Shown: positions 1-64,000 of the stretch, piece by piece
How positions within the stretch are numbered: position 1 is the stretch's first letter
Layout: every line of letters begins with the position of its first letter
Origin: a virus
Length of the DNA stretch: 64,000 bases
Virus record (IMG/VR): IMGVR_UViG_3300045976_000096
Span: 1 to 64,000 of that record
Reading direction: 5' to 3' (one strand)
The notes under the pieces: model-generated
What the model was told of the DNA's origin: nothing
Seen by the model: the letters and a program-made list of their open reading frames with translations, nothing else
Database searches by the model: none
Position numbers and translations under genes: made by a program

Positions 1-4
1 TTCC

Positions 5-1125
5 TTGTCCGCAATGCAGATCACTGGACAGCTTACGAGTGCGCAGATTGCCTCGTTGCATGCCAGTCAGATCGCCGGAGCATTAACCAGTAACCAGATT
101 TCGTCGCTGTCAGCTTCCCAAATCGTAGGGGCATTAACCAGCGCACAGATTGCCTCGGTTGACGCCACCAAACTGATCGGTCAAGTTACGTCGGCTCAAG
201 TGGCGTCTTTAGCTGCTACGCAGATCACCGGACAATTGACCTCAGCACAGATCGCATCACTACAAGCAAATCAGATCACTGGTCAGCTCTCTAGTGCTCA
301 GATTTCCTCACTTAGTGCAAGCCAGATCGCGGGTGCCTTGACCAGCGCGCAGATAGCGTCGATGGACGTGACCAAACTGGTAGGTCAGATCACAAGCACA
401 CAAATCACTGATGGCTCAGTCACAACCGCTAAGATTGGTGCTGGTCAGGTAACGGCAGCTAAAATTCTCGCAGGCACAATCACAGGTAATGAGGTCGCTG
501 CCAACACGATCACTGCTGCTAATATTCTGACCAGAACCATCACCGCTGCACAGATCGCCGCAGGCACGGTAACCGCCAATGAGATTGCAGCGCGTACTAT
601 TGCCGCAAACAATATCATTGCTGGAGCTATCACGGGCAATGAGATTGCGGCCAATACCATTACGGCTGCAAACATCTACGCTCGTACTATCACGGCAGCA
701 CAAATCCTGGCGGGCACGATCACGGCCAACGAGATCGCAGCCCGCACCATCGTGGCTGGTAATTTGGTAGCTGGCACGATCACGGCCAACGAGATCGCGG
801 CCAACACGATCACCGCAGCCAAGATTGCCGCCAACACGATCACGGCAGGGCAGATCGCCGCCAATACCATCACCAGCGCGCAGATTGCCGCCAACACGAT
901 CACGGCTGGTCAAATCGCAGCAAACACGATTACTTCGGCCCAGATTGCCGCCAACACGATCACGGCTGGTCAAATCGCTGCGGGGGCTATCGGAACTTCG
1001 CAACTTGCAGCAGGAGCCATTACCGCCACCCAGATCGCTTCGCGTACGATCACTGCCACACAAATTCAGGCAGGTGCCATCACGGCCAACGAGATTGCCG
1101 CAAATACCATCACCGCCGCGCAAAT
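5..1125 (+). repeat. Coding tandem repeats (about 51-bp units, then 30-bp units) in the tail fibre
   Basis: e.g. GCCAACACGATCAC recurs at 30-60 bp spacing around 780-970. Confidence 0.9.
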
Positions 1126-4100
1126 CTGGTCCGGCTACGTGTACACGGGCACGCTGAATGCCAACCAGATCACGGTGGGCAAGTTGTCCGCCAGCCAGAT
1201 CGACACGCAGAGTATCGTGGTGGACGATACGATGGCCACCGCGCTCAACAGCGCGGCCTCCACTTCGACCTGGGCGGGTGTATCCGGCACCGGCAAGCCC
1301 GCCGATAACGCCACCGCGACCTATCGTCAGGGCACGCGCCCGGTCGCACAAATCGCAGGCGACCAGTGGGTCGACACCGGGACGACCAACCTCGCCCAGT
1401 ATTCCGAGACGCTGCTCAACGCGGTCTACGTGTTGGAGAACGCAACCAAGTCTGCCACCACGCCACCGGATGGAATTTCGTCCGCGATCAAGCTGGTCGA
1501 GTCGACTGCGGCAACCACGCATGACCTGTATCAGGCATACACCGGAGCAAGTGGTGCCACCTACAGTTCAAGCTACCTGGCGAAAGCGGGCGAACGCACC
1601 GCGCTGCGTCTGACGCTGGCGAGCAGCGGCTTTACCAACGGTGGCGAGGCATATTTTGACCTGAACACTGGCACCGTCATCAGTTCGGCTAATAGGGGCA
1701 CGGGCACCAACACCACGGCCGCGATTTATCCGTACGGGAATGGCTGGTACTGGTGCACTGTCACGACCAAGCCAAACTTTGCTGGCTCTATCTACGCGGG
1801 CGCGATCTGCTCTATTGGCACGAATTCTACCTATACGGGCAACGGCACCAGTGGTGTCTACCTGGCGGCGCACCAGTTCGAGGCGCAGGCTGGGATGGGT
1901 AGTTACGTCGCAACGACTGGCACCAGCGCGGCGAACAACCTCGGCAACAACACGGCCTACGTGTGGGATGGCAGTCAGTGGGCGCTGGCATCGACCATCT
2001 GGAGCGCGATCCCCGGCACCGGAAAGCCAGCCGATAACGCCTCGGCCGACATCGTACTGGTGGCCGGTGGTCCAGCGGTTGTGTCGAGCAACACCATTAC
2101 CAAACCTTCCGCGACTGTGCCCACCATCACGAACGGCACGTTTGCGTCCAACTTGAACGGCTGGACAACGTCCGGTTCGGTCGCATGGTCATCCGGTATC
2201 GCCCAGCTCACGCCGAATGGCTCCAATGGTGCCGCGTCCCTGAGCCAGCCGATCGCCACCGTGCCCGGCCGGACCTACTCGGTCACGTTTGACATCTTGA
2301 CTGGACCTCTCATTGTTGTCGTGGGCACGGCCAACGGTGGTAACGACCTGTACAACTCGACCAGCGCCCTGACGCAGCCAGGCACGGGACGCAACTTCAC
2401 GTTCACGGCGACCACCACAACGTCGTACCTCATGTTCACCCGCACGGCAGCAGGCACCTATGGCGTCGACAACGTGTCGATTACGGAAGCCTGGGACAGC
2501 GGCGCCTACAGCAAGGATTCGTTCACGGGCGGCGCCTACGCATCGGCGTCGCCACAGGACGCCACACACTCGCTGATGTTTGGCCTGAACTCGGCGGGCG
2601 ATCTGACCGACAACAGTTACATCACGCTGGACTACGCGATCTATCTGCGCAGCGATGGCACCATCCTCGTCTACGAGAATGGCGCGCAGGTCGGTGGCAC
2701 CTACGGCTCGTACGTAGGCGGCGACGTGTTCGCGGTGGCCTATGACGGCTCCGGGGTGGACTACCTGAAGAACGGCACCATCTTCTACACCTCAACCTCC
2801 ACTGCGTCGAAGACCGCAGGTCAAGTGCTGTTCTTCGACAGCTCGTTCGCCACGTCGGGTGGCAAGCTGAACAACGTCCGCTTCGGCCCGATGTCATCGA
2901 ACAACTGGGTGAACATCGGTGGCACCGGTAAACCGGCTGACAATGCCACCGTTGGCGCCGACGCCACCAACCTGAACGTGACGATTGGCGGCGACAACTT
3001 GACCAACAACTCGTCGTTCGAGACGGTTGCCAGCGGCACGATCGCCGATGGCTGGAGCATCTATAACGGCGGCGGCGCATCCGAGACCACGACGGCGTAC
3101 AAGGCCACCGGCCGAACGGGCGGCAACGCCCAGGGCATTTCGTGGACCACCAACCACACGGCATCGAAGGGCATCCATGGACAGATCAATACTGCCGGTT
3201 GGATGCCGGGCAAGACGTACACGGTATCCTTCTGGGCCATGAGCACGAGCGTGCCGACGCCTGCCACGCTGCTGCTCGCCTGGAATACGTCCCCGACTAC
3301 GACAGTCTATGTCTCGAACCCGTCGCTGTCCGGTTCGTGGCAGCGCTACATCTTCCGCATTACCTGGGGCGCCAGCGTCGAGGCTGGTGGTCACGGCTAC
3401 GTCACGGTTGCCTATGGCTCGGGCGCCGGTAACGTCATCTTCGATGACTTCATGGTGTGCGAAGGCGACGTTGCTCCCGCCTACTACCCGAGTACGAACG
3501 AGGCTGCCACTAACGCCTCGACCGCGCTGTCGACCCTGAACGATCCGACCACCGGCCTGGCCCAGCGCATGCGCGCCAACACGGCCAACGTGCTCAGTGG
3601 CGGCGCCGGCTTCACGGCCGGTTCGCTAACCTACGACGCCACGACGGGCAACCGCACTGGCGGCTATGGCCTGATGATGAACAAGAACGGCATCGTCGCG
3701 TATAACAGCAGCGGCGTGAATACCATCACCATCAACGGCTCCACGGGTGCGGTCAGCATGCGCTCGGCCACGATCCTGGCCGACGACGGCACCGTGCTGC
3801 TGGCTTCCGGCAGCAGCCTGGCCCAGCAGACCTCGACCAACCCGAACCTGTGCCCGGCCCCGATCGGCATGACGATGTATAGTCCGGCCGCTGGGTATCG
3901 TAATGGTGACATTCGTTTTGGTGACGGCCAGTACGTGTCGATCCCGGCAACTTCCGATTCGTCCTACTGTGGCGTCGAGTCGCCAGCGCTGGGTATTCCG
4001 GCGAACATGGGTTCCCAGTACACCGTCAGCTTCGATGCCTATTGCACCTCTGCTGGCCGCGTGCTGAACGTGGACGTGGTCAACGACAGCGACTACGACA

Positions 4101-4909
4101 GCGCCGGTATCTCGGTGGCGTTGACCACGACGATGACGCGCTACTCGTTCACCGAAACGGCTCTGGCCAATGCCAATGCACCGCTCTGTCGTCTGCGCAT
4201 GTTCACGCAAGCTGCGGGTGGTGGCACCATCATCATCTCGAACATCAAGGTCGAGCTTGGCAACAAGGTCACGCCGTGGTGTGACTCGATCGTCACACCA
4301 GCCAACGCCTCGACCTACATCAAATCGGCCGCTATTGGACTTGCCCAGATCAATACAGCAAGCATTGGCTCCCTGGCGGCCCTCAGTGGTGTGGTGGGCA
4401 ACGTCGGCCTGGACAACGGCAGAATCAATAGCGGCCAGACGGGCTACGACAGCGGCAATGGCTTCTGGCTGGAGGGGGCTGGCAGTGGACACGGTGCACG
4501 CATGAGCCTGGGTAATTCCAGCGGTGCCAAGTTCCTGTGCGACCCCAGCAATGGCGTGCTGGGCCTGTACAACGCCGTCGTGATCAACACGTCGTTCTCG
4601 GTATCGACTGCCAACCTGTCGCCGCGTAGCCTGGCCAACAACCAGACCTATAACGGCACGATCACGCCAACCATCACCGGAGGCAGCGGCAATTACGCAT
4701 ACCAGTGGAGTCTTTCCAACGATGACGGCAGCAACAACATCAAGATGACCTCGGGACCGGGCGACTCCACACTGAAGGTTTCGGCTATCGGTAACAATGT
4801 TTTCTATTCGGGTCGGGGTGCTCTAACCTTGCGTGACTTGAACACGGGCGCCATCGCCTCGTGCACGGTCACGATCACCATTCAATTCGGCACGGGACAA
4901 CCAACATAA
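5..4909 (+). CDS. Long tail fibre / receptor-binding protein, 5'-truncated by the window edge
   Basis: N-terminal 17-aa (LTSAQIASLxAxQITGQ) and 10-aa (ITAAQIAANT) repeats, then Gly/Ser/Thr-rich beta modules separated by a repeated WxxxxGTGKPADNA linker; lies in the tail gene block. Confidence 0.85.
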   Translation: MSAMQITGQLTSAQIASLHASQIAGALTSNQISSLSASQIVGALTSAQIASVDATKLIGQVTSAQVASLAATQITGQLTSAQIASLQANQITGQLSSAQISSLSASQIAGALTSAQIASMDVTKLVGQITSTQITDGSVTTAKIGAGQVTAAKILAGTITGNEVAANTITAANILTRTITAAQIAAGTVTANEIAARTIAANNIIAGAITGNEIAANTITAANIYARTITAAQILAGTITANEIAARTIVAGNLVAGTITANEIAANTITAAKIAANTITAGQIAANTITSAQIAANTITAGQIAANTITSAQIAANTITAGQIAAGAIGTSQLAAGAITATQIASRTITATQIQAGAITANEIAANTITAAQIWSGYVYTGTLNANQITVGKLSASQIDTQSIVVDDTMATALNSAASTSTWAGVSGTGKPADNATATYRQGTRPVAQIAGDQWVDTGTTNLAQYSETLLNAVYVLENATKSATTPPDGISSAIKLVESTAATTHDLYQAYTGASGATYSSSYLAKAGERTALRLTLASSGFTNGGEAYFDLNTGTVISSANRGTGTNTTAAIYPYGNGWYWCTVTTKPNFAGSIYAGAICSIGTNSTYTGNGTSGVYLAAHQFEAQAGMGSYVATTGTSAANNLGNNTAYVWDGSQWALASTIWSAIPGTGKPADNASADIVLVAGGPAVVSSNTITKPSATVPTITNGTFASNLNGWTTSGSVAWSSGIAQLTPNGSNGAASLSQPIATVPGRTYSVTFDILTGPLIVVVGTANGGNDLYNSTSALTQPGTGRNFTFTATTTTSYLMFTRTAAGTYGVDNVSITEAWDSGAYSKDSFTGGAYASASPQDATHSLMFGLNSAGDLTDNSYITLDYAIYLRSDGTILVYENGAQVGGTYGSYVGGDVFAVAYDGSGVDYLKNGTIFYTSTSTASKTAGQVLFFDSSFATSGGKLNNVRFGPMSSNNWVNIGGTGKPADNATVGADATNLNVTIGGDNLTNNSSFETVASGTIADGWSIYNGGGASETTTAYKATGRTGGNAQGISWTTNHTASKGIHGQINTAGWMPGKTYTVSFWAMSTSVPTPATLLLAWNTSPTTTVYVSNPSLSGSWQRYIFRITWGASVEAGGHGYVTVAYGSGAGNVIFDDFMVCEGDVAPAYYPSTNEAATNASTALSTLNDPTTGLAQRMRANTANVLSGGAGFTAGSLTYDATTGNRTGGYGLMMNKNGIVAYNSSGVNTITINGSTGAVSMRSATILADDGTVLLASGSSLAQQTSTNPNLCPAPIGMTMYSPAAGYRNGDIRFGDGQYVSIPATSDSSYCGVESPALGIPANMGSQYTVSFDAYCTSAGRVLNVDVVNDSDYDSAGISVALTTTMTRYSFTETALANANAPLCRLRMFTQAAGGGTIIISNIKVELGNKVTPWCDSIVTPANASTYIKSAAIGLAQINTASIGSLAALSGVVGNVGLDNGRINSGQTGYDSGNGFWLEGAGSGHGARMSLGNSSGAKFLCDPSNGVLGLYNAVVINTSFSVSTANLSPRSLANNQTYNGTITPTITGGSGNYAYQWSLSNDDGSNNIKMTSGPGDSTLKVSAIGNNVFYSGRGALTLRDLNTGAIASCTVTITIQFGTGQPT

Positions 4910-5517
4910 TGCTCAAGTCTTACCTAATGGTCCGCGAGGCGGACAATATGATCCTCGGTACTCTGTTGCAGGACGACCAGGACGCTGGCCCGATCATGCC
5001 CCAACACCCGCCAGAAGATGGCGTGGCGCTGGTCTGGCTCGACGTGGAATTCACACGCGCGGGGCGCTCGGACACGGAGGTGGCATACCTGATCGATGGC
5101 GAGATCGCCTGGGTCGAGACCAAGCCGCTGGATACCTCCATTGCTGACGCGATCAATGCCATCGATGGCGCGGCCGACGCCCTGCGCCTGAGAGTGATCG
5201 CGCGGCAGACCAACACGGAGGAGTACAAAAGGTCTGAGGCGCAAGCGCGCTCGTTCAAGGCGGCAGGATACCCAGCCGATGATGTGCCGTCATGTGTCGC
5301 CAGCTGGGCCAAGGCCAAGTACCGCCAGGGCTGGACGGCGCAACAAGCGGCAGACGACATCATCGCGACTGCGGATCGCTGGTACGGCGTGCTGGATGCG
5401 ATCCGCGAGTTGAGACTGTGCGCCAAGGAGGACGTGCGCCACGCCGCGACACATGATGAAGTCCGCGCGCGCACCGACCAGTTTGACGCCGATTTGCAAA
5501 GCCTCATGGCGCAGTGA
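4909..5517 (+). CDS. Putative tail fibre assembly/chaperone protein
   Basis: TAATG overlap with fibre gene; EYxxxEAQARxFKAAGY...VxSWA...AAxDI pattern typical of fibre-associated proteins. Confidence 0.6.
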   Translation: MLKSYLMVREADNMILGTLLQDDQDAGPIMPQHPPEDGVALVWLDVEFTRAGRSDTEVAYLIDGEIAWVETKPLDTSIADAINAIDGAADALRLRVIARQTNTEEYKRSEAQARSFKAAGYPADDVPSCVASWAKAKYRQGWTAQQAADDIIATADRWYGVLDAIRELRLCAKEDVRHAATHDEVRARTDQFDADLQSLMAQ

Positions 5518-5524
5518 CCGTATC

Positions 5525-5544
5525 AGTCACTACTGACTTATGAT
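5525..5544 (+). promoter_or_regulatory. Palindrome abutting a -10
   Basis: AGTCActacTGACT-TATGAT. Confidence 0.75.
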
Positions 5545-5573
5545 AGACTGCCTGTAATTTCACCAGAGGATAT

Positions 5574-6251
5574 ATGGCACAGATCAAGAAAACCTGCTCC
5601 GTCACGAATGGCGCGCCGACCGTGACGGTGACGGGCGACCAGACGGCGCGCATCAAGGCGAATACCATCTTCATGGTGGATACCGAACTGGTGCCCTATT
5701 TCGTCGCCATCAACTCGACCTACAGCGCCGGCGCAGACCTGACCACGGTCACACTGACCGGCAATTATCAGGGTCCGACCAATACCACCGCCACAGGCGT
5801 GTTCTCGGTCGATGCCACCTACCCGAACATGATTCCGACCATCGCGCAGGGCGATGTCGGCACGGCCGCGGTATTCACTGCCGCCATGAACCGTATCCAG
5901 ACCTTGCTCACGGCTGCCGACAACAGCGTGCTGCCGATCACAAAGTACTTTCAGAGCGCCGACCAGACGGTCACGCCGGCCGCGCTGTACACGCTGGCGC
6001 ATGGCATGGGCGCGGCGCCCAAGCTGGTGCAGGCTTATCTGAAGTGCATGACGGCAGAGTTCGGCTACGCGGTGGGCGACACCATCCCGGCCGACATCTT
6101 CACCGACATGTCGGTCACGTCCGACGCCACCAACCTGTCGGTGCGCATGACCTCCGCGTCGACGCCGCTGGCCGCCCTGAACAAGACCACCGGCGCCACC
6201 GTCACGCTGACCAACGCCAACTGGAAGTTTTTCATTCGCGCCTACGCATAA
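5574..6251 (+). CDS. Tail/virion structural protein
   Basis: GAGGA RBS; Thr-rich beta protein, LAHGMGAAP motif; context. Confidence 0.6.
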   Translation: MAQIKKTCSVTNGAPTVTVTGDQTARIKANTIFMVDTELVPYFVAINSTYSAGADLTTVTLTGNYQGPTNTTATGVFSVDATYPNMIPTIAQGDVGTAAVFTAAMNRIQTLLTAADNSVLPITKYFQSADQTVTPAALYTLAHGMGAAPKLVQAYLKCMTAEFGYAVGDTIPADIFTDMSVTSDATNLSVRMTSASTPLAALNKTTGATVTLTNANWKFFIRAYA

Positions 6252-6263
6252 GGAGAGTTGGGC

Positions 6264-6800
6264 ATGGACTATCAGCAGGCCAGGGACCAGATTCGCACCG
6301 GCGACTTGATCGGTGTGCGCGACGCCCACGGCATTCTCGGGCGCCTCACCATGTTCTTCACCCGCAAGCCCTACACCCACACCGGCGTGGCGGTGTGGTG
6401 CGGCGGGCACCTGTTCATGGCCGATCTGAATTCGGGCCGCAACCACCTGACCGCGCTGTCCCAGCTCACGTCCTTCGACGTGTGCCGGCTGCCGGATGGC
6501 CTGGACCGCACCTGCGTCGAGCGCGCCATCTTCGACTGGCTGGCCGAACCGATCAATTACGGCTTTGCCGCCTTCGTCGTGATCGGCCTGCGCTGCTTCC
6601 TCGGCCTCAAGACCTTCATCCACTGGCGCAAGATCGTGGTGTGCTCGGGCGGCAGCGTCTCGATCTTCGAGCTGGCGGCGCGCTATATGCAAAGCATGGG
6701 CCTGCCGGTGCCATCCAAATGGCTGGACCACAACCGCATGCTCTCGCCCGGCGAGCTGGTCGAGGAGCTGGGGCCGCCGGTACTGGAAGTGCGCCCTTGA
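6264..6800 (+). CDS. Permuted papain-like (YiiX/YebB-type NlpC/P60) protein
   Basis: GDLI...YTHTGVA...Y...VCS...SPGEL motif order (His before Cys). Confidence 0.7.
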   Translation: MDYQQARDQIRTGDLIGVRDAHGILGRLTMFFTRKPYTHTGVAVWCGGHLFMADLNSGRNHLTALSQLTSFDVCRLPDGLDRTCVERAIFDWLAEPINYGFAAFVVIGLRCFLGLKTFIHWRKIVVCSGGSVSIFELAARYMQSMGLPVPSKWLDHNRMLSPGELVEELGPPVLEVRP

Positions 6801-6825
6801 AAATAAGTCAGCGGTGACATATAAT
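6797..6825 (+). promoter_or_regulatory. Sigma70-type promoter with the AGTCA-N4-TGAC palindrome in its spacer
   Basis: TTGAAA-17 bp-TATAAT; spacer contains AGTCAgcggTGACA (6806-6819). Confidence 0.85.
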
Positions 6826-6849
6826 TGGACGCTTCTATAAGGACAGAGC

Positions 6850-7206
6850 ATGAGTATTGAAGTTGCCACCATTGCCTTGAAAATGTATCAGGGTGGAACC
6901 TTTCGCGAAGGCTTCGTCTACAAGAACCGCCTGAAAAAGCCTTATGACCTGACCGGCTACCGCGCCCGCATGCAGGTGCGCGACGCCGCCGGCGCCCTGA
7001 TTGCAGACCTGACCACCGAAAACGGCGGCATCACGCTCGGCGGCGTCGCCGGCACGATCGACCTGTACGTGTCCGACGAGGACACCGCCGTCATGTCGTT
7101 CACCACGGCGCAATACGACCTGTTCCTGTTGGCGCCCAACGGCGATGCAATCCCGATCATCGCCGGCAAGGTAACGCTCACGAAAGGACAGACCAAAAAT
7201 GCCTGA
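6850..7206 (+). CDS. Virion structural protein (baseplate-like Ig-type domain)
   Basis: QGGTF...PYDLTGYRARMQVR...YDL pattern common in phage tail genes. Confidence 0.6.
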   Translation: MSIEVATIALKMYQGGTFREGFVYKNRLKKPYDLTGYRARMQVRDAAGALIADLTTENGGITLGGVAGTIDLYVSDEDTAVMSFTTAQYDLFLLAPNGDAIPIIAGKVTLTKGQTKNA

Positions 7207-7669
7207 CATCATTTTGCAGACCGTCGAACGCATCGACGTCATCACGCAAGGCACGCAAGGCCTGCCCGGCATCCAGGGGCAGCGCGGCCTGCCAGGCCCG
7301 CCCGGTGGCGCCACGCTGGAGTACATCGCCGGCATCGCCATCGGCGGGCACCGCGCTGTCATTCTGGATGGCAACGGCAAGTTGGCCTACGCCGACGCCG
7401 CCAACCTGGCACATCTTGGACGCATCATCGGCATCACGGTTGTGGCCGTCGACGCCGACGCTTCGTGCCAGGTGCAGAACTTTGATCAGCTCGACGAGCC
7501 ATCGTGGAATTGGGACACGAGCAAACCTGTGTACCTCGGCCTCAATGGCGTATTGACCCAGCAGGTGCCGGCACTGCCTGGCGCCAAATTCTCGATGGTT
7601 GTGGGGTTTCCCATTTCCAGCACCTCCCTGTTCGTGAATCTGCGCGAACCGATCATTCTTTCCGCTTAA
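7199..7669 (+). CDS. Virion protein with short collagen-like (GXY)n segment
   Basis: QGTQGLPGIQGQRGLPGPPG; VYLGxNGxLT motif. Confidence 0.65.
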   Translation: MPDIILQTVERIDVITQGTQGLPGIQGQRGLPGPPGGATLEYIAGIAIGGHRAVILDGNGKLAYADAANLAHLGRIIGITVVAVDADASCQVQNFDQLDEPSWNWDTSKPVYLGLNGVLTQQVPALPGAKFSMVVGFPISSTSLFVNLREPIILSA

Positions 7670-7680
7670 AGGAGTAGTAA

Positions 7681-8277
7681 ATGGGCACCGCCTCCACCAA
7701 GAAATTCATCAAGAACCTCGCCGGCGCACTGACCGAAGAAGCCGCGCTGACCACGTCGGCCGGCGCCGCCGATTCTGGCGCCATTCCGGCGCTGAACGCC
7801 AGCGGCGTGCTGGACCCGACCCTGCTGAATGCCAGCGTCACGTCGGCCGCCAACAAGATCGTTCAGCTGGACGGTAGTGGCCGTCTGGACCCGACGGTCA
7901 TGCCGACCGGTATTGGCGCCGACACCGCCGCTATCATCGCGTCCGAAAACCTGGCTGCCGGCGACTACGTCAACGTGTTCGACGCCGGCGCGGGTGTGTT
8001 CAAGGTGCGCAAGGCTGACGCCACCGTGGCAGGCAAGCACGCCATGGGCTTCGTCCTCGCCGCCGTGTCCCTCGGCAACAGCGCCACGGTCTACTTCGAG
8101 GGTACGAACACCCAGGTCACGGGCCAAGCACCGGGCGACGTATTCCTGCAGACCACCGCCGGCAAGGGTGCCGCCACCGTACCAAGCGCGTCGGGCAACA
8201 TCGTGCAAAACATCGGTTTCGCCGTATCGGCCACCGCCGTCAACTTCCAGGCGAATCGCCCGATCACGCTGGCTTAA
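7681..8277 (+). CDS. Virion structural/decoration protein
   Basis: AAGGAG RBS; ENLAAGDYVNVF...RKADA pattern; context. Confidence 0.6.
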   Translation: MGTASTKKFIKNLAGALTEEAALTTSAGAADSGAIPALNASGVLDPTLLNASVTSAANKIVQLDGSGRLDPTVMPTGIGADTAAIIASENLAAGDYVNVFDAGAGVFKVRKADATVAGKHAMGFVLAAVSLGNSATVYFEGTNTQVTGQAPGDVFLQTTAGKGAATVPSASGNIVQNIGFAVSATAVNFQANRPITLA

Positions 8278-8279
8278 TC

Positions 8280-8735
8280 ATGACGCCTGAACAGCTTGCC
8301 ATTCTGGCGTCCGAACTCAAAAACGATCCGGCAGGACTGGGCTACGCGGCCCACTTGCCGGACGACCCGACCCGAGTAGTCGAGCTGATGACGGCGCAGA
8401 TTACGACCATAACCGGACCGCTGCGATCCACCACGGCGAAAGCCTGGGCCGCAGCAGGTCCGTACGCACGCATCTACGACGCCAGCTTGGATGCTTCTCA
8501 CCCGTGCCGCGCTTCATGTCTGGTTATTCGCGAATCGTTCTCGTGCGGCGACTTGATTCATCTGGAAGACCCGCGACTGCAGGCCATGTTTGCCAAGTGG
8601 GCCGAGAACAACATCATTACCGACGCCGAGTACGCTGAATTGTACGAACTGGCCAAAGTGCCAGCATCGCGTGTCGACGTGCTCGGAATTCTCACCCCGA
8701 CCAACCGGGACATCACCGACGCATGGAGTAAATAA
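8280..8735 (+). CDS. Hypothetical virion-associated protein
   Basis: Tightly packed ORF in the structural operon. Confidence 0.6.
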   Translation: MTPEQLAILASELKNDPAGLGYAAHLPDDPTRVVELMTAQITTITGPLRSTTAKAWAAAGPYARIYDASLDASHPCRASCLVIRESFSCGDLIHLEDPRLQAMFAKWAENNIITDAEYAELYELAKVPASRVDVLGILTPTNRDITDAWSK

Positions 8736-9205
8736 TGGCCGGTACAATCAAATATCAGGAAGGTGCGTTGCTGACGGTCGGAGCCCCGGCCGTCTCTATC
8801 ACCAATGGTAGCGCCGTACTAGTGGGTACGCTCGATTGTCACTCTGGTGGCACCGCCGCCGACATGTTCGCGGCCCTCTTTAGCCTGTCCACACAATGGG
8901 CGACCACGACCGGCATTGCCGCTGGTACCACGGTTGCCGACCTGTATCTGGTCCCTGCGCTGGATGGCGTCAATTTCCCTGACATCGACACCACTACGGG
9001 TTCCAGCTACATCCCTTACACGATGCGCGCCGGCTCTTTCGTTTCGCCTAAAGCGCTGTCTGCGAACACGCCTTACCTGTTCCAGTCCGGGGTGGTGGAG
9101 CTGATGCCGGTACTGTACAACGTGTACATCATTAACAGGTCCGGCCAGACCATCTCCTCTGGTTGGAGTATGAAGGCTGTGGCAACTGCTGCCCAGTACA
9201 CATAA
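8735..9205 (+). CDS. Hypothetical virion-associated protein
   Basis: GGAG RBS, TAATG coupling. Confidence 0.6.
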   Translation: MAGTIKYQEGALLTVGAPAVSITNGSAVLVGTLDCHSGGTAADMFAALFSLSTQWATTTGIAAGTTVADLYLVPALDGVNFPDIDTTTGSSYIPYTMRAGSFVSPKALSANTPYLFQSGVVELMPVLYNVYIINRSGQTISSGWSMKAVATAAQYT

Positions 9206-10155
9206 TGACCTCCATGTTTGGACGAAGGGTCCGCACTTCGCAGCCGCAACAGGCGCCGCAGATCGATTGGAGCAATCCGATCACTGCGGGCCTGTCCTTC
9301 GCATACGTGTGCGCGAACGAGGCGATGGGGTATGGCGAGGACGGCCGCAGCGTCATTCAGTATCAGAGATCCGACGGGACGGTCGTCGGCAAGCAGGTCA
9401 ATACGCAGTCAGGGACAGGCGTCCAGCCGCTCTTGAGTAACAACTATGCATTCACGACCATCAACCCGTCGATCAATACGAGCAATTACAGCTTGTTCGC
9501 TGTCGCCACGGCAAACTCGACGAGCGTAATTCAAAATGCGCTGGACGACGATGACGGCTCGTCGCGCAAGTTCCAGTTCCGGCTGGCGAATGGCGTTTGC
9601 GGCATCAGCACATTCAACAGCGGGGGATCGGGCACGGGCTTCTACGTCCCGACCGCGCTGACATTGACGGAGATGAACCGGGGCTTTACGTTCGGCGCAT
9701 CGGTCACGTCGAGCAGGGTGACTGTATTCCAGAACAGCCAAAGGTTCTCGGCCGCAGCATCCGGCGTGGTCGCGCCGAACAACAATTTCTGGGTCGGCGC
9801 GCGCAAGGGTGGTAATCAGGTCTGGCTGACCGGCGGCATCATGCTTGTCGCTGCGTGGAATCGAACACTGACCGACGCCGAACAGCTATCCCTCGCGGAC
9901 AACCCCTGGCAGTTGTTCATGCCTGGCTTGCGCCGAGTGTTTGTTCCTGGTGTCCAGGTAAGTACCCAGCGTGCCCTGATCATGATTGGGGGTCAGGTCC
10001 AACAGATCGTTGACGCACTTGTTGGTTCCAACCAAAAGCCATTGGTCATGTATCAAGGTTACATTCGCGAGCGAACAACAATCGAAGGCACGCCTCTGAT
10101 TCTGGAAAATGGACGATTGCGAACGCTAAATCCGAACGAGGCGCTTTTGATCTGA
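9205..10155 (+). CDS. LamG/concanavalin-A-like lectin domain protein
   Basis: IDWSNPITAGL start; WNRTLTDAE...LADNPWQLF LamG-type C-terminal signature. Confidence 0.65.
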   Translation: MTSMFGRRVRTSQPQQAPQIDWSNPITAGLSFAYVCANEAMGYGEDGRSVIQYQRSDGTVVGKQVNTQSGTGVQPLLSNNYAFTTINPSINTSNYSLFAVATANSTSVIQNALDDDDGSSRKFQFRLANGVCGISTFNSGGSGTGFYVPTALTLTEMNRGFTFGASVTSSRVTVFQNSQRFSAAASGVVAPNNNFWVGARKGGNQVWLTGGIMLVAAWNRTLTDAEQLSLADNPWQLFMPGLRRVFVPGVQVSTQRALIMIGGQVQQIVDALVGSNQKPLVMYQGYIRERTTIEGTPLILENGRLRTLNPNEALLI

Positions 10156-10273
10156 AATAAGTCAGCAGTTATTTAACAAGCCCAACCTGTTTTCTGCTAG
10201 AATCGCCGGCAAACATCTTTGCGAGCGAATGACAAAGGATGATATGGACCACAACCTTCATCAAGGATTTGCA

Positions 10274-10600
10274 ATGCCCAATCAAGCCCTGTTCGATCAG
10301 CGCATGGATGCAATGTCGGATGAGTTGCGCGAAGTCCGCGCCGCCATTTCCGAAGTCGCGAAGGCGCTGAACAAACTTTCCGTTCTCGAAGAACGCAACG
10401 TCGTCACCAACCAGGCCATCGAAAAGATCGCCCAGCGCCAGGACCGGCTGGAGGAAAAACTGGGCGCCGTGATTCTCGATCACGCCAAGTTCGAGGCCAA
10501 CATCTCTGGCATCTCGTCGACCATGAAAGTGATGTGGGCCGCCTTCGGCACCGGCGTCATCTACATCGGCGGCCAGGTGATCCAGCACTTCTCGCAATGA
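10274..10600 (+). CDS. Coiled-coil protein with C-terminal TM helix (holin/antiholin-like)
   Basis: Coiled coil plus hydrophobic C-terminus, directly upstream of the endolysin. Confidence 0.55.
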   Translation: MPNQALFDQRMDAMSDELREVRAAISEVAKALNKLSVLEERNVVTNQAIEKIAQRQDRLEEKLGAVILDHAKFEANISGISSTMKVMWAAFGTGVIYIGGQVIQHFSQ

Positions 10601-11241
10601 AGCTCGACCTCGCCACACTCGCCCTGTGCGCGCCGCATGCCGGCACCCGCGCGGCGGTCTTCCTGCCGCACGTGAACCGGGCGCTCGACCTGGCCGAGGC
10701 CACCACATTCAACCGCGCCACGATGTTCCTGGCCACCGTGCTGCACGAGTGCGGCGACTTCGGCCAGCTCGAGGAAAACCTCAACTACGGCGCCGAAGGG
10801 CTGCTCAGGACGTGGCCATCGCGCTTCTCGGCTCAGTCAGCGGTGACGTACGCCCGCCAGCCCGAGAAGATCGCCAACAAGGTCTACGCGCTGCGCGGCG
10901 GCAACGGTGACGAGGCGTCCGGCGACGGCTGGCGCTTCCGCGGCTCGGGCGGCATCCAGCTGACCTTCAAGGCCAACCAGGCCGCTTGCGCCCGCTTCTT
11001 CGGCAAGAGCCTGGATGAAGTCGGCGCCTGGCTGCGCACTCCGGAAGGCGCCATGCTGTCGGCCGCCTGGTTCTGGAAGACCCGCGGCTGCAACGACTAC
11101 GCCGACCACGACGACTTCGACGGCGTGTGCGACATCGTCAACATTGGCCGCAAAACCACCGCGCAGGGCGACGCGATCGGCTACGTCAATCGTCTGATCC
11201 GCCTGCGTTCGATCAAATCCATCCTCAAGGACAAAGCATGA
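10597..11241 (+). CDS. Endolysin, glycoside hydrolase family 19
   Basis: FLATVLHECG, EENLNY, GDGWRFRGSGGIQLT, SAAWFW motifs. Confidence 0.9.
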   Translation: MKLDLATLALCAPHAGTRAAVFLPHVNRALDLAEATTFNRATMFLATVLHECGDFGQLEENLNYGAEGLLRTWPSRFSAQSAVTYARQPEKIANKVYALRGGNGDEASGDGWRFRGSGGIQLTFKANQAACARFFGKSLDEVGAWLRTPEGAMLSAAWFWKTRGCNDYADHDDFDGVCDIVNIGRKTTAQGDAIGYVNRLIRLRSIKSILKDKA

Positions 11242-11459
11242 AATTCATCGACAAACTGAAGGGCGCCTGGCGCTCCAAGACCGTCTGGTTCAATGGCGCC
11301 GCCATGCTCGCGCTGGCCTACTCCAACGAGATTCTCGGGCTGCTCCCGCAACTGCAACCGGTGCTCGGTACGGACCACTACCAGCGCACCCTGACGGTCG
11401 TCACGTTCGCCAACGTCGCGCTGCGCTTCGTCACCACCAACCCGCTGGAGGCGAAGTGA
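11238..11459 (+). CDS. Putative holin
   Basis: 73 aa with two hydrophobic segments; between endolysin and spanins. Confidence 0.65.
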   Translation: MKFIDKLKGAWRSKTVWFNGAAMLALAYSNEILGLLPQLQPVLGTDHYQRTLTVVTFANVALRFVTTNPLEAK

Positions 11460-11917
11460 ATTTGACAGAAATCGGACGCAGCGCCATCGCATTGCTGCTG
11501 ATGATTTTGCTTGGATTCGCGGCGGGATGGATCGCCCACAACCCGGCGCGCCAGGAGGTCAAACAGCTGCAGGCCGAGCGTCGCACCACCAACGAGAATG
11601 TCGTCGAGGCCGTTCAGGCCAGCGTCAAAGTCGATGACGCCATCGCGGCCGACCAGGCCAGCATCAGCGACGTGCGCGCCAAGGTGGCCGCGCGTCTTTC
11701 CCAACCCGTCTATGCGAGCACCTGCCATGACCCTGACCTATACCTCCGACCCGAATCCACCGCCCAGCTGGCTGTTCACGATCCTGTTCCTGGTGGCGTT
11801 GCTGTGCTCGACGCTGGGACTGTCCGGCTGCTCAACGCCGCGCGCGCCGGGACCGAGCTTCGTGCCGCCGGCAGCGGCGATGGTCAAGAGCCGGCCGCTG
11901 CCGCTTCTATCCGTTGA
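11456..11917 (+). CDS. i-spanin (Rz-like)
   Basis: N-terminal TM helix and coiled coil; follows the holin. Confidence 0.7.
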   Translation: MNLTEIGRSAIALLLMILLGFAAGWIAHNPARQEVKQLQAERRTTNENVVEAVQASVKVDDAIAADQASISDVRAKVAARLSQPVYASTCHDPDLYLRPESTAQLAVHDPVPGGVAVLDAGTVRLLNAARAGTELRAAGSGDGQEPAAAASIR

Positions 11918-12071
11918 CCCTGCCGCGCCCGACGACGCGCCCACGCAGATCGACCTCAAGACCCTGGCCGACGACAGCCTGACGCTCACCGGCATGTACC
12001 GCGAGCTGGCACGCCGACACGACGCACTGGTCGACGCTGTCGACGCCTGGCTCAAGCAACAAGCCAAGTGA
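11727..12071 (+). CDS. o-spanin (Rz1-like lipoprotein) overlapping the i-spanin in another frame
   Basis: Hydrophobic signal ending in lipobox LSGC, then Pro-rich segment; start uncertain (11712 or 11727). Confidence 0.7.
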   Translation: MTLTYTSDPNPPPSWLFTILFLVALLCSTLGLSGCSTPRAPGPSFVPPAAAMVKSRPLPLLSVDPAAPDDAPTQIDLKTLADDSLTLTGMYRELARRHDALVDAVDAWLKQQAK

Positions 12072-12094
12072 AAAGCCGCCACGAGCGGCTTTTT
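12071..12094 (+). terminator. Rho-independent terminator ending the late/lysis operon
   Basis: AAAAGCCGC-cacga-GCGGCTTTTT. Confidence 0.8.
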
Positions 12095-12108
12095 CTTACT
12101 GTTTGTTC

Positions 12109-12128
12109 AGTCATCGCTGAGTTATAGT
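12109..12128 (+). promoter_or_regulatory. Palindrome abutting a -10 (phoH)
   Basis: AGTCAtcgcTGAGT-TATAGT. Confidence 0.75.
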
Positions 12129-12158
12129 AGAGGCTCCTTCACCCACCAGGAAGCTTCA

Positions 12159-12917
12159 ATGCGCAACAAGAAATCCAACGCCCAATCCCGCCGCGACGCC
12201 AAGCGCACCGGGATGCACCCCGACCAGCAGTTCGCGGAATCCATGCCGCCGCCGACGCGCGTAAAGCCTTCCCCCTTCGAGCCAAAGAACGAACGTCAAC
12301 GCGCCTACGCCGGTGCCATGCGGCGCGTCGGGAACGTCGTCTTCGGGATGGGGCCGGCCGGCACCGGCAAGACCTACGTGGCGGGCTGCCTGGCTGCCGA
12401 AGCACTCGAAGCCCAGCGCGTGCAGCGCATCATCCTGACGCGCCCGGCGGTGGAAGCCGGCGGCGAGAACCTGGGCTTCCTGCCGGGCGAGAAGGAAGAA
12501 AAGTTCGACCCCTACTTTGATCCGTTCAGGGAAGTTTTGGAGGAACGCCTGGGCAAGTCGTTCGTGGCCTACCTGATCAAGGAAGGTCGGATCAAGTGCG
12601 AGCCGTTCGCCTACATGCGCGGCAAGACCTTCAAGGACGCCTTCGTGATCCTGGACGAGGCCCAGAACGCGACCACCGAGCAGTTCAAGCTGTTCCTGAC
12701 CCGCATGGGCGAGAATGCCACTGTCGTCATCAACGGCGACGAATCCCAGGCTGACATCAAGCGCTCCGGCCTGGTGGAAGCGGCCGCCCGCCTGCAGCAC
12801 ATCCCGAGCGTGAAAATCGTCGCGTTCCGCAAGGCCGACATCGTCCGTTCCGGCTTCGTGCAAGAGGTGGTGGAAGCGTTCGAGAACCGGGCGCCGCTGC
12901 CGCTGTCCCTGCATTAA
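12159..12917 (+). CDS. phoH: PhoH-family ATPase
   Basis: GPAGTGKT, LTRPAVE, LGFLPG, YMRGKTF, ILDEAQN, GDESQ. Confidence 0.95.
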   Translation: MRNKKSNAQSRRDAKRTGMHPDQQFAESMPPPTRVKPSPFEPKNERQRAYAGAMRRVGNVVFGMGPAGTGKTYVAGCLAAEALEAQRVQRIILTRPAVEAGGENLGFLPGEKEEKFDPYFDPFREVLEERLGKSFVAYLIKEGRIKCEPFAYMRGKTFKDAFVILDEAQNATTEQFKLFLTRMGENATVVINGDESQADIKRSGLVEAAARLQHIPSVKIVAFRKADIVRSGFVQEVVEAFENRAPLPLSLH

Positions 12918-13044
12918 ACGCTGGAGCCGGCCCCTTGTTCCTTCTGGCGTGGGAGGCACTTGGGGCCGCGTCCAGACTTATCACTTCCACCCCATTTCTA
13001 TAAGTATTATCTATTATTAGGTAACTGCTTAAATACAAAATATT

Positions 13045-13770
13045 ATGCAAACCGAGGACAATCCCAAGCCGATCGAGCGCACCCACGGCGCCTTCTTCGG
13101 CAGCGAAATCGACCACTTCACCTGCGAAGCGCTGGCCATCGCGAAAATCGACCGCAAGCTCCTGGCGGTCGAAGGCTCGCTGTACAGCCGCAAGTGGTTC
13201 GACTACCGGCGCCTGCACCCGACGATGGCCACCTACCTGTTCGCCCATCATTACAATATTGCATACGGGCGTTTCATGGGCGAGGCGTTCGACCACAAGA
13301 AGCGCTTCATGGCGGCCTTCAAAGGCAAGGATGTCATGACCGCGCGCGAGGTGAAATCGTTCTGGAAGCTGCGCCAGAAGACCGACGACCTCGGCATCCG
13401 TTACGACTTCTTCTGCCGGCACGTCATGCAGTGGTGCATGATCAATGGCTGGCGCCAGCCACCGCGACCCGCGCATGCCGCCACCAACGACGACATGCTG
13501 GTGTGGATCATGAACCAGTGGGCCGAGGAGCAAAATGCCAAGATCCAGTGGGCCAAAGATCCGCACTTCGCGGCATCCAACTGGCGCGGCGCCAACGATC
13601 AGGTCGCGTACGAGGAATACCTGCTGGAGCAGATCAAATCCAAGCCCATGCCGCAGTACGCGTTGCATGCTGCGCTATATATCTATGACGCGCTGCGTAT
13701 TGAAACGGCAATTGGCAAGCTGCCCGCGTCGGCAGTGCAAGCCGCCATCGAATTTGAGCAGCGTAGATAA
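13045..13770 (+). CDS. Hypothetical protein upstream of the helicase
   Basis: 241-aa ORF with phage-like codon usage. Confidence 0.7.
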   Translation: MQTEDNPKPIERTHGAFFGSEIDHFTCEALAIAKIDRKLLAVEGSLYSRKWFDYRRLHPTMATYLFAHHYNIAYGRFMGEAFDHKKRFMAAFKGKDVMTAREVKSFWKLRQKTDDLGIRYDFFCRHVMQWCMINGWRQPPRPAHAATNDDMLVWIMNQWAEEQNAKIQWAKDPHFAASNWRGANDQVAYEEYLLEQIKSKPMPQYALHAALYIYDALRIETAIGKLPASAVQAAIEFEQRR

Positions 13771-13789
13771 GTCATCGCTGAGATATAAT
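13770..13789 (+). promoter_or_regulatory. Palindrome abutting a -10 (Hfq-like/helicase operon)
   Basis: AGTCAtcgcTGAGA-TATAAT. Confidence 0.8.
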
Positions 13790-13839
13790 GACGAGGTCAG
13801 CGCAAGACGCGCCCCAAACTCAACCAGGAGAAGTTCAAA

Positions 13840-14262
13840 ATGACAACCACCGATTCCATCCGCGCCGACCAGATCGCGGAGGCCCGCCGCCTTGCCGAGC
13901 AAGATACCGAAGTCGCCCGCCCGACCTTGCGCCTGCCGCCCGGCGCCGACCGCCGTCCCACCGCCCCCGGCAGCCGTACCGGGGCCGGTGCCCAAGCCAA
14001 GAAGACCCTGAAAGGTCACGAGGCGTTTCTGAAAGCGCTGGAAATGAACGACGCCCGCATCGAAGTCGAAAAGTGCGACGGCACGATCTATCGCGGCGTG
14101 TTGCGCCATACCGACAAGTTCACCCTGACGGTCAACGTCACCGAGGTTGGCAGCGTCGACGGCGCGAGCTTCATCGCCATCGAAGGGCGCGACCGTGTCA
14201 TCTTCAAGCACGACATCAGCGAATTCTCGGCCCTGACCGCCCGTAAAGTCGAGGCCCAATGA
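13840..14262 (+). CDS. Hfq-like (Sm-fold) RNA-binding protein
   Basis: HEAFLKAL...CDGTIYRGVLRHTDKFTL (Sm1) and VIFKHDIS (cf. Hfq VYKHAIS, Sm2). Confidence 0.75.
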   Translation: MTTTDSIRADQIAEARRLAEQDTEVARPTLRLPPGADRRPTAPGSRTGAGAQAKKTLKGHEAFLKALEMNDARIEVEKCDGTIYRGVLRHTDKFTLTVNVTEVGSVDGASFIAIEGRDRVIFKHDISEFSALTARKVEAQ

Positions 14263-15725
14263 TGACCGACGCAGCGCAAACGGCAGAAGAACAAGTCATC
14301 GCGCTTGTCGCCGGCGCGATGACGGGAGCCGGCCATGCCGCGCCACCGGCCACCGCGTCCGCGCCCGACGTGCTGTTTGGCGACGAGAAGTTCGAGTTCG
14401 ACGGCGAGTTCCAGACCAAGGTCGCGGTCCACGCGATGCGCAACCTGGACTTCCTGCGCAAGATCGCGCACCTGCTCAATCCTGGCTATTTCGAGAACGC
14501 GGGCGAGGCCGCGATGGTCAACATCGCCCTGCGCTACTACCGGCAGTACGGCACCGTACCGACCGTGCTGGCCGCGAAAGAATTCTTCGCCGACGACATC
14601 CGCAACAAGGTGATCCGCTCGGACATCAAGCCGGCCGCGATGGAGGCCTTCAAGCAATGCTTCCAGCCGGCCGCGGACCTGTCCGACGGCAGCTACATCG
14701 CCGAGCGCGTCGCCGAATTCGCCCGCCACCAGGCCATCAGCGCGAGCATCCTGCAGGCCGTCGAACTGCTCGGCAACAAGCAATTCGACAAGATCGCCAA
14801 GAGCGTCAAGGCCGCATGCGAGGTCGGCATCAACACCAACGGCGAGGAATACGACTACTACGAGCGCATCGAGGAGCGTACCAGCGAGCGCGCCGACCGC
14901 CTGGCCGGCAAGCTGCCGCCGACCGGGATCACCACCGGCCACCGCCTGATCGACGACCTGCTGTATCACAAGGGCTGGGGTCGCAAGGAACTGTCCGTGA
15001 TTCTGGGTGGCGCCAAGTCGGGCAAGACCACCTTCCTGATCAACGCGGCCAAAGCGGCCTCGTTGGCGGGCTTTAACGTGCTGTACGTCACCTGCGAGGT
15101 GGCGGCGCGCATCATTTCGGAACGTCTCGACGCGACCATGTCGGACACCGAAATCAAGAACCTGATGGCGAAGATGCACGACGTCGCCGGCAAGGTCAAG
15201 GCCATCATGCCACGCGCGGGCAAGATCAAGATCGCCGACTACCCGTCCGGCACGCTCACGCCCTCCATGCTGCGCGCGCTGATCGAATCGTACAAGTCGC
15301 CGCGCCTGCTGCCCGACGGCACCGTGCGCGACCCGATCCAGTTCGACATGATCGTCGTCGACTACGCCGACATCATGGCCCCGGATTTTCGCACGCAGGA
15401 CAGTATCGAGAACAGCAAGAGCATCTACCTGGCCCTGCGCGCCATCGCGCAAGAGGAAAACGTGGCGATGCTGTCGGCCACGCAGACCAACCGCGAAGGC
15501 ATGAAGTCGACCGTGGCGACGGCAACCCACGTCGCGGACGACATCAACAAGGTGCGCACGGTGGACATCATGATTTCGATCAATATCACGGACGAGGAAC
15601 GCGCGAACGGCGAAGCGCGTCTGTATTTCGCGGCATCGCGTAACCAAGCCGGCGGTTTCACCATCTTCATTAAGCAGGAGTTGGAGAAAATGAAATTCAT
15701 CGCCAGCATCATCAGGGTGGAGTAA
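14259..15725 (+). CDS. dnaB: Replicative DnaB-like helicase
   Basis: GITTG, GGAKSGKT Walker A, IVVDYAD, SATQTNR. Confidence 0.9.
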   Translation: MMTDAAQTAEEQVIALVAGAMTGAGHAAPPATASAPDVLFGDEKFEFDGEFQTKVAVHAMRNLDFLRKIAHLLNPGYFENAGEAAMVNIALRYYRQYGTVPTVLAAKEFFADDIRNKVIRSDIKPAAMEAFKQCFQPAADLSDGSYIAERVAEFARHQAISASILQAVELLGNKQFDKIAKSVKAACEVGINTNGEEYDYYERIEERTSERADRLAGKLPPTGITTGHRLIDDLLYHKGWGRKELSVILGGAKSGKTTFLINAAKAASLAGFNVLYVTCEVAARIISERLDATMSDTEIKNLMAKMHDVAGKVKAIMPRAGKIKIADYPSGTLTPSMLRALIESYKSPRLLPDGTVRDPIQFDMIVVDYADIMAPDFRTQDSIENSKSIYLALRAIAQEENVAMLSATQTNREGMKSTVATATHVADDINKVRTVDIMISINITDEERANGEARLYFAASRNQAGGFTIFIKQELEKMKFIASIIRVE

Positions 15726-15727
15726 TC

Positions 15728-15847
15728 ATGCGACTGGAAGATTTTGAAATGGAGCACGGCATCAGGCGGCGCATGACGCGCAGCAAGCTGGCGAACTGCT
15801 GGATCAACTTCTGGCGCCGCGTGTGGCGCTGGGCATGCGAGAAATAA
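15728..15847 (+). CDS. Small basic Trp-rich ORF (39 aa)
   Basis: GGAG RBS at the helicase end; MRLEDFEMEHGIRRRMTRSKLANCWINFWRRVWRWACEK. Confidence 0.45.
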   Translation: MRLEDFEMEHGIRRRMTRSKLANCWINFWRRVWRWACEK

Positions 15848-15957
15848 AACGTGGGCCGCGCGCTAAGTGTGGCCCGGAAGCTCGCGCGCTGGGTGTGCGG
15901 CCTTCTTCTTGAGGAGAAGCCGCACGTCAAGTACGACGAGCGTTACTGGAGAGGCCA

Positions 15958-16140
15958 ATGAAGATCGACCCGAAAGAAGTATCCGCCAAGCTGCAGCTGG
16001 CCACGCTCGCCTCGTGCGGCTGCCTGACCAAGACGCCGGAAATCGCCTACCATGAACCGCACTGCCGCTACCGCGTGCTGACCGAGGCCAAGATCCTGAT
16101 CGACCTGGCCTACAATACGCCGACCCAGGAGGTGGCATGA
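15958..16140 (+). CDS. Small Cys/His protein
   Basis: GGAGAGG RBS; CGCLTKTP...YH...HCRYR; ATGA overlap with primase. Confidence 0.65.
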   Translation: MKIDPKEVSAKLQLATLASCGCLTKTPEIAYHEPHCRYRVLTEAKILIDLAYNTPTQEVA

Positions 16141-17240
16141 GTCATCACGCCAGCTACGGCCGCGACGAGGAATTGCAGGAGGCGATCGACGCCATCGACA
16201 TCGAGGCGTGGCTCGACCAGGAGGGTATCCGCTACCGCAACACGCGCGGCGCGCGCGGCCCGCAGCTGAATGTCCAGACCTGCCCGTGCTGTGGCAATTC
16301 CAACTACAAGGTCTACCTGTCAGCCGAAACCGGTCTCGGGAACTGCTTCCACGGTGACTGCGAAACGAAGTTCAACCGCTGGAAGTTCATCAGCGCCTAT
16401 CTCGGCTTGCCGGCGCGCGACGTCATCGAGCACATCAAGGCCTTCGCGCGCGAGCAGGGCTGGCGCCCGCCCAGGAAACGCGCGATCGCCGTCAACAACC
16501 GCGGCCCGCTCACGCTGCCCGAGTCGTTCGCGCTGCCGCATCAGGGTCGCAACCTGCGCTACCTGGACAACCGCGGCATCAACGGCGACATCGCCGCGTA
16601 TTTCGAGCTTCGCTACTCGCACCGCGGCCACTTCGACTACCTGAGCGAGGATGGCGACCCGATGCGCCAGGACTACAGCAGCCGCATCATCATTCCGATC
16701 TACGATCTGGAAGGCGAACTGGTGTCGTTTCAGGGCAGGGACATCACCGGCACGGCCGACAAGAAGTACTTGTTCCCGCCCGGCTTCGCCTCCACCGGCA
16801 GCCACCTGTACAACGGCTACAACGCCATCGGCGTCGAGCACCTGGCCATCGGCGAAGGCGTGTTCGACGTGGCTGCCATCAAGGTCGCGTTCGACGCCGA
16901 AGTCACGCTGCGCGACGTGGTGCCGATCGGCTCGTTCGGCAAGCACCTGTCCTCGGGTGACGAGAACAGCCAGCTGGCCAAGCTCACCCAGCTCAAAGAC
17001 AAGGGCTTGAGGATCGTCACCTTCATGTGGGACGGCGAGAAGCAGGCGATCAAGGACGCGGTCAAGGCCGCGCAGCTGGTCGCCAGCGTCGGCATCACCG
17101 CGCGCGTGGCCCTGCTGCCGAAGGGGAAAGATCCGAATGAATGCGCGCCACAGCAGGTCAGGGATGCGTTCTGGAAGGCGGTGCCGATCAACAGCGCGGC
17201 CGCCACGCGGCTCATGCTGATTGCCGAGCGCGATTATTAG
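16137..17240 (+). CDS. DNA primase (Zn-binding domain + TOPRIM)
   Basis: CPCC...CFHGDC, FQGRDI, EGVFD, KDPNE. Confidence 0.9.
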   Translation: MSHHASYGRDEELQEAIDAIDIEAWLDQEGIRYRNTRGARGPQLNVQTCPCCGNSNYKVYLSAETGLGNCFHGDCETKFNRWKFISAYLGLPARDVIEHIKAFAREQGWRPPRKRAIAVNNRGPLTLPESFALPHQGRNLRYLDNRGINGDIAAYFELRYSHRGHFDYLSEDGDPMRQDYSSRIIIPIYDLEGELVSFQGRDITGTADKKYLFPPGFASTGSHLYNGYNAIGVEHLAIGEGVFDVAAIKVAFDAEVTLRDVVPIGSFGKHLSSGDENSQLAKLTQLKDKGLRIVTFMWDGEKQAIKDAVKAAQLVASVGITARVALLPKGKDPNECAPQQVRDAFWKAVPINSAAATRLMLIAERDY

Positions 17241-17256
17241 GATTGCTCGCTGGATC

Positions 17257-17298
17257 AGTCACGAATGAGTGGTCGATCCTGACGAGCGACGGTATCAT
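17257..17298 (+). promoter_or_regulatory. Palindrome + CCTGA-N10 promoter
   Basis: AGTCAcgaaTGAGT-7 bp-CCTGA-10 bp-TATCAT. Confidence 0.75.
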
Positions 17299-17334
17299 AA
17301 GCAACATCAGCGCGACGTGCGCGAGGGAACGAAT

Positions 17335-17781
17335 ATGTCTTATCACATTGAAACGCATTATCTGGAGCACATCGGCGGCACCAAGTTCTATGAGACGGTG
17401 CGCATCAGCGAGCCATCCGGCCCGTGCCTCCTGATCAAGCGCTGGGGCGCCATCGGCGTCAAGAACGGCGGCGGCCAGACCAAGTACGAGCGCGGCGACC
17501 AGGCCACCGTGCTGGGCGAGGAGCGCCAGATCCTCAACGAGAAGATGAAGAAGGGCCACAGCGAAACGCCGTTCGCCTACGGTCTGCACAAGTCGAACCG
17601 GTCCACTCTGTCGGCCGATGTGCTGCAGATCGCCGTTCACGAGCACCACGGCAGGGAAATCGCCGAATACGTTACCGAGTACTTCGGTCTCGGCGCGCCC
17701 GGCGCCGTGGTCAGCGAGGAGCCGCACGCCCCGGCACCGGCCGCGAGCGAAATGCAGGACGAGCGCTGGGGGAGTTGGTAA
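17335..17781 (+). CDS. WGR-domain-like protein; ends WGSW
   Basis: TKFYE...LIKRWGAIG...GQTK pattern. Confidence 0.6.
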   Translation: MSYHIETHYLEHIGGTKFYETVRISEPSGPCLLIKRWGAIGVKNGGGQTKYERGDQATVLGEERQILNEKMKKGHSETPFAYGLHKSNRSTLSADVLQIAVHEHHGREIAEYVTEYFGLGAPGAVVSEEPHAPAPAASEMQDERWGSW

Positions 17782-17993
17782 TGACGACGGTGACGCTGGC
17801 ATTTGAACATGACGCGATTGCCGACTTCGTCGAACGCCTGACGCCTGACATGCAAACCGCGGTGCGCCAAAACATGCTGTGGAACCTGCGCAACGCCATC
17901 GACTTCGAGCGCCGCCGAAAGCAGGAGCACGAAGAACTTGAACAATACATCACAGAAATCGCCGACAAGGGCGAGCACTGGGCCACATGGTAA
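17781..17993 (+). CDS. Hypothetical protein; ends WATW
   Basis: GGGAG RBS, TAATG coupling. Confidence 0.65.
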   Translation: MTTVTLAFEHDAIADFVERLTPDMQTAVRQNMLWNLRNAIDFERRRKQEHEELEQYITEIADKGEHWATW

Positions 17994-18003
17994 GGAGAAC
18001 CCG

Positions 18004-18669
18004 ATGATCAACGAACCCATCAATCACGACACGCCGCACCCGGCCAGCGCCAGCGCCGGCCCGGACAACGCCTACTACCTGCGTCACTGCGCCGACATCG
18101 AGCGCGGCCCGGCCTACGCGGCCTGCCTGTCGCGCCTGCACGACATCGACAAGGGCGTGGCTAACGAGCGTACCAGCCAGTGCGAAAAGGCAGTGCACGA
18201 AAAGCGCTGCATCGCCGCCGGCATGCGCGAACAGGAGACCCTGGCAGGCAAGGCGCTGTTCTACTTCCCGCGCAGCAACAAGCCATTCCTGCCGGTGCAG
18301 GTCGCGGGCGACTTCGGCATCCTGATCACCAACCTGACCGATCCCGCACTGGTCCCGAAGAAGGGCGCGCCTGCGCCCGCGAGAAAGCCCGTAGCGCCCG
18401 CCAAAACGCTCGACGAGCACCTGACCCACGCGACCACCGCCGGCTTCGCAGAAGCGCTGAATAGTGCGATTGCGGACACGCCTGCCCGATCGGCAGACGA
18501 ACCGGCAAAACCCGCGCCCGCAATCACCCCGAAACCCGCGCCAGTGGCGGCTCCCCAGCCGCCGGCGCAACCGGCAAAGCCGGCCCTGGCGATGCTGCCG
18601 GGGGAAACGCCTTTGCAATACGCCCGCCGCCGTCTCGCGGCCAATACCACCAAAACTGAGGACGCATGA
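18004..18669 (+). CDS. Hypothetical protein with Cys-rich N-terminus and Pro/Ala linker
   Basis: AAGGAG RBS; coupled to ligase. Confidence 0.7.
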   Translation: MINEPINHDTPHPASASAGPDNAYYLRHCADIERGPAYAACLSRLHDIDKGVANERTSQCEKAVHEKRCIAAGMREQETLAGKALFYFPRSNKPFLPVQVAGDFGILITNLTDPALVPKKGAPAPARKPVAPAKTLDEHLTHATTAGFAEALNSAIADTPARSADEPAKPAPAITPKPAPVAAPQPPAQPAKPALAMLPGETPLQYARRRLAANTTKTEDA

Positions 18670-20072
18670 ACTCTAACGAAATTTTCGACCTGATCGAACA
18701 GGTCGCCCGCACGCCTGGGAAGAACGACAAGATCGCGCTGTTGAAGAACAGCGCCGGCGACGAAATGCTCAAGCAGGTGATGGCGGCCGCCTACAACCCG
18801 CTGACCAGCTATGGCATCCGCAAGGTGCCCGAACAGAATCATGAGGCGGTGCGCGGTGGCCGCGAATTCGTGGAACTGACTTGGCAGCTGGTCAGCGACA
18901 TGGCTGCGCGCAAGCTGACTGGCCACGCCATGCTGGCGGCAGTACAGGATGAAATGAACGAGCTGGCGCCTAAAAGCGCAGAGTTGCTCAAGCGCATCAT
19001 CCTGAAGGACATGCGCGCCGGCTTCGACGAGGGCACGGTCGCGAAAGTCTGGCCCGGCCTGGTGCCGGACTTCCCATACATGCGCTGCTGCCTGCCGAAG
19101 GACGCCAAGATGGAAGCCTGGCCGTGGGCCGACGGCAACATCAGCCAGGAAAAAGCCGACGGCATGTTCGCCAACGTCAACCATGAGGAAGGCGGCAACG
19201 TCTTCATCTACAGCCGGCAGGGCACCATGTTCCCGATGGAGAAGTTCGAGGCGCTGGCCGACGCGGTGCGACACGCACTCGCGCGCGGCACGCAGAACCA
19301 CGGCGAAATCCTGGTGCTGCGCGACGGGCAAGTGCTGGCGCGCGAAATCGGCAACGGCATCATGAACTCGGTTCTGAAGGGCGGCGATTTCGGCCCAGGC
19401 GAAGTCCCGATGTTCCTCGTCTGGGACCAGATTCCGCTGGCTGCCGTTCAGCCCAAGGGCAAGGTCGACACGCCCTACGCGGCCCGCCTGGCCGGCCTGA
19501 TTCAGCAGTTGCGGCGCGTGCCGGGCAGTGGCGCGGTCCAGTTGATCCCGACCCGGATCGTCCGCTCGCTCGAGGACGCCTACAAGCACTACGGCGAACT
19601 GCTGGCCCAAGGCAAGGAAGGCACCATCATCAAGAACCGCAACGCGATCTGGAAGGATGGCACCAGCAAGGAGCAGGTCAAGCTGAAACTGGAATTCGAG
19701 GTCGACCTGGAAGTGACGGCGATCGTGCCGGGCAACGCCAACACCAAGAACGCTGGCCGCGCCGGCTCCCTGTCGTGCGAGACGTCCGACGGCCTCCTGG
19801 TGGTCGACGTGGCCATCAAGGGCGAGGCGATGCGCGACGACGTCGACGCCAACCCGGACAGCTGGATCGGCAAGATCATGCCCGTCACGGCCAACATGAT
19901 CATGAAGCCGAGCGCGTCGGGCGACATGCACTCCCTGTTCCTGCCGCGCTTCACCCAGGCCACGCCGCGCGCCGACAAGACGGTCGCGGACACCTTGCCA
20001 CGCGCGCTGGCCATCGAGGACGCCGCCAAGCAGGGCAAGAAGATCGCCGACGACTGGAAGGAGGCAGCATGA
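18666..20072 (+). CDS. ATP-dependent DNA ligase
   Basis: QEKADG (KxDG), EGTIIK, KLK motifs. Confidence 0.9.
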   Translation: MNSNEIFDLIEQVARTPGKNDKIALLKNSAGDEMLKQVMAAAYNPLTSYGIRKVPEQNHEAVRGGREFVELTWQLVSDMAARKLTGHAMLAAVQDEMNELAPKSAELLKRIILKDMRAGFDEGTVAKVWPGLVPDFPYMRCCLPKDAKMEAWPWADGNISQEKADGMFANVNHEEGGNVFIYSRQGTMFPMEKFEALADAVRHALARGTQNHGEILVLRDGQVLAREIGNGIMNSVLKGGDFGPGEVPMFLVWDQIPLAAVQPKGKVDTPYAARLAGLIQQLRRVPGSGAVQLIPTRIVRSLEDAYKHYGELLAQGKEGTIIKNRNAIWKDGTSKEQVKLKLEFEVDLEVTAIVPGNANTKNAGRAGSLSCETSDGLLVVDVAIKGEAMRDDVDANPDSWIGKIMPVTANMIMKPSASGDMHSLFLPRFTQATPRADKTVADTLPRALAIEDAAKQGKKIADDWKEAA

Positions 20073-20431
20073 AGATCACCGGAGAGCAGATCGCCGAACA
20101 GCTGCGCGCCGCAGGCAAGGAAGTGCAGTATTTCCCGCTTCAGCTGAGCGCGCCGAACCGTTCGCCGTTCACGATGGGCAGCTATAGCCTGAACACGATC
20201 GCCGAAGCGGTCAACGCGATCCCTGGCATTGCCATGATCGAGACGATGGAGCTGGTCGGCGTCAAGGGCGGCAAGGAAATTCCATTGGGTGAAGCGCCGC
20301 TTTCGCCCGAATTGAAGGCTCGCGAAATCTGTCGCCAGTATGGCGAAGACCCGGACGACGAAGATAGCCTGATCATGGGCGCGCTCATGGAACTGATTAA
20401 CTGGCAGAACAAGCAAAGGATTGCAGTATGA
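20069..20431 (+). CDS. Hypothetical protein
   Basis: GGAGG RBS, ATGA overlap. Confidence 0.65.
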   Translation: MKITGEQIAEQLRAAGKEVQYFPLQLSAPNRSPFTMGSYSLNTIAEAVNAIPGIAMIETMELVGVKGGKEIPLGEAPLSPELKAREICRQYGEDPDDEDSLIMGALMELINWQNKQRIAV

Positions 20432-20805
20432 AGCACACATTCACCATCACGGTCGACACGCCTGACGCCGCCCTGGCCGACATGATCCGCACTGGTGTAG
20501 TCAAGCAGACCCACGAACTGACCAACCACACCGGCATCGTGGAGGTCAGCCGCATCACCACCGACGAAGCCGACGAGTTGGATAAGCTGTACGTGGCCGC
20601 CGCCCATGACGAATACCACAAGGACGGCGAAATCGAAATCGACGAAGGCGCCGCGGTGTCCTACGGCGACGATCGTGGTGCCTACGTGGCGGCATGGGTC
20701 TGGGTGGACGAGAACCCGGTGATCGCCAGCGCGCGCGAGGCGCTGGAAGCGATCGAGGACCGCCGCGCAGAACTCAACGATAGTGAGGGCGGCAACTGTG
20801 ACTGA
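20428..20805 (+). CDS. Hypothetical acidic protein
   Basis: GAYVAAWVWV motif; coupled ORF. Confidence 0.65.
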   Translation: MKHTFTITVDTPDAALADMIRTGVVKQTHELTNHTGIVEVSRITTDEADELDKLYVAAAHDEYHKDGEIEIDEGAAVSYGDDRGAYVAAWVWVDENPVIASAREALEAIEDRRAELNDSEGGNCD

Positions 20806-20986
20806 TGTCGAACTGCAGGCGCTGCGCGCGACGATGCCCTGGACTGAGCAATCCCTGACCAACGGGCGCCACACACTCATCCGCATCGTCGACAATCAGG
20901 GCAGGGAGGTGCCATTGCTGACACTCACCCGGTTCATGGTCGCGATCAGTGGCAAGCTCGCGACAAGGGAGGGCAGCAATGGATGA
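20798..20986 (+). CDS. Hypothetical protein
   Basis: GTG start after GAGG; coupled. Confidence 0.5.
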   Translation: MTDVELQALRATMPWTEQSLTNGRHTLIRIVDNQGREVPLLTLTRFMVAISGKLATREGSNG

Positions 20987-21212
20987 CGAACTGTACTGGT
21001 ATGCGCTGGTCTTCCAGAAGTCAGTCCAGAATAGTGCCGGCTACTCAGCAACGACCACGGCGTCGATCTACATGGGCTGGCCCAGCCGCAAGGTGACGCT
21101 GGAGCGCATCGCAGCTGCCAAGAAGGGTGTCGATGTACCGGATGACGCCGTCATAATTTCGTGCAGCTATCTCGGCTTCATGACGCGCGCCGAATTCACC
21201 GGCGAGCTGTAA
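20979..21212 (+). CDS. Hypothetical protein
   Basis: GGGAGG RBS; ends SYLGFMTRAEF. Confidence 0.6.
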   Translation: MDDELYWYALVFQKSVQNSAGYSATTTASIYMGWPSRKVTLERIAAAKKGVDVPDDAVIISCSYLGFMTRAEFTGEL

Positions 21213-21215
21213 TCC

Positions 21216-21248
21216 AGGGTGCCGCGTTCTGCGGCACCCTCCATTTTC
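21216..21248 (+). terminator. Terminator hairpin
   Basis: AGGGTGCCGC-gttct-GCGGCACCCT, then ccattttc. Confidence 0.65.
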
Positions 21249-21340
21249 ACAAATACAGTCGGCCAAAAGCCACATTACTTGTGCGCATGTTGCGCTCGGG
21301 CAAAGCCACGGATAGAATGCATGCATCAGTTCGGTGCAAT

Positions 21341-21365
21341 AAAAAAGGCGCTCATCGAGCGCCTT
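21341..21365 (-). terminator. Terminator of the minus-strand HTH gene
   Basis: AAGGCGCTC-gat-GAGCGCCTT followed by a T run on the minus strand. Confidence 0.75.
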
Positions 21366-21383
21366 GCGGTGGAGAGGTCAAGA

Positions 21384-21848
21384 TCAATCGCCCAGCACGG
21401 CATTTTCAGGCTTGAGCCTGGAAATCACGTCCAGAAGCGCAGCCTTTTCTTCCTCGGTGCGAATTTTCGGATTCGACACGTTGGAGCGGCGGATCAGGTT
21501 GATGATTTCCATTTCGTTGTCGGTGATCAAGGGCGCGCGCAGCACGTATTCGTTCAGCGCTTCCCAGTTCTCCGGTTCGTATTCCTGCATGACCAGTTGG
21601 TACAGATGGACCGGGTCGACGCCGAGGGCATGCGCCATCGGGCCGATCTTGGCCGTCGGCAGCTTGGTCTTGCCCTGCTTGATCATGGTGATGATGTTCG
21701 GCTTGTTGAAACCTGCCTCGCGCGCAATCTCCAGCTGCGACTTGCCGCACAGGTTCACCTGCTGGCTGATGTACTCGGCCACGGTGATGTTGTGACGGCC
21801 GCTGGTGCGGCGGGCGGGAACCCGTGATTCGGACAGAACTGCGTGCAT
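21384..21848 (-). CDS. XRE-family HTH regulator; candidate immunity repressor
   Basis: KSQLEIAREAGFNKPNIITMIKQGKTKLP HTH; only credible minus-strand gene; GGAG RBS; palindrome at 21885-21898 upstream. Confidence 0.8.
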   Translation of the reverse strand: MHAVLSESRVPARRTSGRHNITVAEYISQQVNLCGKSQLEIAREAGFNKPNIITMIKQGKTKLPTAKIGPMAHALGVDPVHLYQLVMQEYEPENWEALNEYVLRAPLITDNEMEIINLIRRSNVSNPKIRTEEEKAALLDVISRLKPENAVLGD

Positions 21849-21884
21849 AATTGTTAGCTCCAAGATATTGATATGTGACAAGAA

Positions 21885-21898
21885 AGTCATAAGTGATT
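21885..21898. promoter_or_regulatory. Palindrome upstream of the HTH gene (possible autoregulation)
   Basis: AGTCAtaagTGATT. Confidence 0.65.
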
Positions 21899-22134
21899 GA
21901 TTTACGATCTCATTATAGCGCGTCAAATTCTAAAAAGTGTGAGCCCGGTCGACTTGGGGCGTGAAAAAAGATATTTTTTTTTCAATTAAGATGTTCCCGG
22001 AGCAGGAAACGTTGGCTCCTGTCGCTGACTTATCTCTGTGTTTCCGTGCGATGACTAACTAAGCGGTGAAGTATAATCACCTGTAAGATTTGACCTACAA
22101 GATTTATCAACAACAACCTGGAGAGACCCACAGC

Positions 22135-22335
22135 ATGTCCGTAGCCACCCCATCCTACATCAGCGCCGTCCACGAAGAAATCAGCCAGGAGCAGTTCTGC
22201 GACCTGCTCGAAGTCTCCAGTATTCTCGGGTCCACCGACCTCGGTGGCGCCCAGGCCCACACCGTACTGCATCCGCACCAGGGCCGCATCGTCCTGTTCG
22301 ACACCGCGGCCCGCTACCTGGCCATTCGCCTGTAG
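22135..22335 (+). CDS. Small hypothetical protein divergent from the HTH gene
   Basis: GGAGAG RBS; TATAAT at 22072. Confidence 0.55.
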   Translation: MSVATPSYISAVHEEISQEQFCDLLEVSSILGSTDLGGAQAHTVLHPHQGRIVLFDTAARYLAIRL

Positions 22336-22394
22336 AATACCCGTCCGTTCCGTCTCGCCCGTCGGCGCTGCGCAGGAAACAGCATAAATGCTGC

Positions 22395-22447
22395 TTGCGC
22401 ATCCTGACGGGTTTTTTTATGATGTTATCTGTCAGTCACGAATGACT
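22395..22447 (+). promoter_or_regulatory. cobT promoter with palindrome near +1
   Basis: TTGCGC-at-CCTGA-N10-TATGAT; AGTCAcgaaTGACT at 22434. Confidence 0.8.
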
Positions 22448-22464
22448 ATATAAGGGAAATCGAA

Positions 22465-24450
22465 ATGTCAATGAGCGAACGGATCATGATCATGCGGGAG
22501 GCGACCGTCACCCTCACGCAAATGCTGGCGGGCAAGGGCGTGCAAGTCACGCAGCGCGGCGTCAGCGCTTTCGTGCGGGCCGACAAGGACGGCAAGCCGT
22601 ATCTGGTCAACCTGCCGTATATCCCCGATAATGCCGACGAGGTGCTGCTGGACGCGATCCAGGGCTTCCTCGACCACGAGGTCGCGCACATCCTGTTCAC
22701 CGAGTTCCCGCTGATGGAGCAAGCACACAAGGCCGGCGCCGGCGGCATGCTGAACCTGATCGAGGACAGCCGCATCGAGCGCGAAATGGCCAACCGCTTC
22801 CAGGGCAGCGCCGAGAACATGGCGCGCATGGGTAAGTTCTTCCTCGACAAGTACACGCTGCCGCGCATGAAGGAGGCGCTGAAAACGGGCGACACCGACA
22901 CGCTGGTCGGCGTCTTGACCGTGCCGCTGGTGCGCATGATGGCCGGCCAGCAAATCTTCGCCGAGTTCATGAAGGACAAGATGCATCACGTCCAGGACGT
23001 CTACGACAAGATCAAGGACTTGCAGCCGAAGATCGCCCGCGTCGGCAGCACCCGCGAATGCCTGGACCTGGCCAAGACCATCGTCAAGCGTCTGCGCGAC
23101 GGCGACCCGGCCGCCGGCAGCGATCCCGACCCGAGCGCCCCGCCACCGCCGAAGGGCGCGGGCGGCAAGAGCAAAGGCGCCGGCAAGGCATCCAAGCCGG
23201 GCAAGAAAGACCCCGACGAGGAGGAAAAGAAGGACGAGGAAGAAGGCGAGGGCGAGGAGGAAGGCAAGCCCGAGGACGAGGAAGGCGAGGAAGAAGCCGC
23301 CGCAGCCGGTGGCGACGAGGAAGCCGACGGTGATGAAGGCGACGGCAAGGGCGAACTGGCGAGCGACCAGGACGAGGGTGACGGCGAAGGCGGCGAAGCG
23401 GCCGGCGGCCCGATGACCCCGCCGGACCCGGACGCCGAAACCGATGTCAGCCAGTCGTCGGCGATTTCGTGGGAGGCGATCGACCGCGAGACGGCGAAGG
23501 ACTACGACGATGTCGCGTCCGGCCTGATCACCGACAAGGCCACCGCGATGGCCAAGCACGCCGAATACCTCGTCTACTCGACCGACCAGGACATCATCGA
23601 AACCATGAAGGTCGGCAGCGGCTACAAGGACACGATGCTGACCGGGCTGCAGGACGCGGTCGACCACATGGTCGGGCCGCTGCAGAAGGACTTGGAGCGC
23701 GCGATCGCGGCCAAGAGCCTGTCTCACTGGAACCCTGGCCACCGCAGCGGGCGCCTGAACGCGGCCGCGCTGTCGCGCCTGGCCGTCAACGACCCGCGCG
23801 TGTTCCGCCGCAAGACCGAGACGACAACCAAGGACGTGGCGGTGCAGCTGGTGGTCGACATGTCCGGTTCGATGGATGGCGAGAAGATCACCACTGCGGC
23901 CCAGTCGGCGTACGCGCTGGCGGCCACCCTGGACCGGATCGGCATCACCAGCGAAGTGATCTGCTTCACCACCGGCATGGGATATTGCGGCGACCTTTCC
24001 ACGCTGCACGCGGAGGAGGCCAAGATCGGACGCAAGTTCAGCCGCGCGGAGCAGCTGTACATGCCGATCCTCAAGGGTGCCGGCGAGCGCATGTCCACCG
24101 ATGTCAAGAAGCGCTTCGCCTGGCTGCCGCACTGCTCGTCGCTGCGCAACAACGTCGATGGCGAATCGGTGCAGATTGCCGGGCACCGCCTGCTGTCCAG
24201 GAAGGAAAAGGGTAAGATCCTGATCGTCCTGTCCGACGGCGCGCCGCACGCATACGGTGAAACCCGCACGCTCGGGCCGCACCTGAAAAAGGTGGTGGAG
24301 AACCTGACCCGTGCCGGCGTGAAAGTGATTGGCATCGGCATCCAGTCGTCCGAGGTTCGCAAGTACTATCCGAAGAACTTCATGATCAACAACGTGTCCG
24401 AGCTGCCGTCTGTCGTGATGAAGGAATTGCGCCAGCTGATTGCCGCATAA
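22465..24450 (+). CDS. CobT-like vWA protein (N-terminal HExxH domain, acidic linker, vWA domain)
   Basis: DHEVAH...IEDSRIE; E/D/G-rich linker; MIDAS DMSGSM...LSDG. Confidence 0.85.
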   Translation: MSMSERIMIMREATVTLTQMLAGKGVQVTQRGVSAFVRADKDGKPYLVNLPYIPDNADEVLLDAIQGFLDHEVAHILFTEFPLMEQAHKAGAGGMLNLIEDSRIEREMANRFQGSAENMARMGKFFLDKYTLPRMKEALKTGDTDTLVGVLTVPLVRMMAGQQIFAEFMKDKMHHVQDVYDKIKDLQPKIARVGSTRECLDLAKTIVKRLRDGDPAAGSDPDPSAPPPPKGAGGKSKGAGKASKPGKKDPDEEEKKDEEEGEGEEEGKPEDEEGEEEAAAAGGDEEADGDEGDGKGELASDQDEGDGEGGEAAGGPMTPPDPDAETDVSQSSAISWEAIDRETAKDYDDVASGLITDKATAMAKHAEYLVYSTDQDIIETMKVGSGYKDTMLTGLQDAVDHMVGPLQKDLERAIAAKSLSHWNPGHRSGRLNAAALSRLAVNDPRVFRRKTETTTKDVAVQLVVDMSGSMDGEKITTAAQSAYALAATLDRIGITSEVICFTTGMGYCGDLSTLHAEEAKIGRKFSRAEQLYMPILKGAGERMSTDVKKRFAWLPHCSSLRNNVDGESVQIAGHRLLSRKEKGKILIVLSDGAPHAYGETRTLGPHLKKVVENLTRAGVKVIGIGIQSSEVRKYYPKNFMINNVSELPSVVMKELRQLIAA

Positions 24451-24476
24451 ACCGCGTCAGGCAACCTGCCCGGATC

Positions 24477-24518
24477 AGTCAATGCTGACTTGCGAATCCG
24501 GGCAGGGCTGCGTATGAT
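24477..24518 (+). promoter_or_regulatory. Palindrome + promoter for cobS
   Basis: AGTCAatgcTGACT-7 bp-CCGGG-N10-TATGAT. Confidence 0.75.
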
Positions 24519-24579
24519 TCTACCTGTCGCAGCAATATTTTTACTAATCGGGCAAGTCGCCCACAAGGAGGATGTCTTA

Positions 24580-25779
24580 ATGAGCACGAACGAAAAAATC
24601 AGCTGCCAACTGTGCGGCGCCCAGGAGCATGTGATCAAGGCCCACCTGGCAAAGGATCACCCCGGCGTCAGCGTCGAGCAGTACCAGGCCCAGTTCCCGA
24701 GCGCGCCGCTGATGTCGGCGTTCGCCGCCGAACTGCTGGAGAAGAAGCGTCGCGAGAAGGCGCAACAGGAACGTGCTCAAGCGCCGGCCGAAACCGAGAT
24801 GGCGATGGCTGGCACCGCCGCCAACGTCACCGCGCTGGTGCCGAAGGGCCACCCGACCAAGATGCCGCTGCACGAAGTCTTCGAGCTTGGCAAGGTCAAG
24901 GCAGCGTTGTCGAGCAAGGGCGACCCGATCCCGATCGCCGTGCTGTCGGCCCACGACGAGCAGGACATGGTGCCGGCCGTTTCGGACAACTACGTCTACG
25001 ACATCGACGAACTGAAAAACGTGATTCTGGCGCTGGAACTGAAAATCCCGGCGCTGGTCTGGGGCCACAAGGGGTCGGGCAAGTCCGAACTGATCGAACA
25101 GGTCTGCGCCCGCACCAACCGGCCGATGATGCGCGTCCAGCACACCGTCAACACCGAAGAAAGCCACATCGTCGGCCAGTGGACCGTCAAGGGCGGCGCG
25201 ACCGAATTCGAGCTTGGCCCGCTGCCGCTGGCGATGCTCAACGGCTGGGTGTTCTGCGCCGACGAGTACGACTTCGGTATGCCGTCGGTCCTCGCGGTCT
25301 ATCAGGCGGTCCTCGAAGGTAAGTCACTCGTGATCAAAGAAGCACCGGCGGACAAGCGCATCATCAAACCGCACCCGAACTTTCGCTTCGTCGCCACCGG
25401 CAACACCAACGGCTCGGGCGACGAGTCGGGCCTGTATCAGGGCACCCTGATTCAGAACTCGGCCAACTACGACCGCTTCGGCATGGTGATCAACAAGAAG
25501 TACATGGACAAGAAGGCCGAGAGCCAGATTCTCCAGAACCACTGCAAGCTGGTGGCCGACGACGCCGACAAGATGGTCGAGTTCGCCACCTTGGTGCGCC
25601 AGGCGTACGACGGGGCCAAGATGAGCGACACGATTTCGCCGCGTACCCTGATCTACGCCAGCCGCATCGGCCTGATGCGCGGCTCGTTCCGGGTCGGCCT
25701 GCAGGTCTCGTTCATCAACAAGCTGTCCAAGGTCGACCGCGAGGTGGCCGACGGCCTGGCCCAGCGCATCTTCGCTTAA
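24580..25779 (+). CDS. CobS/MoxR-like AAA+ ATPase with N-terminal C2H2 finger
   Basis: CQLC...HLAKDH; GHKGSGKS; ADEYD; HPNFRFVATGNTNG; YDRF. Confidence 0.9.
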   Translation: MSTNEKISCQLCGAQEHVIKAHLAKDHPGVSVEQYQAQFPSAPLMSAFAAELLEKKRREKAQQERAQAPAETEMAMAGTAANVTALVPKGHPTKMPLHEVFELGKVKAALSSKGDPIPIAVLSAHDEQDMVPAVSDNYVYDIDELKNVILALELKIPALVWGHKGSGKSELIEQVCARTNRPMMRVQHTVNTEESHIVGQWTVKGGATEFELGPLPLAMLNGWVFCADEYDFGMPSVLAVYQAVLEGKSLVIKEAPADKRIIKPHPNFRFVATGNTNGSGDESGLYQGTLIQNSANYDRFGMVINKKYMDKKAESQILQNHCKLVADDADKMVEFATLVRQAYDGAKMSDTISPRTLIYASRIGLMRGSFRVGLQVSFINKLSKVDREVADGLAQRIFA

Positions 25780-25805
25780 ATCGGCAGGTAAGGGGAAACA
25801 GCATC

Positions 25806-26561
25806 ATGCAAGAGAAAGCGCTCGACTTTCAGTCCAACATCGGACTGGTTCACTTCCACACCAAGCGCGGGTTCGCGATGGCGCAGGCAGCGGGCGTTCC
25901 TCTCACCTACGAGGACATGTTCCAGGAGGCCAGTCTGGCCTTCGTCTTGACCACGCACGCCTACAAGCCCGAGTTGGGCTACGCCTTCTCGGCGTACTTC
26001 ACGCGGGCCTGCTACACGCAGTTCGGCAAGGCGATCGCCCGCTTCACCGGCGTCAAGCGCCTGAACGACGCGATGAAGCAGGAAATCGCCGAGCGCGACG
26101 AGGAGAACGCGCGCCGGCGCGCCGCCGGCGAAGCGGAACTGCCGTCGATGCGCTACGACGTCATGGCGGCCAACTTCTCGGACATGGAAGCGCAGCGCGA
26201 CGATGACGGTTCGGAACCGTACGAGTCGTCGCTGATGGCGGACACGCAGTCGCCCGAGGAAATCGTGGAGACAAGGCAGCTGATGGAACAGGCGATGGCC
26301 AACTTGTCGCCGCTCGCATCCCTGATCATGGAGTGGCTACGCGACCCGCCCGAGGCGCTGCTGGCCGAACTGAAAAGCCAGCGCGCGCATGCGATCGTCG
26401 CTGAAGCGGCCGGCGCCAGCACACGCGGTCTGGACGACGGCATTTCGCTCAAGAACGTGAAGAAGTTCCTCACCCTGATGGGTGAGGTATCCGAGCGCGA
26501 ACTGGTTCTGGCGGAAGCGGAACTGCGCCGCGCCGTCAAGTACATCGAGGAGGCAGCGTAA
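25806..26561 (+). CDS. Sigma70-family-like factor (region 2 recognisable)
   Basis: NIGLVH...YEDMFQEA...AYKPELGYAFSAYF aligns with NLRLV...DLIQEG...FDPERGYKFSTYA; SPEE...LSP region-4-like part is degenerate. Confidence 0.65.
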   Translation: MQEKALDFQSNIGLVHFHTKRGFAMAQAAGVPLTYEDMFQEASLAFVLTTHAYKPELGYAFSAYFTRACYTQFGKAIARFTGVKRLNDAMKQEIAERDEENARRRAAGEAELPSMRYDVMAANFSDMEAQRDDDGSEPYESSLMADTQSPEEIVETRQLMEQAMANLSPLASLIMEWLRDPPEALLAELKSQRAHAIVAEAAGASTRGLDDGISLKNVKKFLTLMGEVSERELVLAEAELRRAVKYIEEAA

Positions 26562-27217
26562 TGGAACAGGCACCAGGATGTTTCGGTGCCGCGAGCGTCT
26601 ACAGTTCGGACTCGTCCGTCTGCCAGGCGTGCGTGGGCTACCAGGCGTGCGGCGCGGCTGCGCTGGTCACGCTGGAGGCGATTCGCGCCACGGTCGACGT
26701 GCGCGACCTGCTCAAGAAGCACGCCGCCGCGCGCGCAAAGGCCAATCCGGCGCCCGCCGCGCCGCCGGCCCCGGTCGAGAAGTCGCCGCTGCCCGTCAAG
26801 CAGCCGTGCGTGATCGACAAGCCAATCGAGCGCAAGACGCCACAGGAAAAGGTGGAGTTCTCCCTGACCGCGGACATGACCGCCACCATCGCGCGCATCG
26901 CGGCCCAGAACAAGAAGGCCGCTATCCAGGCAACCCGGTTGTGCGAGCAAGGGCACATGCGCATGCTGCGCGCCATGCTCCCGCGCGGGGGCAATCCCTT
27001 CGTCGAGAGCGGGCCAGCTTATCTGCGCGTGGTATGCGACGCCCTGATCGGTGGCGGGTTCACGCGCGCGCAACTGCGCGTCGACATGGCCGAGAAGCTG
27101 GGCTGGACCGAGGACACCGCGGCCTCGCATATCTCCCAGGCGATCGCCATTCTGGGCGCGTTCAGGATTGTCGGTAAGGACGGTGACAAAATCGTTCTGC
27201 ATCCTGCGCTGGGCTGA
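26561..27217 (+). CDS. Hypothetical protein, N-terminal Cys cluster and C-terminal winged-helix-like region
   Basis: PGCFG...CQACVGYQAC; LGWTEDTAASH. Confidence 0.65.
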   Translation: MEQAPGCFGAASVYSSDSSVCQACVGYQACGAAALVTLEAIRATVDVRDLLKKHAAARAKANPAPAAPPAPVEKSPLPVKQPCVIDKPIERKTPQEKVEFSLTADMTATIARIAAQNKKAAIQATRLCEQGHMRMLRAMLPRGGNPFVESGPAYLRVVCDALIGGGFTRAQLRVDMAEKLGWTEDTAASHISQAIAILGAFRIVGKDGDKIVLHPALG

Positions 27218-27249
27218 GACAATACAGATTCAATAACAGAAAGGGCACC

Positions 27250-27500
27250 ATGAACGGTGGAACATACAGCGAAGCCTTGAAGGTCGGCTTCACCCCGGAG
27301 CAGGCGGGCTTCCTTGGTCGCATGAGCGGCGAGACCCGCGAAGAAGCCATCGAAGCGATCATGAAGAAGGGCATCGAAGCCGAGCACGCGCACAAGCGGG
27401 CGCGCGACGAGTGGATCATGAAGTGGGCCGACCGCGGCTATCGCGTCTGCGGCTACGTCGGTCTGTTCGCAGTGGCTTTCTGTGTCGGGAAGGCGTTCGC

Positions 27501-27504
<4 letters not shown>
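27250..27504 (+). CDS. Small protein with C-terminal TM segment
   Basis: RBS; ATGA overlap with dnaE. Confidence 0.6.
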
Positions 27505-30953
<3,449 letters not shown>

Positions 30954-31036
30954 TTGCCGGGCGCGGGGAGCTACCCCTTCCTGCGCCCAGCATGTAACAT
31001 GAATACCTGAAACACTCACCTCTCATTGGAGAAAAC

Positions 31037-32290
31037 ATGGCTACTGCCCAAAAAGAAATTCCCATCGACGACGACGAACTGGACGGCCTGATGGCCCAGC
31101 TGGAGGCGGAAACCGCCGGCGTGGTCGACGCCCCGAGCGCCAGCGCGGCGCCGGCAGCCGGCGACGACGAGGTCGACCTGTCGGGCCTGGAAGACGACCT
31201 GACCCCGTCCGCCGCGGCCGGCGGCGCACCTGACGCCGATGAGCTGGCTGAAATCGTCGCGGCCGCCGACGAAGCCGAGCAGCTGGCCGCCACCGCTGCA
31301 GCCGCCGCGCATCAGACCAAGTCGATGGCCCAGGCGGCCGCCGGCAAGATCACCAAATTCGACCCGCCCGAGGAAATTCTGGTCGCCGACGACGCCCCGT
31401 TCGAGGTGGACGATCTGAGCAAACTGAAACCGTCCGGCACAATCGAATTGTCGAGCAAAGATGCCGCCATGCTGGCCGAACTGGTCGAAAACCCGCCGCC
31501 GCCGAACGACGCGCTCAAGAAAGCTGCCGCTCGCGCCGCCCCCGCCCCCGACCCCGACGCCGAGCTGGAATCCCTGGCGGCGGAACTGGAAGCCGGCGCC
31601 GTGACCGAAGCCAAGATGGCGCCGCCGACCGCGAACGCCAAGCAGACCCGGATGGATGCCGAACTGGCGGCGCTCGCCGCCAAGGTGAAAGCGTCACCCG
31701 CCCCGGCGCCGAAGGCTGACGCCATCAAGAGCACGATCCCGGACGACGACGTCGCCCACCCGAACCCGACGCCGGCCCCGGCCGCCAGCAAACCGCCCAA
31801 GTCGAGCCACCTGATCGACCCCGCCGAGTTCAAGCGCGAGACCAAGGTGTCCATGACCAACCTGGACGAGTGCATGATCGAGCAGTCGAGCCTGCGCGCC
31901 TACTACGGCACGCTGGCGGCCGACGCCGAAGCCGAACACGCGAAGCTGAAACTGCGCCACGACATCATCGAGGCGCGCGTCTACGACAAGCACCGCAAGG
32001 CCCTGGCCGACGCCGGCGAGAAGGTGACGGAAAAGATGGTCGAGAACGCCGTCAAGCAAGACCCGGAATGGGCGCAGTCCAAGCTGCGTGTGATCGAAGC
32101 CGAGCAGGTCGCCAACCGCAACCGCGCCTGCGTCGACTCGCTCAAGGACCGCAAGGACATGCTGGTGCAGCTGGGCGCCGACCGCCGCGAGGAAGGCAAG
32201 GGCCAGGTGCGCATTCTGGAAGCGGCCGCCAGCCACGAGGACAAGCGCGCCGCCGCGATGGCGGCCCTGGCCAAGAGCCGCGGCATGTAA
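31037..32290 (+). CDS. UvsY-like recombination mediator with long acidic disordered N-terminus
   Basis: C-terminal helical domain KVTEKMVENAVKQDP...SLKDRKDML; precedes SSB and RecA. Confidence 0.55.
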   Translation: MATAQKEIPIDDDELDGLMAQLEAETAGVVDAPSASAAPAAGDDEVDLSGLEDDLTPSAAAGGAPDADELAEIVAAADEAEQLAATAAAAAHQTKSMAQAAAGKITKFDPPEEILVADDAPFEVDDLSKLKPSGTIELSSKDAAMLAELVENPPPPNDALKKAAARAAPAPDPDAELESLAAELEAGAVTEAKMAPPTANAKQTRMDAELAALAAKVKASPAPAPKADAIKSTIPDDDVAHPNPTPAPAASKPPKSSHLIDPAEFKRETKVSMTNLDECMIEQSSLRAYYGTLAADAEAEHAKLKLRHDIIEARVYDKHRKALADAGEKVTEKMVENAVKQDPEWAQSKLRVIEAEQVANRNRACVDSLKDRKDMLVQLGADRREEGKGQVRILEAAASHEDKRAAAMAALAKSRGM

Positions 32291-32325
32291 CGGCTATGAA
32301 TGCCTCGGTTTTGGCTCGAAGTATA

Positions 32326-32345
32326 AGTCAGAACTGAGGTATAAT
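32326..32345 (+). promoter_or_regulatory. Palindrome abutting a -10 (ssb)
   Basis: AGTCAgaacTGAGG-TATAAT. Confidence 0.8.
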
Positions 32346-32427
32346 AGAACTGCCCGACGATGCGAGTCTGACGGCACTGACACACAGACCCAACGAACTA
32401 TCCAACCTACTTACACTGGAAACCAAA

Positions 32428-33270
32428 ATGGCAACTAAAGAACAGATGATGGCCGAAATGATGGCGAAGATGCTGGCGAAGAAGCAGTCGATGAAGAAGT
32501 CCGAAAAGACTGTCAAGCTCGAAGTCGGCGAAAACCGCGTGGTCATCCTGCCGGGCTGGCGTGAAGGCGACCCGACGTGGTATCACGACTTCGGTCAGCA
32601 CTTCATCAAGGACGAGTCGGACACCATCCAGGCCGTCTACATCTGCACCAACGCCACGTTCGAGCGCGACTGCCCCGTGTGCTCGGCCCTGGCCGCAGCC
32701 ACCCGCGCCGCCGCCGACGACACCGTCACCGAAACCCTGGCAAAGGCCAAAGCCAGCCGCACCGTTCTCGTCAACGCCCTGATGCTCGACTCGAAAGAGC
32801 CGAACACCCCGGTCATCCTGGAACTGAAACGCGGCATCTTCGAGCAGATCCTGGACATCGTGATCGAGTACGAAGGCAAGCCGCTCGATCCGGACGCCGC
32901 GATCATCCTGAAACTGTCGCGCGAAGGCAAGGGCCTGAACACGAAGTACAGCGCCATGCCGACGGCGAGAACCCTGCGCGTGCCGCCGGCCGTTCTGGGC
33001 AAGCTGCACAACCTGGACGAGTACGTCAAGCAGGAATCGGAAGAACAGGAACGCCGTGCGGTCGGCGCCGTCAACAGCGTGGCGGGCGTGCTGGCGGCAC
33101 CGGGCACCGGTCGCGACGTGCCGAAGACCCCGGCGCTGGGTGGTCCGAAGAAGAAGGATGACGACTTCGAGGACGTGCCCGACTTCGACGCGACGCCGGC
33201 AGCTTCCCCTGTCGCCGATCCGTCGCTGGACTCCGACATCGACGCGCTGCTCGGCGAACTGCCCGAGTAA
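32428..33270 (+). CDS. gp32-like single-stranded DNA-binding protein
   Basis: RVVILP, HF...C...CPVC, REGKGLNTKY, acidic tail DIDALLGEL. Confidence 0.75.
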   Translation: MATKEQMMAEMMAKMLAKKQSMKKSEKTVKLEVGENRVVILPGWREGDPTWYHDFGQHFIKDESDTIQAVYICTNATFERDCPVCSALAAATRAAADDTVTETLAKAKASRTVLVNALMLDSKEPNTPVILELKRGIFEQILDIVIEYEGKPLDPDAAIILKLSREGKGLNTKYSAMPTARTLRVPPAVLGKLHNLDEYVKQESEEQERRAVGAVNSVAGVLAAPGTGRDVPKTPALGGPKKKDDDFEDVPDFDATPAASPVADPSLDSDIDALLGELPE

Positions 33271-33289
33271 CGCCCATCGGTGAACGATC

Positions 33290-33318
33290 AAAGAGCCGGC
33301 CGTGTGCCGGCTCTTTTT
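33290..33318 (+). terminator. Rho-independent terminator
   Basis: AAAGAGCCGGC-cgtgt-GCCGGCTCTTTTT. Confidence 0.8.
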
Positions 33319-33334
33319 CCCTTCGGAGAAGAAA

Positions 33335-34240
33335 ATGGCACAAAAAGTCCAACTCATAGACGGTAACGCGGTGGGCTATGCCGCCCAGCAGGCCACGCGC
33401 CTGTCCGCTGGCGGTCTCGACACCCAGGCCGCCTACGGCATGATCAAGACCCTGCGTGAACTGCGCCGCGAGTCGCCTAAGCACGTACCCATGTGTCTAT
33501 GGGACGGCCGCGCCGAATGGCGCTTCAAGCTGCACCCCGAGTACAAGTCCAACCGCCGCGACACGCCCGACAAGGTCGCGATGAAAGAGTCCTACGCCAA
33601 GCAGAAGCCCTACATCAATCGCCTGCTACAGCACCTCGGCGTGCGCCAGGTGCTCGCCGTCGACCGCGAAGCCGACGACCTGGCCGGCTACTTCGTCGGC
33701 AAGCTGTCGCAAGACCCGGCCAACGAAATCGAACTCGTCACCGGCGACCAGGACTGGCTGCAGCTGGTGCGCCGCAACGTCTCGTGGAAAGACCCGCGCA
33801 GCGACGCCAAGTTCGTCGACGCCAAGAATTTCTACGACAAGACCGGCTGCAAATCGCCGTTCGCCTTCCTCGAAACCAAGATTCTGACGGGTGATACCTC
33901 GGACTGCATTTCGGGCGTGGGCGGGATCGGGGAAAAGGGCGCGCCAGAATTCATCGCTGAGTTCGGGAGCGTGCGCAACTTCTGGCGCATGTGCGACAGC
34001 GGGGAATTCAAGCCGCGCCTGAAAAAGCACATCAACCTGGCGTCGAAGGAGGGGCGCGCGCTATACAAGCGCAACTTCCAGCTGATGCAGCTGCTCGCCG
34101 TGGCCCCGCCGCCCAAGGAGCAGACCCAGATCAACGCCGGCAAGTTCGACAAGGACGCCTTTGCCGCTGTGTGCGAGGAACTGGCCTTCGGCTCCATCCT
34201 GCGCAACCTCGACGAATTCGTCAAACCATTTCAAAATTAA
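33335..34240 (+). CDS. 5'-3' exonuclease / flap endonuclease (T4 RNase H-like)
   Basis: LIDGN, YKSNR, EADD, TGDQD, GDTSDCISGVGGIGEK. Confidence 0.9.
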   Translation: MAQKVQLIDGNAVGYAAQQATRLSAGGLDTQAAYGMIKTLRELRRESPKHVPMCLWDGRAEWRFKLHPEYKSNRRDTPDKVAMKESYAKQKPYINRLLQHLGVRQVLAVDREADDLAGYFVGKLSQDPANEIELVTGDQDWLQLVRRNVSWKDPRSDAKFVDAKNFYDKTGCKSPFAFLETKILTGDTSDCISGVGGIGEKGAPEFIAEFGSVRNFWRMCDSGEFKPRLKKHINLASKEGRALYKRNFQLMQLLAVAPPPKEQTQINAGKFDKDAFAAVCEELAFGSILRNLDEFVKPFQN

Positions 34241-34249
34241 GGAACTAGC

Positions 34250-35257
34250 ATGACCGCAACCGCAGCCCAAATCGCCGCCTTCGACAAGGAGTTCGGCGGC
34301 AACGCCGAGCTGGAAGAACTGGTGTACCTGTCGTCCGGCTTTCCGCCGCTGGATTACGCCTTGTCGGGCAAATACGACGGCGGCTTCGCCTACGGGCGCA
34401 TGTACGAAATCTTCGGCGAGTCCGGCACCGGCAAGACCGCGATCGCCACCGCCGTGATGGCCCTGGCCCAGAAGATCGGCGGCTGCGCCGGCTTCATCGA
34501 TTGGGAACGCACCTTCAACGAAGACCTGGCCGTCAACGGCTACGGCCTGTCGACCGAGAAGCCGTTCTGGTTCTACAAGCGTCCGCAGACGTGGGAGGAG
34601 GGCAACACGCTGGCGGCCAAGTACTGCAAGTGGGTGCGCGAAAACAAAATCATCCCGGCCGACAAGCCGATCGTGATCGTGTACGACTCGATCGCCAGCG
34701 CGATCCCGAACTCGATGGCCGAGAAGGAATTCTCCGAATACTCGATGAACGACACGACGGCCCTGGCGCGCGTGACGTCCACCACGCTCAAGTCGATGGC
34801 CATGTTCGCCGAGCGCTTCAACGCCATCTTCATCTACCTGAACCAGATGCGCCTGAAACCGGGTGTCGTCTATGGCGACCCGCGCACCACACCGGGCGGC
34901 AAGGCGATGGAATTCTACGCCACCGGGCGCCTGGCCCTCGGCAAGGAAAAGGTGATGCAGCAGGTCGCCGGCCAGAAGGAATTCGTGGGCCAGAAGATCG
35001 GCATCCAGGTCGTCAAGACCAAGCTGACCAAGCCGTTCAAGGAAGCGTCGATGCGCATGTCCTTCGACGACATGGGCATGGCCTACTTCGACATCGAGTA
35101 CTCGCTGGTGGAAACGCTGGTCGATGCCAAGAAGCTGGAAGAAGGCCGCAAGGGCTTCTACAAGTGGAAAGGCACCGAGTATTCCAAGAAGCAGCTGGCT
35201 GAGAAGGTGCGCGCCGAAGGCCTGGTCCCGGAACTGGTCGCGATGCTGTCCAGCTGA
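34250..35257 (+). CDS. recA: RecA/UvsX recombinase
   Basis: GESGTGKT, YDSIA, NQMR, TPGGKAMEFYA. Confidence 0.92.
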   Translation: MTATAAQIAAFDKEFGGNAELEELVYLSSGFPPLDYALSGKYDGGFAYGRMYEIFGESGTGKTAIATAVMALAQKIGGCAGFIDWERTFNEDLAVNGYGLSTEKPFWFYKRPQTWEEGNTLAAKYCKWVRENKIIPADKPIVIVYDSIASAIPNSMAEKEFSEYSMNDTTALARVTSTTLKSMAMFAERFNAIFIYLNQMRLKPGVVYGDPRTTPGGKAMEFYATGRLALGKEKVMQQVAGQKEFVGQKIGIQVVKTKLTKPFKEASMRMSFDDMGMAYFDIEYSLVETLVDAKKLEEGRKGFYKWKGTEYSKKQLAEKVRAEGLVPELVAMLSS

Positions 35258-35307
35258 TCCTGCAACTATAATCGGTCGAGGGGCTTTCCCTCGACCGTGG
35301 AGACGAC

Positions 35308-35658
35308 ATGCAGGTTCAAGTACTGGATTTCATCCCGCCGATCGACGGCGTCGACGCCGAGTTCTCGACCATCCGCCTGGGTCACACGCTGGCCAAGCGC
35401 CTGGCGCCGGGCGACACCGTGTTCCTGATGGACGGCCGCACCAAGACCGTGTTCGGCACCGCGCGCGTGATGCGCGTCGAGACCGGCACCCTCCTGCAAC
35501 AATGTCAGGACTTCGGCGCGACCAACCACCGCGAGCTGGCGAACGATGCGGACGGCGCTGCGGACAGGTTGCTGGCCTACGTTCGCAAGCTGTTCGGACC
35601 CCATATCGCGTGCGACAATAAACGCAGTTGTGTGATCTTTTTAAAACGGTTGGAGTGA
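35308..35658 (+). CDS. Hypothetical protein (ASCH/PUA-like)
   Basis: STIRLG...PGDTVFL pattern; TATAAT and leader hairpin upstream. Confidence 0.55.
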   Translation: MQVQVLDFIPPIDGVDAEFSTIRLGHTLAKRLAPGDTVFLMDGRTKTVFGTARVMRVETGTLLQQCQDFGATNHRELANDADGAADRLLAYVRKLFGPHIACDNKRSCVIFLKRLE

Positions 35659-35660
35659 CC

Positions 35661-36035
35661 ATGAGCGTTGAATTTACGGACATTCTGCAGTTGCCCAAGC
35701 ATAAGGGCAAGACGGTCCAGCAGGTGTACGACACTGAGCCGAGCTACCTGCTGTGGCTGCGTGATCAAAAGCTGGCCGGTGGGCGCAGCGACTATTTCGA
35801 CGGCGAAGTCCTGCGTGCGCTGAACAAGGCGATCGACAAGGACAAACGCCTGCTCAAGAAATTCGACAAGTGGACCGAATTGTCCGACGGGCGCTTCTCG
35901 CCGATGAAGCCGAAAGCCGACGGCACCACGCCGGCGGAAAAGAAGGACGACGAAGACGTCAAGCCGACGATGCAGGAAATCGACGACGCCCAGGCGAAAG
36001 CGCGGGCTTATTCAGGATTGTGGGGGAGCTTCTAA
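35661..36035 (+). CDS. Hypothetical protein; ends WGSF
   Basis: KHKGKTVQQV...PSYLLWL resembles the ExoX C-terminal/DUF3820-like motif. Confidence 0.65.
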   Translation: MSVEFTDILQLPKHKGKTVQQVYDTEPSYLLWLRDQKLAGGRSDYFDGEVLRALNKAIDKDKRLLKKFDKWTELSDGRFSPMKPKADGTTPAEKKDDEDVKPTMQEIDDAQAKARAYSGLWGSF

Positions 36036-36268
36036 TGGCAAGTGTAACGCTGATGGCGCAGTACAACGTCACGCTGACCGGCCCGGAAATGCGACTGGTC
36101 TGCCTCGCGCTCGATGGGCGCATCAAGTTCGACGGCAATGGCGCCGACGCGGTCGCCGCGCGCGAGCTTGGCAACATGCTGTTCAAGGCGCGCCACACAC
36201 TGCTGGCGAACGCCGCTGCGGCGCATCAAGGTAAGCAGGAGAGCGATGAGCAAGCGCGAACAGCATAA
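36035..36268 (+). CDS. Hypothetical protein
   Basis: TAATG coupling. Confidence 0.55.
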   Translation: MASVTLMAQYNVTLTGPEMRLVCLALDGRIKFDGNGADAVAARELGNMLFKARHTLLANAAAAHQGKQESDEQARTA

Positions 36269-36611
36269 GGTTGCGGGCAAATTCTTCGGCGTGTGGTACG
36301 AGACGGCCGGCGGCAGGAAGCTGTATCTTGGCCACCGGAAGCGCGATCAAATCTATCGCGAGAAAAACGCCTGGTGCATCGACATCTACACGCTGGAACG
36401 CTGCCGCGAAATGGGCGTCACCATGATCGGCATCCTGATCAAGGACGGCGGCACCCGGATGGTGTGGATGACCCTGGTGTCGGATTTCTTCGGGCCGCAC
36501 AGCTTCGCGCACTTCACGCGCACCCGCCAAAGGGGTCTCCCCTTGCCGTATTTCAGGATCGACCCGATGAAGTCGGAGAAATTCATCGCCAAGTCGCTCA
36601 GGATCAAATAA
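36246..36611 (+). CDS. Hypothetical basic protein
   Basis: AGGAGA RBS. Confidence 0.6.
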   Translation: MSKREQHKVAGKFFGVWYETAGGRKLYLGHRKRDQIYREKNAWCIDIYTLERCREMGVTMIGILIKDGGTRMVWMTLVSDFFGPHSFAHFTRTRQRGLPLPYFRIDPMKSEKFIAKSLRIK

Positions 36612-36627
36612 GCAATCCTGACACATT

Positions 36628-36648
36628 CCTGACAAATGTTGGTATCAT
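36628..36648 (+). promoter_or_regulatory. CCTGA-N10 promoter (sleB-like gene)
   Basis: CCTGA-caaatgttgg-TATCAT. Confidence 0.7.
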
Positions 36649-36680
36649 GTTGCTAATGATCAACGAATGAAGGGATTAAT

Positions 36681-37049
36681 ATGATGACATCAGCACTACT
36701 CTGCCTGGCCGCCGCCATCTACCACGAGGCCCGCGGCGAGCCAGAACAGGGCCAGCAGGCGGTTGCGCTGGTCACGATGAACCGGGCCGAGTGGGAGAAC
36801 AAGCGCGTGTGCCGCGAAGTCCATAAGCCGGGCCAGTATTCCTGGGTCGGCACGGGCGCGAAGCACAGCGACAAGGACGCCTGGCAGCGGGCGCGGAAGG
36901 TGGCCGCAGACGTGCTCGACGGGCGCGTCGACGATTTTACGGATGGTGCGACCTACTTCCACGCCCGCAAGGCCCGACCCAGCTGGCGGCGCAGGCTACA
37001 TTACGTGATGACCGTCGGCGGTCATCGTTTTTACAAACCTTTTGAATAA
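36681..37049 (+). CDS. SleB-like cell wall hydrolase
   Basis: CLAAAIYHEARGE, QYSW, GATYFHA, GGHRFY. Confidence 0.9.
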   Translation: MMTSALLCLAAAIYHEARGEPEQGQQAVALVTMNRAEWENKRVCREVHKPGQYSWVGTGAKHSDKDAWQRARKVAADVLDGRVDDFTDGATYFHARKARPSWRRRLHYVMTVGGHRFYKPFE

Positions 37050-37062
37050 GTCACAAATGACT
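37049..37062 (+). promoter_or_regulatory. Palindrome at the sbcD start
   Basis: AGTCAcaaaTGACT. Confidence 0.7.
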
Positions 37063-38130
37063 ATGGAAAAGCCATTCGGCCTTATCAGCGATTCACACCA
37101 CCACGCATGGTCGGCGTTCGCCACCATCAACAGCGACGGCATTAACAGCCGGCTACAGATGATCCTGGATGAAACGCTGCGCGCCGCCACCGAAGTCAAG
37201 GCGGCCGGCGGCGACACCCTGTACCACGGCGGCGACCTGTTTCACGTCCGTGGCTCGATCGCGCCATCGGTCCTGAACCCGACCGTGGACGTCTACAGGA
37301 AGATCGTCAACGAGCTTGGCATGCGCGTGGTGATCAACGCCGGCAATCACGACCTCGAAGGCAAAGACGCGCACCGCGTTTCGTCGGCCATCACGGCGCT
37401 CGAGAATGTCGGCTGCTGGGTTGTCAACGCGCCGAACTACGGCAATTTCGACCACATGGTCGTGATCCCATGGATTCGCAACATTGACGACCTGAAAAAG
37501 GCGATCGAGGCGGTACACCCGTCCAACCGGGCCGACTGCGACCTGCTGCTGCACGCGCCGGTCGATGGCGTGATTCCCGGCCTGCCCGACCACGGTCTGA
37601 CCAGCGCATACCTGGCCAGCCTGGGCTTCCGGCGCGTGTTCAGCGGCCACTACCACCACCACAAGGAAATGGAAGGCGGCAAGGTCTACTCGATCGGCAA
37701 CCTGACGCCGCAGACCTGGAGCGACGTCGGCACCAAGGCCGGCTTCATGATCGTCAACGGCCCGGACGTCGCCTGGCGCAAGAGCCACGCGCCGGGCTTC
37801 GTCGAAATCGACAGCACCACCGACCCGGACGAAATCCCGCTGATCGTCGATGGCAACTACGTGCGCGTGAAAACCACGTCCACGAAGGTGTCCGAGCACG
37901 AAACCCTGCGCCAGTTTCTCACCGACAGCGGCGCGGCCGGCGTGACCATCGTGCCAGTGAAAGACCCGAGCGCGGCGCCCACCACGCGCGCCGGCGGCGG
38001 GATCATCAAGGCGGGAGCCACCCTGTCGCAGTCGATCGGCGATTTCATCCACGCCAAGGGCTTCGCGCGCGCGCCGGAACTGGCGGTCGTGTGCGAGGAA
38101 ATTTTGACGCATGTGAGGAGTGCAGCATGA
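37063..38130 (+). CDS. SbcD/Mre11-like nuclease
   Basis: SDSHH, GGDLFH, GNHD, SGHYH. Confidence 0.88.
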   Translation: MEKPFGLISDSHHHAWSAFATINSDGINSRLQMILDETLRAATEVKAAGGDTLYHGGDLFHVRGSIAPSVLNPTVDVYRKIVNELGMRVVINAGNHDLEGKDAHRVSSAITALENVGCWVVNAPNYGNFDHMVVIPWIRNIDDLKKAIEAVHPSNRADCDLLLHAPVDGVIPGLPDHGLTSAYLASLGFRRVFSGHYHHHKEMEGGKVYSIGNLTPQTWSDVGTKAGFMIVNGPDVAWRKSHAPGFVEIDSTTDPDEIPLIVDGNYVRVKTTSTKVSEHETLRQFLTDSGAAGVTIVPVKDPSAAPTTRAGGGIIKAGATLSQSIGDFIHAKGFARAPELAVVCEEILTHVRSAA

Positions 38131-38330
38131 GCGCTGTTATTGAAAAGAAAGTTCTAGCCCGTGCCGCGGCCGCACTGATGGCCCAGGCCCGCGACATTGC
38201 CGGCCACAGTCAGGCGCCGCACCTGATCAGCCCGGAGGAAACCCAGGAATGGGCCGACGCCCAAGTCCTGCTGACGGCCCTGAGTGCCGTGCCGCGCGTG
38301 AAGCGCATCAAACTGTCGGTGGACGTATGA
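38127..38330 (+). CDS. Hypothetical protein
   Basis: GAGGAG RBS, ATGA overlap. Confidence 0.6.
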   Translation: MSAVIEKKVLARAAAALMAQARDIAGHSQAPHLISPEETQEWADAQVLLTALSAVPRVKRIKLSVDV

Positions 38331-38644
38331 GCCAGGTCGGCAGCTGCATCTACACCGTCAAGCCCGGCATCAGCTGGGCCTTGATCGCGCACACCGCGCT
38401 GAACCACAGCGGCGACCGCGGCACCGGCGCCGGCGGCATCATGGCCGCGTCCGCCGACATCGCGGGCATCATCCTGGGCGGCGGCATCGACAGCCTGTTC
38501 ATCTTCCCCGATGAGCGCTTGCCGGCCGGCCTGTACCTGTGGACCGGCACGCTGGAGGAAGATGGCGCCTGCCTCGGGCGCGGCGAACGCCTGCACCCGG
38601 ACTGCATGCAGCACTGGCTCGATCATAACGGGACCACGCCATGA
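38327..38644 (+). CDS. Hypothetical protein (paralog of next gene)
   Basis: WALIA...SADI...GLYLWTGTLEE. Confidence 0.55.
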   Translation: MSQVGSCIYTVKPGISWALIAHTALNHSGDRGTGAGGIMAASADIAGIILGGGIDSLFIFPDERLPAGLYLWTGTLEEDGACLGRGERLHPDCMQHWLDHNGTTP

Positions 38645-39171
38645 GCAGGAAACCTATCGACTGGAGCGGGTTTGACAAGTTCAAGGAAGACTTGATCAAC
38701 AAACTGATCATGCACCACGGCATTGATGTTCGTATCAGCGATGCCAGGATGCGCAAGTTCTATTCCGGGGATTCAGGTCGACGCGAGGACTCTTATTACG
38801 CTTTTTGCTCTGCGAACGATTTTTTCGCCGATGAAATCAATGACGCCTGGGATGAAATGAAAAAGGGCTATCCCAAACTTGGCCGCGACGGCACTTGGGC
38901 GTTGATTGCCAAGGGGTTGAGCAAAGAATACATTCTCGTGACAGGATCAGCCGACATTCGTTTCTTTCATCATGAATACGGCATTGCGATATTTAACTTC
39001 GGTCTTGACGAATACAACGATGTCGGATTTTACTTGTGGCGCGGATTGGTTGAAGAAATGGACAGCCCGACCGCGTACAGCCGCGGCGTTTGCACGATTG
39101 AAAAGATCACCGGCGCCGTAGCGGACAGGTGGATCAAGAAAACCAAACCGAAAACCAAGAAGGCACAATAA
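38641..39171 (+). CDS. Low-GC hypothetical protein
   Basis: Visibly AT-richer codons; WALIA...SADI...GFYLWRGLVEE. Confidence 0.65.
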   Translation: MSRKPIDWSGFDKFKEDLINKLIMHHGIDVRISDARMRKFYSGDSGRREDSYYAFCSANDFFADEINDAWDEMKKGYPKLGRDGTWALIAKGLSKEYILVTGSADIRFFHHEYGIAIFNFGLDEYNDVGFYLWRGLVEEMDSPTAYSRGVCTIEKITGAVADRWIKKTKPKTKKAQ

Positions 39172-41117
39172 TGGACATCAAGAACCTTTCGATTACAAAT
39201 TTTCTCACCATCGGCCAGGCGGAACTGCAGCTGGACGGCCGCGGACTTCTTCTTATACAAGGCGAGAACGGCGACGACACGTCGGCCGCAAGTAATGGCG
39301 CCGGCAAGAGTTCCATCGTCGACGCCCTGTGCTGGTGCCTGTACGGCACCACCGCGCGCGACGTGGAGGGCGACGCCGTCGTCAACGCCACCGCCAAGAA
39401 GGACTGCAAGGTCGAAGTCCTGCTCGACGACGATGGCGCCGAGTACCGCATCACGCGCTACCGCAAGGACAAGGTCCACAAGAACCAGTTGTACGTCCAC
39501 AAGCAGAACGCCACCGGCGGCTGGGACGACCTGTCCAAGGGCACCGACAAGGAAACGCAGGAAGTGGTGCGCAAGGTCATGGGCTGTTCGCTGGACGTGT
39601 TCAAGGGCGCGATCTACGCGGGCCAGGAAGCGATGCCGGACCTGCCGGGCATGACCGACAAGCACCTGAAGCTGCTGATCGAAGAGGCGGCCGGGGTCGA
39701 GGAGCTGTCCGAAGCATTCACGGAAGCCTCTAAACGGGCGCTGGCGGCGAAAAAGGACTTCGATGCTGCCGGCATGCATGTCAAGTCGCTGGAACAGCGC
39801 CTGGAGGCTCTGAACGAGTCCGTGACCAACGCCGAAGCACAGCACAAGCTGTTCGAGGACGGCCGGCGCGACCGGGCGAAAGCCGAACTGGTCAAGGTTA
39901 AGCCGATCAGCGACGGGATTGCTGAAGCCAATGGCAAGCTGGCCGCTTACGATGTTCCCAAGCTGGTGGATCGGCGCCGCGACCTGAATGCGCAGCTGGC
40001 CGGTCGCAAGGCGGAAGAAAAACGTCTCGACGAACTGCAGGCGGCGCTAACTGCCACCACCCGCGCCGCCGCCGGCGCACGCGCCGCCGCCGAGCACCAG
40101 CAAGCAACCGTCAAGCGCCAGGAGCAGGAATTGGCCGACGTCGAGAGCCTGGTCGGCAAACCTTGCGGCGAGTGTGGCAAAACCTATTGCGAGCACGACC
40201 TGGACGAGGCGCGCGAAGCCAGAAAACGCACGATCGCCGCCAGCAAGGAAGAACTGCTGCTACTGCTAAAGACACTCAAGACGGTCAATGGCGAGCGCGA
40301 CAAAGCCAGTGCGGCGGTCGATACCTTCCGCGCCGGCATGACCGACGTCTCGGCCGCCGCGGCCGAACTGACGAAAATCAACGACGACCTGGCGCAAGCC
40401 CAGCGCTACACCAACGCCATCGCCACGCTGGAACGCGACATGAAGCAGGTCAACGTGGATGCGCGCGCCAAGCTGACCGAGCCGAACCCATGGGACAAGG
40501 TGGTGGCCGGCAAGCGCGAAGACCGCCAGCAGTGCGAGAACGACCTCGGCGCCGCGCAAGACCACGCGAAGAAGCTGGAAGCGGTCGCTGACCTGTTCGC
40601 TGACGCAGCGAAGGTGTTCGGCCCCGCGGGCGTCCGCGCCCACATTCTCGACACGGTGACGCCATTCTTGAACGCGCAGACCACCGAGTATCTGGGCGCG
40701 CTGGCGGACGGGAACATTCACGCGACGTGGTCCACGCTGGCGAAGACCGCGAAGGGCGACCTGAAGGAGAAGTTCAACATCGAGGTGGAGAACGACAAGG
40801 GTGGCAAGACCTTCAAGGCGCTGTCCGGTGGCGAGAAGCGCAAGGTGCGCCTGGCCGCCGCGATGGCGCTGCAGGACATGGTCGCCTCGCGCGCCGAGAA
40901 GCCGATCAACCTGTGGATTGGCGACGAAATCGACCACGCGCTCGACGAGCCGGGCCAGGAGCGTCTGATCGGCGTCCTCGAGAAGAAGGCGAAGGAGCGC
41001 GGCACCGTGTTGGTGATCAGCCACAATGCACTCACGGACTGGATCGACGATGTCATCACCGTCAAGAAAGCCGGCGGTGTGTCGATTGTTTCTGGCAGTA
41101 CCCATCGTGGCTTCTGA
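39171..41117 (+). CDS. SbcC/Rad50-like ATPase
   Basis: NGAGKSS, coiled coil with CGECG zinc hook, LSGGE, IGDE. Confidence 0.92.
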   Translation: MDIKNLSITNFLTIGQAELQLDGRGLLLIQGENGDDTSAASNGAGKSSIVDALCWCLYGTTARDVEGDAVVNATAKKDCKVEVLLDDDGAEYRITRYRKDKVHKNQLYVHKQNATGGWDDLSKGTDKETQEVVRKVMGCSLDVFKGAIYAGQEAMPDLPGMTDKHLKLLIEEAAGVEELSEAFTEASKRALAAKKDFDAAGMHVKSLEQRLEALNESVTNAEAQHKLFEDGRRDRAKAELVKVKPISDGIAEANGKLAAYDVPKLVDRRRDLNAQLAGRKAEEKRLDELQAALTATTRAAAGARAAAEHQQATVKRQEQELADVESLVGKPCGECGKTYCEHDLDEAREARKRTIAASKEELLLLLKTLKTVNGERDKASAAVDTFRAGMTDVSAAAAELTKINDDLAQAQRYTNAIATLERDMKQVNVDARAKLTEPNPWDKVVAGKREDRQQCENDLGAAQDHAKKLEAVADLFADAAKVFGPAGVRAHILDTVTPFLNAQTTEYLGALADGNIHATWSTLAKTAKGDLKEKFNIEVENDKGGKTFKALSGGEKRKVRLAAAMALQDMVASRAEKPINLWIGDEIDHALDEPGQERLIGVLEKKAKERGTVLVISHNALTDWIDDVITVKKAGGVSIVSGSTHRGF

Positions 41118-41766
41118 CCGGCGCGATAAAATAGATGAACGCGACTTCGTGATCATGACGGGCCGGCGTGCCGGCAAGTCAATGCTCGCGAAGATGCTCA
41201 AGCCTCGACCCGAGATTCGCGGGACCGAGGCTTCGTTCGTCATCATGGACGAATGTACCGACAGCCTTGCGTTCACCAACGAGGATTTCCGCAAACTTTA
41301 CCTGACCGATCCAATGAGCAAAGACGACACCCTGACCGAAGTCCAGCAGGAGCTGGACAAGCTGTGCGAGCGCATGACCGCCTATTTCGCCGCCGCGCCC
41401 GACATCGACATCACGACGACCCTGTCCGGCCCCGGCAACCTGACCGTGAGCGTGCCCGGCAAGGGCTACCGCAAGCGCAACCACGTCGGCGGCGAGGAAT
41501 TCGTCGCCAAGAGCGCGCGCCGCGGCGCCTCCGACAAGATCATCTTCGTGTTCAAGCCCGCCTCGGCCAGCGAATACACGGAGATGGAGATGACCGAGGT
41601 TGACGCAGCCGCCCAGCTCAATGGCGGGCGCGCGCTGCTGAACGCGGCTGCCGGCGGCGACTTCTTTGCCGAACTGCGCAATATCCGCGCCATCGGGCAA
41701 AAGCAGAAGCAGGCGCTCGAAGTGGTGGCCAAGCAGGCGACCTACCCGGACTTCGGATCGTGGTAG
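41107..41766 (+). CDS. Hypothetical protein with terminase-like motifs at the N-terminus; ends FGSW
   Basis: Open frame from GTG 41107; start uncertain (41155 or 41314 possible). Confidence 0.6.
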   Translation: MASDRRDKIDERDFVIMTGRRAGKSMLAKMLKPRPEIRGTEASFVIMDECTDSLAFTNEDFRKLYLTDPMSKDDTLTEVQQELDKLCERMTAYFAAAPDIDITTTLSGPGNLTVSVPGKGYRKRNHVGGEEFVAKSARRGASDKIIFVFKPASASEYTEMEMTEVDAAAQLNGGRALLNAAAGGDFFAELRNIRAIGQKQKQALEVVAKQATYPDFGSW

Positions 41767-42059
41767 CGCCCCTGAACTTCCCGCCGTACATCCACGAACC
41801 GTGGGGTGCGGCCGAGCCGATCAAGACCGCCATCAACAACGTCTCGTCCAATGTCGCCGGCACCCTGTCGACGCTGCACGCGGCGGTCGCCAATCTGGAG
41901 ACGCACACCGGCGTCTCTACCAGCACCGTCAGCGGCGGCCCGACGCCGGAGCAGCGCATCGCCGTCCTGGAGGCGCAGGTGCAGACCCTTTCCAAACAGG
42001 TCGAGGCGCTGACCAAGCGCCTGGCCGACATTCCTCAATCCCCGACCGGGGCCTGGTAA
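41760..42059 (+). CDS. Coiled-coil hypothetical protein; ends TGAW
   Basis: RIAVLEAQVQTLSKQVEAL heptads. Confidence 0.6.
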   Translation: MVAPLNFPPYIHEPWGAAEPIKTAINNVSSNVAGTLSTLHAAVANLETHTGVSTSTVSGGPTPEQRIAVLEAQVQTLSKQVEALTKRLADIPQSPTGAW

Positions 42060-42072
42060 CACAAGGAGCAGC

Positions 42073-42675
42073 ATGAGCATTATCAAAATCGTAGGACAAG
42101 ACCCGAGTATGCGGAATTTCGGCGTCGTCCATGCCGACCTGGACGTGGACACGCTGAAATTCACCATCACCAGCATGCGCGTGATTCGCACCGAAGCCGA
42201 GAAGGACAAGGCGGTGCGCAAGGTTGTGCGCAAGAACAGCGAAGACTTGGAGCGCGCGCGCCTGCTGCATGCCGGTGCCATCGAGTCCATCGAGAACGTG
42301 ACGATGGCCTTCATCGAGGTGCCGGTCGGCAGCCAGGATGCGCGCGCAATGGCAAGCTACGGGATGTGCCTGGGCGTGATCGCGGCGGTGGCCAACACCA
42401 TCCCGATCATTCAGGTCACGCCCGGCGAGGTCAAGCTGGCCGGCTTCGGCTCCAAGGATGCGACCAAGGCCGAAATGATCGAGGCGATGATGAAGAAACA
42501 CCCGGAAGCGCCCTGGCCCATGCGCAAGCTCAAGGGAGAAATGGTGCCGAACGCCGCCGAGTGCGAACACCTCGCCGACGCCTGCGCGGCGATCGAGGCG
42601 GGCCTGCAGACCGATGAATTCCGCCAGGCGATCAGCGTGTTCAAGCGGATGGTCAAGACGGGCGCCATCGCCTGA
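42073..42675 (+). CDS. ruvC: RuvC-like Holliday junction resolvase
   Basis: GQDPSMRNFG, FIEVP, TPGEVK, ATKAEM, HLADA. Confidence 0.85.
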   Translation: MSIIKIVGQDPSMRNFGVVHADLDVDTLKFTITSMRVIRTEAEKDKAVRKVVRKNSEDLERARLLHAGAIESIENVTMAFIEVPVGSQDARAMASYGMCLGVIAAVANTIPIIQVTPGEVKLAGFGSKDATKAEMIEAMMKKHPEAPWPMRKLKGEMVPNAAECEHLADACAAIEAGLQTDEFRQAISVFKRMVKTGAIA

Positions 42676-42684
42676 TTTGCCGCG

Positions 42685-42717
42685 TCCGCAGAGATAAGTC
42701 ACAAGTGATCTATAATG
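42685..42717 (+). repeat. 33-bp direct repeat, copy 1 (palindrome + TATAAT)
   Basis: TCCGCAGAGATAAGTCACAAGTGATCTATAATG, identical to 46745-46777. Confidence 0.95.
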
Positions 42718-42744
42718 GGTTTGTGACTTATCTCGGAGAGAAAC

Positions 42745-43329
42745 GTGGCAATCAGTAAATTCGGAGACCTGTTCTCCTCGGTGTGGTCGACCAGCAAGCC
42801 TGGTGACATGAAGAATGGCGCTGGCGCACCCCACATCAACGACGCGCTGGGCGGCGCCAGCGGCAAGCCCGCCGCCCCGGCGCCGAGAATCACCAGCAGC
42901 CTCGACGACCCGCTGTATGACCCGTATGGCAACATCATCGGTGGCCACCGCCGCCATGCCGCGCGCGAGGAATTGAAGCGCTCCCTGACCGCCGGCGGTG
43001 GCGAAGGCGTCACCGTTAGCGAATCTAGCGTGCGTTTCAAGGGCGGCGAAATCACCGCGGCAGGCAACATGCGCATCGGCCCATCCGAGGAAGAACTCAA
43101 CAAGCGCTTCGCGGAATTCGTTGAAAAGTACAAGAAGGACAGCGAAGCGGCCAGGGCCGCCAGGGAGGAAATCGCAGCCGACATGGACAAGCTGCCGCCC
43201 GCCCGGTCTTCCCTGAACCTGGACGCGCTGCGCGCCAGCCTGGCTGCCAAAGAACACGACCTCAAGAAAAAGGCCGAGGAGTCCAAGGTCAACCGCGACC
43301 GCCCGCAGAACGTGGACGATTCCTGGTAA
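42745..43329 (+). CDS. Hypothetical protein; ends DDSW
   Basis: GGAGAG RBS, GTG start. Confidence 0.65.
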   Translation: MAISKFGDLFSSVWSTSKPGDMKNGAGAPHINDALGGASGKPAAPAPRITSSLDDPLYDPYGNIIGGHRRHAAREELKRSLTAGGGEGVTVSESSVRFKGGEITAAGNMRIGPSEEELNKRFAEFVEKYKKDSEAARAAREEIAADMDKLPPARSSLNLDALRASLAAKEHDLKKKAEESKVNRDRPQNVDDSW

Positions 43330-43348
43330 TTTCACCGAACCCGTAGTA

Positions 43349-43372
43349 AGTCATCGCTGACATAGCTATAAT
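43349..43372 (+). promoter_or_regulatory. Palindrome + -10 (nrdA)
   Basis: AGTCAtcgcTGACA-tagc-TATAAT. Confidence 0.75.
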
Positions 43373-43408
43373 CCTCACCCCACCACCCCACCCACGAAGG
43401 AAGTAATA

Positions 43409-45685
43409 ATGCAAGTAATCAAGCGCGACGGTTCGCGTGAGCCGCGTGACGTATCGAAGATCCACAAGCAGACCGGCTGGGCCTGTGAAGGCCTGAACGT
43501 GTCGCAGTCCGAGCTGGAGCTTGCGGCCGAACTGCAGCTGTTCGATGGCATCAAGACCAGCCAGATCCACGACGCCTTGATCAATGGCGCGGCCAGCCTG
43601 ATTTCGCTCGAGTGCCAGGACGCGACCTTCGCGGCGGCCCGCCTCGTGCTGCTCAAGGTCTACAAGGAAGCCTGGAACGACATCGCCTACCCGCACCTGA
43701 AAACCTACATCGAGGCCGGCATCGGCGCCGAGAAGCTGCACCCGTCGCTGGGTCGCCTGTTCGACCTCGACAAGCTGAACGCGGCCATCGTCCCGACCCG
43801 CGATCGCCAGTTCAACTTCATCGGCATCCAGACCCTCGCCGACCGCTACCTGATCCGCAACAAGGCGCGCCGCGTGATCGAACTGCCGCAGCACATGTGG
43901 ATGCGCGTGGCGATGGGCCTGGCGCTGCGCGAAACCGAACCGACGGATCGCGCCATCGAGTTCTACAACGTGCTGTCCACGTTCGACTTCATGTCGTCGA
44001 CGCCGACCCTGTTCAACGCCGGCACGCTGCACAGCCAGCTGGCCAGCTGCTTCCTGAACACGGTGAAGGACCAGATTTCGGCCGGCGAGGACGACCCCAA
44101 ATACGCCTCGATCTACGGCACCATCGAGGAGTGCGCCAACCTGTCCAAGTACGCCGGCGGCATCGGCACCGACTGGACCCCGGTGCGCGCCGAGGGCGAC
44201 TGGATTCGCGGCACCGACGGCATTTCGTCGGGCGTGGTGCCTTACCTGAAGGTCTACAACGACACCGCCGTGGCCGTGAACCAGGGCGGCAAGCGCCAGG
44301 GTTCGTTCGCGCCCTACCTGGAGCTGTGGCACCCGGACGCGTACGACTTCATGGACCTCAAGAAGGAATCGGGCGACGAGCGCCGCCGCGCGCACGACGT
44401 CTATCCGGCGTGGTGGGCGTCGGACCTGTTCTTCAAGCGTGTGGAAGCGCGCGGCACCTGGAGCTTCTTCTCGCCCAAGGACCACCCGGAACTGCACGAA
44501 CTGTTCGGCGACGCCTTCGAGGCGCGCTACGAGCAGCTGGAAGCCGAGGGCAAGTTCGTGCGTCAGGTGCCGGCCATCGACATGTGGAAACGCATGCTGG
44601 CCTCGCTGTTCGAGACCGGTCACCCGTGGATCACGTTCAAGGACGAAATCAACCGCCGCAGCCCGCAGCAGCACGTCGGCGTGGTGCACTCGTCCAACCT
44701 CTGCACCGAAATCACGCTGAACACGTCCGACGACGAAACCGCCGTCTGCAACATCGGCAGCGTCAACGCGGCGAACCACATCTACAAGGGCAAGCTGGAC
44801 GTCGAGCGCCTGCGTCAGACCGTCACCACCGCGATGCGCATGCTGGACAACGTGATCGACATCAACTTCTATCCGTCGCCGCGCGCCAAGAAGTCGAACC
44901 TGCGCCACCGCCCGGTCGGCCTGGGCATCATGGGCTACACCGAATACCTCGTCCAGCAGGGCATCGATTGGGAAAGCCAGGCGCACCTGGACGCGGCCGA
45001 CGAACTGATGGAGTACTTCTCGTACTTCGCCATCGAGGCGTCGATGAACCTGGCACGCGAGCGCGGCGCCTACTCTACCTTCCCTGGCTCGCTGTGGTCG
45101 CAAGGCATCCTGCCGATGGATACCGGCGCCAAGGGTGTGCGCGCCGAACTGGTGACGCGCGCCACGGTCCTGCCGTGGGATGCGCTGCGCCAGAAGGTCG
45201 TCACCTACGGCATGCGCAACAGCAACACCATGGCGATCGCCCCGACCGCGACCATCAGCAACATCGTCGGCACCACCCCGACCATCGAGCCGATCTTCCA
45301 GCGCGAGTACACGAAAAAGAACCAGTCCGGCTCGTTCCTGGTGACGGACCCGTGCCTGCGCTACGGCCGCCCGGACCTGTGCAAGGAGGCGTTTGAAATC
45401 GACGCCGACTGGATGATCGACGCCGGTGCCGTGCGCCAGTTCTGGCTCGACCAGGCCCAGTCGCTCAACATCTTCGTGCCGTTCGGCATCAAGGGTGCGC
45501 GCCTGTCGCAGATTTACGTACGCGCGTGGAAGCGCAAGCTGAAAACCACCTACTACCTGCGCGGCCAGAGCGCAAAGAAGGAAGAAGCGCCGGTGATCAA
45601 GGAAGCGCCGGTGGTGGTGGCCGAGGAAGACATGACCAACAAACTTTGCTCTCTTGATAATCCTGAGTGCGAATCTTGCCAATGA
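43409..45685 (+). CDS. nrdA: Ribonucleotide reductase class Ia alpha subunit
   Basis: ATP cone VIKRDG, STPTLFNAG, SNLCTE, APTATIS, KTTYY, C-terminal CESC. Confidence 0.96.
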   Translation: MQVIKRDGSREPRDVSKIHKQTGWACEGLNVSQSELELAAELQLFDGIKTSQIHDALINGAASLISLECQDATFAAARLVLLKVYKEAWNDIAYPHLKTYIEAGIGAEKLHPSLGRLFDLDKLNAAIVPTRDRQFNFIGIQTLADRYLIRNKARRVIELPQHMWMRVAMGLALRETEPTDRAIEFYNVLSTFDFMSSTPTLFNAGTLHSQLASCFLNTVKDQISAGEDDPKYASIYGTIEECANLSKYAGGIGTDWTPVRAEGDWIRGTDGISSGVVPYLKVYNDTAVAVNQGGKRQGSFAPYLELWHPDAYDFMDLKKESGDERRRAHDVYPAWWASDLFFKRVEARGTWSFFSPKDHPELHELFGDAFEARYEQLEAEGKFVRQVPAIDMWKRMLASLFETGHPWITFKDEINRRSPQQHVGVVHSSNLCTEITLNTSDDETAVCNIGSVNAANHIYKGKLDVERLRQTVTTAMRMLDNVIDINFYPSPRAKKSNLRHRPVGLGIMGYTEYLVQQGIDWESQAHLDAADELMEYFSYFAIEASMNLARERGAYSTFPGSLWSQGILPMDTGAKGVRAELVTRATVLPWDALRQKVVTYGMRNSNTMAIAPTATISNIVGTTPTIEPIFQREYTKKNQSGSFLVTDPCLRYGRPDLCKEAFEIDADWMIDAGAVRQFWLDQAQSLNIFVPFGIKGARLSQIYVRAWKRKLKTTYYLRGQSAKKEEAPVIKEAPVVVAEEDMTNKLCSLDNPECESCQ

Positions 45686-45695
45686 TGCAATAACT

Positions 45696-45717
45696 AACGG
45701 GCCGAAAGGCCCGTTTT
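45696..45717 (+). terminator. GAAA-tetraloop hairpin between nrdA and nrdB (terminator/attenuator-like)
   Basis: AACGGGCC-GAAA-GGCCCGTT-TT. Confidence 0.6.
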
Positions 45718-45733
45718 CAACACGAGACCGAAA

Positions 45734-46744
45734 ATGAACGAAACCCTTATCCAGAAGATCAACAACCGCCGCCTCATCGAAGGTCCACAGGATCGCGCGA
45801 TGTGCATTTCGCCGCTCAAGCATCCGTGGGCAATGGAGGCGTTCAAGCGCTTTCGTCGCAACGATTGGTATCCAGAATCCATCGCGATGGGCGACGACGT
45901 CGCCTGCTACCGCAACCGCCTGGACGATGGCGAGCGCCGCATGTACGACAAGGCGCTGGCGTTCGTGTCGAACCTGGACGGCTTCCAGTTTGAGAACCTG
46001 ACCACCAATATCGGCGCCCACATCACCAGCCCGGAAGTGTCGATGGCGATTTCGCGCCAGGCTTACGAGGAAGCCAACCACGTCACCGCCTACCAGCTGA
46101 TGACCGAGGCGATTTCCGCGCGCCCGCTCGACATCTACGGCATGTACGAGAGCGACCCGATCCTGGCCGCCAAGAACAAGCTGATTCTGGACCAGAACGA
46201 CGAGCTGCGCGGCGGTTTCACGCCGGAGAAGTTCGCGCTGGCCATCGTCGGCAACGTCAACCTGGAAGGCATCTATTTCTACAGCGGCTTCTTCGGCTTC
46301 TATCTGCTGGCGCGCGCCGGCAAGATGCTCAAGAGCGCCGACCAGATCAAGTACATCAACCGCGACGAGGAAGCGCACCTTGGCTTCTTCATCGACATGT
46401 ACCACTGCCTGAAAGCCGAGCGCCCGGAAATCTTCACGCCGGCATTCTACGAGAAAGCGAAGAACATGATGCGCGCGGCGGTCGAACTGGAGAAAGCATG
46501 GGGTAAGCACATCATCAGCGGGGGCGTCCTGGGCGCGACCGACACCATCGTTGACCAGCGCATCGAGTGGCTCGCAAATACCCGCGCCGCGCGCCTGGGC
46601 TGGGAACCGCTGTATCCGGGCGTCGTCAACCCGACGCCGTGGGTCGAGAAGATTTCCGCCATCAACGGGGTGGAGACCAACTTCTTCGAGGGCAAGCCGA
46701 CCGACTACCAGGCGGGCGGAGCACTTGATTTCGACGACCTCTGA
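45734..46744 (+). CDS. nrdB: Ribonucleotide reductase beta subunit
   Basis: EEANH...Y, LEGIYFYSGF, RDEEAH, NFFE. Confidence 0.95.
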   Translation: MNETLIQKINNRRLIEGPQDRAMCISPLKHPWAMEAFKRFRRNDWYPESIAMGDDVACYRNRLDDGERRMYDKALAFVSNLDGFQFENLTTNIGAHITSPEVSMAISRQAYEEANHVTAYQLMTEAISARPLDIYGMYESDPILAAKNKLILDQNDELRGGFTPEKFALAIVGNVNLEGIYFYSGFFGFYLLARAGKMLKSADQIKYINRDEEAHLGFFIDMYHCLKAERPEIFTPAFYEKAKNMMRAAVELEKAWGKHIISGGVLGATDTIVDQRIEWLANTRAARLGWEPLYPGVVNPTPWVEKISAINGVETNFFEGKPTDYQAGGALDFDDL

Positions 46745-46777
46745 TCCGCAGAGATAAGTCACAAGTGATCTATAATG
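46745..46777 (+). repeat. 33-bp direct repeat, copy 2
   Basis: Identical to 42685-42717. Confidence 0.95.
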
Positions 46778-46823
46778 TATAAGTCAGCAGGGCGCACCGC
46801 CCTGCAGTTACAGGAGCAGCAAA

Positions 46824-47126
46824 GTGGGTGAAGTCGTCAACATGTTCAAGGAGCGCGCCAAGCCGGCCGCACAACCAGCAGCGCAGGAGACGCCCAGGCG
46901 CCAGCCTGGCCCGACCCTGATCGCCAACGCCAGCATGCTGGGCGCCGCCGGCGGCGAAGGGCTGGAGCACCTGCGTCAGATGGAGGAACAGGGCGCGGCG
47001 GCACTGGTTTTGTCCGCTTTGCTGTTCTACGCCCATCAGGGCCAGGATCAGGGTCAGCGCGCGCGCCGCGCCGTGCTCGCGATGCAGGAAGTGATCAAGG
47101 GCGAGGTCAACCCACCCGAGGCATGA
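46824..47126 (+). CDS. Hypothetical protein
   Basis: AGGAG RBS, GTG start. Confidence 0.6.
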   Translation: MGEVVNMFKERAKPAAQPAAQETPRRQPGPTLIANASMLGAAGGEGLEHLRQMEEQGAAALVLSALLFYAHQGQDQGQRARRAVLAMQEVIKGEVNPPEA

Positions 47127-47159
47127 CCTGTTTTATTAACTATACTGAAAGAGGGAAAC

Positions 47160-47585
47160 ATGAAGAAATCCTTGATGGCGGTCTCCGCGATGGTGTTGCT
47201 GGGCGTGGTGGCCTGCGGCGAGAAGAAGCCGGAGGTCAAGTTCGACACGCTGGAGGATGCGCGCGCCCAGGCCCGCGCCAACGCGCTGTGGAACGCCAAG
47301 ATGTACGTGGCTGAAAACCCGCGCTTCGACAATCACTCCGTTGTCTCGCATGGCGATTCGACCCAATCGCCGGATTGCCCGCAGGGTGACGGCTGGGCCA
47401 CCGTGTCGATCATGAAGGTCGACGGCAAGGTGATCGAGAAGTACGTTGCCAAGTGCTCGACCGTCTCCGGCACCGTGGGCTGCTATCTGGAGCAGGACTT
47501 CAAGAAGAAGCCCTACGCGAACGAGGAAGGCCAGTGCCAGCCGACCAGCAAAGTGCCATTTCCGATTCCCAAAATCGCAAAATGA
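47160..47585 (+). CDS. Lipoprotein
   Basis: MKK-hydrophobic-VVAC lipobox; four further Cys. Confidence 0.75.
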   Translation: MKKSLMAVSAMVLLGVVACGEKKPEVKFDTLEDARAQARANALWNAKMYVAENPRFDNHSVVSHGDSTQSPDCPQGDGWATVSIMKVDGKVIEKYVAKCSTVSGTVGCYLEQDFKKKPYANEEGQCQPTSKVPFPIPKIAK

Positions 47586-47686
47586 TCGCCTTCACCTTCA
47601 CCCAAGCCGCCGTGATCGCGGCGCTCCTGTACGCGGGAGCATTCACCCACGGCGCCTACAAAACCTACCGGAAATTCCGCAAGTGA
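47582..47686 (+). CDS. Small membrane peptide (34 aa)
   Basis: ATGA and GTGA overlaps on either side; one TM segment plus basic tail. Confidence 0.55.
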   Translation: MIAFTFTQAAVIAALLYAGAFTHGAYKTYRKFRK

Positions 47687-48531
47687 CCATCGAAGCCAAA
47701 ATCGTCGAGCACAGCATTGCCGACCACGGCAAGAAGCTCGCCACGTTTCAACTGCGTTACCCGCGCTTCATCCACGCAGAACTGATGACCCATCGCGTGT
47801 TCAGCCGCAACGCCAGCAGCAGCCGCGCCATCCCGGTCGCCAAGCTGATCGCGGAAGTGCGCACCGCGCCGGCCATGCCGATCCACTGGGGCAAGAACCA
47901 ACCCGGCATGCAGGCTCGCGAAGAACTGACCGGCGATGAACTCAAGCTGGCGCAGTACCACTGGCGCCAGGCGGCGATCAACGCCGCAAATACGGCCGAA
48001 CATATGGCGAATGCTGGTGTGCACAAGCAAGTTGTCAATCGCATCCTGGAGCCGTTCCTGCATATCAGCGTAATCGTGACGGCGACCGAGTTCGCAAACT
48101 GGAACGAACTGCGCGCGCACCCGGACGCCCAGCCGGAGATTCACCAGCTGGCGCTCGTCATGCAGGAGGCGGAAGCGGCGTCGACGCCGGTCTACCGTCC
48201 GCGCAACCGCCTGCACGAAAGCGCCTGGCACCTGCCCTACGTGACCGAGCGCGAGCGCCAGGCCTACCACGACCAGCCGTTGTTCCTGGCCAAGCTGTCG
48301 GCGGCCCGGTGCGCCCGCGTGTCCTACCTCAACCACGACGGCAGCGCGCCGATCATCGAGAAGGACATCGCCCTGTACGAAGCGCTGGTCGGCGGCCGCC
48401 CGCTGCACGCCAGCCCGGTCGAACACCAAGGCTACCCGCTGCCGCTGGCGACGCAATCGTCGAAGAACTTCTTCGGCTGGCGCCAGCACCGCGAACTGGT
48501 CGAGCACGAGATTTATCACACCCACAACTAA
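47683..48531 (+). CDS. thyX: Flavin-dependent thymidylate synthase
   Basis: HAELMTHRVFSRNASSSRA; HPDAQPEI; HASPVEH. Confidence 0.85.
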   Translation: MTIEAKIVEHSIADHGKKLATFQLRYPRFIHAELMTHRVFSRNASSSRAIPVAKLIAEVRTAPAMPIHWGKNQPGMQAREELTGDELKLAQYHWRQAAINAANTAEHMANAGVHKQVVNRILEPFLHISVIVTATEFANWNELRAHPDAQPEIHQLALVMQEAEAASTPVYRPRNRLHESAWHLPYVTERERQAYHDQPLFLAKLSAARCARVSYLNHDGSAPIIEKDIALYEALVGGRPLHASPVEHQGYPLPLATQSSKNFFGWRQHRELVEHEIYHTHN

Positions 48532-48543
48532 GGAGAAGCACAG

Positions 48544-48801
48544 ATGTTCACTTTTGGCAAGAAAACCACCGCAACCGTCCTGGCGTCGTTCAACCAAACC
48601 CTGGCCGACCTGCAGCAGGTGGAGCAGGAGCACGCGATCGAAGCGGAAGCCAAGCGTGTCGAGGCTGACCAGGCGCTCGCCGCCTCGCTGGCCGCCGCCG
48701 AAGAAGCGAAGGCCGCACGTACCGTCGCCGGCCGCATCCAGGCCCTGCTGAACACCGAAGGCATCGCTGACGGCATCGGCGGCGCTGCTCCTGCCCTGTA
48801 A
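48544..48801 (+). CDS. Hypothetical coiled-coil protein
   Basis: AAGGAG RBS. Confidence 0.65.
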   Translation: MFTFGKKTTATVLASFNQTLADLQQVEQEHAIEAEAKRVEADQALAASLAAAEEAKAARTVAGRIQALLNTEGIADGIGGAAPAL

Positions 48802-48858
48802 GACAAACACCGACCGCGGCGCCGGGCGCCGCACCCACCACAATAACGAAAGCATCAC

Positions 48859-49512
48859 ATGGACTCGAACACCTATATCGCCAACGCCCTGCGCACCGAG
48901 AGCGTGCCGACGCAGCTGGACATCAATGAAGTGGCGCTGCACGCCATTCTCGAGCTGGCGATCGCCGCCGGCATCCTGGTCGACCAGGCCAAGCGCCGTC
49001 TGTACTACAACAGCGCCGCCAAGACCGTCCTGCTGGACAAGGACAAGATGCTGGGCGCGCTGGCCACGCTGCACGGCCTGTCAGGCTTCCTGGGTCACGC
49101 GCTGCAAAACGACGAGATGGACTTCGACACGCGCCTGGAGCCGCAAGCGCTGACCGCCATGACCGAGGGCATGAAGGAGGGCGGCAACTTCCAGCTGGCC
49201 AACCTGGACGTGCGCCTGACCCACGCGGCGCTCGGCTGCTTTACCGAATCGGGCGAACTGCTGGAAGCGATCAAGGCCCAGTACGAGACCGGCATCATCG
49301 ACCGCGTCAACTTCGGCGAGGAAATCGGCGGTGACATCTCCTGGTATCAAGCCATCGGCATCGACGCGGCCGGTCTTGACCTCGACGACCAGCGTGCCAA
49401 AAACATCGAGAAACTGCGCATCCGGTTCCCGGACAAGTTCAGCTCCGAGAACGCCATCACGCGCGACTTGACTGCGGAACGCGCAGCACTGGAAGGCAAA
49501 GCAAGCACTTAA
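48859..49512 (+). CDS. MazG-like NTP pyrophosphohydrolase
   Basis: ESGELLE...EEIGGDISWY...NIEKLRIRFP; a degenerate first copy of the domain is N-terminal. Confidence 0.8.
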   Translation: MDSNTYIANALRTESVPTQLDINEVALHAILELAIAAGILVDQAKRRLYYNSAAKTVLLDKDKMLGALATLHGLSGFLGHALQNDEMDFDTRLEPQALTAMTEGMKEGGNFQLANLDVRLTHAALGCFTESGELLEAIKAQYETGIIDRVNFGEEIGGDISWYQAIGIDAAGLDLDDQRAKNIEKLRIRFPDKFSSENAITRDLTAERAALEGKAST

Positions 49513-49530
49513 CATTGAAGAAAGATAATT

Positions 49531-49830
49531 ATGGCAAAGAAGAAATTCCCAATCACGATGTTCCAGGTCACGCCCAGCATGAACATCAAGGAAGTCGTCC
49601 TGACCGGCAAGGCTATGCGCTCCGGCTGGGGTGGCACCTACGAAATGACCGGCTATGCGAAGGATGAAAAGGGACGCGAACATTATGTCGCCTCCCTGTT
49701 CGACAGCCGTGCCGCCGCGCTGGAAGCTGCCGAGCGTGCAGTCGTCGATCAGGAAGCGCGCCACAAGAAGGCGGGCGAGAACATCGCCAAGCGGCGCGCC
49801 AACCTGGAAAAGGCGAAAGGAGCCGCATAG
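49531..49830 (+). CDS. Hypothetical protein
   Basis: ORF with C-terminal coiled coil. Confidence 0.6.
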   Translation: MAKKKFPITMFQVTPSMNIKEVVLTGKAMRSGWGGTYEMTGYAKDEKGREHYVASLFDSRAAALEAAERAVVDQEARHKKAGENIAKRRANLEKAKGAA

Positions 49831-49831
49831 C

Positions 49832-50467
49832 ATGATTGGCATTGTCGGCCCGCATCGATGTGGGAAATCAACACTGGCAAGGGCGTACGCGGACAAGAAC
49901 GGCGCGACCTTCGTCGAGACTTCGGTCTCGGCGATGTTCAAGGATATGGGCTACAGCCCGTCCGGCACCTTCGACTTCGCGACGCGCCTGACCATCCAGG
50001 AGGAGATCCTCAAACGCATCGACGTGGTCTACGCCGGCGTCAAGCCGGGCAGCTTTGCGATTACCGATCGCACGCCGCTGGACCTTCTTGGCTACACGAT
50101 GGCCGAGGCGGCGGGCGACGCGGTGCCGGCCGCCCTGCAGGACCGCTTCGAGCAGTACGTCACCGACTGCTTCGATGTCCTGAACAAGCGCTTCTCGATG
50201 GTGGTCCTGGTCCAGCCCGGCATCCCGCTGGTCGAAGCCGAGGGCAAGGCGGCGCTGAACCGCGCCTACATCGAGCACCTGTCGGCGATCATGTTCGGCC
50301 TGATGATGGGTGAACGTACGAAGTGCGCGCGCTTCTACATCCGGCGCCTGATGCTGGACCTGGACGAGCGCGTCGCGGCGCTGGAGTCGGCCGCGATGAC
50401 GACCGAGCATCAGGTGCACCAGGAAATCAAGACCTACATCAACGCCACCGGCGGGCGGCTGCAGTAG
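49832..50467 (+). CDS. P-loop kinase (NadR/AAA_28-like; possible dNMP kinase)
   Basis: GPHRCGKST, TDRTPLD. Confidence 0.7.
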   Translation: MIGIVGPHRCGKSTLARAYADKNGATFVETSVSAMFKDMGYSPSGTFDFATRLTIQEEILKRIDVVYAGVKPGSFAITDRTPLDLLGYTMAEAAGDAVPAALQDRFEQYVTDCFDVLNKRFSMVVLVQPGIPLVEAEGKAALNRAYIEHLSAIMFGLMMGERTKCARFYIRRLMLDLDERVAALESAAMTTEHQVHQEIKTYINATGGRLQ

Positions 50468-50485
50468 AGGCATGACGTCAGGCTA

Positions 50486-50549
50486 AGTCACCCATGACTT
50501 GTAAGTCCTGACGTTCTTATTCATACTGTGTATGTCGCGATGTGCGACA
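50486..50549 (+). promoter_or_regulatory. Palindrome + CCTGA-N10 promoter + leader hairpin
   Basis: AGTCAcccaTGACT-7-CCTGA-10-CATACT-5-TGTCGCgatgtGCGACA. Confidence 0.8.
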
Positions 50550-50569
50550 GACATTTAGAGAGACGCTCG

Positions 50570-51349
50570 ATGAGCCAAATGAAAACCCAAATCCTGACCG
50601 TCACCAAAGAGCTGGCGGATAAAATGCTCGAGTCCAACACCACGAACCGCGAAGTACGCCCGGCCAACGTGGAGAAGTACGTCAAGATCCTCAAGGCGGG
50701 CGAGTGGAAGCTGACCCATCAGGGAATCGCCTTCGACACCGACGGCAAGCTGGTCGACGGCCAGCACCGCTTGATGGCAATCTCGCAGACCGGCATCGAG
50801 GCGACGATGATGGTCACGCACGGCGTCGACCCGGAGACCTTCATGGTGCTCGATCAGGGCGCGCGCCGTAACGCCGCCGACATTCTGCACCTGAACCCGC
50901 GTGTCGCCGAAGTGATCAACCTGGCGGCGCGCGTGCTGACGCATGAGCAGTCGCCTTCGCCCGCGAGCCTCAAGAAGATGGAAGCGGCGATTCGTCCGAT
51001 CGTCGAGCGATTGATGGCGAAATGCAACCTGAACGCCATCTTCTTCTCGTCGGCGGCCATGAAGCTGGGCGCCGTTTCGCGCGTCCTGCTGGGCGAGGAC
51101 GAGGATTACGTCTTCAACCTGTACGCACAGCTGTGCCGCAGCGAGGTGGACCAGCTGCCGCCGGTGGCCGCCGCGTTGGTCAAGGCGCATCTGCAGGGCC
51201 GCACCAGCGCCGTCAACAAGAATCAGACGATGGCCCAGGCGCTCTACGTGTTCACCCGCAGCAACGCCAATTTCAAACAGCTGCGCATCGACACGGCCGG
51301 CGCCGGCGATGTGATCCGCTTTGCGATCGCTACCGTGTACGGCCGCTAA
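50570..51349 (+). CDS. ParB/Srx-like N-terminal domain protein
   Basis: NR...GEW...QGIAFD..GKLVDGQHRL. Confidence 0.75.
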   Translation: MSQMKTQILTVTKELADKMLESNTTNREVRPANVEKYVKILKAGEWKLTHQGIAFDTDGKLVDGQHRLMAISQTGIEATMMVTHGVDPETFMVLDQGARRNAADILHLNPRVAEVINLAARVLTHEQSPSPASLKKMEAAIRPIVERLMAKCNLNAIFFSSAAMKLGAVSRVLLGEDEDYVFNLYAQLCRSEVDQLPPVAAALVKAHLQGRTSAVNKNQTMAQALYVFTRSNANFKQLRIDTAGAGDVIRFAIATVYGR

Positions 51350-51366
51350 TGTTGCCTGGAGCGATC

Positions 51367-51408
51367 AGTCAGTTATGACTTGTCGCTCCTGATTCGCACC
51401 TGTAAGAT
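51367..51408 (+). promoter_or_regulatory. Palindrome + CCTGA-N10 promoter
   Basis: AGTCAgttaTGACT-7-CCTGA-10-TAAGAT. Confidence 0.8.
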
Positions 51409-51449
51409 GGTGCTTGTTACAACTACGCGCATGTGCGCAGGGATGATCA

Positions 51450-51872
51450 ATGAGCGCCGTACCCGATCTTCGCGAGGAACTCGACCGTAAGTCGATGGAG
51501 ACCATCGAATTCCTGTACACCGGACTGGACAATGGCAAGCTGACGCTGCCCCAGTTCTCGACCGGCCTGGACACCCTGTTCATGGCGGTTGCCGGTCTTG
51601 TCGACAAGGAAATTGTCGACTTCGTCAGCAACGGCAGCCTGATCGTTGCCAACGCCCCGGACCAGTTCTGCGCCAAGCGCGCGTTCCTGAACCCGGTCCA
51701 GACCGTCGCGCTGTGCCGCAAGCTGGGCGGCGACACCTTTACCGTGGACGTCTATCAGGGCGGCCACCTCGTCAAGCAGGAGCGCAAGGAATACCTGCTG
51801 GCCAAGCAGGCGACTGACGCCATGAACACCCTTGCCGGCCGATTGCTGGCGGCGGGCTATATCGAAATTTAA
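51450..51872 (+). CDS. Hypothetical protein
   Basis: Follows a promoter and leader hairpin. Confidence 0.65.
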   Translation: MSAVPDLREELDRKSMETIEFLYTGLDNGKLTLPQFSTGLDTLFMAVAGLVDKEIVDFVSNGSLIVANAPDQFCAKRAFLNPVQTVALCRKLGGDTFTVDVYQGGHLVKQERKEYLLAKQATDAMNTLAGRLLAAGYIEI

Positions 51873-51884
51873 TCAGGAGGAAAT

Positions 51885-52706
51885 ATGGCAAATAACAAGA
51901 ATGCCGCCCACCCTATCGGACAGGTATCGCCCGCTATCGAACAGGCTGCGCCGGCCGGCTGGGCGAGCCGTCGAGTAGACAATGGCGAGTTCGGCAGTTG
52001 GCTGCACGCATCGAAGGAAGCCGCCGAGCGACACAGCGCGAACAACGGGCCAGCGGCACCGAAGTATGAACACGTTCCCGTCTACGCCGCCCCTGCCGCT
52101 GTCTCGCCTGCCGACGCGACGGGGAAAGCTACCGACCTGACTGACGCCGAGTTCCTGTCGAAGCGCCTCGCCCGCGTGGCAAGGGCGGCTGGCGTCAAGA
52201 TACCCGAAGGCCCGCACGAGTTCATCGCTGGGGTGGCTGGGACGATTCTGGGCGAAATCGCGCGCAAGCTCGAATCCGCAACGGGGAAAGCCGACGATGC
52301 CAGTGCGGGCGGCGCGGAGCCTGAAGGTTGGCGTGAGTTCATCGAGAACATCGCAACGCCGTATAGCGAGCCAGTAAACAGCATGGTTGCCTATCGTGAC
52401 CTGGCATCCCGACAGGAACACATGCGCGATTTACGGGCCGCTGCCGCCGCACTGCTGACCAGCCACTCCCCCGCCACCAGCGCGTCTGCCGCGATGGACG
52501 CGACGCACGAGGCAATCCAGCGCGCGTGCCGTGATCTGCCCGACGACTACGAAATCTCCATTGAGCTTGAACGCGGCTCGGGGTGCGTCATGTGGCACGA
52601 ACGCGGCGGCGACTGGAATGCAATCGAGGGCGAAGGCTACCTCTGCGACGACATCCACAAGGCCATCGATTCGGCAATGGCGGCAAGCCGCAAGGGCACC
52701 AAATAA
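51885..52706 (+). CDS. Mosaic hypothetical protein
   Basis: AGGAGG RBS; ATGKA repeated internally. Confidence 0.65.
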   Translation: MANNKNAAHPIGQVSPAIEQAAPAGWASRRVDNGEFGSWLHASKEAAERHSANNGPAAPKYEHVPVYAAPAAVSPADATGKATDLTDAEFLSKRLARVARAAGVKIPEGPHEFIAGVAGTILGEIARKLESATGKADDASAGGAEPEGWREFIENIATPYSEPVNSMVAYRDLASRQEHMRDLRAAAAALLTSHSPATSASAAMDATHEAIQRACRDLPDDYEISIELERGSGCVMWHERGGDWNAIEGEGYLCDDIHKAIDSAMAASRKGTK

Positions 52707-52730
52707 TTTTATTTAACCAAGGAGGAAAAC

Positions 52731-52973
52731 ATGAGCATCAGCAAAGACTTGAGCGTTGCCGTATTTGGCCGCGCCGGCACCGGCAAGAGCACGGTCGCCA
52801 TCATCATCGCCGACGCCCTGAAGGCGGCCGGCATCAACGTTACCGTGCGCGACGAGGACACGCATCCCGAGGCGCTGGTGAACAATCAGGAATCGCGCCT
52901 GACGGTGTTGAAGGACCGCCTGAACGGCGACACCGTCGAAATCATGCAGGTTCAGCTGCCGCGGAGGACTTGA
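52731..52973 (+). CDS. Small P-loop-containing protein (80 aa)
   Basis: GRAGTGKST; AGGAGG RBS. Confidence 0.65.
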   Translation: MSISKDLSVAVFGRAGTGKSTVAIIIADALKAAGINVTVRDEDTHPEALVNNQESRLTVLKDRLNGDTVEIMQVQLPRRT

Positions 52974-52974
52974 C

Positions 52975-53586
52975 ATGCCGACCGGATACACGCACGCGCT
53001 GACCGAGCGCGACCTGAGCTTCCAGGAATACGCACTGACCTGCGCGCGCGCCTTTGGCGCCTTCGTTCATATGCGCGACGAGCCGCTCGGCGCGCCGCTG
53101 CGCCCAGACACCGTCACGTCATACTACGACGACAAGCTGACCGAAGCCAAAGCCGACCTGGACAAGTTCCAGCACATGTCGCTGGAAGATGCGCGCGTCC
53201 TGTACAACGCCGAACGTGCCGAACGGCGCACGCGTGCCGAGCAGCGCATCGAGGAAATGAAGGTGATCGAGGCGCGCTATCGCGCGCTCAAGGAAAAGAT
53301 CGACGCCTGGGCGCCGCCGACACCGGAACACCAGAGCCTCAAGCGCTTCATGCTGGAGCAGTTGATGGTATCGGCCAGCGATTACGACTCGTCCTATTAC
53401 GCGGAAGACGCCGCCCTGGCGCCGACCGTGACCGACGCCGAAGCGAGCGAATGGGTGCAGGAAAAGATCCGGGCCGCCATCAAGCAGATTGGCTACTGCA
53501 GCGACCAGCGTCGCAAGGAGCAGGAGCGCGTCGACCAGCGCAACGAATGGGCGCGCCAACTGCAGGAGTCGTTGAAAGATGGATAA
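52975..53586 (+). CDS. Phage hypothetical protein (starts MPTGYT)
   Basis: CARAFGA...WAPPTPEHQSLKRFMLEQL. Confidence 0.7.
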   Translation: MPTGYTHALTERDLSFQEYALTCARAFGAFVHMRDEPLGAPLRPDTVTSYYDDKLTEAKADLDKFQHMSLEDARVLYNAERAERRTRAEQRIEEMKVIEARYRALKEKIDAWAPPTPEHQSLKRFMLEQLMVSASDYDSSYYAEDAALAPTVTDAEASEWVQEKIRAAIKQIGYCSDQRRKEQERVDQRNEWARQLQESLKDG

Positions 53587-54130
53587 AAAGGTTGAGCTGA
53601 AGGATTTCGTCGGCAAGGAGTTCGACCTGACGGCGGTCTCCACCGCCGAGGTCGTCGCCAACGATAAATATGGCGACTTCGCAAACGCCAGCACCATCAC
53701 CTTCACGCTCGATGGCGTGACGTATCAGGCGGTGGAAGACCCGAGCGACGGCTACCGGTCCTCGCTTCGGGAAATCTTCATCTGCGACACGGAACCGGCA
53801 AACCGGTTTCCAGCCCAGCGCGTGAAGGCGACGTGGAAGGAGCCGGGTTCTTACGACAACGACACGGTCGAATTCCGTTCGGTCGCCTCGGACCTGATCG
53901 TGATGGAAGTCGGCACCGACCATGTGAATGACTATTATCCATGCTTCGTCAGCAATTTCGAGCCGAAGAACATGGACATCAACCGCACGGACGACATCCG
54001 GCAGAAGATCGCGATGGAGGAAGCCAAGCGACTCGAGGACGAACGGCATGCCCAAGATGTGCGGGACAAGCTGAACGCCAAAGCAAAGCTGGACGCGCAG
54101 CGCGACGACGCAGGCTGGGGCACCTTTTGA
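53579..54130 (+). CDS. Hypothetical protein; ends WGTF
   Basis: EDPSDGYRS, VGTDHVNDYYP. Confidence 0.7.
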   Translation: MDKKVELKDFVGKEFDLTAVSTAEVVANDKYGDFANASTITFTLDGVTYQAVEDPSDGYRSSLREIFICDTEPANRFPAQRVKATWKEPGSYDNDTVEFRSVASDLIVMEVGTDHVNDYYPCFVSNFEPKNMDINRTDDIRQKIAMEEAKRLEDERHAQDVRDKLNAKAKLDAQRDDAGWGTF

Positions 54131-54138
54131 CTTATCAG

Positions 54139-54160
54139 CCGGGCTGAACGCCCGGTTTTT
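54139..54160 (+). terminator. Rho-independent terminator
   Basis: CCGGGC-tgaac-GCCCGG-TTTTT. Confidence 0.7.
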
Positions 54161-54164
54161 GCTC

Positions 54165-54189
54165 TATAATGTGTAAGTCAGCAATGACT
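54165..54189 (+). promoter_or_regulatory. -10 with palindrome near +1
   Basis: TATAAT-gtgta-AGTCAgcaaTGACT. Confidence 0.75.
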
Positions 54190-54210
54190 TTTAATATAAA
54201 CGAGGACAAC

Positions 54211-54744
54211 ATGACGCGAACCATCCCGCAACTCGGCCATATCGTGCGCGACGCCACGACCGGCTTTACCGGCACTGCCACCCAGTACATCGAAATGCTG
54301 TCCGGCACCGTGCAGCTGGCGGTGCAGCCGATGCTGCCCGAAGGCTCCACCCACACCGGCGACGCGCTGGCGATTCCGACCGCGCTCTCCATCGACCTGC
54401 CGCAGCTGGACTACGTCAGCGCCGGCATCGCCAGCCGCGTGATCGCGCCGGCGCCGCAGACCATCAGGCTGGGCGAGGAAGTCGAGGACATCGTGACGGG
54501 CCTGCGCGGCATCACCGTGCAGCGCTCGACCTTCATCAACGGCTGCGTCTACTACAACGTGCAGCCGAAGCAGACCGCCAAGCAGAAGGAAGAAGGCACG
54601 TTCAGCGATACCGGCTTCGTCGCGGCGCAGCGCCTGGAAGTCGTCGGCGACGGCGTGGCGGCCAAGATGGCGCCGGCAACCGCGGCCCCGGCCGCCAAGC
54701 GCCCCGGCGGCCCGACCACCCGCGCACAGCGTCCGGGCTGCTGA
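54211..54744 (+). CDS. Hypothetical protein with two tandem copies of a small beta domain
   Basis: LG..V.D..TG..G...G....VQP occurs twice. Confidence 0.7.
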   Translation: MTRTIPQLGHIVRDATTGFTGTATQYIEMLSGTVQLAVQPMLPEGSTHTGDALAIPTALSIDLPQLDYVSAGIASRVIAPAPQTIRLGEEVEDIVTGLRGITVQRSTFINGCVYYNVQPKQTAKQKEEGTFSDTGFVAAQRLEVVGDGVAAKMAPATAAPAAKRPGGPTTRAQRPGC

Positions 54745-55094
54745 TGAAGACCCTGCACATTCCGCCGCTCGGCACCGAACTGACCCTGGCGGCCGACTGG
54801 ACCTTCACCCTGTACGACGAGCACCGCAACAGCGCCTTGTTCGCCGGCTTGAAGCTCAAGTTTCCGGTCGACGCCAGGGGTCATCGCCAGTGCTGGGGCG
54901 CCAACATGCTCAGCGTGCCGGCGACGCTCCCGGCCGGCACCGTGCTGACCGTGCGCCGCTACTACATCCGGCTGGGCCAGGGCGCGTTCGACAGCGTCAC
55001 CTTCTCGGCCCGGATCGGCAAGAAGTCGCACCGCTTCTGGGTCAAGCTGGCGGACGCGAACCGCATCCAGCTGGCCGACGAGGAGGCGGCATGA
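54744..55094 (+). CDS. Hypothetical protein
   Basis: TGATG coupling. Confidence 0.65.
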   Translation: MKTLHIPPLGTELTLAADWTFTLYDEHRNSALFAGLKLKFPVDARGHRQCWGANMLSVPATLPAGTVLTVRRYYIRLGQGAFDSVTFSARIGKKSHRFWVKLADANRIQLADEEAA

Positions 55095-55345
55095 TCCGCG
55101 GTGCCTGGGAAGGCTTCAAGGCCGGTGTGCGCTGGTGCGTCACCACCTGGCCGTTCGGCTACCTGTGCGACTTCGAGTGGGGCCATCAGGGCCGCATCCG
55201 GGTCACGAAGGACTTGTGGGTGATCGTCGGCGACAAGGGCGGCGGCACCGACGCGCTGCCGATCACCTTCTGCTCGCCGCAGCTGATCGCCCGCGTCGAG
55301 GAAGAACTGACGGGCCGCTGGTACGCGCCAACGACCAAGAACTGA
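55091..55345 (+). CDS. Hypothetical protein
   Basis: AGGAGG RBS, ATGA overlap. Confidence 0.6.
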   Translation: MIRGAWEGFKAGVRWCVTTWPFGYLCDFEWGHQGRIRVTKDLWVIVGDKGGGTDALPITFCSPQLIARVEEELTGRWYAPTTKN

Positions 55346-55358
55346 ATCCGCGCACGCT

Positions 55359-55409
55359 CCAGATATGGGCGTGCATAATACCACCATGACAACAACGTCA
55401 TGACTGACT
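55359..55409 (+). promoter_or_regulatory. CCAGA-N10 promoter with downstream palindrome
   Basis: CCAGA-N10-CATAAT; CGTCAtgacTGACT at 55396. Confidence 0.65.
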
Positions 55410-55431
55410 TACTTAACCACATGGAGAAAAT

Positions 55432-56580
55432 ATGTCCGAAACCATTCTGCAATCGAAGGCGGTGTTCTTCCGCGACGGCAACGACTTCACGATCGGCGAC
55501 CGCGAGAACCTGCAAATGTCCGACACGCTGCCGGTCGGCACCTACCGCCTGGATGCGGACATGCAGCGCGGCCTGTTCCTGACCAAGATCGAGAACATGA
55601 CGACGCCGGCCAAGCTGTACGGTCACACCCGCGAGCAGGCCGAGCGCATCCTGGCCACGTTCAAGGATCGCCCGTACACCACCGGCGCCCTGCTGTCGGG
55701 CACCGCCGGCTCGGGCAAGACCATGCTGTCCATGCTGATTTCGCAGATGGGCCTGCAGCAGGACTACATCACCATCGTGGTCAACCAGCGCCTGGTCGGC
55801 GAACAAGTGAATGCCTTCCTGACCCAGATCAAGCAGCCGGCGATCATCCTGTTCGACGAGTTCGAGAAGATTTTCGACGCCGAAAGCCAGAACAAACTGC
55901 TGACGCTGCTGGACGGCTCGTTCAAGTCCAAGAAGCTGTACATCCTGACCGTGAACGACACGACCAAGGTCAACCGCTACATGACCAACCGGCCCGGTCG
56001 CCTGTTCTACGCGCTGGAATTCCGCGGTCTGGACAAGGACTTCATCAAGGAGTACTGCGACGACAAGCTGATCAACAAGGCCAACACGCTCGGCGTGATC
56101 ATGGCGTCGCAATTCTTCTGGGAATTCTCCTTCGACATGCTGCAGGCGCTCGTCGAGGAAATGAACCGCTACAACGAGAACGCCACCCAGGCCATGAAGA
56201 TGCTGAACATGCGCCCGCTGAACTCGTCCTCGGGCACGTACGAAGTCCACCTGTACCACAATGGCAAGGAACTGAATGTGCGCAAGGGCCACGACACGAC
56301 CATTGACGGCACGCCGATGGCCAAAGCGGAGCAGGAATACCAGCTGGACCTGTACCCGCCTGTCTACCGCGACAAGGACGGCAGCGCCGACTACTCCGGC
56401 AAGCAGGTCAAGGAAAACGACCTCAAGGAGCACATGTCCATCGTGATCGACAACGACAAGATGATCAAATACGACATGGACAAGGACGTGTTCATCTACA
56501 ACACCGAGCACGACGGCTATCAGGTCCACTTCAAGCGCGTGAAGGCCCGCTCCACCTACTACAACTACGACGCCCTCTAA
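55432..56580 (+). CDS. AAA+ ATPase
   Basis: GTAGSGKT, LFDEFEK, NRPGR. Confidence 0.85.
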   Translation: MSETILQSKAVFFRDGNDFTIGDRENLQMSDTLPVGTYRLDADMQRGLFLTKIENMTTPAKLYGHTREQAERILATFKDRPYTTGALLSGTAGSGKTMLSMLISQMGLQQDYITIVVNQRLVGEQVNAFLTQIKQPAIILFDEFEKIFDAESQNKLLTLLDGSFKSKKLYILTVNDTTKVNRYMTNRPGRLFYALEFRGLDKDFIKEYCDDKLINKANTLGVIMASQFFWEFSFDMLQALVEEMNRYNENATQAMKMLNMRPLNSSSGTYEVHLYHNGKELNVRKGHDTTIDGTPMAKAEQEYQLDLYPPVYRDKDGSADYSGKQVKENDLKEHMSIVIDNDKMIKYDMDKDVFIYNTEHDGYQVHFKRVKARSTYYNYDAL

Positions 56581-56636
56581 CAACCCGCAAGGGCCGGCCC
56601 ACGCCGGCCCACCCTCAACCTCAACTAGGAACCACG

Positions 56637-56951
56637 ATGTCCGACAATACCGTCACCGAAAAAGCCGAGACCTACAACCCGAATCACCTGCTGGACGTCC
56701 TGCTGGCCAAGATGCAGCTGAAAAACGACGCCGCGCTGTCGCGCATGCTGGAAGTGGCGCCGCCGGTGATCAGCAAGATTCGCCACAACAAGCTGCCAGT
56801 CGGCGCCAGCCTGCTGCTGCGCATGCACGAAGTCACCGGCATTTCCGTGCGCGACCTGCGCGACCTGATGGGCGACCGCCGCCAGAAGTACCGCCTGTCC
56901 GACGCGCAGGGCAAGCCGAAGACCACCGAATCCACCACCAACCAGGAGTAA
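56637..56951 (+). CDS. Host-like XRE/HTH DNA-binding protein
   Basis: LKNDAALSRMLEVAPPVISKIRH...GASLLLRMHE. Confidence 0.75.
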   Translation: MSDNTVTEKAETYNPNHLLDVLLAKMQLKNDAALSRMLEVAPPVISKIRHNKLPVGASLLLRMHEVTGISVRDLRDLMGDRRQKYRLSDAQGKPKTTESTTNQE

Positions 56952-56954
56952 TCC

Positions 56955-57362
56955 ATGAGCAAAGTCATCATGTACAAGGCGAACGACGGTTCGCTGCACG
57001 AAACCCAGAAGGCGTGCGACGCCAAGAACATCGAACTGCGCACCGCGCCGCTGGTCGAGGAATTCGTCAACAGCCTGACCGCCGGCTCTGTCGGCGTAAC
57101 CGCCGACAGCGGTCATGTCTACATCGACCTTGCCAACCTGCCGGACTTCCTGGTCGCGCATGCCGATGTTCTGCGCGCGCTGCTGAACCGCGCCGTGCAG
57201 CCGGCGGGTCGCCCGCGCAAGCCGCGTGATCCGAACACGCCGAAGGCGCAGCGCAAACCGCGCGCCAAGAAGACCGATGCGCCGCCGGCCCCGGTCGATA
57301 CGCCCGCACCCGCCGGCGGCATCGACGACGTCCTCAAGGATCTGGGCGGCGATGCGGCCTAG
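56955..57362 (+). CDS. Hypothetical protein with basic AT-hook-like segment and acidic tail
   Basis: GRPRKPR; ends GIDDVLKDL. Confidence 0.65.
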   Translation: MSKVIMYKANDGSLHETQKACDAKNIELRTAPLVEEFVNSLTAGSVGVTADSGHVYIDLANLPDFLVAHADVLRALLNRAVQPAGRPRKPRDPNTPKAQRKPRAKKTDAPPAPVDTPAPAGGIDDVLKDLGGDAA

Positions 57363-57519
57363 TGACGGCGGCAAGGGCGACGACCGTCGTCCCGAGGACA
57401 ATGAGCGCTATCGGCAGAACCACGACCGGGTCGACTGGTCGAAGAAGGTGCCGCCAGCGCCACCCAAGCCCCAGGCGTGCTCCCGCTGGCCATTCGATGT
57501 CCGCAGGATCGACGAATAG
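57352..57519 (+). CDS. Small hypothetical protein
   Basis: GGKGDDRRP...YRQNHDRV pattern seen in small phage proteins. Confidence 0.5.
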   Translation: MRPSDGGKGDDRRPEDNERYRQNHDRVDWSKKVPPAPPKPQACSRWPFDVRRIDE

Positions 57520-57531
57520 CCGGTCCCGCAT

Positions 57532-57573
57532 CCTGACATAGCTTGGTATCATGTGCGTCAGTCAGCAATGACC
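57532..57573 (+). promoter_or_regulatory. CCTGA-N10 promoter with palindrome near +1
   Basis: CCTGA-catagcttgg-TATCAT; AGTCAgcaaTGACC at 57560. Confidence 0.8.
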
Positions 57574-57598
57574 GACGCACTTTTCATTTGAGGACAAC

Positions 57599-57886
57599 AT
57601 GGAAGACAAAAGTAAATCACCAATTAAATCCGGGTGGCGCGGCGACCTGAATGGCTATGTTGAAAATTGCGACAATACGCATGTTGCGGTGTCGGAGATT
57701 ACGCTGAAACTGGATGGCGGCACCGCCTGGGCATTGTGCAATCTGCTGACCGATAGCCAGGTCGAAAACCACCCAATGCTGGAAAAGCACCAGCGTGAAA
57801 AGATGTCCACTCTTGGCGCCGCGCTGGGTCGCTTGATCGACCACGGCGCCGCAAACAACGGCAAACGCGAGGTTATCAAACCATGA
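57599..57886 (+). CDS. Hypothetical protein
   Basis: GAGGA RBS after a promoter. Confidence 0.6.
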   Translation: MEDKSKSPIKSGWRGDLNGYVENCDNTHVAVSEITLKLDGGTAWALCNLLTDSQVENHPMLEKHQREKMSTLGAALGRLIDHGAANNGKREVIKP

Positions 57887-58446
57887 CCTTCCTGATCAAC
57901 GGCATCGATACCGAAACCACCGGCGTCGACCAGCCCAAAGGCGACCGCATCATCGAGGTCGCGATCCTGACCTTCGATTTCGCCACTCGCAAGATGGTGG
58001 ACCGCTACGTGCAGCGGATTGACCCCGAGCGTCCCATCGCCGCGGCCGCCCAGGCGGTACACGGCATTTCCTACAGCGACCTCGTCGGCCAGCCGAAATG
58101 GGAAGACGTGGCGCCCGAGGTTGGTCGCCGGCTGGACGCGGCGCCGCTGGCGATCGCGCACAACATGGATTTCGACGGCCCCTTCATCGCCGGCGAAATG
58201 GTGCGCGTGGGCCTGCCGCCGCCGAATCCGGTCGCCTTCTGCACCATGCGGAACGGGCGCTGGGCGACGTTCGACGGGAAAAGCCCGAAGCTGCAGGAAT
58301 TGGCGTTCAGTCTTGGCGTCAATTATGATCCGAAGCTCGCACACGCCGCCGAGTATGATGTTGCAATTATGATGGCGTGCTTCTTCCGCGCATACGATCG
58401 TGGCTTTTTCAAGCTGCCGGAATCCCTTCTGGCGAAAGCAGCATGA
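57883..58446 (+). CDS. DEDDh 3'-5' exonuclease (DnaQ/epsilon-like)
   Basis: DTETTG, VHGI, AHNMDFD, AHAAEYD. Confidence 0.9.
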   Translation: MTFLINGIDTETTGVDQPKGDRIIEVAILTFDFATRKMVDRYVQRIDPERPIAAAAQAVHGISYSDLVGQPKWEDVAPEVGRRLDAAPLAIAHNMDFDGPFIAGEMVRVGLPPPNPVAFCTMRNGRWATFDGKSPKLQELAFSLGVNYDPKLAHAAEYDVAIMMACFFRAYDRGFFKLPESLLAKAA

Positions 58447-59201
58447 TCCCGGCGCAGCCTGGCATTTATGCCATCGTGAACCTGACCAACGGCCGGCACT
58501 ATGTCGGCAGCGCCATCAACATCAGAAAACGCAAGGCTGTCCACCTATGCGAGCTACGTAAGGGTAAGCACGATAACTCCAAACTGCAGCGCGCTTTCAA
58601 CAAGTACGGCGAAGCCGAATTCAGGTTCGATGTGTTGGAGCTGGTAGCGGACACCACGCTGCTGATCGAGCGCGAGCAGTTCTGGATGGATTCAACCAGG
58701 CCCTTCTACAATATCCTGCGCGTCGCCGGCAGCTCGCTTGGTCGAAAGGCGACCGACGAAACCAAGGCGAAGATCGCGGCTAAAGCCCGTGGCAGGAAGT
58801 GCAATTTCACTGCCGAACATCGAGCGAACATCAGTAGGGCGACCAAGGGCAAGCGTCACGGACCACTGTCGGAAGCGCACCGGGCGCAGATCAGCGAGGT
58901 CCAAAAAGCCCGCTGGACCGATGAAGAACGACAGCGGTATGGCGAGCGCGCAGCGACGCTATTTCTCGGCAAGGAGCACACCGAGGAGACCAAGCAGGCG
59001 CTGCGTGACGTCAAGGCGGTCTACGACTACCTGATTACGGCGCCGGATGGCACCGAGCACCGGACCAACAGCATGACGAAGTTCTGCGCCGACCATCCCG
59101 AACTGCATGCCTGCGCCATGATGCGGGTCGCGCACGGCAAGCAGAAGGCGCACAAGGGATGGACGGTCATAGCCACGCACAAGCCTGGCACCGTCGCGTA
59201 A
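58443..59201 (+). mobile_element. Free-standing GIY-YIG homing endonuclease with NUMOD3-like repeats
   Basis: GIYAI.N..NG..YVGS, REQFW..YN, HTEETK / TDETKAKI repeats. Confidence 0.9.
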
Positions 59202-59234
59202 GATGGTGTCAGTTACACAACAGGGAGAAAGAGC

Positions 59235-59399
59235 ATGACGAGAAAGCCAAAGCTGACCGGCTGGAAGGACGATCGAGCGCGCACTGACGACGCCGGTCGA
59301 AACGAAGAAAAGGAAGAAAACATGAAGATGACTGAATGCTTCTGGCGCGGCCTGGATCGTGGCTTCTATCAGCTGCCGGAATCAAGGAGGGCAGCATGA
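59235..59399 (+). pseudogene. Chimeric 54-aa remnant: start resembling gene 59670 fused to a copy of the exonuclease C-terminus
   Basis: MTRKPKLTGWKDD...MTECFWRGLDRGFYQLPESRRAA*. Confidence 0.7.
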
Positions 59400-59593
59400 T
59401 CGAAGCGCCGGTACTCAAAACGGCCAACGATTTCGACCACGCTGTTCTGGTCTGGGACGCGATGACCGACGTCGTCGGCGATGACGAAAGTCACCCGCTG
59501 TTTCCGATGATGATCCTGCTGATGGAAAGTATCGGCGCATGGGAAAAGGCAGACCCGGAAGTGCAGACTTTCCTGAACAGCGAAGGCAAATGA
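59396..59593 (+). CDS. HigA-antitoxin-like N-terminal domain protein (no HTH)
   Basis: LKTANDFDHAV...VVGDDESHPLFPMMILLMESIGAWE; AAGGAGG RBS. Confidence 0.55.
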   Translation: MIEAPVLKTANDFDHAVLVWDAMTDVVGDDESHPLFPMMILLMESIGAWEKADPEVQTFLNSEGK

Positions 59594-59669
59594 TCGTCGC
59601 CAGCTGAATCATCCGAACGGGCGCCGCGTGCGCCCGTTCATACTTGAGACTCAACAAAGGGAGAAATAC

Positions 59670-59936
59670 ATGGCGCAACAACCAAAAATGACCGGCTGGA
59701 AGGACGATCCACCACCGATGGTGGGCGAATATAACGCCAGTACCTGCTACGACAGGGACGTGCTGCGCTGGTGGAATGGCCGCACTTGGTCATCGCCGTA
59801 CTGGCCGCACTGGGAAGATTGCCAGAAGCGCATTCGTCGTCGCATGGCGGCCCAGTCCAACATCAGCATCAAGTGGCGCGGCCTGGTCGAGAAGCCGGAC
59901 TATCCATTCCCGCCCGGTCCACTGGAGAAGCCGTGA
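59670..59936 (+). CDS. Small Trp-rich protein, paralog 1
   Basis: PPMVGEY...WWNGRTW...WRGL. Confidence 0.65.
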   Translation: MAQQPKMTGWKDDPPPMVGEYNASTCYDRDVLRWWNGRTWSSPYWPHWEDCQKRIRRRMAAQSNISIKWRGLVEKPDYPFPPGPLEKP

Positions 59937-60181
59937 TGACGCGCACCACCGAAACACAATATTTCGACCCCGAAGTCAAGCCGGCCGTGGACGGCGTCTA
60001 CAAGGTCAAGCACGACATCTGGTGGGGTGGCACGCGGTTCTCGCTGTGGAAGAACAGCCAATGGCACTTTGCAAGCAGTTCGCCGGATATCGCCGAACGC
60101 GAGACAATGCGTAGCATCCTGCTGTACGAGCGCGGCTTCGAGGGCTGGTGCGGCGTGATCGAGAAGCCGGAGTGGGCATGA
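59936..60181 (+). CDS. Small Trp-rich protein, paralog 2
   Basis: PAVDGVY...LWKNSQW...WCGV. Confidence 0.65.
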   Translation: MTRTTETQYFDPEVKPAVDGVYKVKHDIWWGGTRFSLWKNSQWHFASSSPDIAERETMRSILLYERGFEGWCGVIEKPEWA

Positions 60182-60402
60182 GCGAGTGGGCGGTCAGCGG
60201 CACGCCGGCGATCGGCGTACACGAAACGGCGGTGGCCTACAGCGACGTCATCAAGCCCCGGCGCAAGCGCTACCAGCACTGGAACGGCCGCTTCTGGGGC
60301 GCCATCGGCACCACCCCGGAACAGGCTCGCGCATACCGCGACGAGCCAACCCAATATCTGCCCGCGTACTGGCGGGCCATCGAGGAGGAAGTATTCGCAT
60401 GA
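60178..60402 (+). CDS. Small Trp-rich protein, paralog 3
   Basis: PAIGVH...HWNGRFW...WRAI. Confidence 0.6.
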   Translation: MSEWAVSGTPAIGVHETAVAYSDVIKPRRKRYQHWNGRFWGAIGTTPEQARAYRDEPTQYLPAYWRAIEEEVFA

Positions 60403-60749
60403 AACTGAACTGCAAAGTCGGCGACCTGGCCTACGTGAAGACGTCGAAGAAGACGCCGGAACTGGTCGGACGCGTCGTCGTGGTCGTGCGCGCGGCGAAC
60501 GAAACGGAAGAAATCTGCGGCATCAAGGGGCGCTTGCCGAACCGGCCCGGCGACCAGTGGTGGATCATTCGCTCGGCGGTCGATGGTGAAAGCCTGCCGG
60601 CCCACATGCCACATGTCGATGGCCCGATCATCAAGATCATGCTGCCGGAGCGCCCGGTGCTGGATAGCCAGCTGCGTCCGATCAGGGACGGCGAAGGTCC
60701 GGACGAAACGATGGTGTGGAAGCGCCGCGAAGACAAGGTGACGGCATGA
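60399..60749 (+). CDS. Hypothetical protein
   Basis: NCKVGDLA...DSQLRPI motif; GAGGAGG RBS. Confidence 0.65.
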   Translation: MKLNCKVGDLAYVKTSKKTPELVGRVVVVVRAANETEEICGIKGRLPNRPGDQWWIIRSAVDGESLPAHMPHVDGPIIKIMLPERPVLDSQLRPIRDGEGPDETMVWKRREDKVTA

Positions 60750-61219
60750 GCGAGCGCGCCCCGATCTGCCCGTACTGTGGCCGGCCATCCAAGCTCGTCA
60801 CCGGCGCCGCCATCTACACGCCCTGCCCGCCCGACCTCCTGGCGCGCTACTTCTGGCGATGCGATCCGTGCGACGCCCACGTGGGCTGCCACCGCGCCAA
60901 CAACGGCATGCGCCAGACCTTCAACGACGGCAAGGTGCCGCTCGGGCGCCTGGCCAACCCCGAACTGCGCATGTGGAAGGGTAACGCGCATGCCGTGTTC
61001 GACGGTTACTGGCAACGCCGGCTCGACGCCGAGATTCGGTCGCGCGGCGGCCACGCGCCCAAGGGCATCAAGCAGCGCCACCGCACCGAAGCCTACAAGC
61101 GCCTGGCGCAAGACCTCAAGATCGAGCAGGACCAGTGCCACATCGGCATGTTCGATGTGGATATGTGCAAACGTGTGGTGCGCGTCGTGCGTGCCTGGAC
61201 AGGAGACAACCCGATATGA
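60746..61219 (+). CDS. DUF3268-like zinc-finger protein
   Basis: CPYCG...CDPCDAHVGCH...PLGRLA...CHIGMFD. Confidence 0.8.
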   Translation: MSERAPICPYCGRPSKLVTGAAIYTPCPPDLLARYFWRCDPCDAHVGCHRANNGMRQTFNDGKVPLGRLANPELRMWKGNAHAVFDGYWQRRLDAEIRSRGGHAPKGIKQRHRTEAYKRLAQDLKIEQDQCHIGMFDVDMCKRVVRVVRAWTGDNPI

Positions 61220-61689
61220 AGATCGACCTTCCCAAACTGCCTGAACTGAACGGCGGCGGCTATTCCGCCGACGCCCTGGCCCGGATGCTGACCGACTACG
61301 CCGAGAAGGCGGTGCGGCTGGAGCGCGAAAGGCTGCTCGGCCCGGCGGTCGACGAGCCGGTCGACCTGACCCAGGCGAAGCGCCTGATCGTCCAGTTGCG
61401 CGGGCGGGTGGCCGACCTGAACGCCGCCCTGGCCGCGCCGATCAACCTGAACTCGCGCGCCAGCGTCACGCTGTCGGCCAATGGCGCCGAAGTGTTCAAC
61501 GCCTACTACGACCGCCTGTACGCGCTGATGCCGCCGGCGGCCCAGGAATACAAGCCGGCGCGCGCCGCAGCCGGCCATGTGCATGAGGACCAGTTGTGGA
61601 GCATCCTGCAGATTTTCGGGCCGAACATCATCATGGGCATGGCTTCGCCGTTCGATCCGAATGGCATCACGATCCTCAAGCGCGTGTAG
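61216..61689 (+). CDS. Hypothetical protein
   Basis: AGGAG RBS; QLWSILQIFG. Confidence 0.65.
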   Translation: MKIDLPKLPELNGGGYSADALARMLTDYAEKAVRLERERLLGPAVDEPVDLTQAKRLIVQLRGRVADLNAALAAPINLNSRASVTLSANGAEVFNAYYDRLYALMPPAAQEYKPARAAAGHVHEDQLWSILQIFGPNIIMGMASPFDPNGITILKRV

Positions 61690-61781
61690 GCGCGCTGCGC
61701 GGCGGGTGCGCGTTGGCCACACCAGCGCCGCATGCCCGCTGCGATAATGCATTCATCGACAACAACCCAAAAGGGAAAATC

Positions 61782-61994
61782 ATGCAGCAGACCACCCGCG
61801 CGGCCCAGCCCGCCACGCCCATCACCGACCCGAGCTTCGCTTACGTGTCGTCGGCGGCGACCGACATCACGGCGACCCTCAAGCGCTTCGGCTGGACCGA
61901 GCCGGATCGCGAACGCCAGCGCGCCACCAAGCGCCGCCTGAACCCGATTGACGAGACGGGCCTGGGCGAGCAGCTGGTCGACGCGCGCCTGTAA
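61782..61994 (+). CDS. Hypothetical protein
   Basis: AAGGGA RBS; FAYVSSAATDI. Confidence 0.6.
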   Translation: MQQTTRAAQPATPITDPSFAYVSSAATDITATLKRFGWTEPDRERQRATKRRLNPIDETGLGEQLVDARL

Positions 61995-61999
61995 CGGTC

Positions 62000-62013
62000 A
62001 GTCACAACTGAGA
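62000..62013 (+). promoter_or_regulatory. Palindrome overlapping the RBS of gene 62021
   Basis: AGTCAcaacTGAGA. Confidence 0.65.
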
Positions 62014-62020
62014 GAGCAAC

Positions 62021-62467
62021 ATGGCAACAGTCTTATACCTGGACCACGACGGCAACCGGATCAGCCTTGAGCAGTACAAGGCGCATCAGGCCGACCCGAC
62101 CTACACGCAGGTACACGCCTACGACAACGGTCGTGTGCGCGCCGTCGTGACCTGGATCGGCCGCATCGTCGACCCCGGCTCGACCTTCCCGGACTACTAC
62201 AAGCTGTTCAAGGTGGAAGTCTGGAACTACACCGAGGGCGGCGAGCTGGCGAAAGATCCTGGCTATCCGAAATTCTTCCCGACCAGGGACAAGGCGGTCG
62301 AGGAATACAACTTCTTCGTCGCGCGCTGGAGCGAATCCGAGCTGGATGACGAGGGGCAGCTGATCGAGGCGGGCAACACCCTGACACCTCCGCCACCACC
62401 CAACCCGGACGCGCCAAGCTCGGCGCCGCCGGCCGACGACGACATTGCAGGAGTAGGAGCATGGTAA
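62021..62467 (+). CDS. Hypothetical protein; ends VGAW
   Basis: Pro-rich linker before the tail; palindrome upstream. Confidence 0.7.
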   Translation: MATVLYLDHDGNRISLEQYKAHQADPTYTQVHAYDNGRVRAVVTWIGRIVDPGSTFPDYYKLFKVEVWNYTEGGELAKDPGYPKFFPTRDKAVEEYNFFVARWSESELDDEGQLIEAGNTLTPPPPPNPDAPSSAPPADDDIAGVGAW

Positions 62468-62802
62468 GCAAATCGATCAAGGATAGCGACATCCTGAAGG
62501 AGGCGCGCAAGCACATCGAGCAGGACAAGTACATCGTCCTGTGCGTGGCGATCAGAAATTCATTCAGGTACTGCGGCGTCATCGAGCGCCACGCCAAGCT
62601 GATCGCCTGGATCGAGAAGATGCTCGGCCCGCACTTCTACTACTCGCACTGGCTGAAGGCAAACCATCCGGCCTTCTACCACAAACAGTACCGCAAGTGG
62701 AAGATGGGTGGCCGCTGCGGCTCGCCCTGGAAGGAAGGCCGGCTCGCCTGGCTCGACTGGATGATCGCCGAGTGCGAAAGGGAGGAGACCCAGCATGGCT
62801 AA
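62461..62802 (+). CDS. Hypothetical protein
   Basis: RLAWLDWMI; coupled ORF. Confidence 0.6.
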   Translation: MVSKSIKDSDILKEARKHIEQDKYIVLCVAIRNSFRYCGVIERHAKLIAWIEKMLGPHFYYSHWLKANHPAFYHKQYRKWKMGGRCGSPWKEGRLAWLDWMIAECEREETQHG

Positions 62803-63016
62803 GAAGGCGAACTACTCGGCGTCGAAGCGTATCAACGACGTCATCGTGGCCCTGATCCGGGCGGGCTGGGAATACCTCGGACGCAACAAGCATTCGCGCG
62901 TGCGCAGCCCGGACGGCAAGACCACGATCACGGTGCCATTCAAGATGAGCGACCACCGCGCGGAGCTGAACTGGATCAGCCAGCTTCGCCGCATGGGTGT
63001 GGAGGTGCCAGCATGA
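62795..63016 (+). CDS. HicA-like small basic protein
   Basis: GWEYLGRNKH...SPDG...ITVP...SDHR. Confidence 0.55.
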   Translation: MAKKANYSASKRINDVIVALIRAGWEYLGRNKHSRVRSPDGKTTITVPFKMSDHRAELNWISQLRRMGVEVPA

Positions 63017-63411
63017 GCAAGGAACTGCAGAAGATCCTGAAACCGGGCGACCAGATCATCGCCATCGAGGACGCCCGGTTCCCGGCGCATATCTCGAAGG
63101 AGCGCCACTACTCCCAGCGCATCGGCGACATCCTGATGGTGAACAACCCGAGGGCCTGGTCGAACAGCGTCGGCGGCACCCACCTGAACGGCCATTCGTA
63201 CGACGGCCGGCCCTCCATCGGACTGGGTGGATTGCTGAATATCGGCACCTTCCGCATGGCCACGCCGGACGATCCCGGCTTCATGGCCACACGCGCGCAG
63301 TGGGCGGACATCCGCGACGCCGAGATTCGTCGGCTGCGTGACATGAACTTCGTGCTCGGCGCATGTCTGCTCACCTGCATCGGTCTGGTCATCCTTCCCT
63401 GCCTTCGCTGA
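63013..63411 (+). CDS. Hypothetical protein with C-terminal TM segment
   Basis: GGAGG RBS, ATGA overlap. Confidence 0.65.
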   Translation: MSKELQKILKPGDQIIAIEDARFPAHISKERHYSQRIGDILMVNNPRAWSNSVGGTHLNGHSYDGRPSIGLGGLLNIGTFRMATPDDPGFMATRAQWADIRDAEIRRLRDMNFVLGACLLTCIGLVILPCLR

Positions 63412-63416
63412 AGGTG

Positions 63417-63439
63417 GCGCCTGCGGGCGCCTTTTCTTT
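63417..63439 (+). terminator. Rho-independent terminator
   Basis: GGCGCC-tgcg-GGCGCC-TTTTCTTT. Confidence 0.7.
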
Positions 63440-63782
63440 CGGCCCGGCGCCGCCTTGGCGATCCTCGGCGCTGACGCGGACCACTGCAGCCATCCTGACC
63501 CGCGCCGCACATGGCGTGATACGCGCGGGCGCGCATTTTCATCTACCCGCCTGCCCGGCCCAGGCAACGTGCAGCGCCGACCTGGCCCCGCCGCGAAACC
63601 CGCTATGCACGCCTGATCTGGACCCGTAAAGTTCACCCATCGACGCAGCGTACAGAGCGCAGCGAACGACGCAGCAAGGGCAGCGCAGCGGGCCACGAAA
63701 TTGTCCCTATCGCCATACACCGACCTGCATACTTGACCTGTCGCGATGTGCGACACCACCAAACCTTTTTATGGAGTTTGAC

Positions 63783-64000
63783 ATGGCAGCGAAAAAGAAC
63801 AAAGCGACGGACGGCAACCTGAACGTGGCGAGCGACACCGTCGCGGGGCCGGAAGACGCGGTGCTGGCGGGGCTGCTCGAAGAACTGGAAGTGGCCGATC
63901 CGACCGTGCAGCCCGACGGCGCGAGCGGCGACGAAATCCTGGAAATCGAACCCGATGCCTCAGCGGTGGGTGTCGCCGACGAACTGATCGGCGAGGTGAG
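63783..64000 (+). CDS. Acidic hypothetical protein, 3'-truncated by the window edge
   Basis: GGAG RBS; MAAKKNKATDG...AGLLEELE. Confidence 0.65.
   Translation, partial: MAAKKNKATDGNLNVASDTVAGPEDAVLAGLLEELEVADPTVQPDGASGDEILEIEPDASAVGVADELIGEV

Follow-up and report, generated by a model that had tools for sequence, protein, structure and literature searches.

The window examined here is a 64,000-nucleotide stretch (positions 1 to 64,000 of IMG/VR record IMGVR_UViG_3300045976_000096) of a 112,422-bp genome from a phage-plasmid-like virus, in which our own gene calls give 175 genes. Eight proteins encoded in the window terminate in a short peptide that ends in an aromatic residue. Each of the eight reading frames and its terminal residues matches exactly what an earlier note on this DNA had quoted.

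17335..17781, + strand: WGR-domain protein of 148 aa between primase and ligase, with a predicted disordered linker and the class A tag W-G-S-W (codons 17767-17778).
17781..17993, + strand: 70-aa protein ending in W-A-T-W (codons 17979-17990); orthologs end in WGAW, WATW or WASW.
35661..36035, + strand: 124-aa protein with a weak ExoX-like_C match, ending in W-G-S-F (codons 36021-36032); orthologs and paralogs end in WGSF, WGSY, WGAF or WGEF.
41107..41766, + strand: product of the gene immediately following the Rad50-like one, C-terminus Y-x-[DE]-F-G-S-W (tag codons 41752-41763); FGSW, FGAW and FGTW in orthologs.
41760..42059, + strand: 99-aa coiled-coil protein with the class B tail D-I-P-Q-S-P-T-G-A-W (codons 42027-42056); DRPQTEATW in the ortholog from relative G002.
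42745..43329, + strand: 194-aa protein with the class B tail D-R-P-Q-N-V-D-D-S-W (codons 43297-43326); promoter-like region 3' of the gene.
53579..54130, + strand: 183-aa protein ending in W-G-T-F (codons 54116-54127), with a terminator-like hairpin 3'; WGSW in the ortholog from relative G003 (40% identity).
62021..62467, + strand: protein of 148 aa in which a Pro/Ala/acidic linker precedes the end V-G-A-W (codons 62453-62464); orthologs end in VGAW or DAAW.

Inspection of these ends distinguishes two flavours of tail. Class A is [FWY][GA][STAGE][FWY] at the C-terminus, typically Trp/Phe-Gly-Ser-Trp/Phe, and the longer class B is D-x-P-x-[TS]-x(2-5)-small-W, found on 41760, 42745 and probably 62021. 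The single tetrapeptide family first proposed for all eight proteins does not extend to the class B carriers. The count of eight was also too low: about 18 tagged proteins are present in the full genome (~10% of the phage proteome, about one-tenth of the non-structural proteins), with further carriers outside the window at 65828-66169, 69117-69497 and 72698-73003 and in a minus-strand operon at 78.4-80.5 kb. In all carriers, including those of phages SSU5 and nickie, the free carboxylate lies at most one small residue beyond the last aromatic of the tail. The lack of visible similarity between carriers was borne out, where BLASTP detected no mutual match of their bodies at E<0.01, as was the absence of tags from structural proteins (0/48 structural versus 18/127 non-structural genes; Fisher P 0.004).

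Tryptophan accounts for 1.31% of all residues and terminates 14 of the 175 genes, 6 of them inside the window (binomial P 1e-7), a departure from chance stronger than the one the earlier note had suspected. The four complete relatives behave alike (10/157, 16/171, 13/161 and 16/157 genes), with 10-16 Trp ends per genome and P values of 1e-5 to 1e-10 across all five genomes. The class A motif occurs at protein ends 6-7 times per genome, where 0.08-0.17 occurrences are expected from its internal frequency, and terminal [FWY][GA]x[FWY] lies 40-70 times above expectation. Rhizobium phage RHEph10, at similar GC and with the same caller, has only 1/144 Trp-ending genes, so that the excess is not an artefact of gene calling or GC content.

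Such tails could arise as a nucleotide by-product if the last codons of a gene also serve its downstream neighbour as Shine-Dalgarno (SD) sequence or overlapping start (GGGGGAG, GAGGTG, ATGGTAA, GTGA), and individual genes fit this description. The WGS codons of 17335-17781 double as the SD GGGGGAG for gene 17781, and the tail codons ending at 17781 and 36035 both read GGGGGAG followed by TAATG. A 7-nt start/stop overlap forces Trp or Cys; in the five genomes (this one and four relatives), such overlaps account for 19/69 Trp ends and GTGA overlaps for 7/69, a mechanical total of 26/69. The terminal Trp of 62021-62467 lies in a 7-nt overlap with a possible ATG start and is thus partly confounded, and the codons for V-E-V-[IV]-W in the minus-strand operon form a near-perfect SD (V-E-V-I-W reads GTGGAGGTGATCTGGTGA). 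The overlap caveat raised previously is therefore justified for a share of the tails. As the whole cause it is refuted, since 43/636 genes in the five genomes still end in Trp once overlaps are removed (P 6e-18), as do 21/387 genes without a close downstream gene (P 6e-8). Sites that had been listed as exempt from overlap proved to be so. The stop of 17781-17993 is followed by a dedicated SD for the next gene, so that this tag is not imposed by overlap; a separate SD lies 3' of the stop of 41760-42059; 42745-43329 has no downstream gene able to impose an SD or overlap; and non-coding DNA follows both 43329 and 54130.

Comparison of orthologs reveals a peptide that stays constant while codons, stops and neighbours change. 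In the 41107-41766 family, proteins of 24-59% identity still end in FGSW, FGAW or FGTW; their Ser codons are TCG, TCT, TCC, TCA or AGC, all three stops are in use, and the downstream contexts differ. WGAF forms in the 35661-36035 family are encoded by TGG GGT GCG TTT, without GGAG, and orthologs with 24-30% identity retain FGSW and WG[SA]F alike, while using synonymous codons, ending in any of three stop codons and differing in what lies downstream. Among 45 WGR-family sequences, W(-3) is invariant, Gly is encoded by four codons and Ser by both AGY and TCN, and only 9 tails contain GGAG/GAGG. The tag is terminal in 144/150 best cluster representatives of the WGR family, whose tail is kept in 55 IMG/VR loci. 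Class B tails that precede the same promoter-like sequence in relatives G001-G005 read DRPQTAMDAW, DKPKTSEDAW, DQPVTAAGDAW, DVPENSSGAW and DKPMTVADDAW. The tag is thus conserved in orthologs and is not limited to sites that overlap a downstream ribosome-binding site, two of the points on which the earlier note had made its proposal depend. Taken at the sequence level, these comparisons indicate that the tag is selected as protein rather than arising as an SD by-product, and that it is kept by evolution in hundreds of related phages. The by-product explanation is highly improbable as a full account, although such effects still contribute at individual genes.

The WGR carrier illustrates how a tail may be presented. 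Pfam WGR matches 17335-17781 at 22 bits, which equals the cut-off, and Foldseek assigns probabilities of 0.98-0.99 to the WGR domains of PARP1/2/3 with E values of only 0.03-0.1 (PARP1 and PARP3 WGR domains). The body is accordingly modelled with a WGR fold, as in PARP1-3. In the AF2 model, residues 1-120 have pLDDT >92, residues 121-148 about 49, and the tail is not packed on its own domain. The tag is thus predicted to follow a disordered linker, which supports the proposal that linkers before the tags would leave the tails exposed.

Distant relatives use distinct dialects of the tag. Two carrier families are ancient: in every relative, one is encoded between primase and ligase and the other immediately after Rad50. 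Salmonella phage SSU5 has WATW on both core families (SSU5_042, SSU5_076), and Pseudomonas phage nickie has GGW[AS] on the same two and also uses WGAFG. The post-Rad50 positional counterparts of 41107-41766 end in ..TWATW in SSU5 and in ..FGGWA and ..IGGWA in nickie, and align poorly with it outside the tail. For RHEph10, the tag on every carrier is replaced by [FY]G[RM]F, including the 17335 ortholog (28% identity) and the positional counterpart of 17781. Judged from these ends, the dialects are lineage-wide. The concerted change on all RHEph10 carriers, together with the SSU5 and nickie forms, points towards one reader.

The tails have the generic properties of a short linear motif, in that they are predicted to be disordered, occur on unrelated bodies and are kept by orthologs while the flanks diverge. 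Overall, they are probably best explained as a portable C-terminal docking peptide. In such an arrangement, a folded or coiled-coil body would be followed by a flexible linker and an aromatic-Gly/Ala-small-aromatic end, and the motif would tether ~18 unrelated early/accessory proteins to one common reader. The original suggestion of a short linear motif recognised by one hub is supported by the conservation, the disordered linker, the non-structural restriction and the concerted RHEph10 change, with docking itself being predicted. That a single common reader exists is likely, and we consider it evenly balanced whether that reader is encoded by the phage.

Known C-terminal tails offer several comparisons. 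In SSB-Ct and the T7 tails, the last aromatic residue and the free carboxylate are essential, and in T7 two different replisome proteins with the same tail type dock on one partner. SSB-Ct (..D-D-D-I-P-F-COOH) and the acidic, Phe-ended tails of T7 gp2.5/gp4 (PMC10359462, PMC12339929) resemble the phage tails in their order of body, disordered linker and short end. In contrast, SSB is one carrier with many readers, whereas the phage has many unrelated carriers, and the phage tails are aromatic-Gly-small-aromatic, with no Pro-Phe and with acidity optional. The eight window carriers have no SSB family match in Pfam or PHROGs, and the phage's own SSB is gp32-like and ends in ..ALLGELPE, a T4-like acidic tail unlike the tag. 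SSB tails are therefore a fair analogy for the [FWY]-[GA]-x-[FWY] ends, as had been suggested, and not a family to which they belong. Clamp tails (bacterial QL[SD]LF; T4 gp43, gp33 and gp55 on gp45) likewise bring many unrelated proteins to one hub. The phage tails lack their Gln or Leu core: across 84 tails, Gln and Leu are unenriched at the positions required for Q-L-[SD]-L-F or Q-x-x-L-x-L. No clamp that could serve as a T4-type reader was recognised in the phage. SspB-type adaptor tails (a C-terminal ClpX-binding peptide) and ssrA-type degrons similarly connect a domain, via a flexible linker and short C-terminal peptide, to an AAA+ machine, but with different sequences and with host unfoldases as readers, whereas ~10% of the phage proteome is tagged.

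Two adjacent genes in the window encode a candidate machine for reading the tag.

22465..24450, + strand: CobT-like protein, candidate reader (Pfam CobT_C/VWA), with HExxH, acidic linker and vWA-MIDAS.
24490..25779, + strand: CobS-like MoxR-class AAA+ ATPase (Pfam AAA_5 and CbbQ_C), candidate motor partner of CobT.

The HExxH (residues 71-75, 22675-22689) and the MIDAS D-M-S-G-S (residues 465-469, 23857-23871) of the CobT-like protein are intact, and the CobS-like protein has 33% identity to the IncC vcrx089-type ATPase. By sequence, the pair has the features of a CobS/CobT motor, where an AAA_5 and CbbQ_C ATPase accompanies an HExxH, acidic-linker and vWA (DxSxS) protein. The CobNST motor (bioRxiv 10.64898/2026.07.21.739949, 10.64898/2026.10.09.757910) and the IncC hde operon vcrx089-093 (PMC7498323) have the same ATPase and an adaptor of the same order (M48-like N-domain, acidic linker, vWA-MIDAS domain), although the phage differs in having no CobN, no DUF3150 and different tail sequences. 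DUF3150 was not matched by 31037-32290, 13045-13770 or 26561-27217 at E up to 1 (IncC control 4e-91). Membership in the aerobic cobaltochelatase CobNST was rejected: no CobN was seen in the phage, and a PF02514 search of Massilia sp. TN1-12 (6.3-Mb genome, completeness not stated), the carrier of a sister element, gave no match. Cobalt chelation is thus unlikely in that host.

Three unrelated plasmid CobS-DUF3150-VWA modules share homology with the phage only in CobS and CobT, and the phage CobT-like protein is homologous over its full length to the VWA proteins that the plasmids encode among tail-sharing proteins. Neighbouring genes end in ..HFF, ..SYY, ..FYW and ..YFF in the IncC module, ..SLFL and ..ALFL in the Pseudomonas module, and ..VVF, ..MVF and ..IVF in the Citrobacter module. 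Phage and plasmids both possess a lineage-specific hydrophobic/aromatic C-tail common to unrelated proteins, a tail tag that the CobNST and IncC hde papers (bioRxiv 10.64898/2026.07.21.739949, 10.64898/2026.10.09.757910, PMC7498323) do not describe. Because the plasmid modules have shared tails of their own, CobS/CobT keeps its place as best candidate among the hubs listed in the earlier note, whereas the second AAA+ at 55432, with a weak clamp-loader PHROG match, is excluded by its absence from three complete tag-bearing relatives (G001-G003). A possible mechanistic precedent, by analogy, is the Ku system, the best we can offer for a CobT-vWA reader. Ku-binding motifs of APLF, XLF, PAXX and CYREN (PMC10682503, PMC10413649, PMC8224183) are short, often terminal and aromatic-containing, and they dock unrelated DNA-repair accessory factors via disordered linkers on the Ku70/Ku80 vWA domains at DNA ends (see also PMC7495496). 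The Ku system differs in being eukaryotic, in having no sequence similarity to the phage tails and in a vWA that does not use MIDAS. CobS/CobT is the leading candidate, though a tentative one. CobT-like proteins are present in every relative and CobS-like proteins in all complete relatives tested, but co-occurrence with the tag is non-discriminating within the phage group, where every other core gene co-occurs as well. The CobT of nickie, as annotated, lacks HExxH.

The same tag might instead be read by another conserved replication or recombination protein and assemble a replisome or recombinosome, like the T7 and T4 tails. Ligase, the gp32-like SSB, the RecA-like recombinase, Mre11-Rad50, DnaB, DnaE-UDG and the universal proteins 13045-13770 and 31037-32290 are candidates, all universal in the group. 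The location of the two ancient carriers fits this possibility, as does the binding of DNA breaks by the WGR fold in PARPs. The plasmid tails, which differ in sequence from those of the phage, also adjoin SSB, recombinase and nuclease genes, so that in phage and plasmids alike the tails could be read by a recombination protein of analogous function. Yet none of the candidates is homologous to anything in the tail-sharing plasmid modules, many carriers are small accessory proteins distant from replication genes, no clamp was found, and 31037-32290, the only large unassigned protein next to DnaE, is an all-helical coiled coil in AF2 with no PDB sequence match. We regard this reading as unlikely, though the strongest of the alternatives.

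Less probable still is a degradation or handover signal that sets the lifetime or location of early proteins and is read by host Lon, FtsH, ClpXP/ClpAP, a chaperone, the beta clamp or SSB partners. The tails are exposed and aromatic and never lie more than one residue from the free C-terminus, as in ssrA-type degrons, and the dialect tracks the host group (Salmonella WATW, Pseudomonas GGW[AS], Rhizobium FG[RM]F). Against this, the defining residues of clamp-binding, SSB-Ct and ssrA motifs are absent from the tails, and a degron would rarely stay so strictly conserved on core replication proteins across very deep divergence. No plausible Massilia sp. TN1-12 host gene with a Trp-type tag was found among the best 10 of 22 candidate sites (Trp-ending tags, TAA/TGA stops), while the phage-plasmid contig of this strain, the sister element, has three Trp-type tag genes; judged from these genes, a host reader also used by host proteins via the same motif is unlikely. 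A sorting signal, whether for capsid loading and ejection with the DNA or for anchoring the proteins in the membrane or to one another, would suit carriers that are DNA-end or accessory proteins possibly useful at entry, the absence of tagged structural genes expected of cargo, and the coiled coils of several carriers, which could provide avidity. It is very doubtful given that analogous tail sharing occurs in conjugative plasmids, which have no capsid, that two aromatics are insufficient for a membrane anchor, and that the AF2 tail is unpacked on its own domain.

Under the favoured docking-peptide explanation with CobS/CobT as the candidate reader, the machine would consist of an AAA+ ring and an adaptor with HExxH and vWA-MIDAS domains. 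The client's C-terminal domain adjoins the CobT MIDAS in the solved CobSTN holoenzyme (bioRxiv 10.64898/2026.07.21.739949), and the IncC CobS-like gene pair vcrx089-090 leads to evasion of type I restriction (PMC7498323). The two ancient carriers, one with a WGR-type DNA-break/nick-binding domain and one encoded after Mre11-Rad50, lie in replication/recombination modules. In this model, the tagged proteins may be adaptors or clients of a CobS/CobT-like motor, which they could, for example, bring to DNA ends or nicks in DNA-end processing or defence evasion.

Related aromatic tetrapeptides terminate otherwise unrelated proteins of this virus, and together they constitute a portable C-terminal peptide (the tag, or tail) that is under strong selection at the protein level, is carried by unrelated non-structural proteins, and is written in lineage-wide dialects. 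All eight window ORFs quoted in the earlier note end exactly as reported there. Genes of the whole genome and of four complete IMG/VR relatives were called with a codon-usage gene caller written for this analysis, for which start codons, and hence overlap classes, are approximate. Trp ends 14 of 175 genes in the whole genome and 10/157, 16/171, 13/161 and 16/157 in the relatives. With Trp making up 1.3% of all residues, binomial P ranges from 3e-5 to 4e-10 over the five genomes, which supplies the statistics missing from the earlier proposal that C-terminal Trp is non-random. Because the same caller finds a single Trp end among 144 genes of the Rhizobium phage RHEph10 (60% GC), a GC effect and a gene-caller artefact were both rejected. 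The pattern [FWY][GA][STAGE][FWY], placed at the last four residues or at the last five minus one, occurs at 6-7 termini per genome, where internal frequency predicts 0.08-0.17. The absence of the tag from structural proteins is also borne out across the whole genome, where 18 of 127 non-structural genes are carriers but none of the 48 genes for structure, packaging or lysis (Fisher P 0.004). The carriers are otherwise unrelated, as had been claimed, in that BLASTP among the 18 bodies with the last 14 residues cut off returns no mutual similarity at E<0.01. Internal occurrences of the motif resemble ordinary structural segments and were rejected as tags. In every carrier the tail lies within at most one small residue of the free carboxylate and is never internal, which probably makes that carboxylate a part of the epitope.

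Inspection of the tails reveals two flavours. Class A follows (Y-x2-3)-[DE]-[FW]-G-[SA]-[WFY], and class B follows D-x-P-x-[TS]-x(2-5)-small-W.

Tag-ending genes by start position and tail flavour
17335: class A; WGR-domain protein in the primase-ligase interval
17781: class A
35661: class A
41107: class A; post-Rad50 protein
41760: class B
42745: class B
53579: class A
62021: ends ..VGAW, a small-Trp end that does not match the class B pattern
65828 (outside the window): class B
69117 (outside the window): class A
78.4-80.5 kb, minus strand (outside the window): class B; operon

Intermediate tails occur, such as D-K-P-x-P-Y-G-D-E-F-G-S-F, and the sequences thus suggest that the two classes may be variants of one system. 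Directly 3' of the class B-tailed gene at 42745 and its counterparts lies a conserved promoter-like sequence (TATAGTAAGTCAT-like), found at 43330-43400 and at equivalent sites in L001, L002 and the related genomes G002-G005; in the window it stands upstream of the ribonucleotide reductase (RNR) genes.

The earlier note had raised the concern that overlap with the Shine-Dalgarno (SD) sequence or start of the next gene might produce these endings. Such overlap does contribute at individual genes. At the ends at 17781 and 36035 the W-G-S codons read TGGGGGAG and serve as the SD for a next gene that begins in TAATG. Where start and stop overlap by 7 nt (ATGGTAA), the last residue can only be Trp or Cys; among the 69 Trp ends of the five genomes, 19 are of this type and 7 more have GTGA overlaps. 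In the minus-strand operon, V-E-V-I-W is encoded by GTGGAGGTGATCTGGTGA, an almost perfect extended SD with a GTGA overlap. This operon (78474-80521) encodes seven small proteins ending D-x-P-[QK]-T..W, whose last codons, V-E-V-[IV]-W, form a near-perfect extended SD with an overlap (GTGA or ATGGTGA); the same nucleotides here encode the tail and signal translational coupling.

Overlap fails, however, to explain the phenomenon as a whole. With overlapping genes removed, Trp still ends 43 of 636 genes in the five genomes (P 6e-18), and among genes lacking a close downstream gene it ends 21 of 387 (P 6e-8). Conservation in orthologs points the same way: the post-Rad50 family keeps F-G-S-W at 24-59% identity while its codons (TTC/TTT, GGA/GGC, TCG/TCT/TCC/TCA/AGC) and downstream context vary, all three stop codons are used, and an SD of their own precedes some of the downstream genes. 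Half of the members of the 35661 family encode W-G-A-F as TGG GGT GCG TTT, which is free of GGAG. Across the WGR family (45 distinct members compared), Trp at -3 never varies, Gly is written with all four codons and Ser as both AGY (28) and TCN (10), and GGAG or GAGG appears in just 9. An SD or overlap artefact was therefore rejected as the whole explanation, since the enrichment outlasts overlap removal and the codons vary under a constant peptide.

The WGR family provides the greatest depth. A profile search of 1.84 billion proteins returned 808 cluster representatives at E<=1e-3; among the best 150 of these, 144 end in class A tails (WGSW 76, WASW 28, others) and a further three in W-[NE]-S-W. 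Of the 55 IMG/VR loci with a WGR match, 54 also match a primase and 53 a ligase, the remaining ones being cut at a contig end, and the tail [DE]-R-G-x-x-W-[GA]-[STA]-[WF] is present in all 54 loci whose frame reaches a stop. AlphaFold2, run on the family alignment, predicts residues 1-120 of the 17335 product at pLDDT >92, with a fold that Foldseek matches (probability 0.98-0.99, E 0.03-0.1) to the WGR domains with which PARP1, PARP2 and PARP3 bind DNA breaks. Residues 121-148 are modelled at pLDDT about 49 with no packing on the domain. That is to say, the tail is predicted to be exposed after a disordered linker, and a conserved terminal peptide modelled in this arrangement is the hallmark of a short linear docking motif. 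Searches of Pfam, PHROGs and the ESM Atlas were uninformative on what the post-Rad50 family does.

The virus record is a single contig of 112,422 bp (62% GC) with nearly all genes on the same strand, of which the window is the first 64 kb.

Window gene order, assigned from Pfam and PHROGs
14259: DnaB-like helicase
16137: primase
18666: ATP-dependent ligase
22465: CobT-like
24490: CobS-like, followed by a sigma-like protein
27411-30953: DnaE fused to a UDG domain
32428: gp32-like SSB
33302: FEN
34250: RecA-like recombinase
37042: Mre11
39129: Rad50
42073: RuvC-like resolvase, followed in gene order by RNR and ThyX

No close relative at the DNA level was found among isolated phages. The nearest by DnaE (36-45% identity) are RHEph10-type Rhizobium phages, Stenotrophomonas and Xanthomonas phages, the Pseudomonas phage nickie and the group of the Salmonella phage SSU5. 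A relative, with Rad50 70% identical, occupies the entire contig NZ_JBJCIU010000006.1 (112,962 bp) of Massilia sp. TN1-12; the host is thus probably an Oxalobacteraceae bacterium, as judged from sequence, and the element probably a phage-plasmid. The tag-bearing group takes in Pseudomonas and Rhizobium phages as well as SSU5-type phage-plasmids, which a plasmid search located in Klebsiella, Escherichia, Salmonella and Acinetobacter. Its universal phage core comprises PhoH, 13045, DnaB, DnaG, ligase, CobT, CobS, 26561, DnaE-UDG, 31037, SSB, FEN, RecA-like, Mre11, Rad50, RuvC-like, RNR, 49832 and 57883 (numbers are gene starts). The DnaE consists of PHP, Pol III alpha, fingers and HhH regions followed by a C-terminal UDG-superfamily domain (Pfam UDG, residues 1031-1164); tblastn alignments extend over the homologous region in RHEph10, nickie and SSU5, and the RHEph10 annotation also contains a UDG-like domain. 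Conservation of the 417-aa product of 31037-32290 extends to RHEph10, nickie, SSU5 and all of the four complete close relatives but G004, which gave no match; in the window, as in nickie, this protein comes after DnaE.

Distant relatives carry tails on proteins in the same positions, although outside the tail these align poorly with the window proteins. In SSU5, SSU5_042 ends ..GWATW and SSU5_076, directly after Rad50, ends ..TWATW. The post-primase protein of nickie ends ..GWGAFG and its two post-Rad50 proteins ..DFGGWA and ..DIGGWA, each with one small residue after the aromatic. In RHEph10, six proteins end [FY]-G-[RM]-F, most of them after Y-A-x-[NH]-P, including the 17335 ortholog (28% identity in the body) and the gene in the 17781 position. 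The tail has therefore changed in concert on all carriers of one lineage, as a single co-evolving docking partner (the reader) predicts.

A second tail-sharing set surrounds RNR in nickie (L042, 42500-44862), where two small proteins and NrdB end ..IPEW, ..DVKW and ..GLEW, and in RHEph10 (L041, 7454-10364), where NrdB ends ..DDEF and glutaredoxin ..DDDF. The tailed small proteins of this region may compete for the site at which R1 binds the tail of R2.

Which protein reads the tag was narrowed by comparison. The second AAA+ protein (55432), put forward earlier as a possible hub, was rejected because its homolog is present only in G004 and absent from three complete tag-bearing relatives (G001-G003). 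No phage sliding clamp was found, the 417-aa protein after DnaE being predicted as all-helical with a long C-terminal coiled-coil hairpin (AF2, single sequence, mean pLDDT 58). The CobS/CobT pair leads because unrelated plasmid CobS/CobT modules also have tail-sharing neighbours, and it is tentatively favoured as the reader from these sequence comparisons, with the balance still somewhat against it. Three unrelated plasmid modules were compared, each with a CobS-like ATPase, a DUF3150 protein and a VWA protein. The three VWA proteins are homologous to phage CobT over their full length (E 1e-15 to 1e-26), all of them having a DxSxS MIDAS site and, near residue 60-77, HExxH, and the neighbours in each module share a module-specific hydrophobic or aromatic C-terminus.

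C-termini of plasmid module neighbours
IncC pNDM10505: vcrx090-like ..EDHFF, Bet ..EGSYY, Exo ..ETFYW, DUF3150 ..GDYFF
Pseudomonas pZYPA187: ..MSLFL, ..FALFL
Citrobacter plasmid: ..QYVVF, ..TIMVF, ..DGIVF

In pNDM10505 (L044, 8932-16925, the host-defence-evasion region) the four ends carry 2-3 aromatics after an acidic stretch. The vcrx089-090 pair, a CobS-like gene and its neighbour, confers evasion of type I restriction and shares its operon with ssb, bet and exo (PMC7498323); in that paper, which defined the operon, no mention of the aromatic ends was found. Phage CobT (22465-24450) contains HEVAH at residues 71-75 (22675-22689), an acidic linker and the MIDAS D-M-S-G-S at residues 465-469 (23857-23871). 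An intact HExxH zinc-peptidase motif (M48-like N-domain) with MIDAS is also found in the SSU5, RHEph10 and three plasmid homologs, though not in nickie as annotated. In the cryo-EM cobaltochelatase holoenzyme, the client CobN sits between the two CobT domains with its last helices beside the MIDAS (bioRxiv 10.64898/2026.07.21.739949). No CobN family gene was found in the Massilia sp. TN1-12 genome, which argues against a B12 role and makes the phage pair unlikely, on gene content, to be a cobalt chelatase.

Another phage core protein would be an unlikely reader. Co-occurrence within the group cannot separate the core proteins, CobS and CobT included, as candidates. The cobS gene is in every complete relative tested, and no tag-bearing complete genome without it was found. 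The plasmid modules also hold SSB, recombinase and nuclease, so that a functional analogue could read the tails in both systems; by homology, the plasmid modules and the phage have CobS and CobT alone in common, and no DUF3150 was found in the phage. A host machine as reader, or a role of the tag as a degron, appears quite improbable. The 6.3-Mb Massilia sp. TN1-12 genome was searched for Trp-ending tags of the form [W/F]-[G/A]-x-W with a TAA or TGA stop. The 10 best chromosomal sites of 22 candidates, the other twelve of which have atypical middle residues, all fall in frames of 7-68 codons that are not coding-like, and mimicry of the host's own motif was rejected for want of a real gene end among these 10. 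In the resident 113-kb element of this strain, three real genes end in this way.

In the proposed mechanism, three features of the peptide, namely its last aromatic, its carboxylate and the aromatic at -3, would plug into a pocket of one reader, and the carriers would act as adaptors or clients. The WGR domain might sense nicks or ends and the post-Rad50 protein might work with Mre11-Rad50, such that both would bring the reader to DNA ends. The code would have spread in this clade to about 10% of the proteome, small early-type proteins included. The fullest version of this model is a tentative and somewhat unlikely one: phage and plasmid cobS/cobT would encode not a B12 enzyme but an ATP-driven machine for remodelling or processing, which would use its vWA-MIDAS (or HExxH) domain to capture the free aromatic C-termini of adaptors, the tag being an address code with lineage dialects; on carriers such as the WGR break sensor and the partner of Mre11-Rad50, the tag would bring the motor to DNA ends, where incoming DNA could be protected, repaired or cleared of host defence nucleases.

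Docking tails common to several proteins have precedents in principle in SSB, clamp binders and T7. The tag works like SSB-Ct, the acidic Phe tails of T7, clamp-binding tails and the Ku-binding motifs that are read by vWA domains, but it lacks the defining sequence features of each. Literature searches, which were not aimed at the motif, returned no description of it, of its dialects or of its presence on about 10% of the proteins of a phage, and they came up empty on C-terminal Trp tags, SSU5 tails and DUF3150.

The four-residue handle is a direct bait for the reader. Because a sister element resides in a named isolate, Massilia sp. TN1-12, itself a candidate laboratory host, and SSU5 grows on Salmonella LT2, the system is testable by ordinary genetics and pull-downs. 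Finding the reader could assign a function to phage cobS/cobT and to many orphan early proteins. The machine reading, if true, would make the restriction evasion of the IncC vcrx089-090 pair one case of a more general activity.
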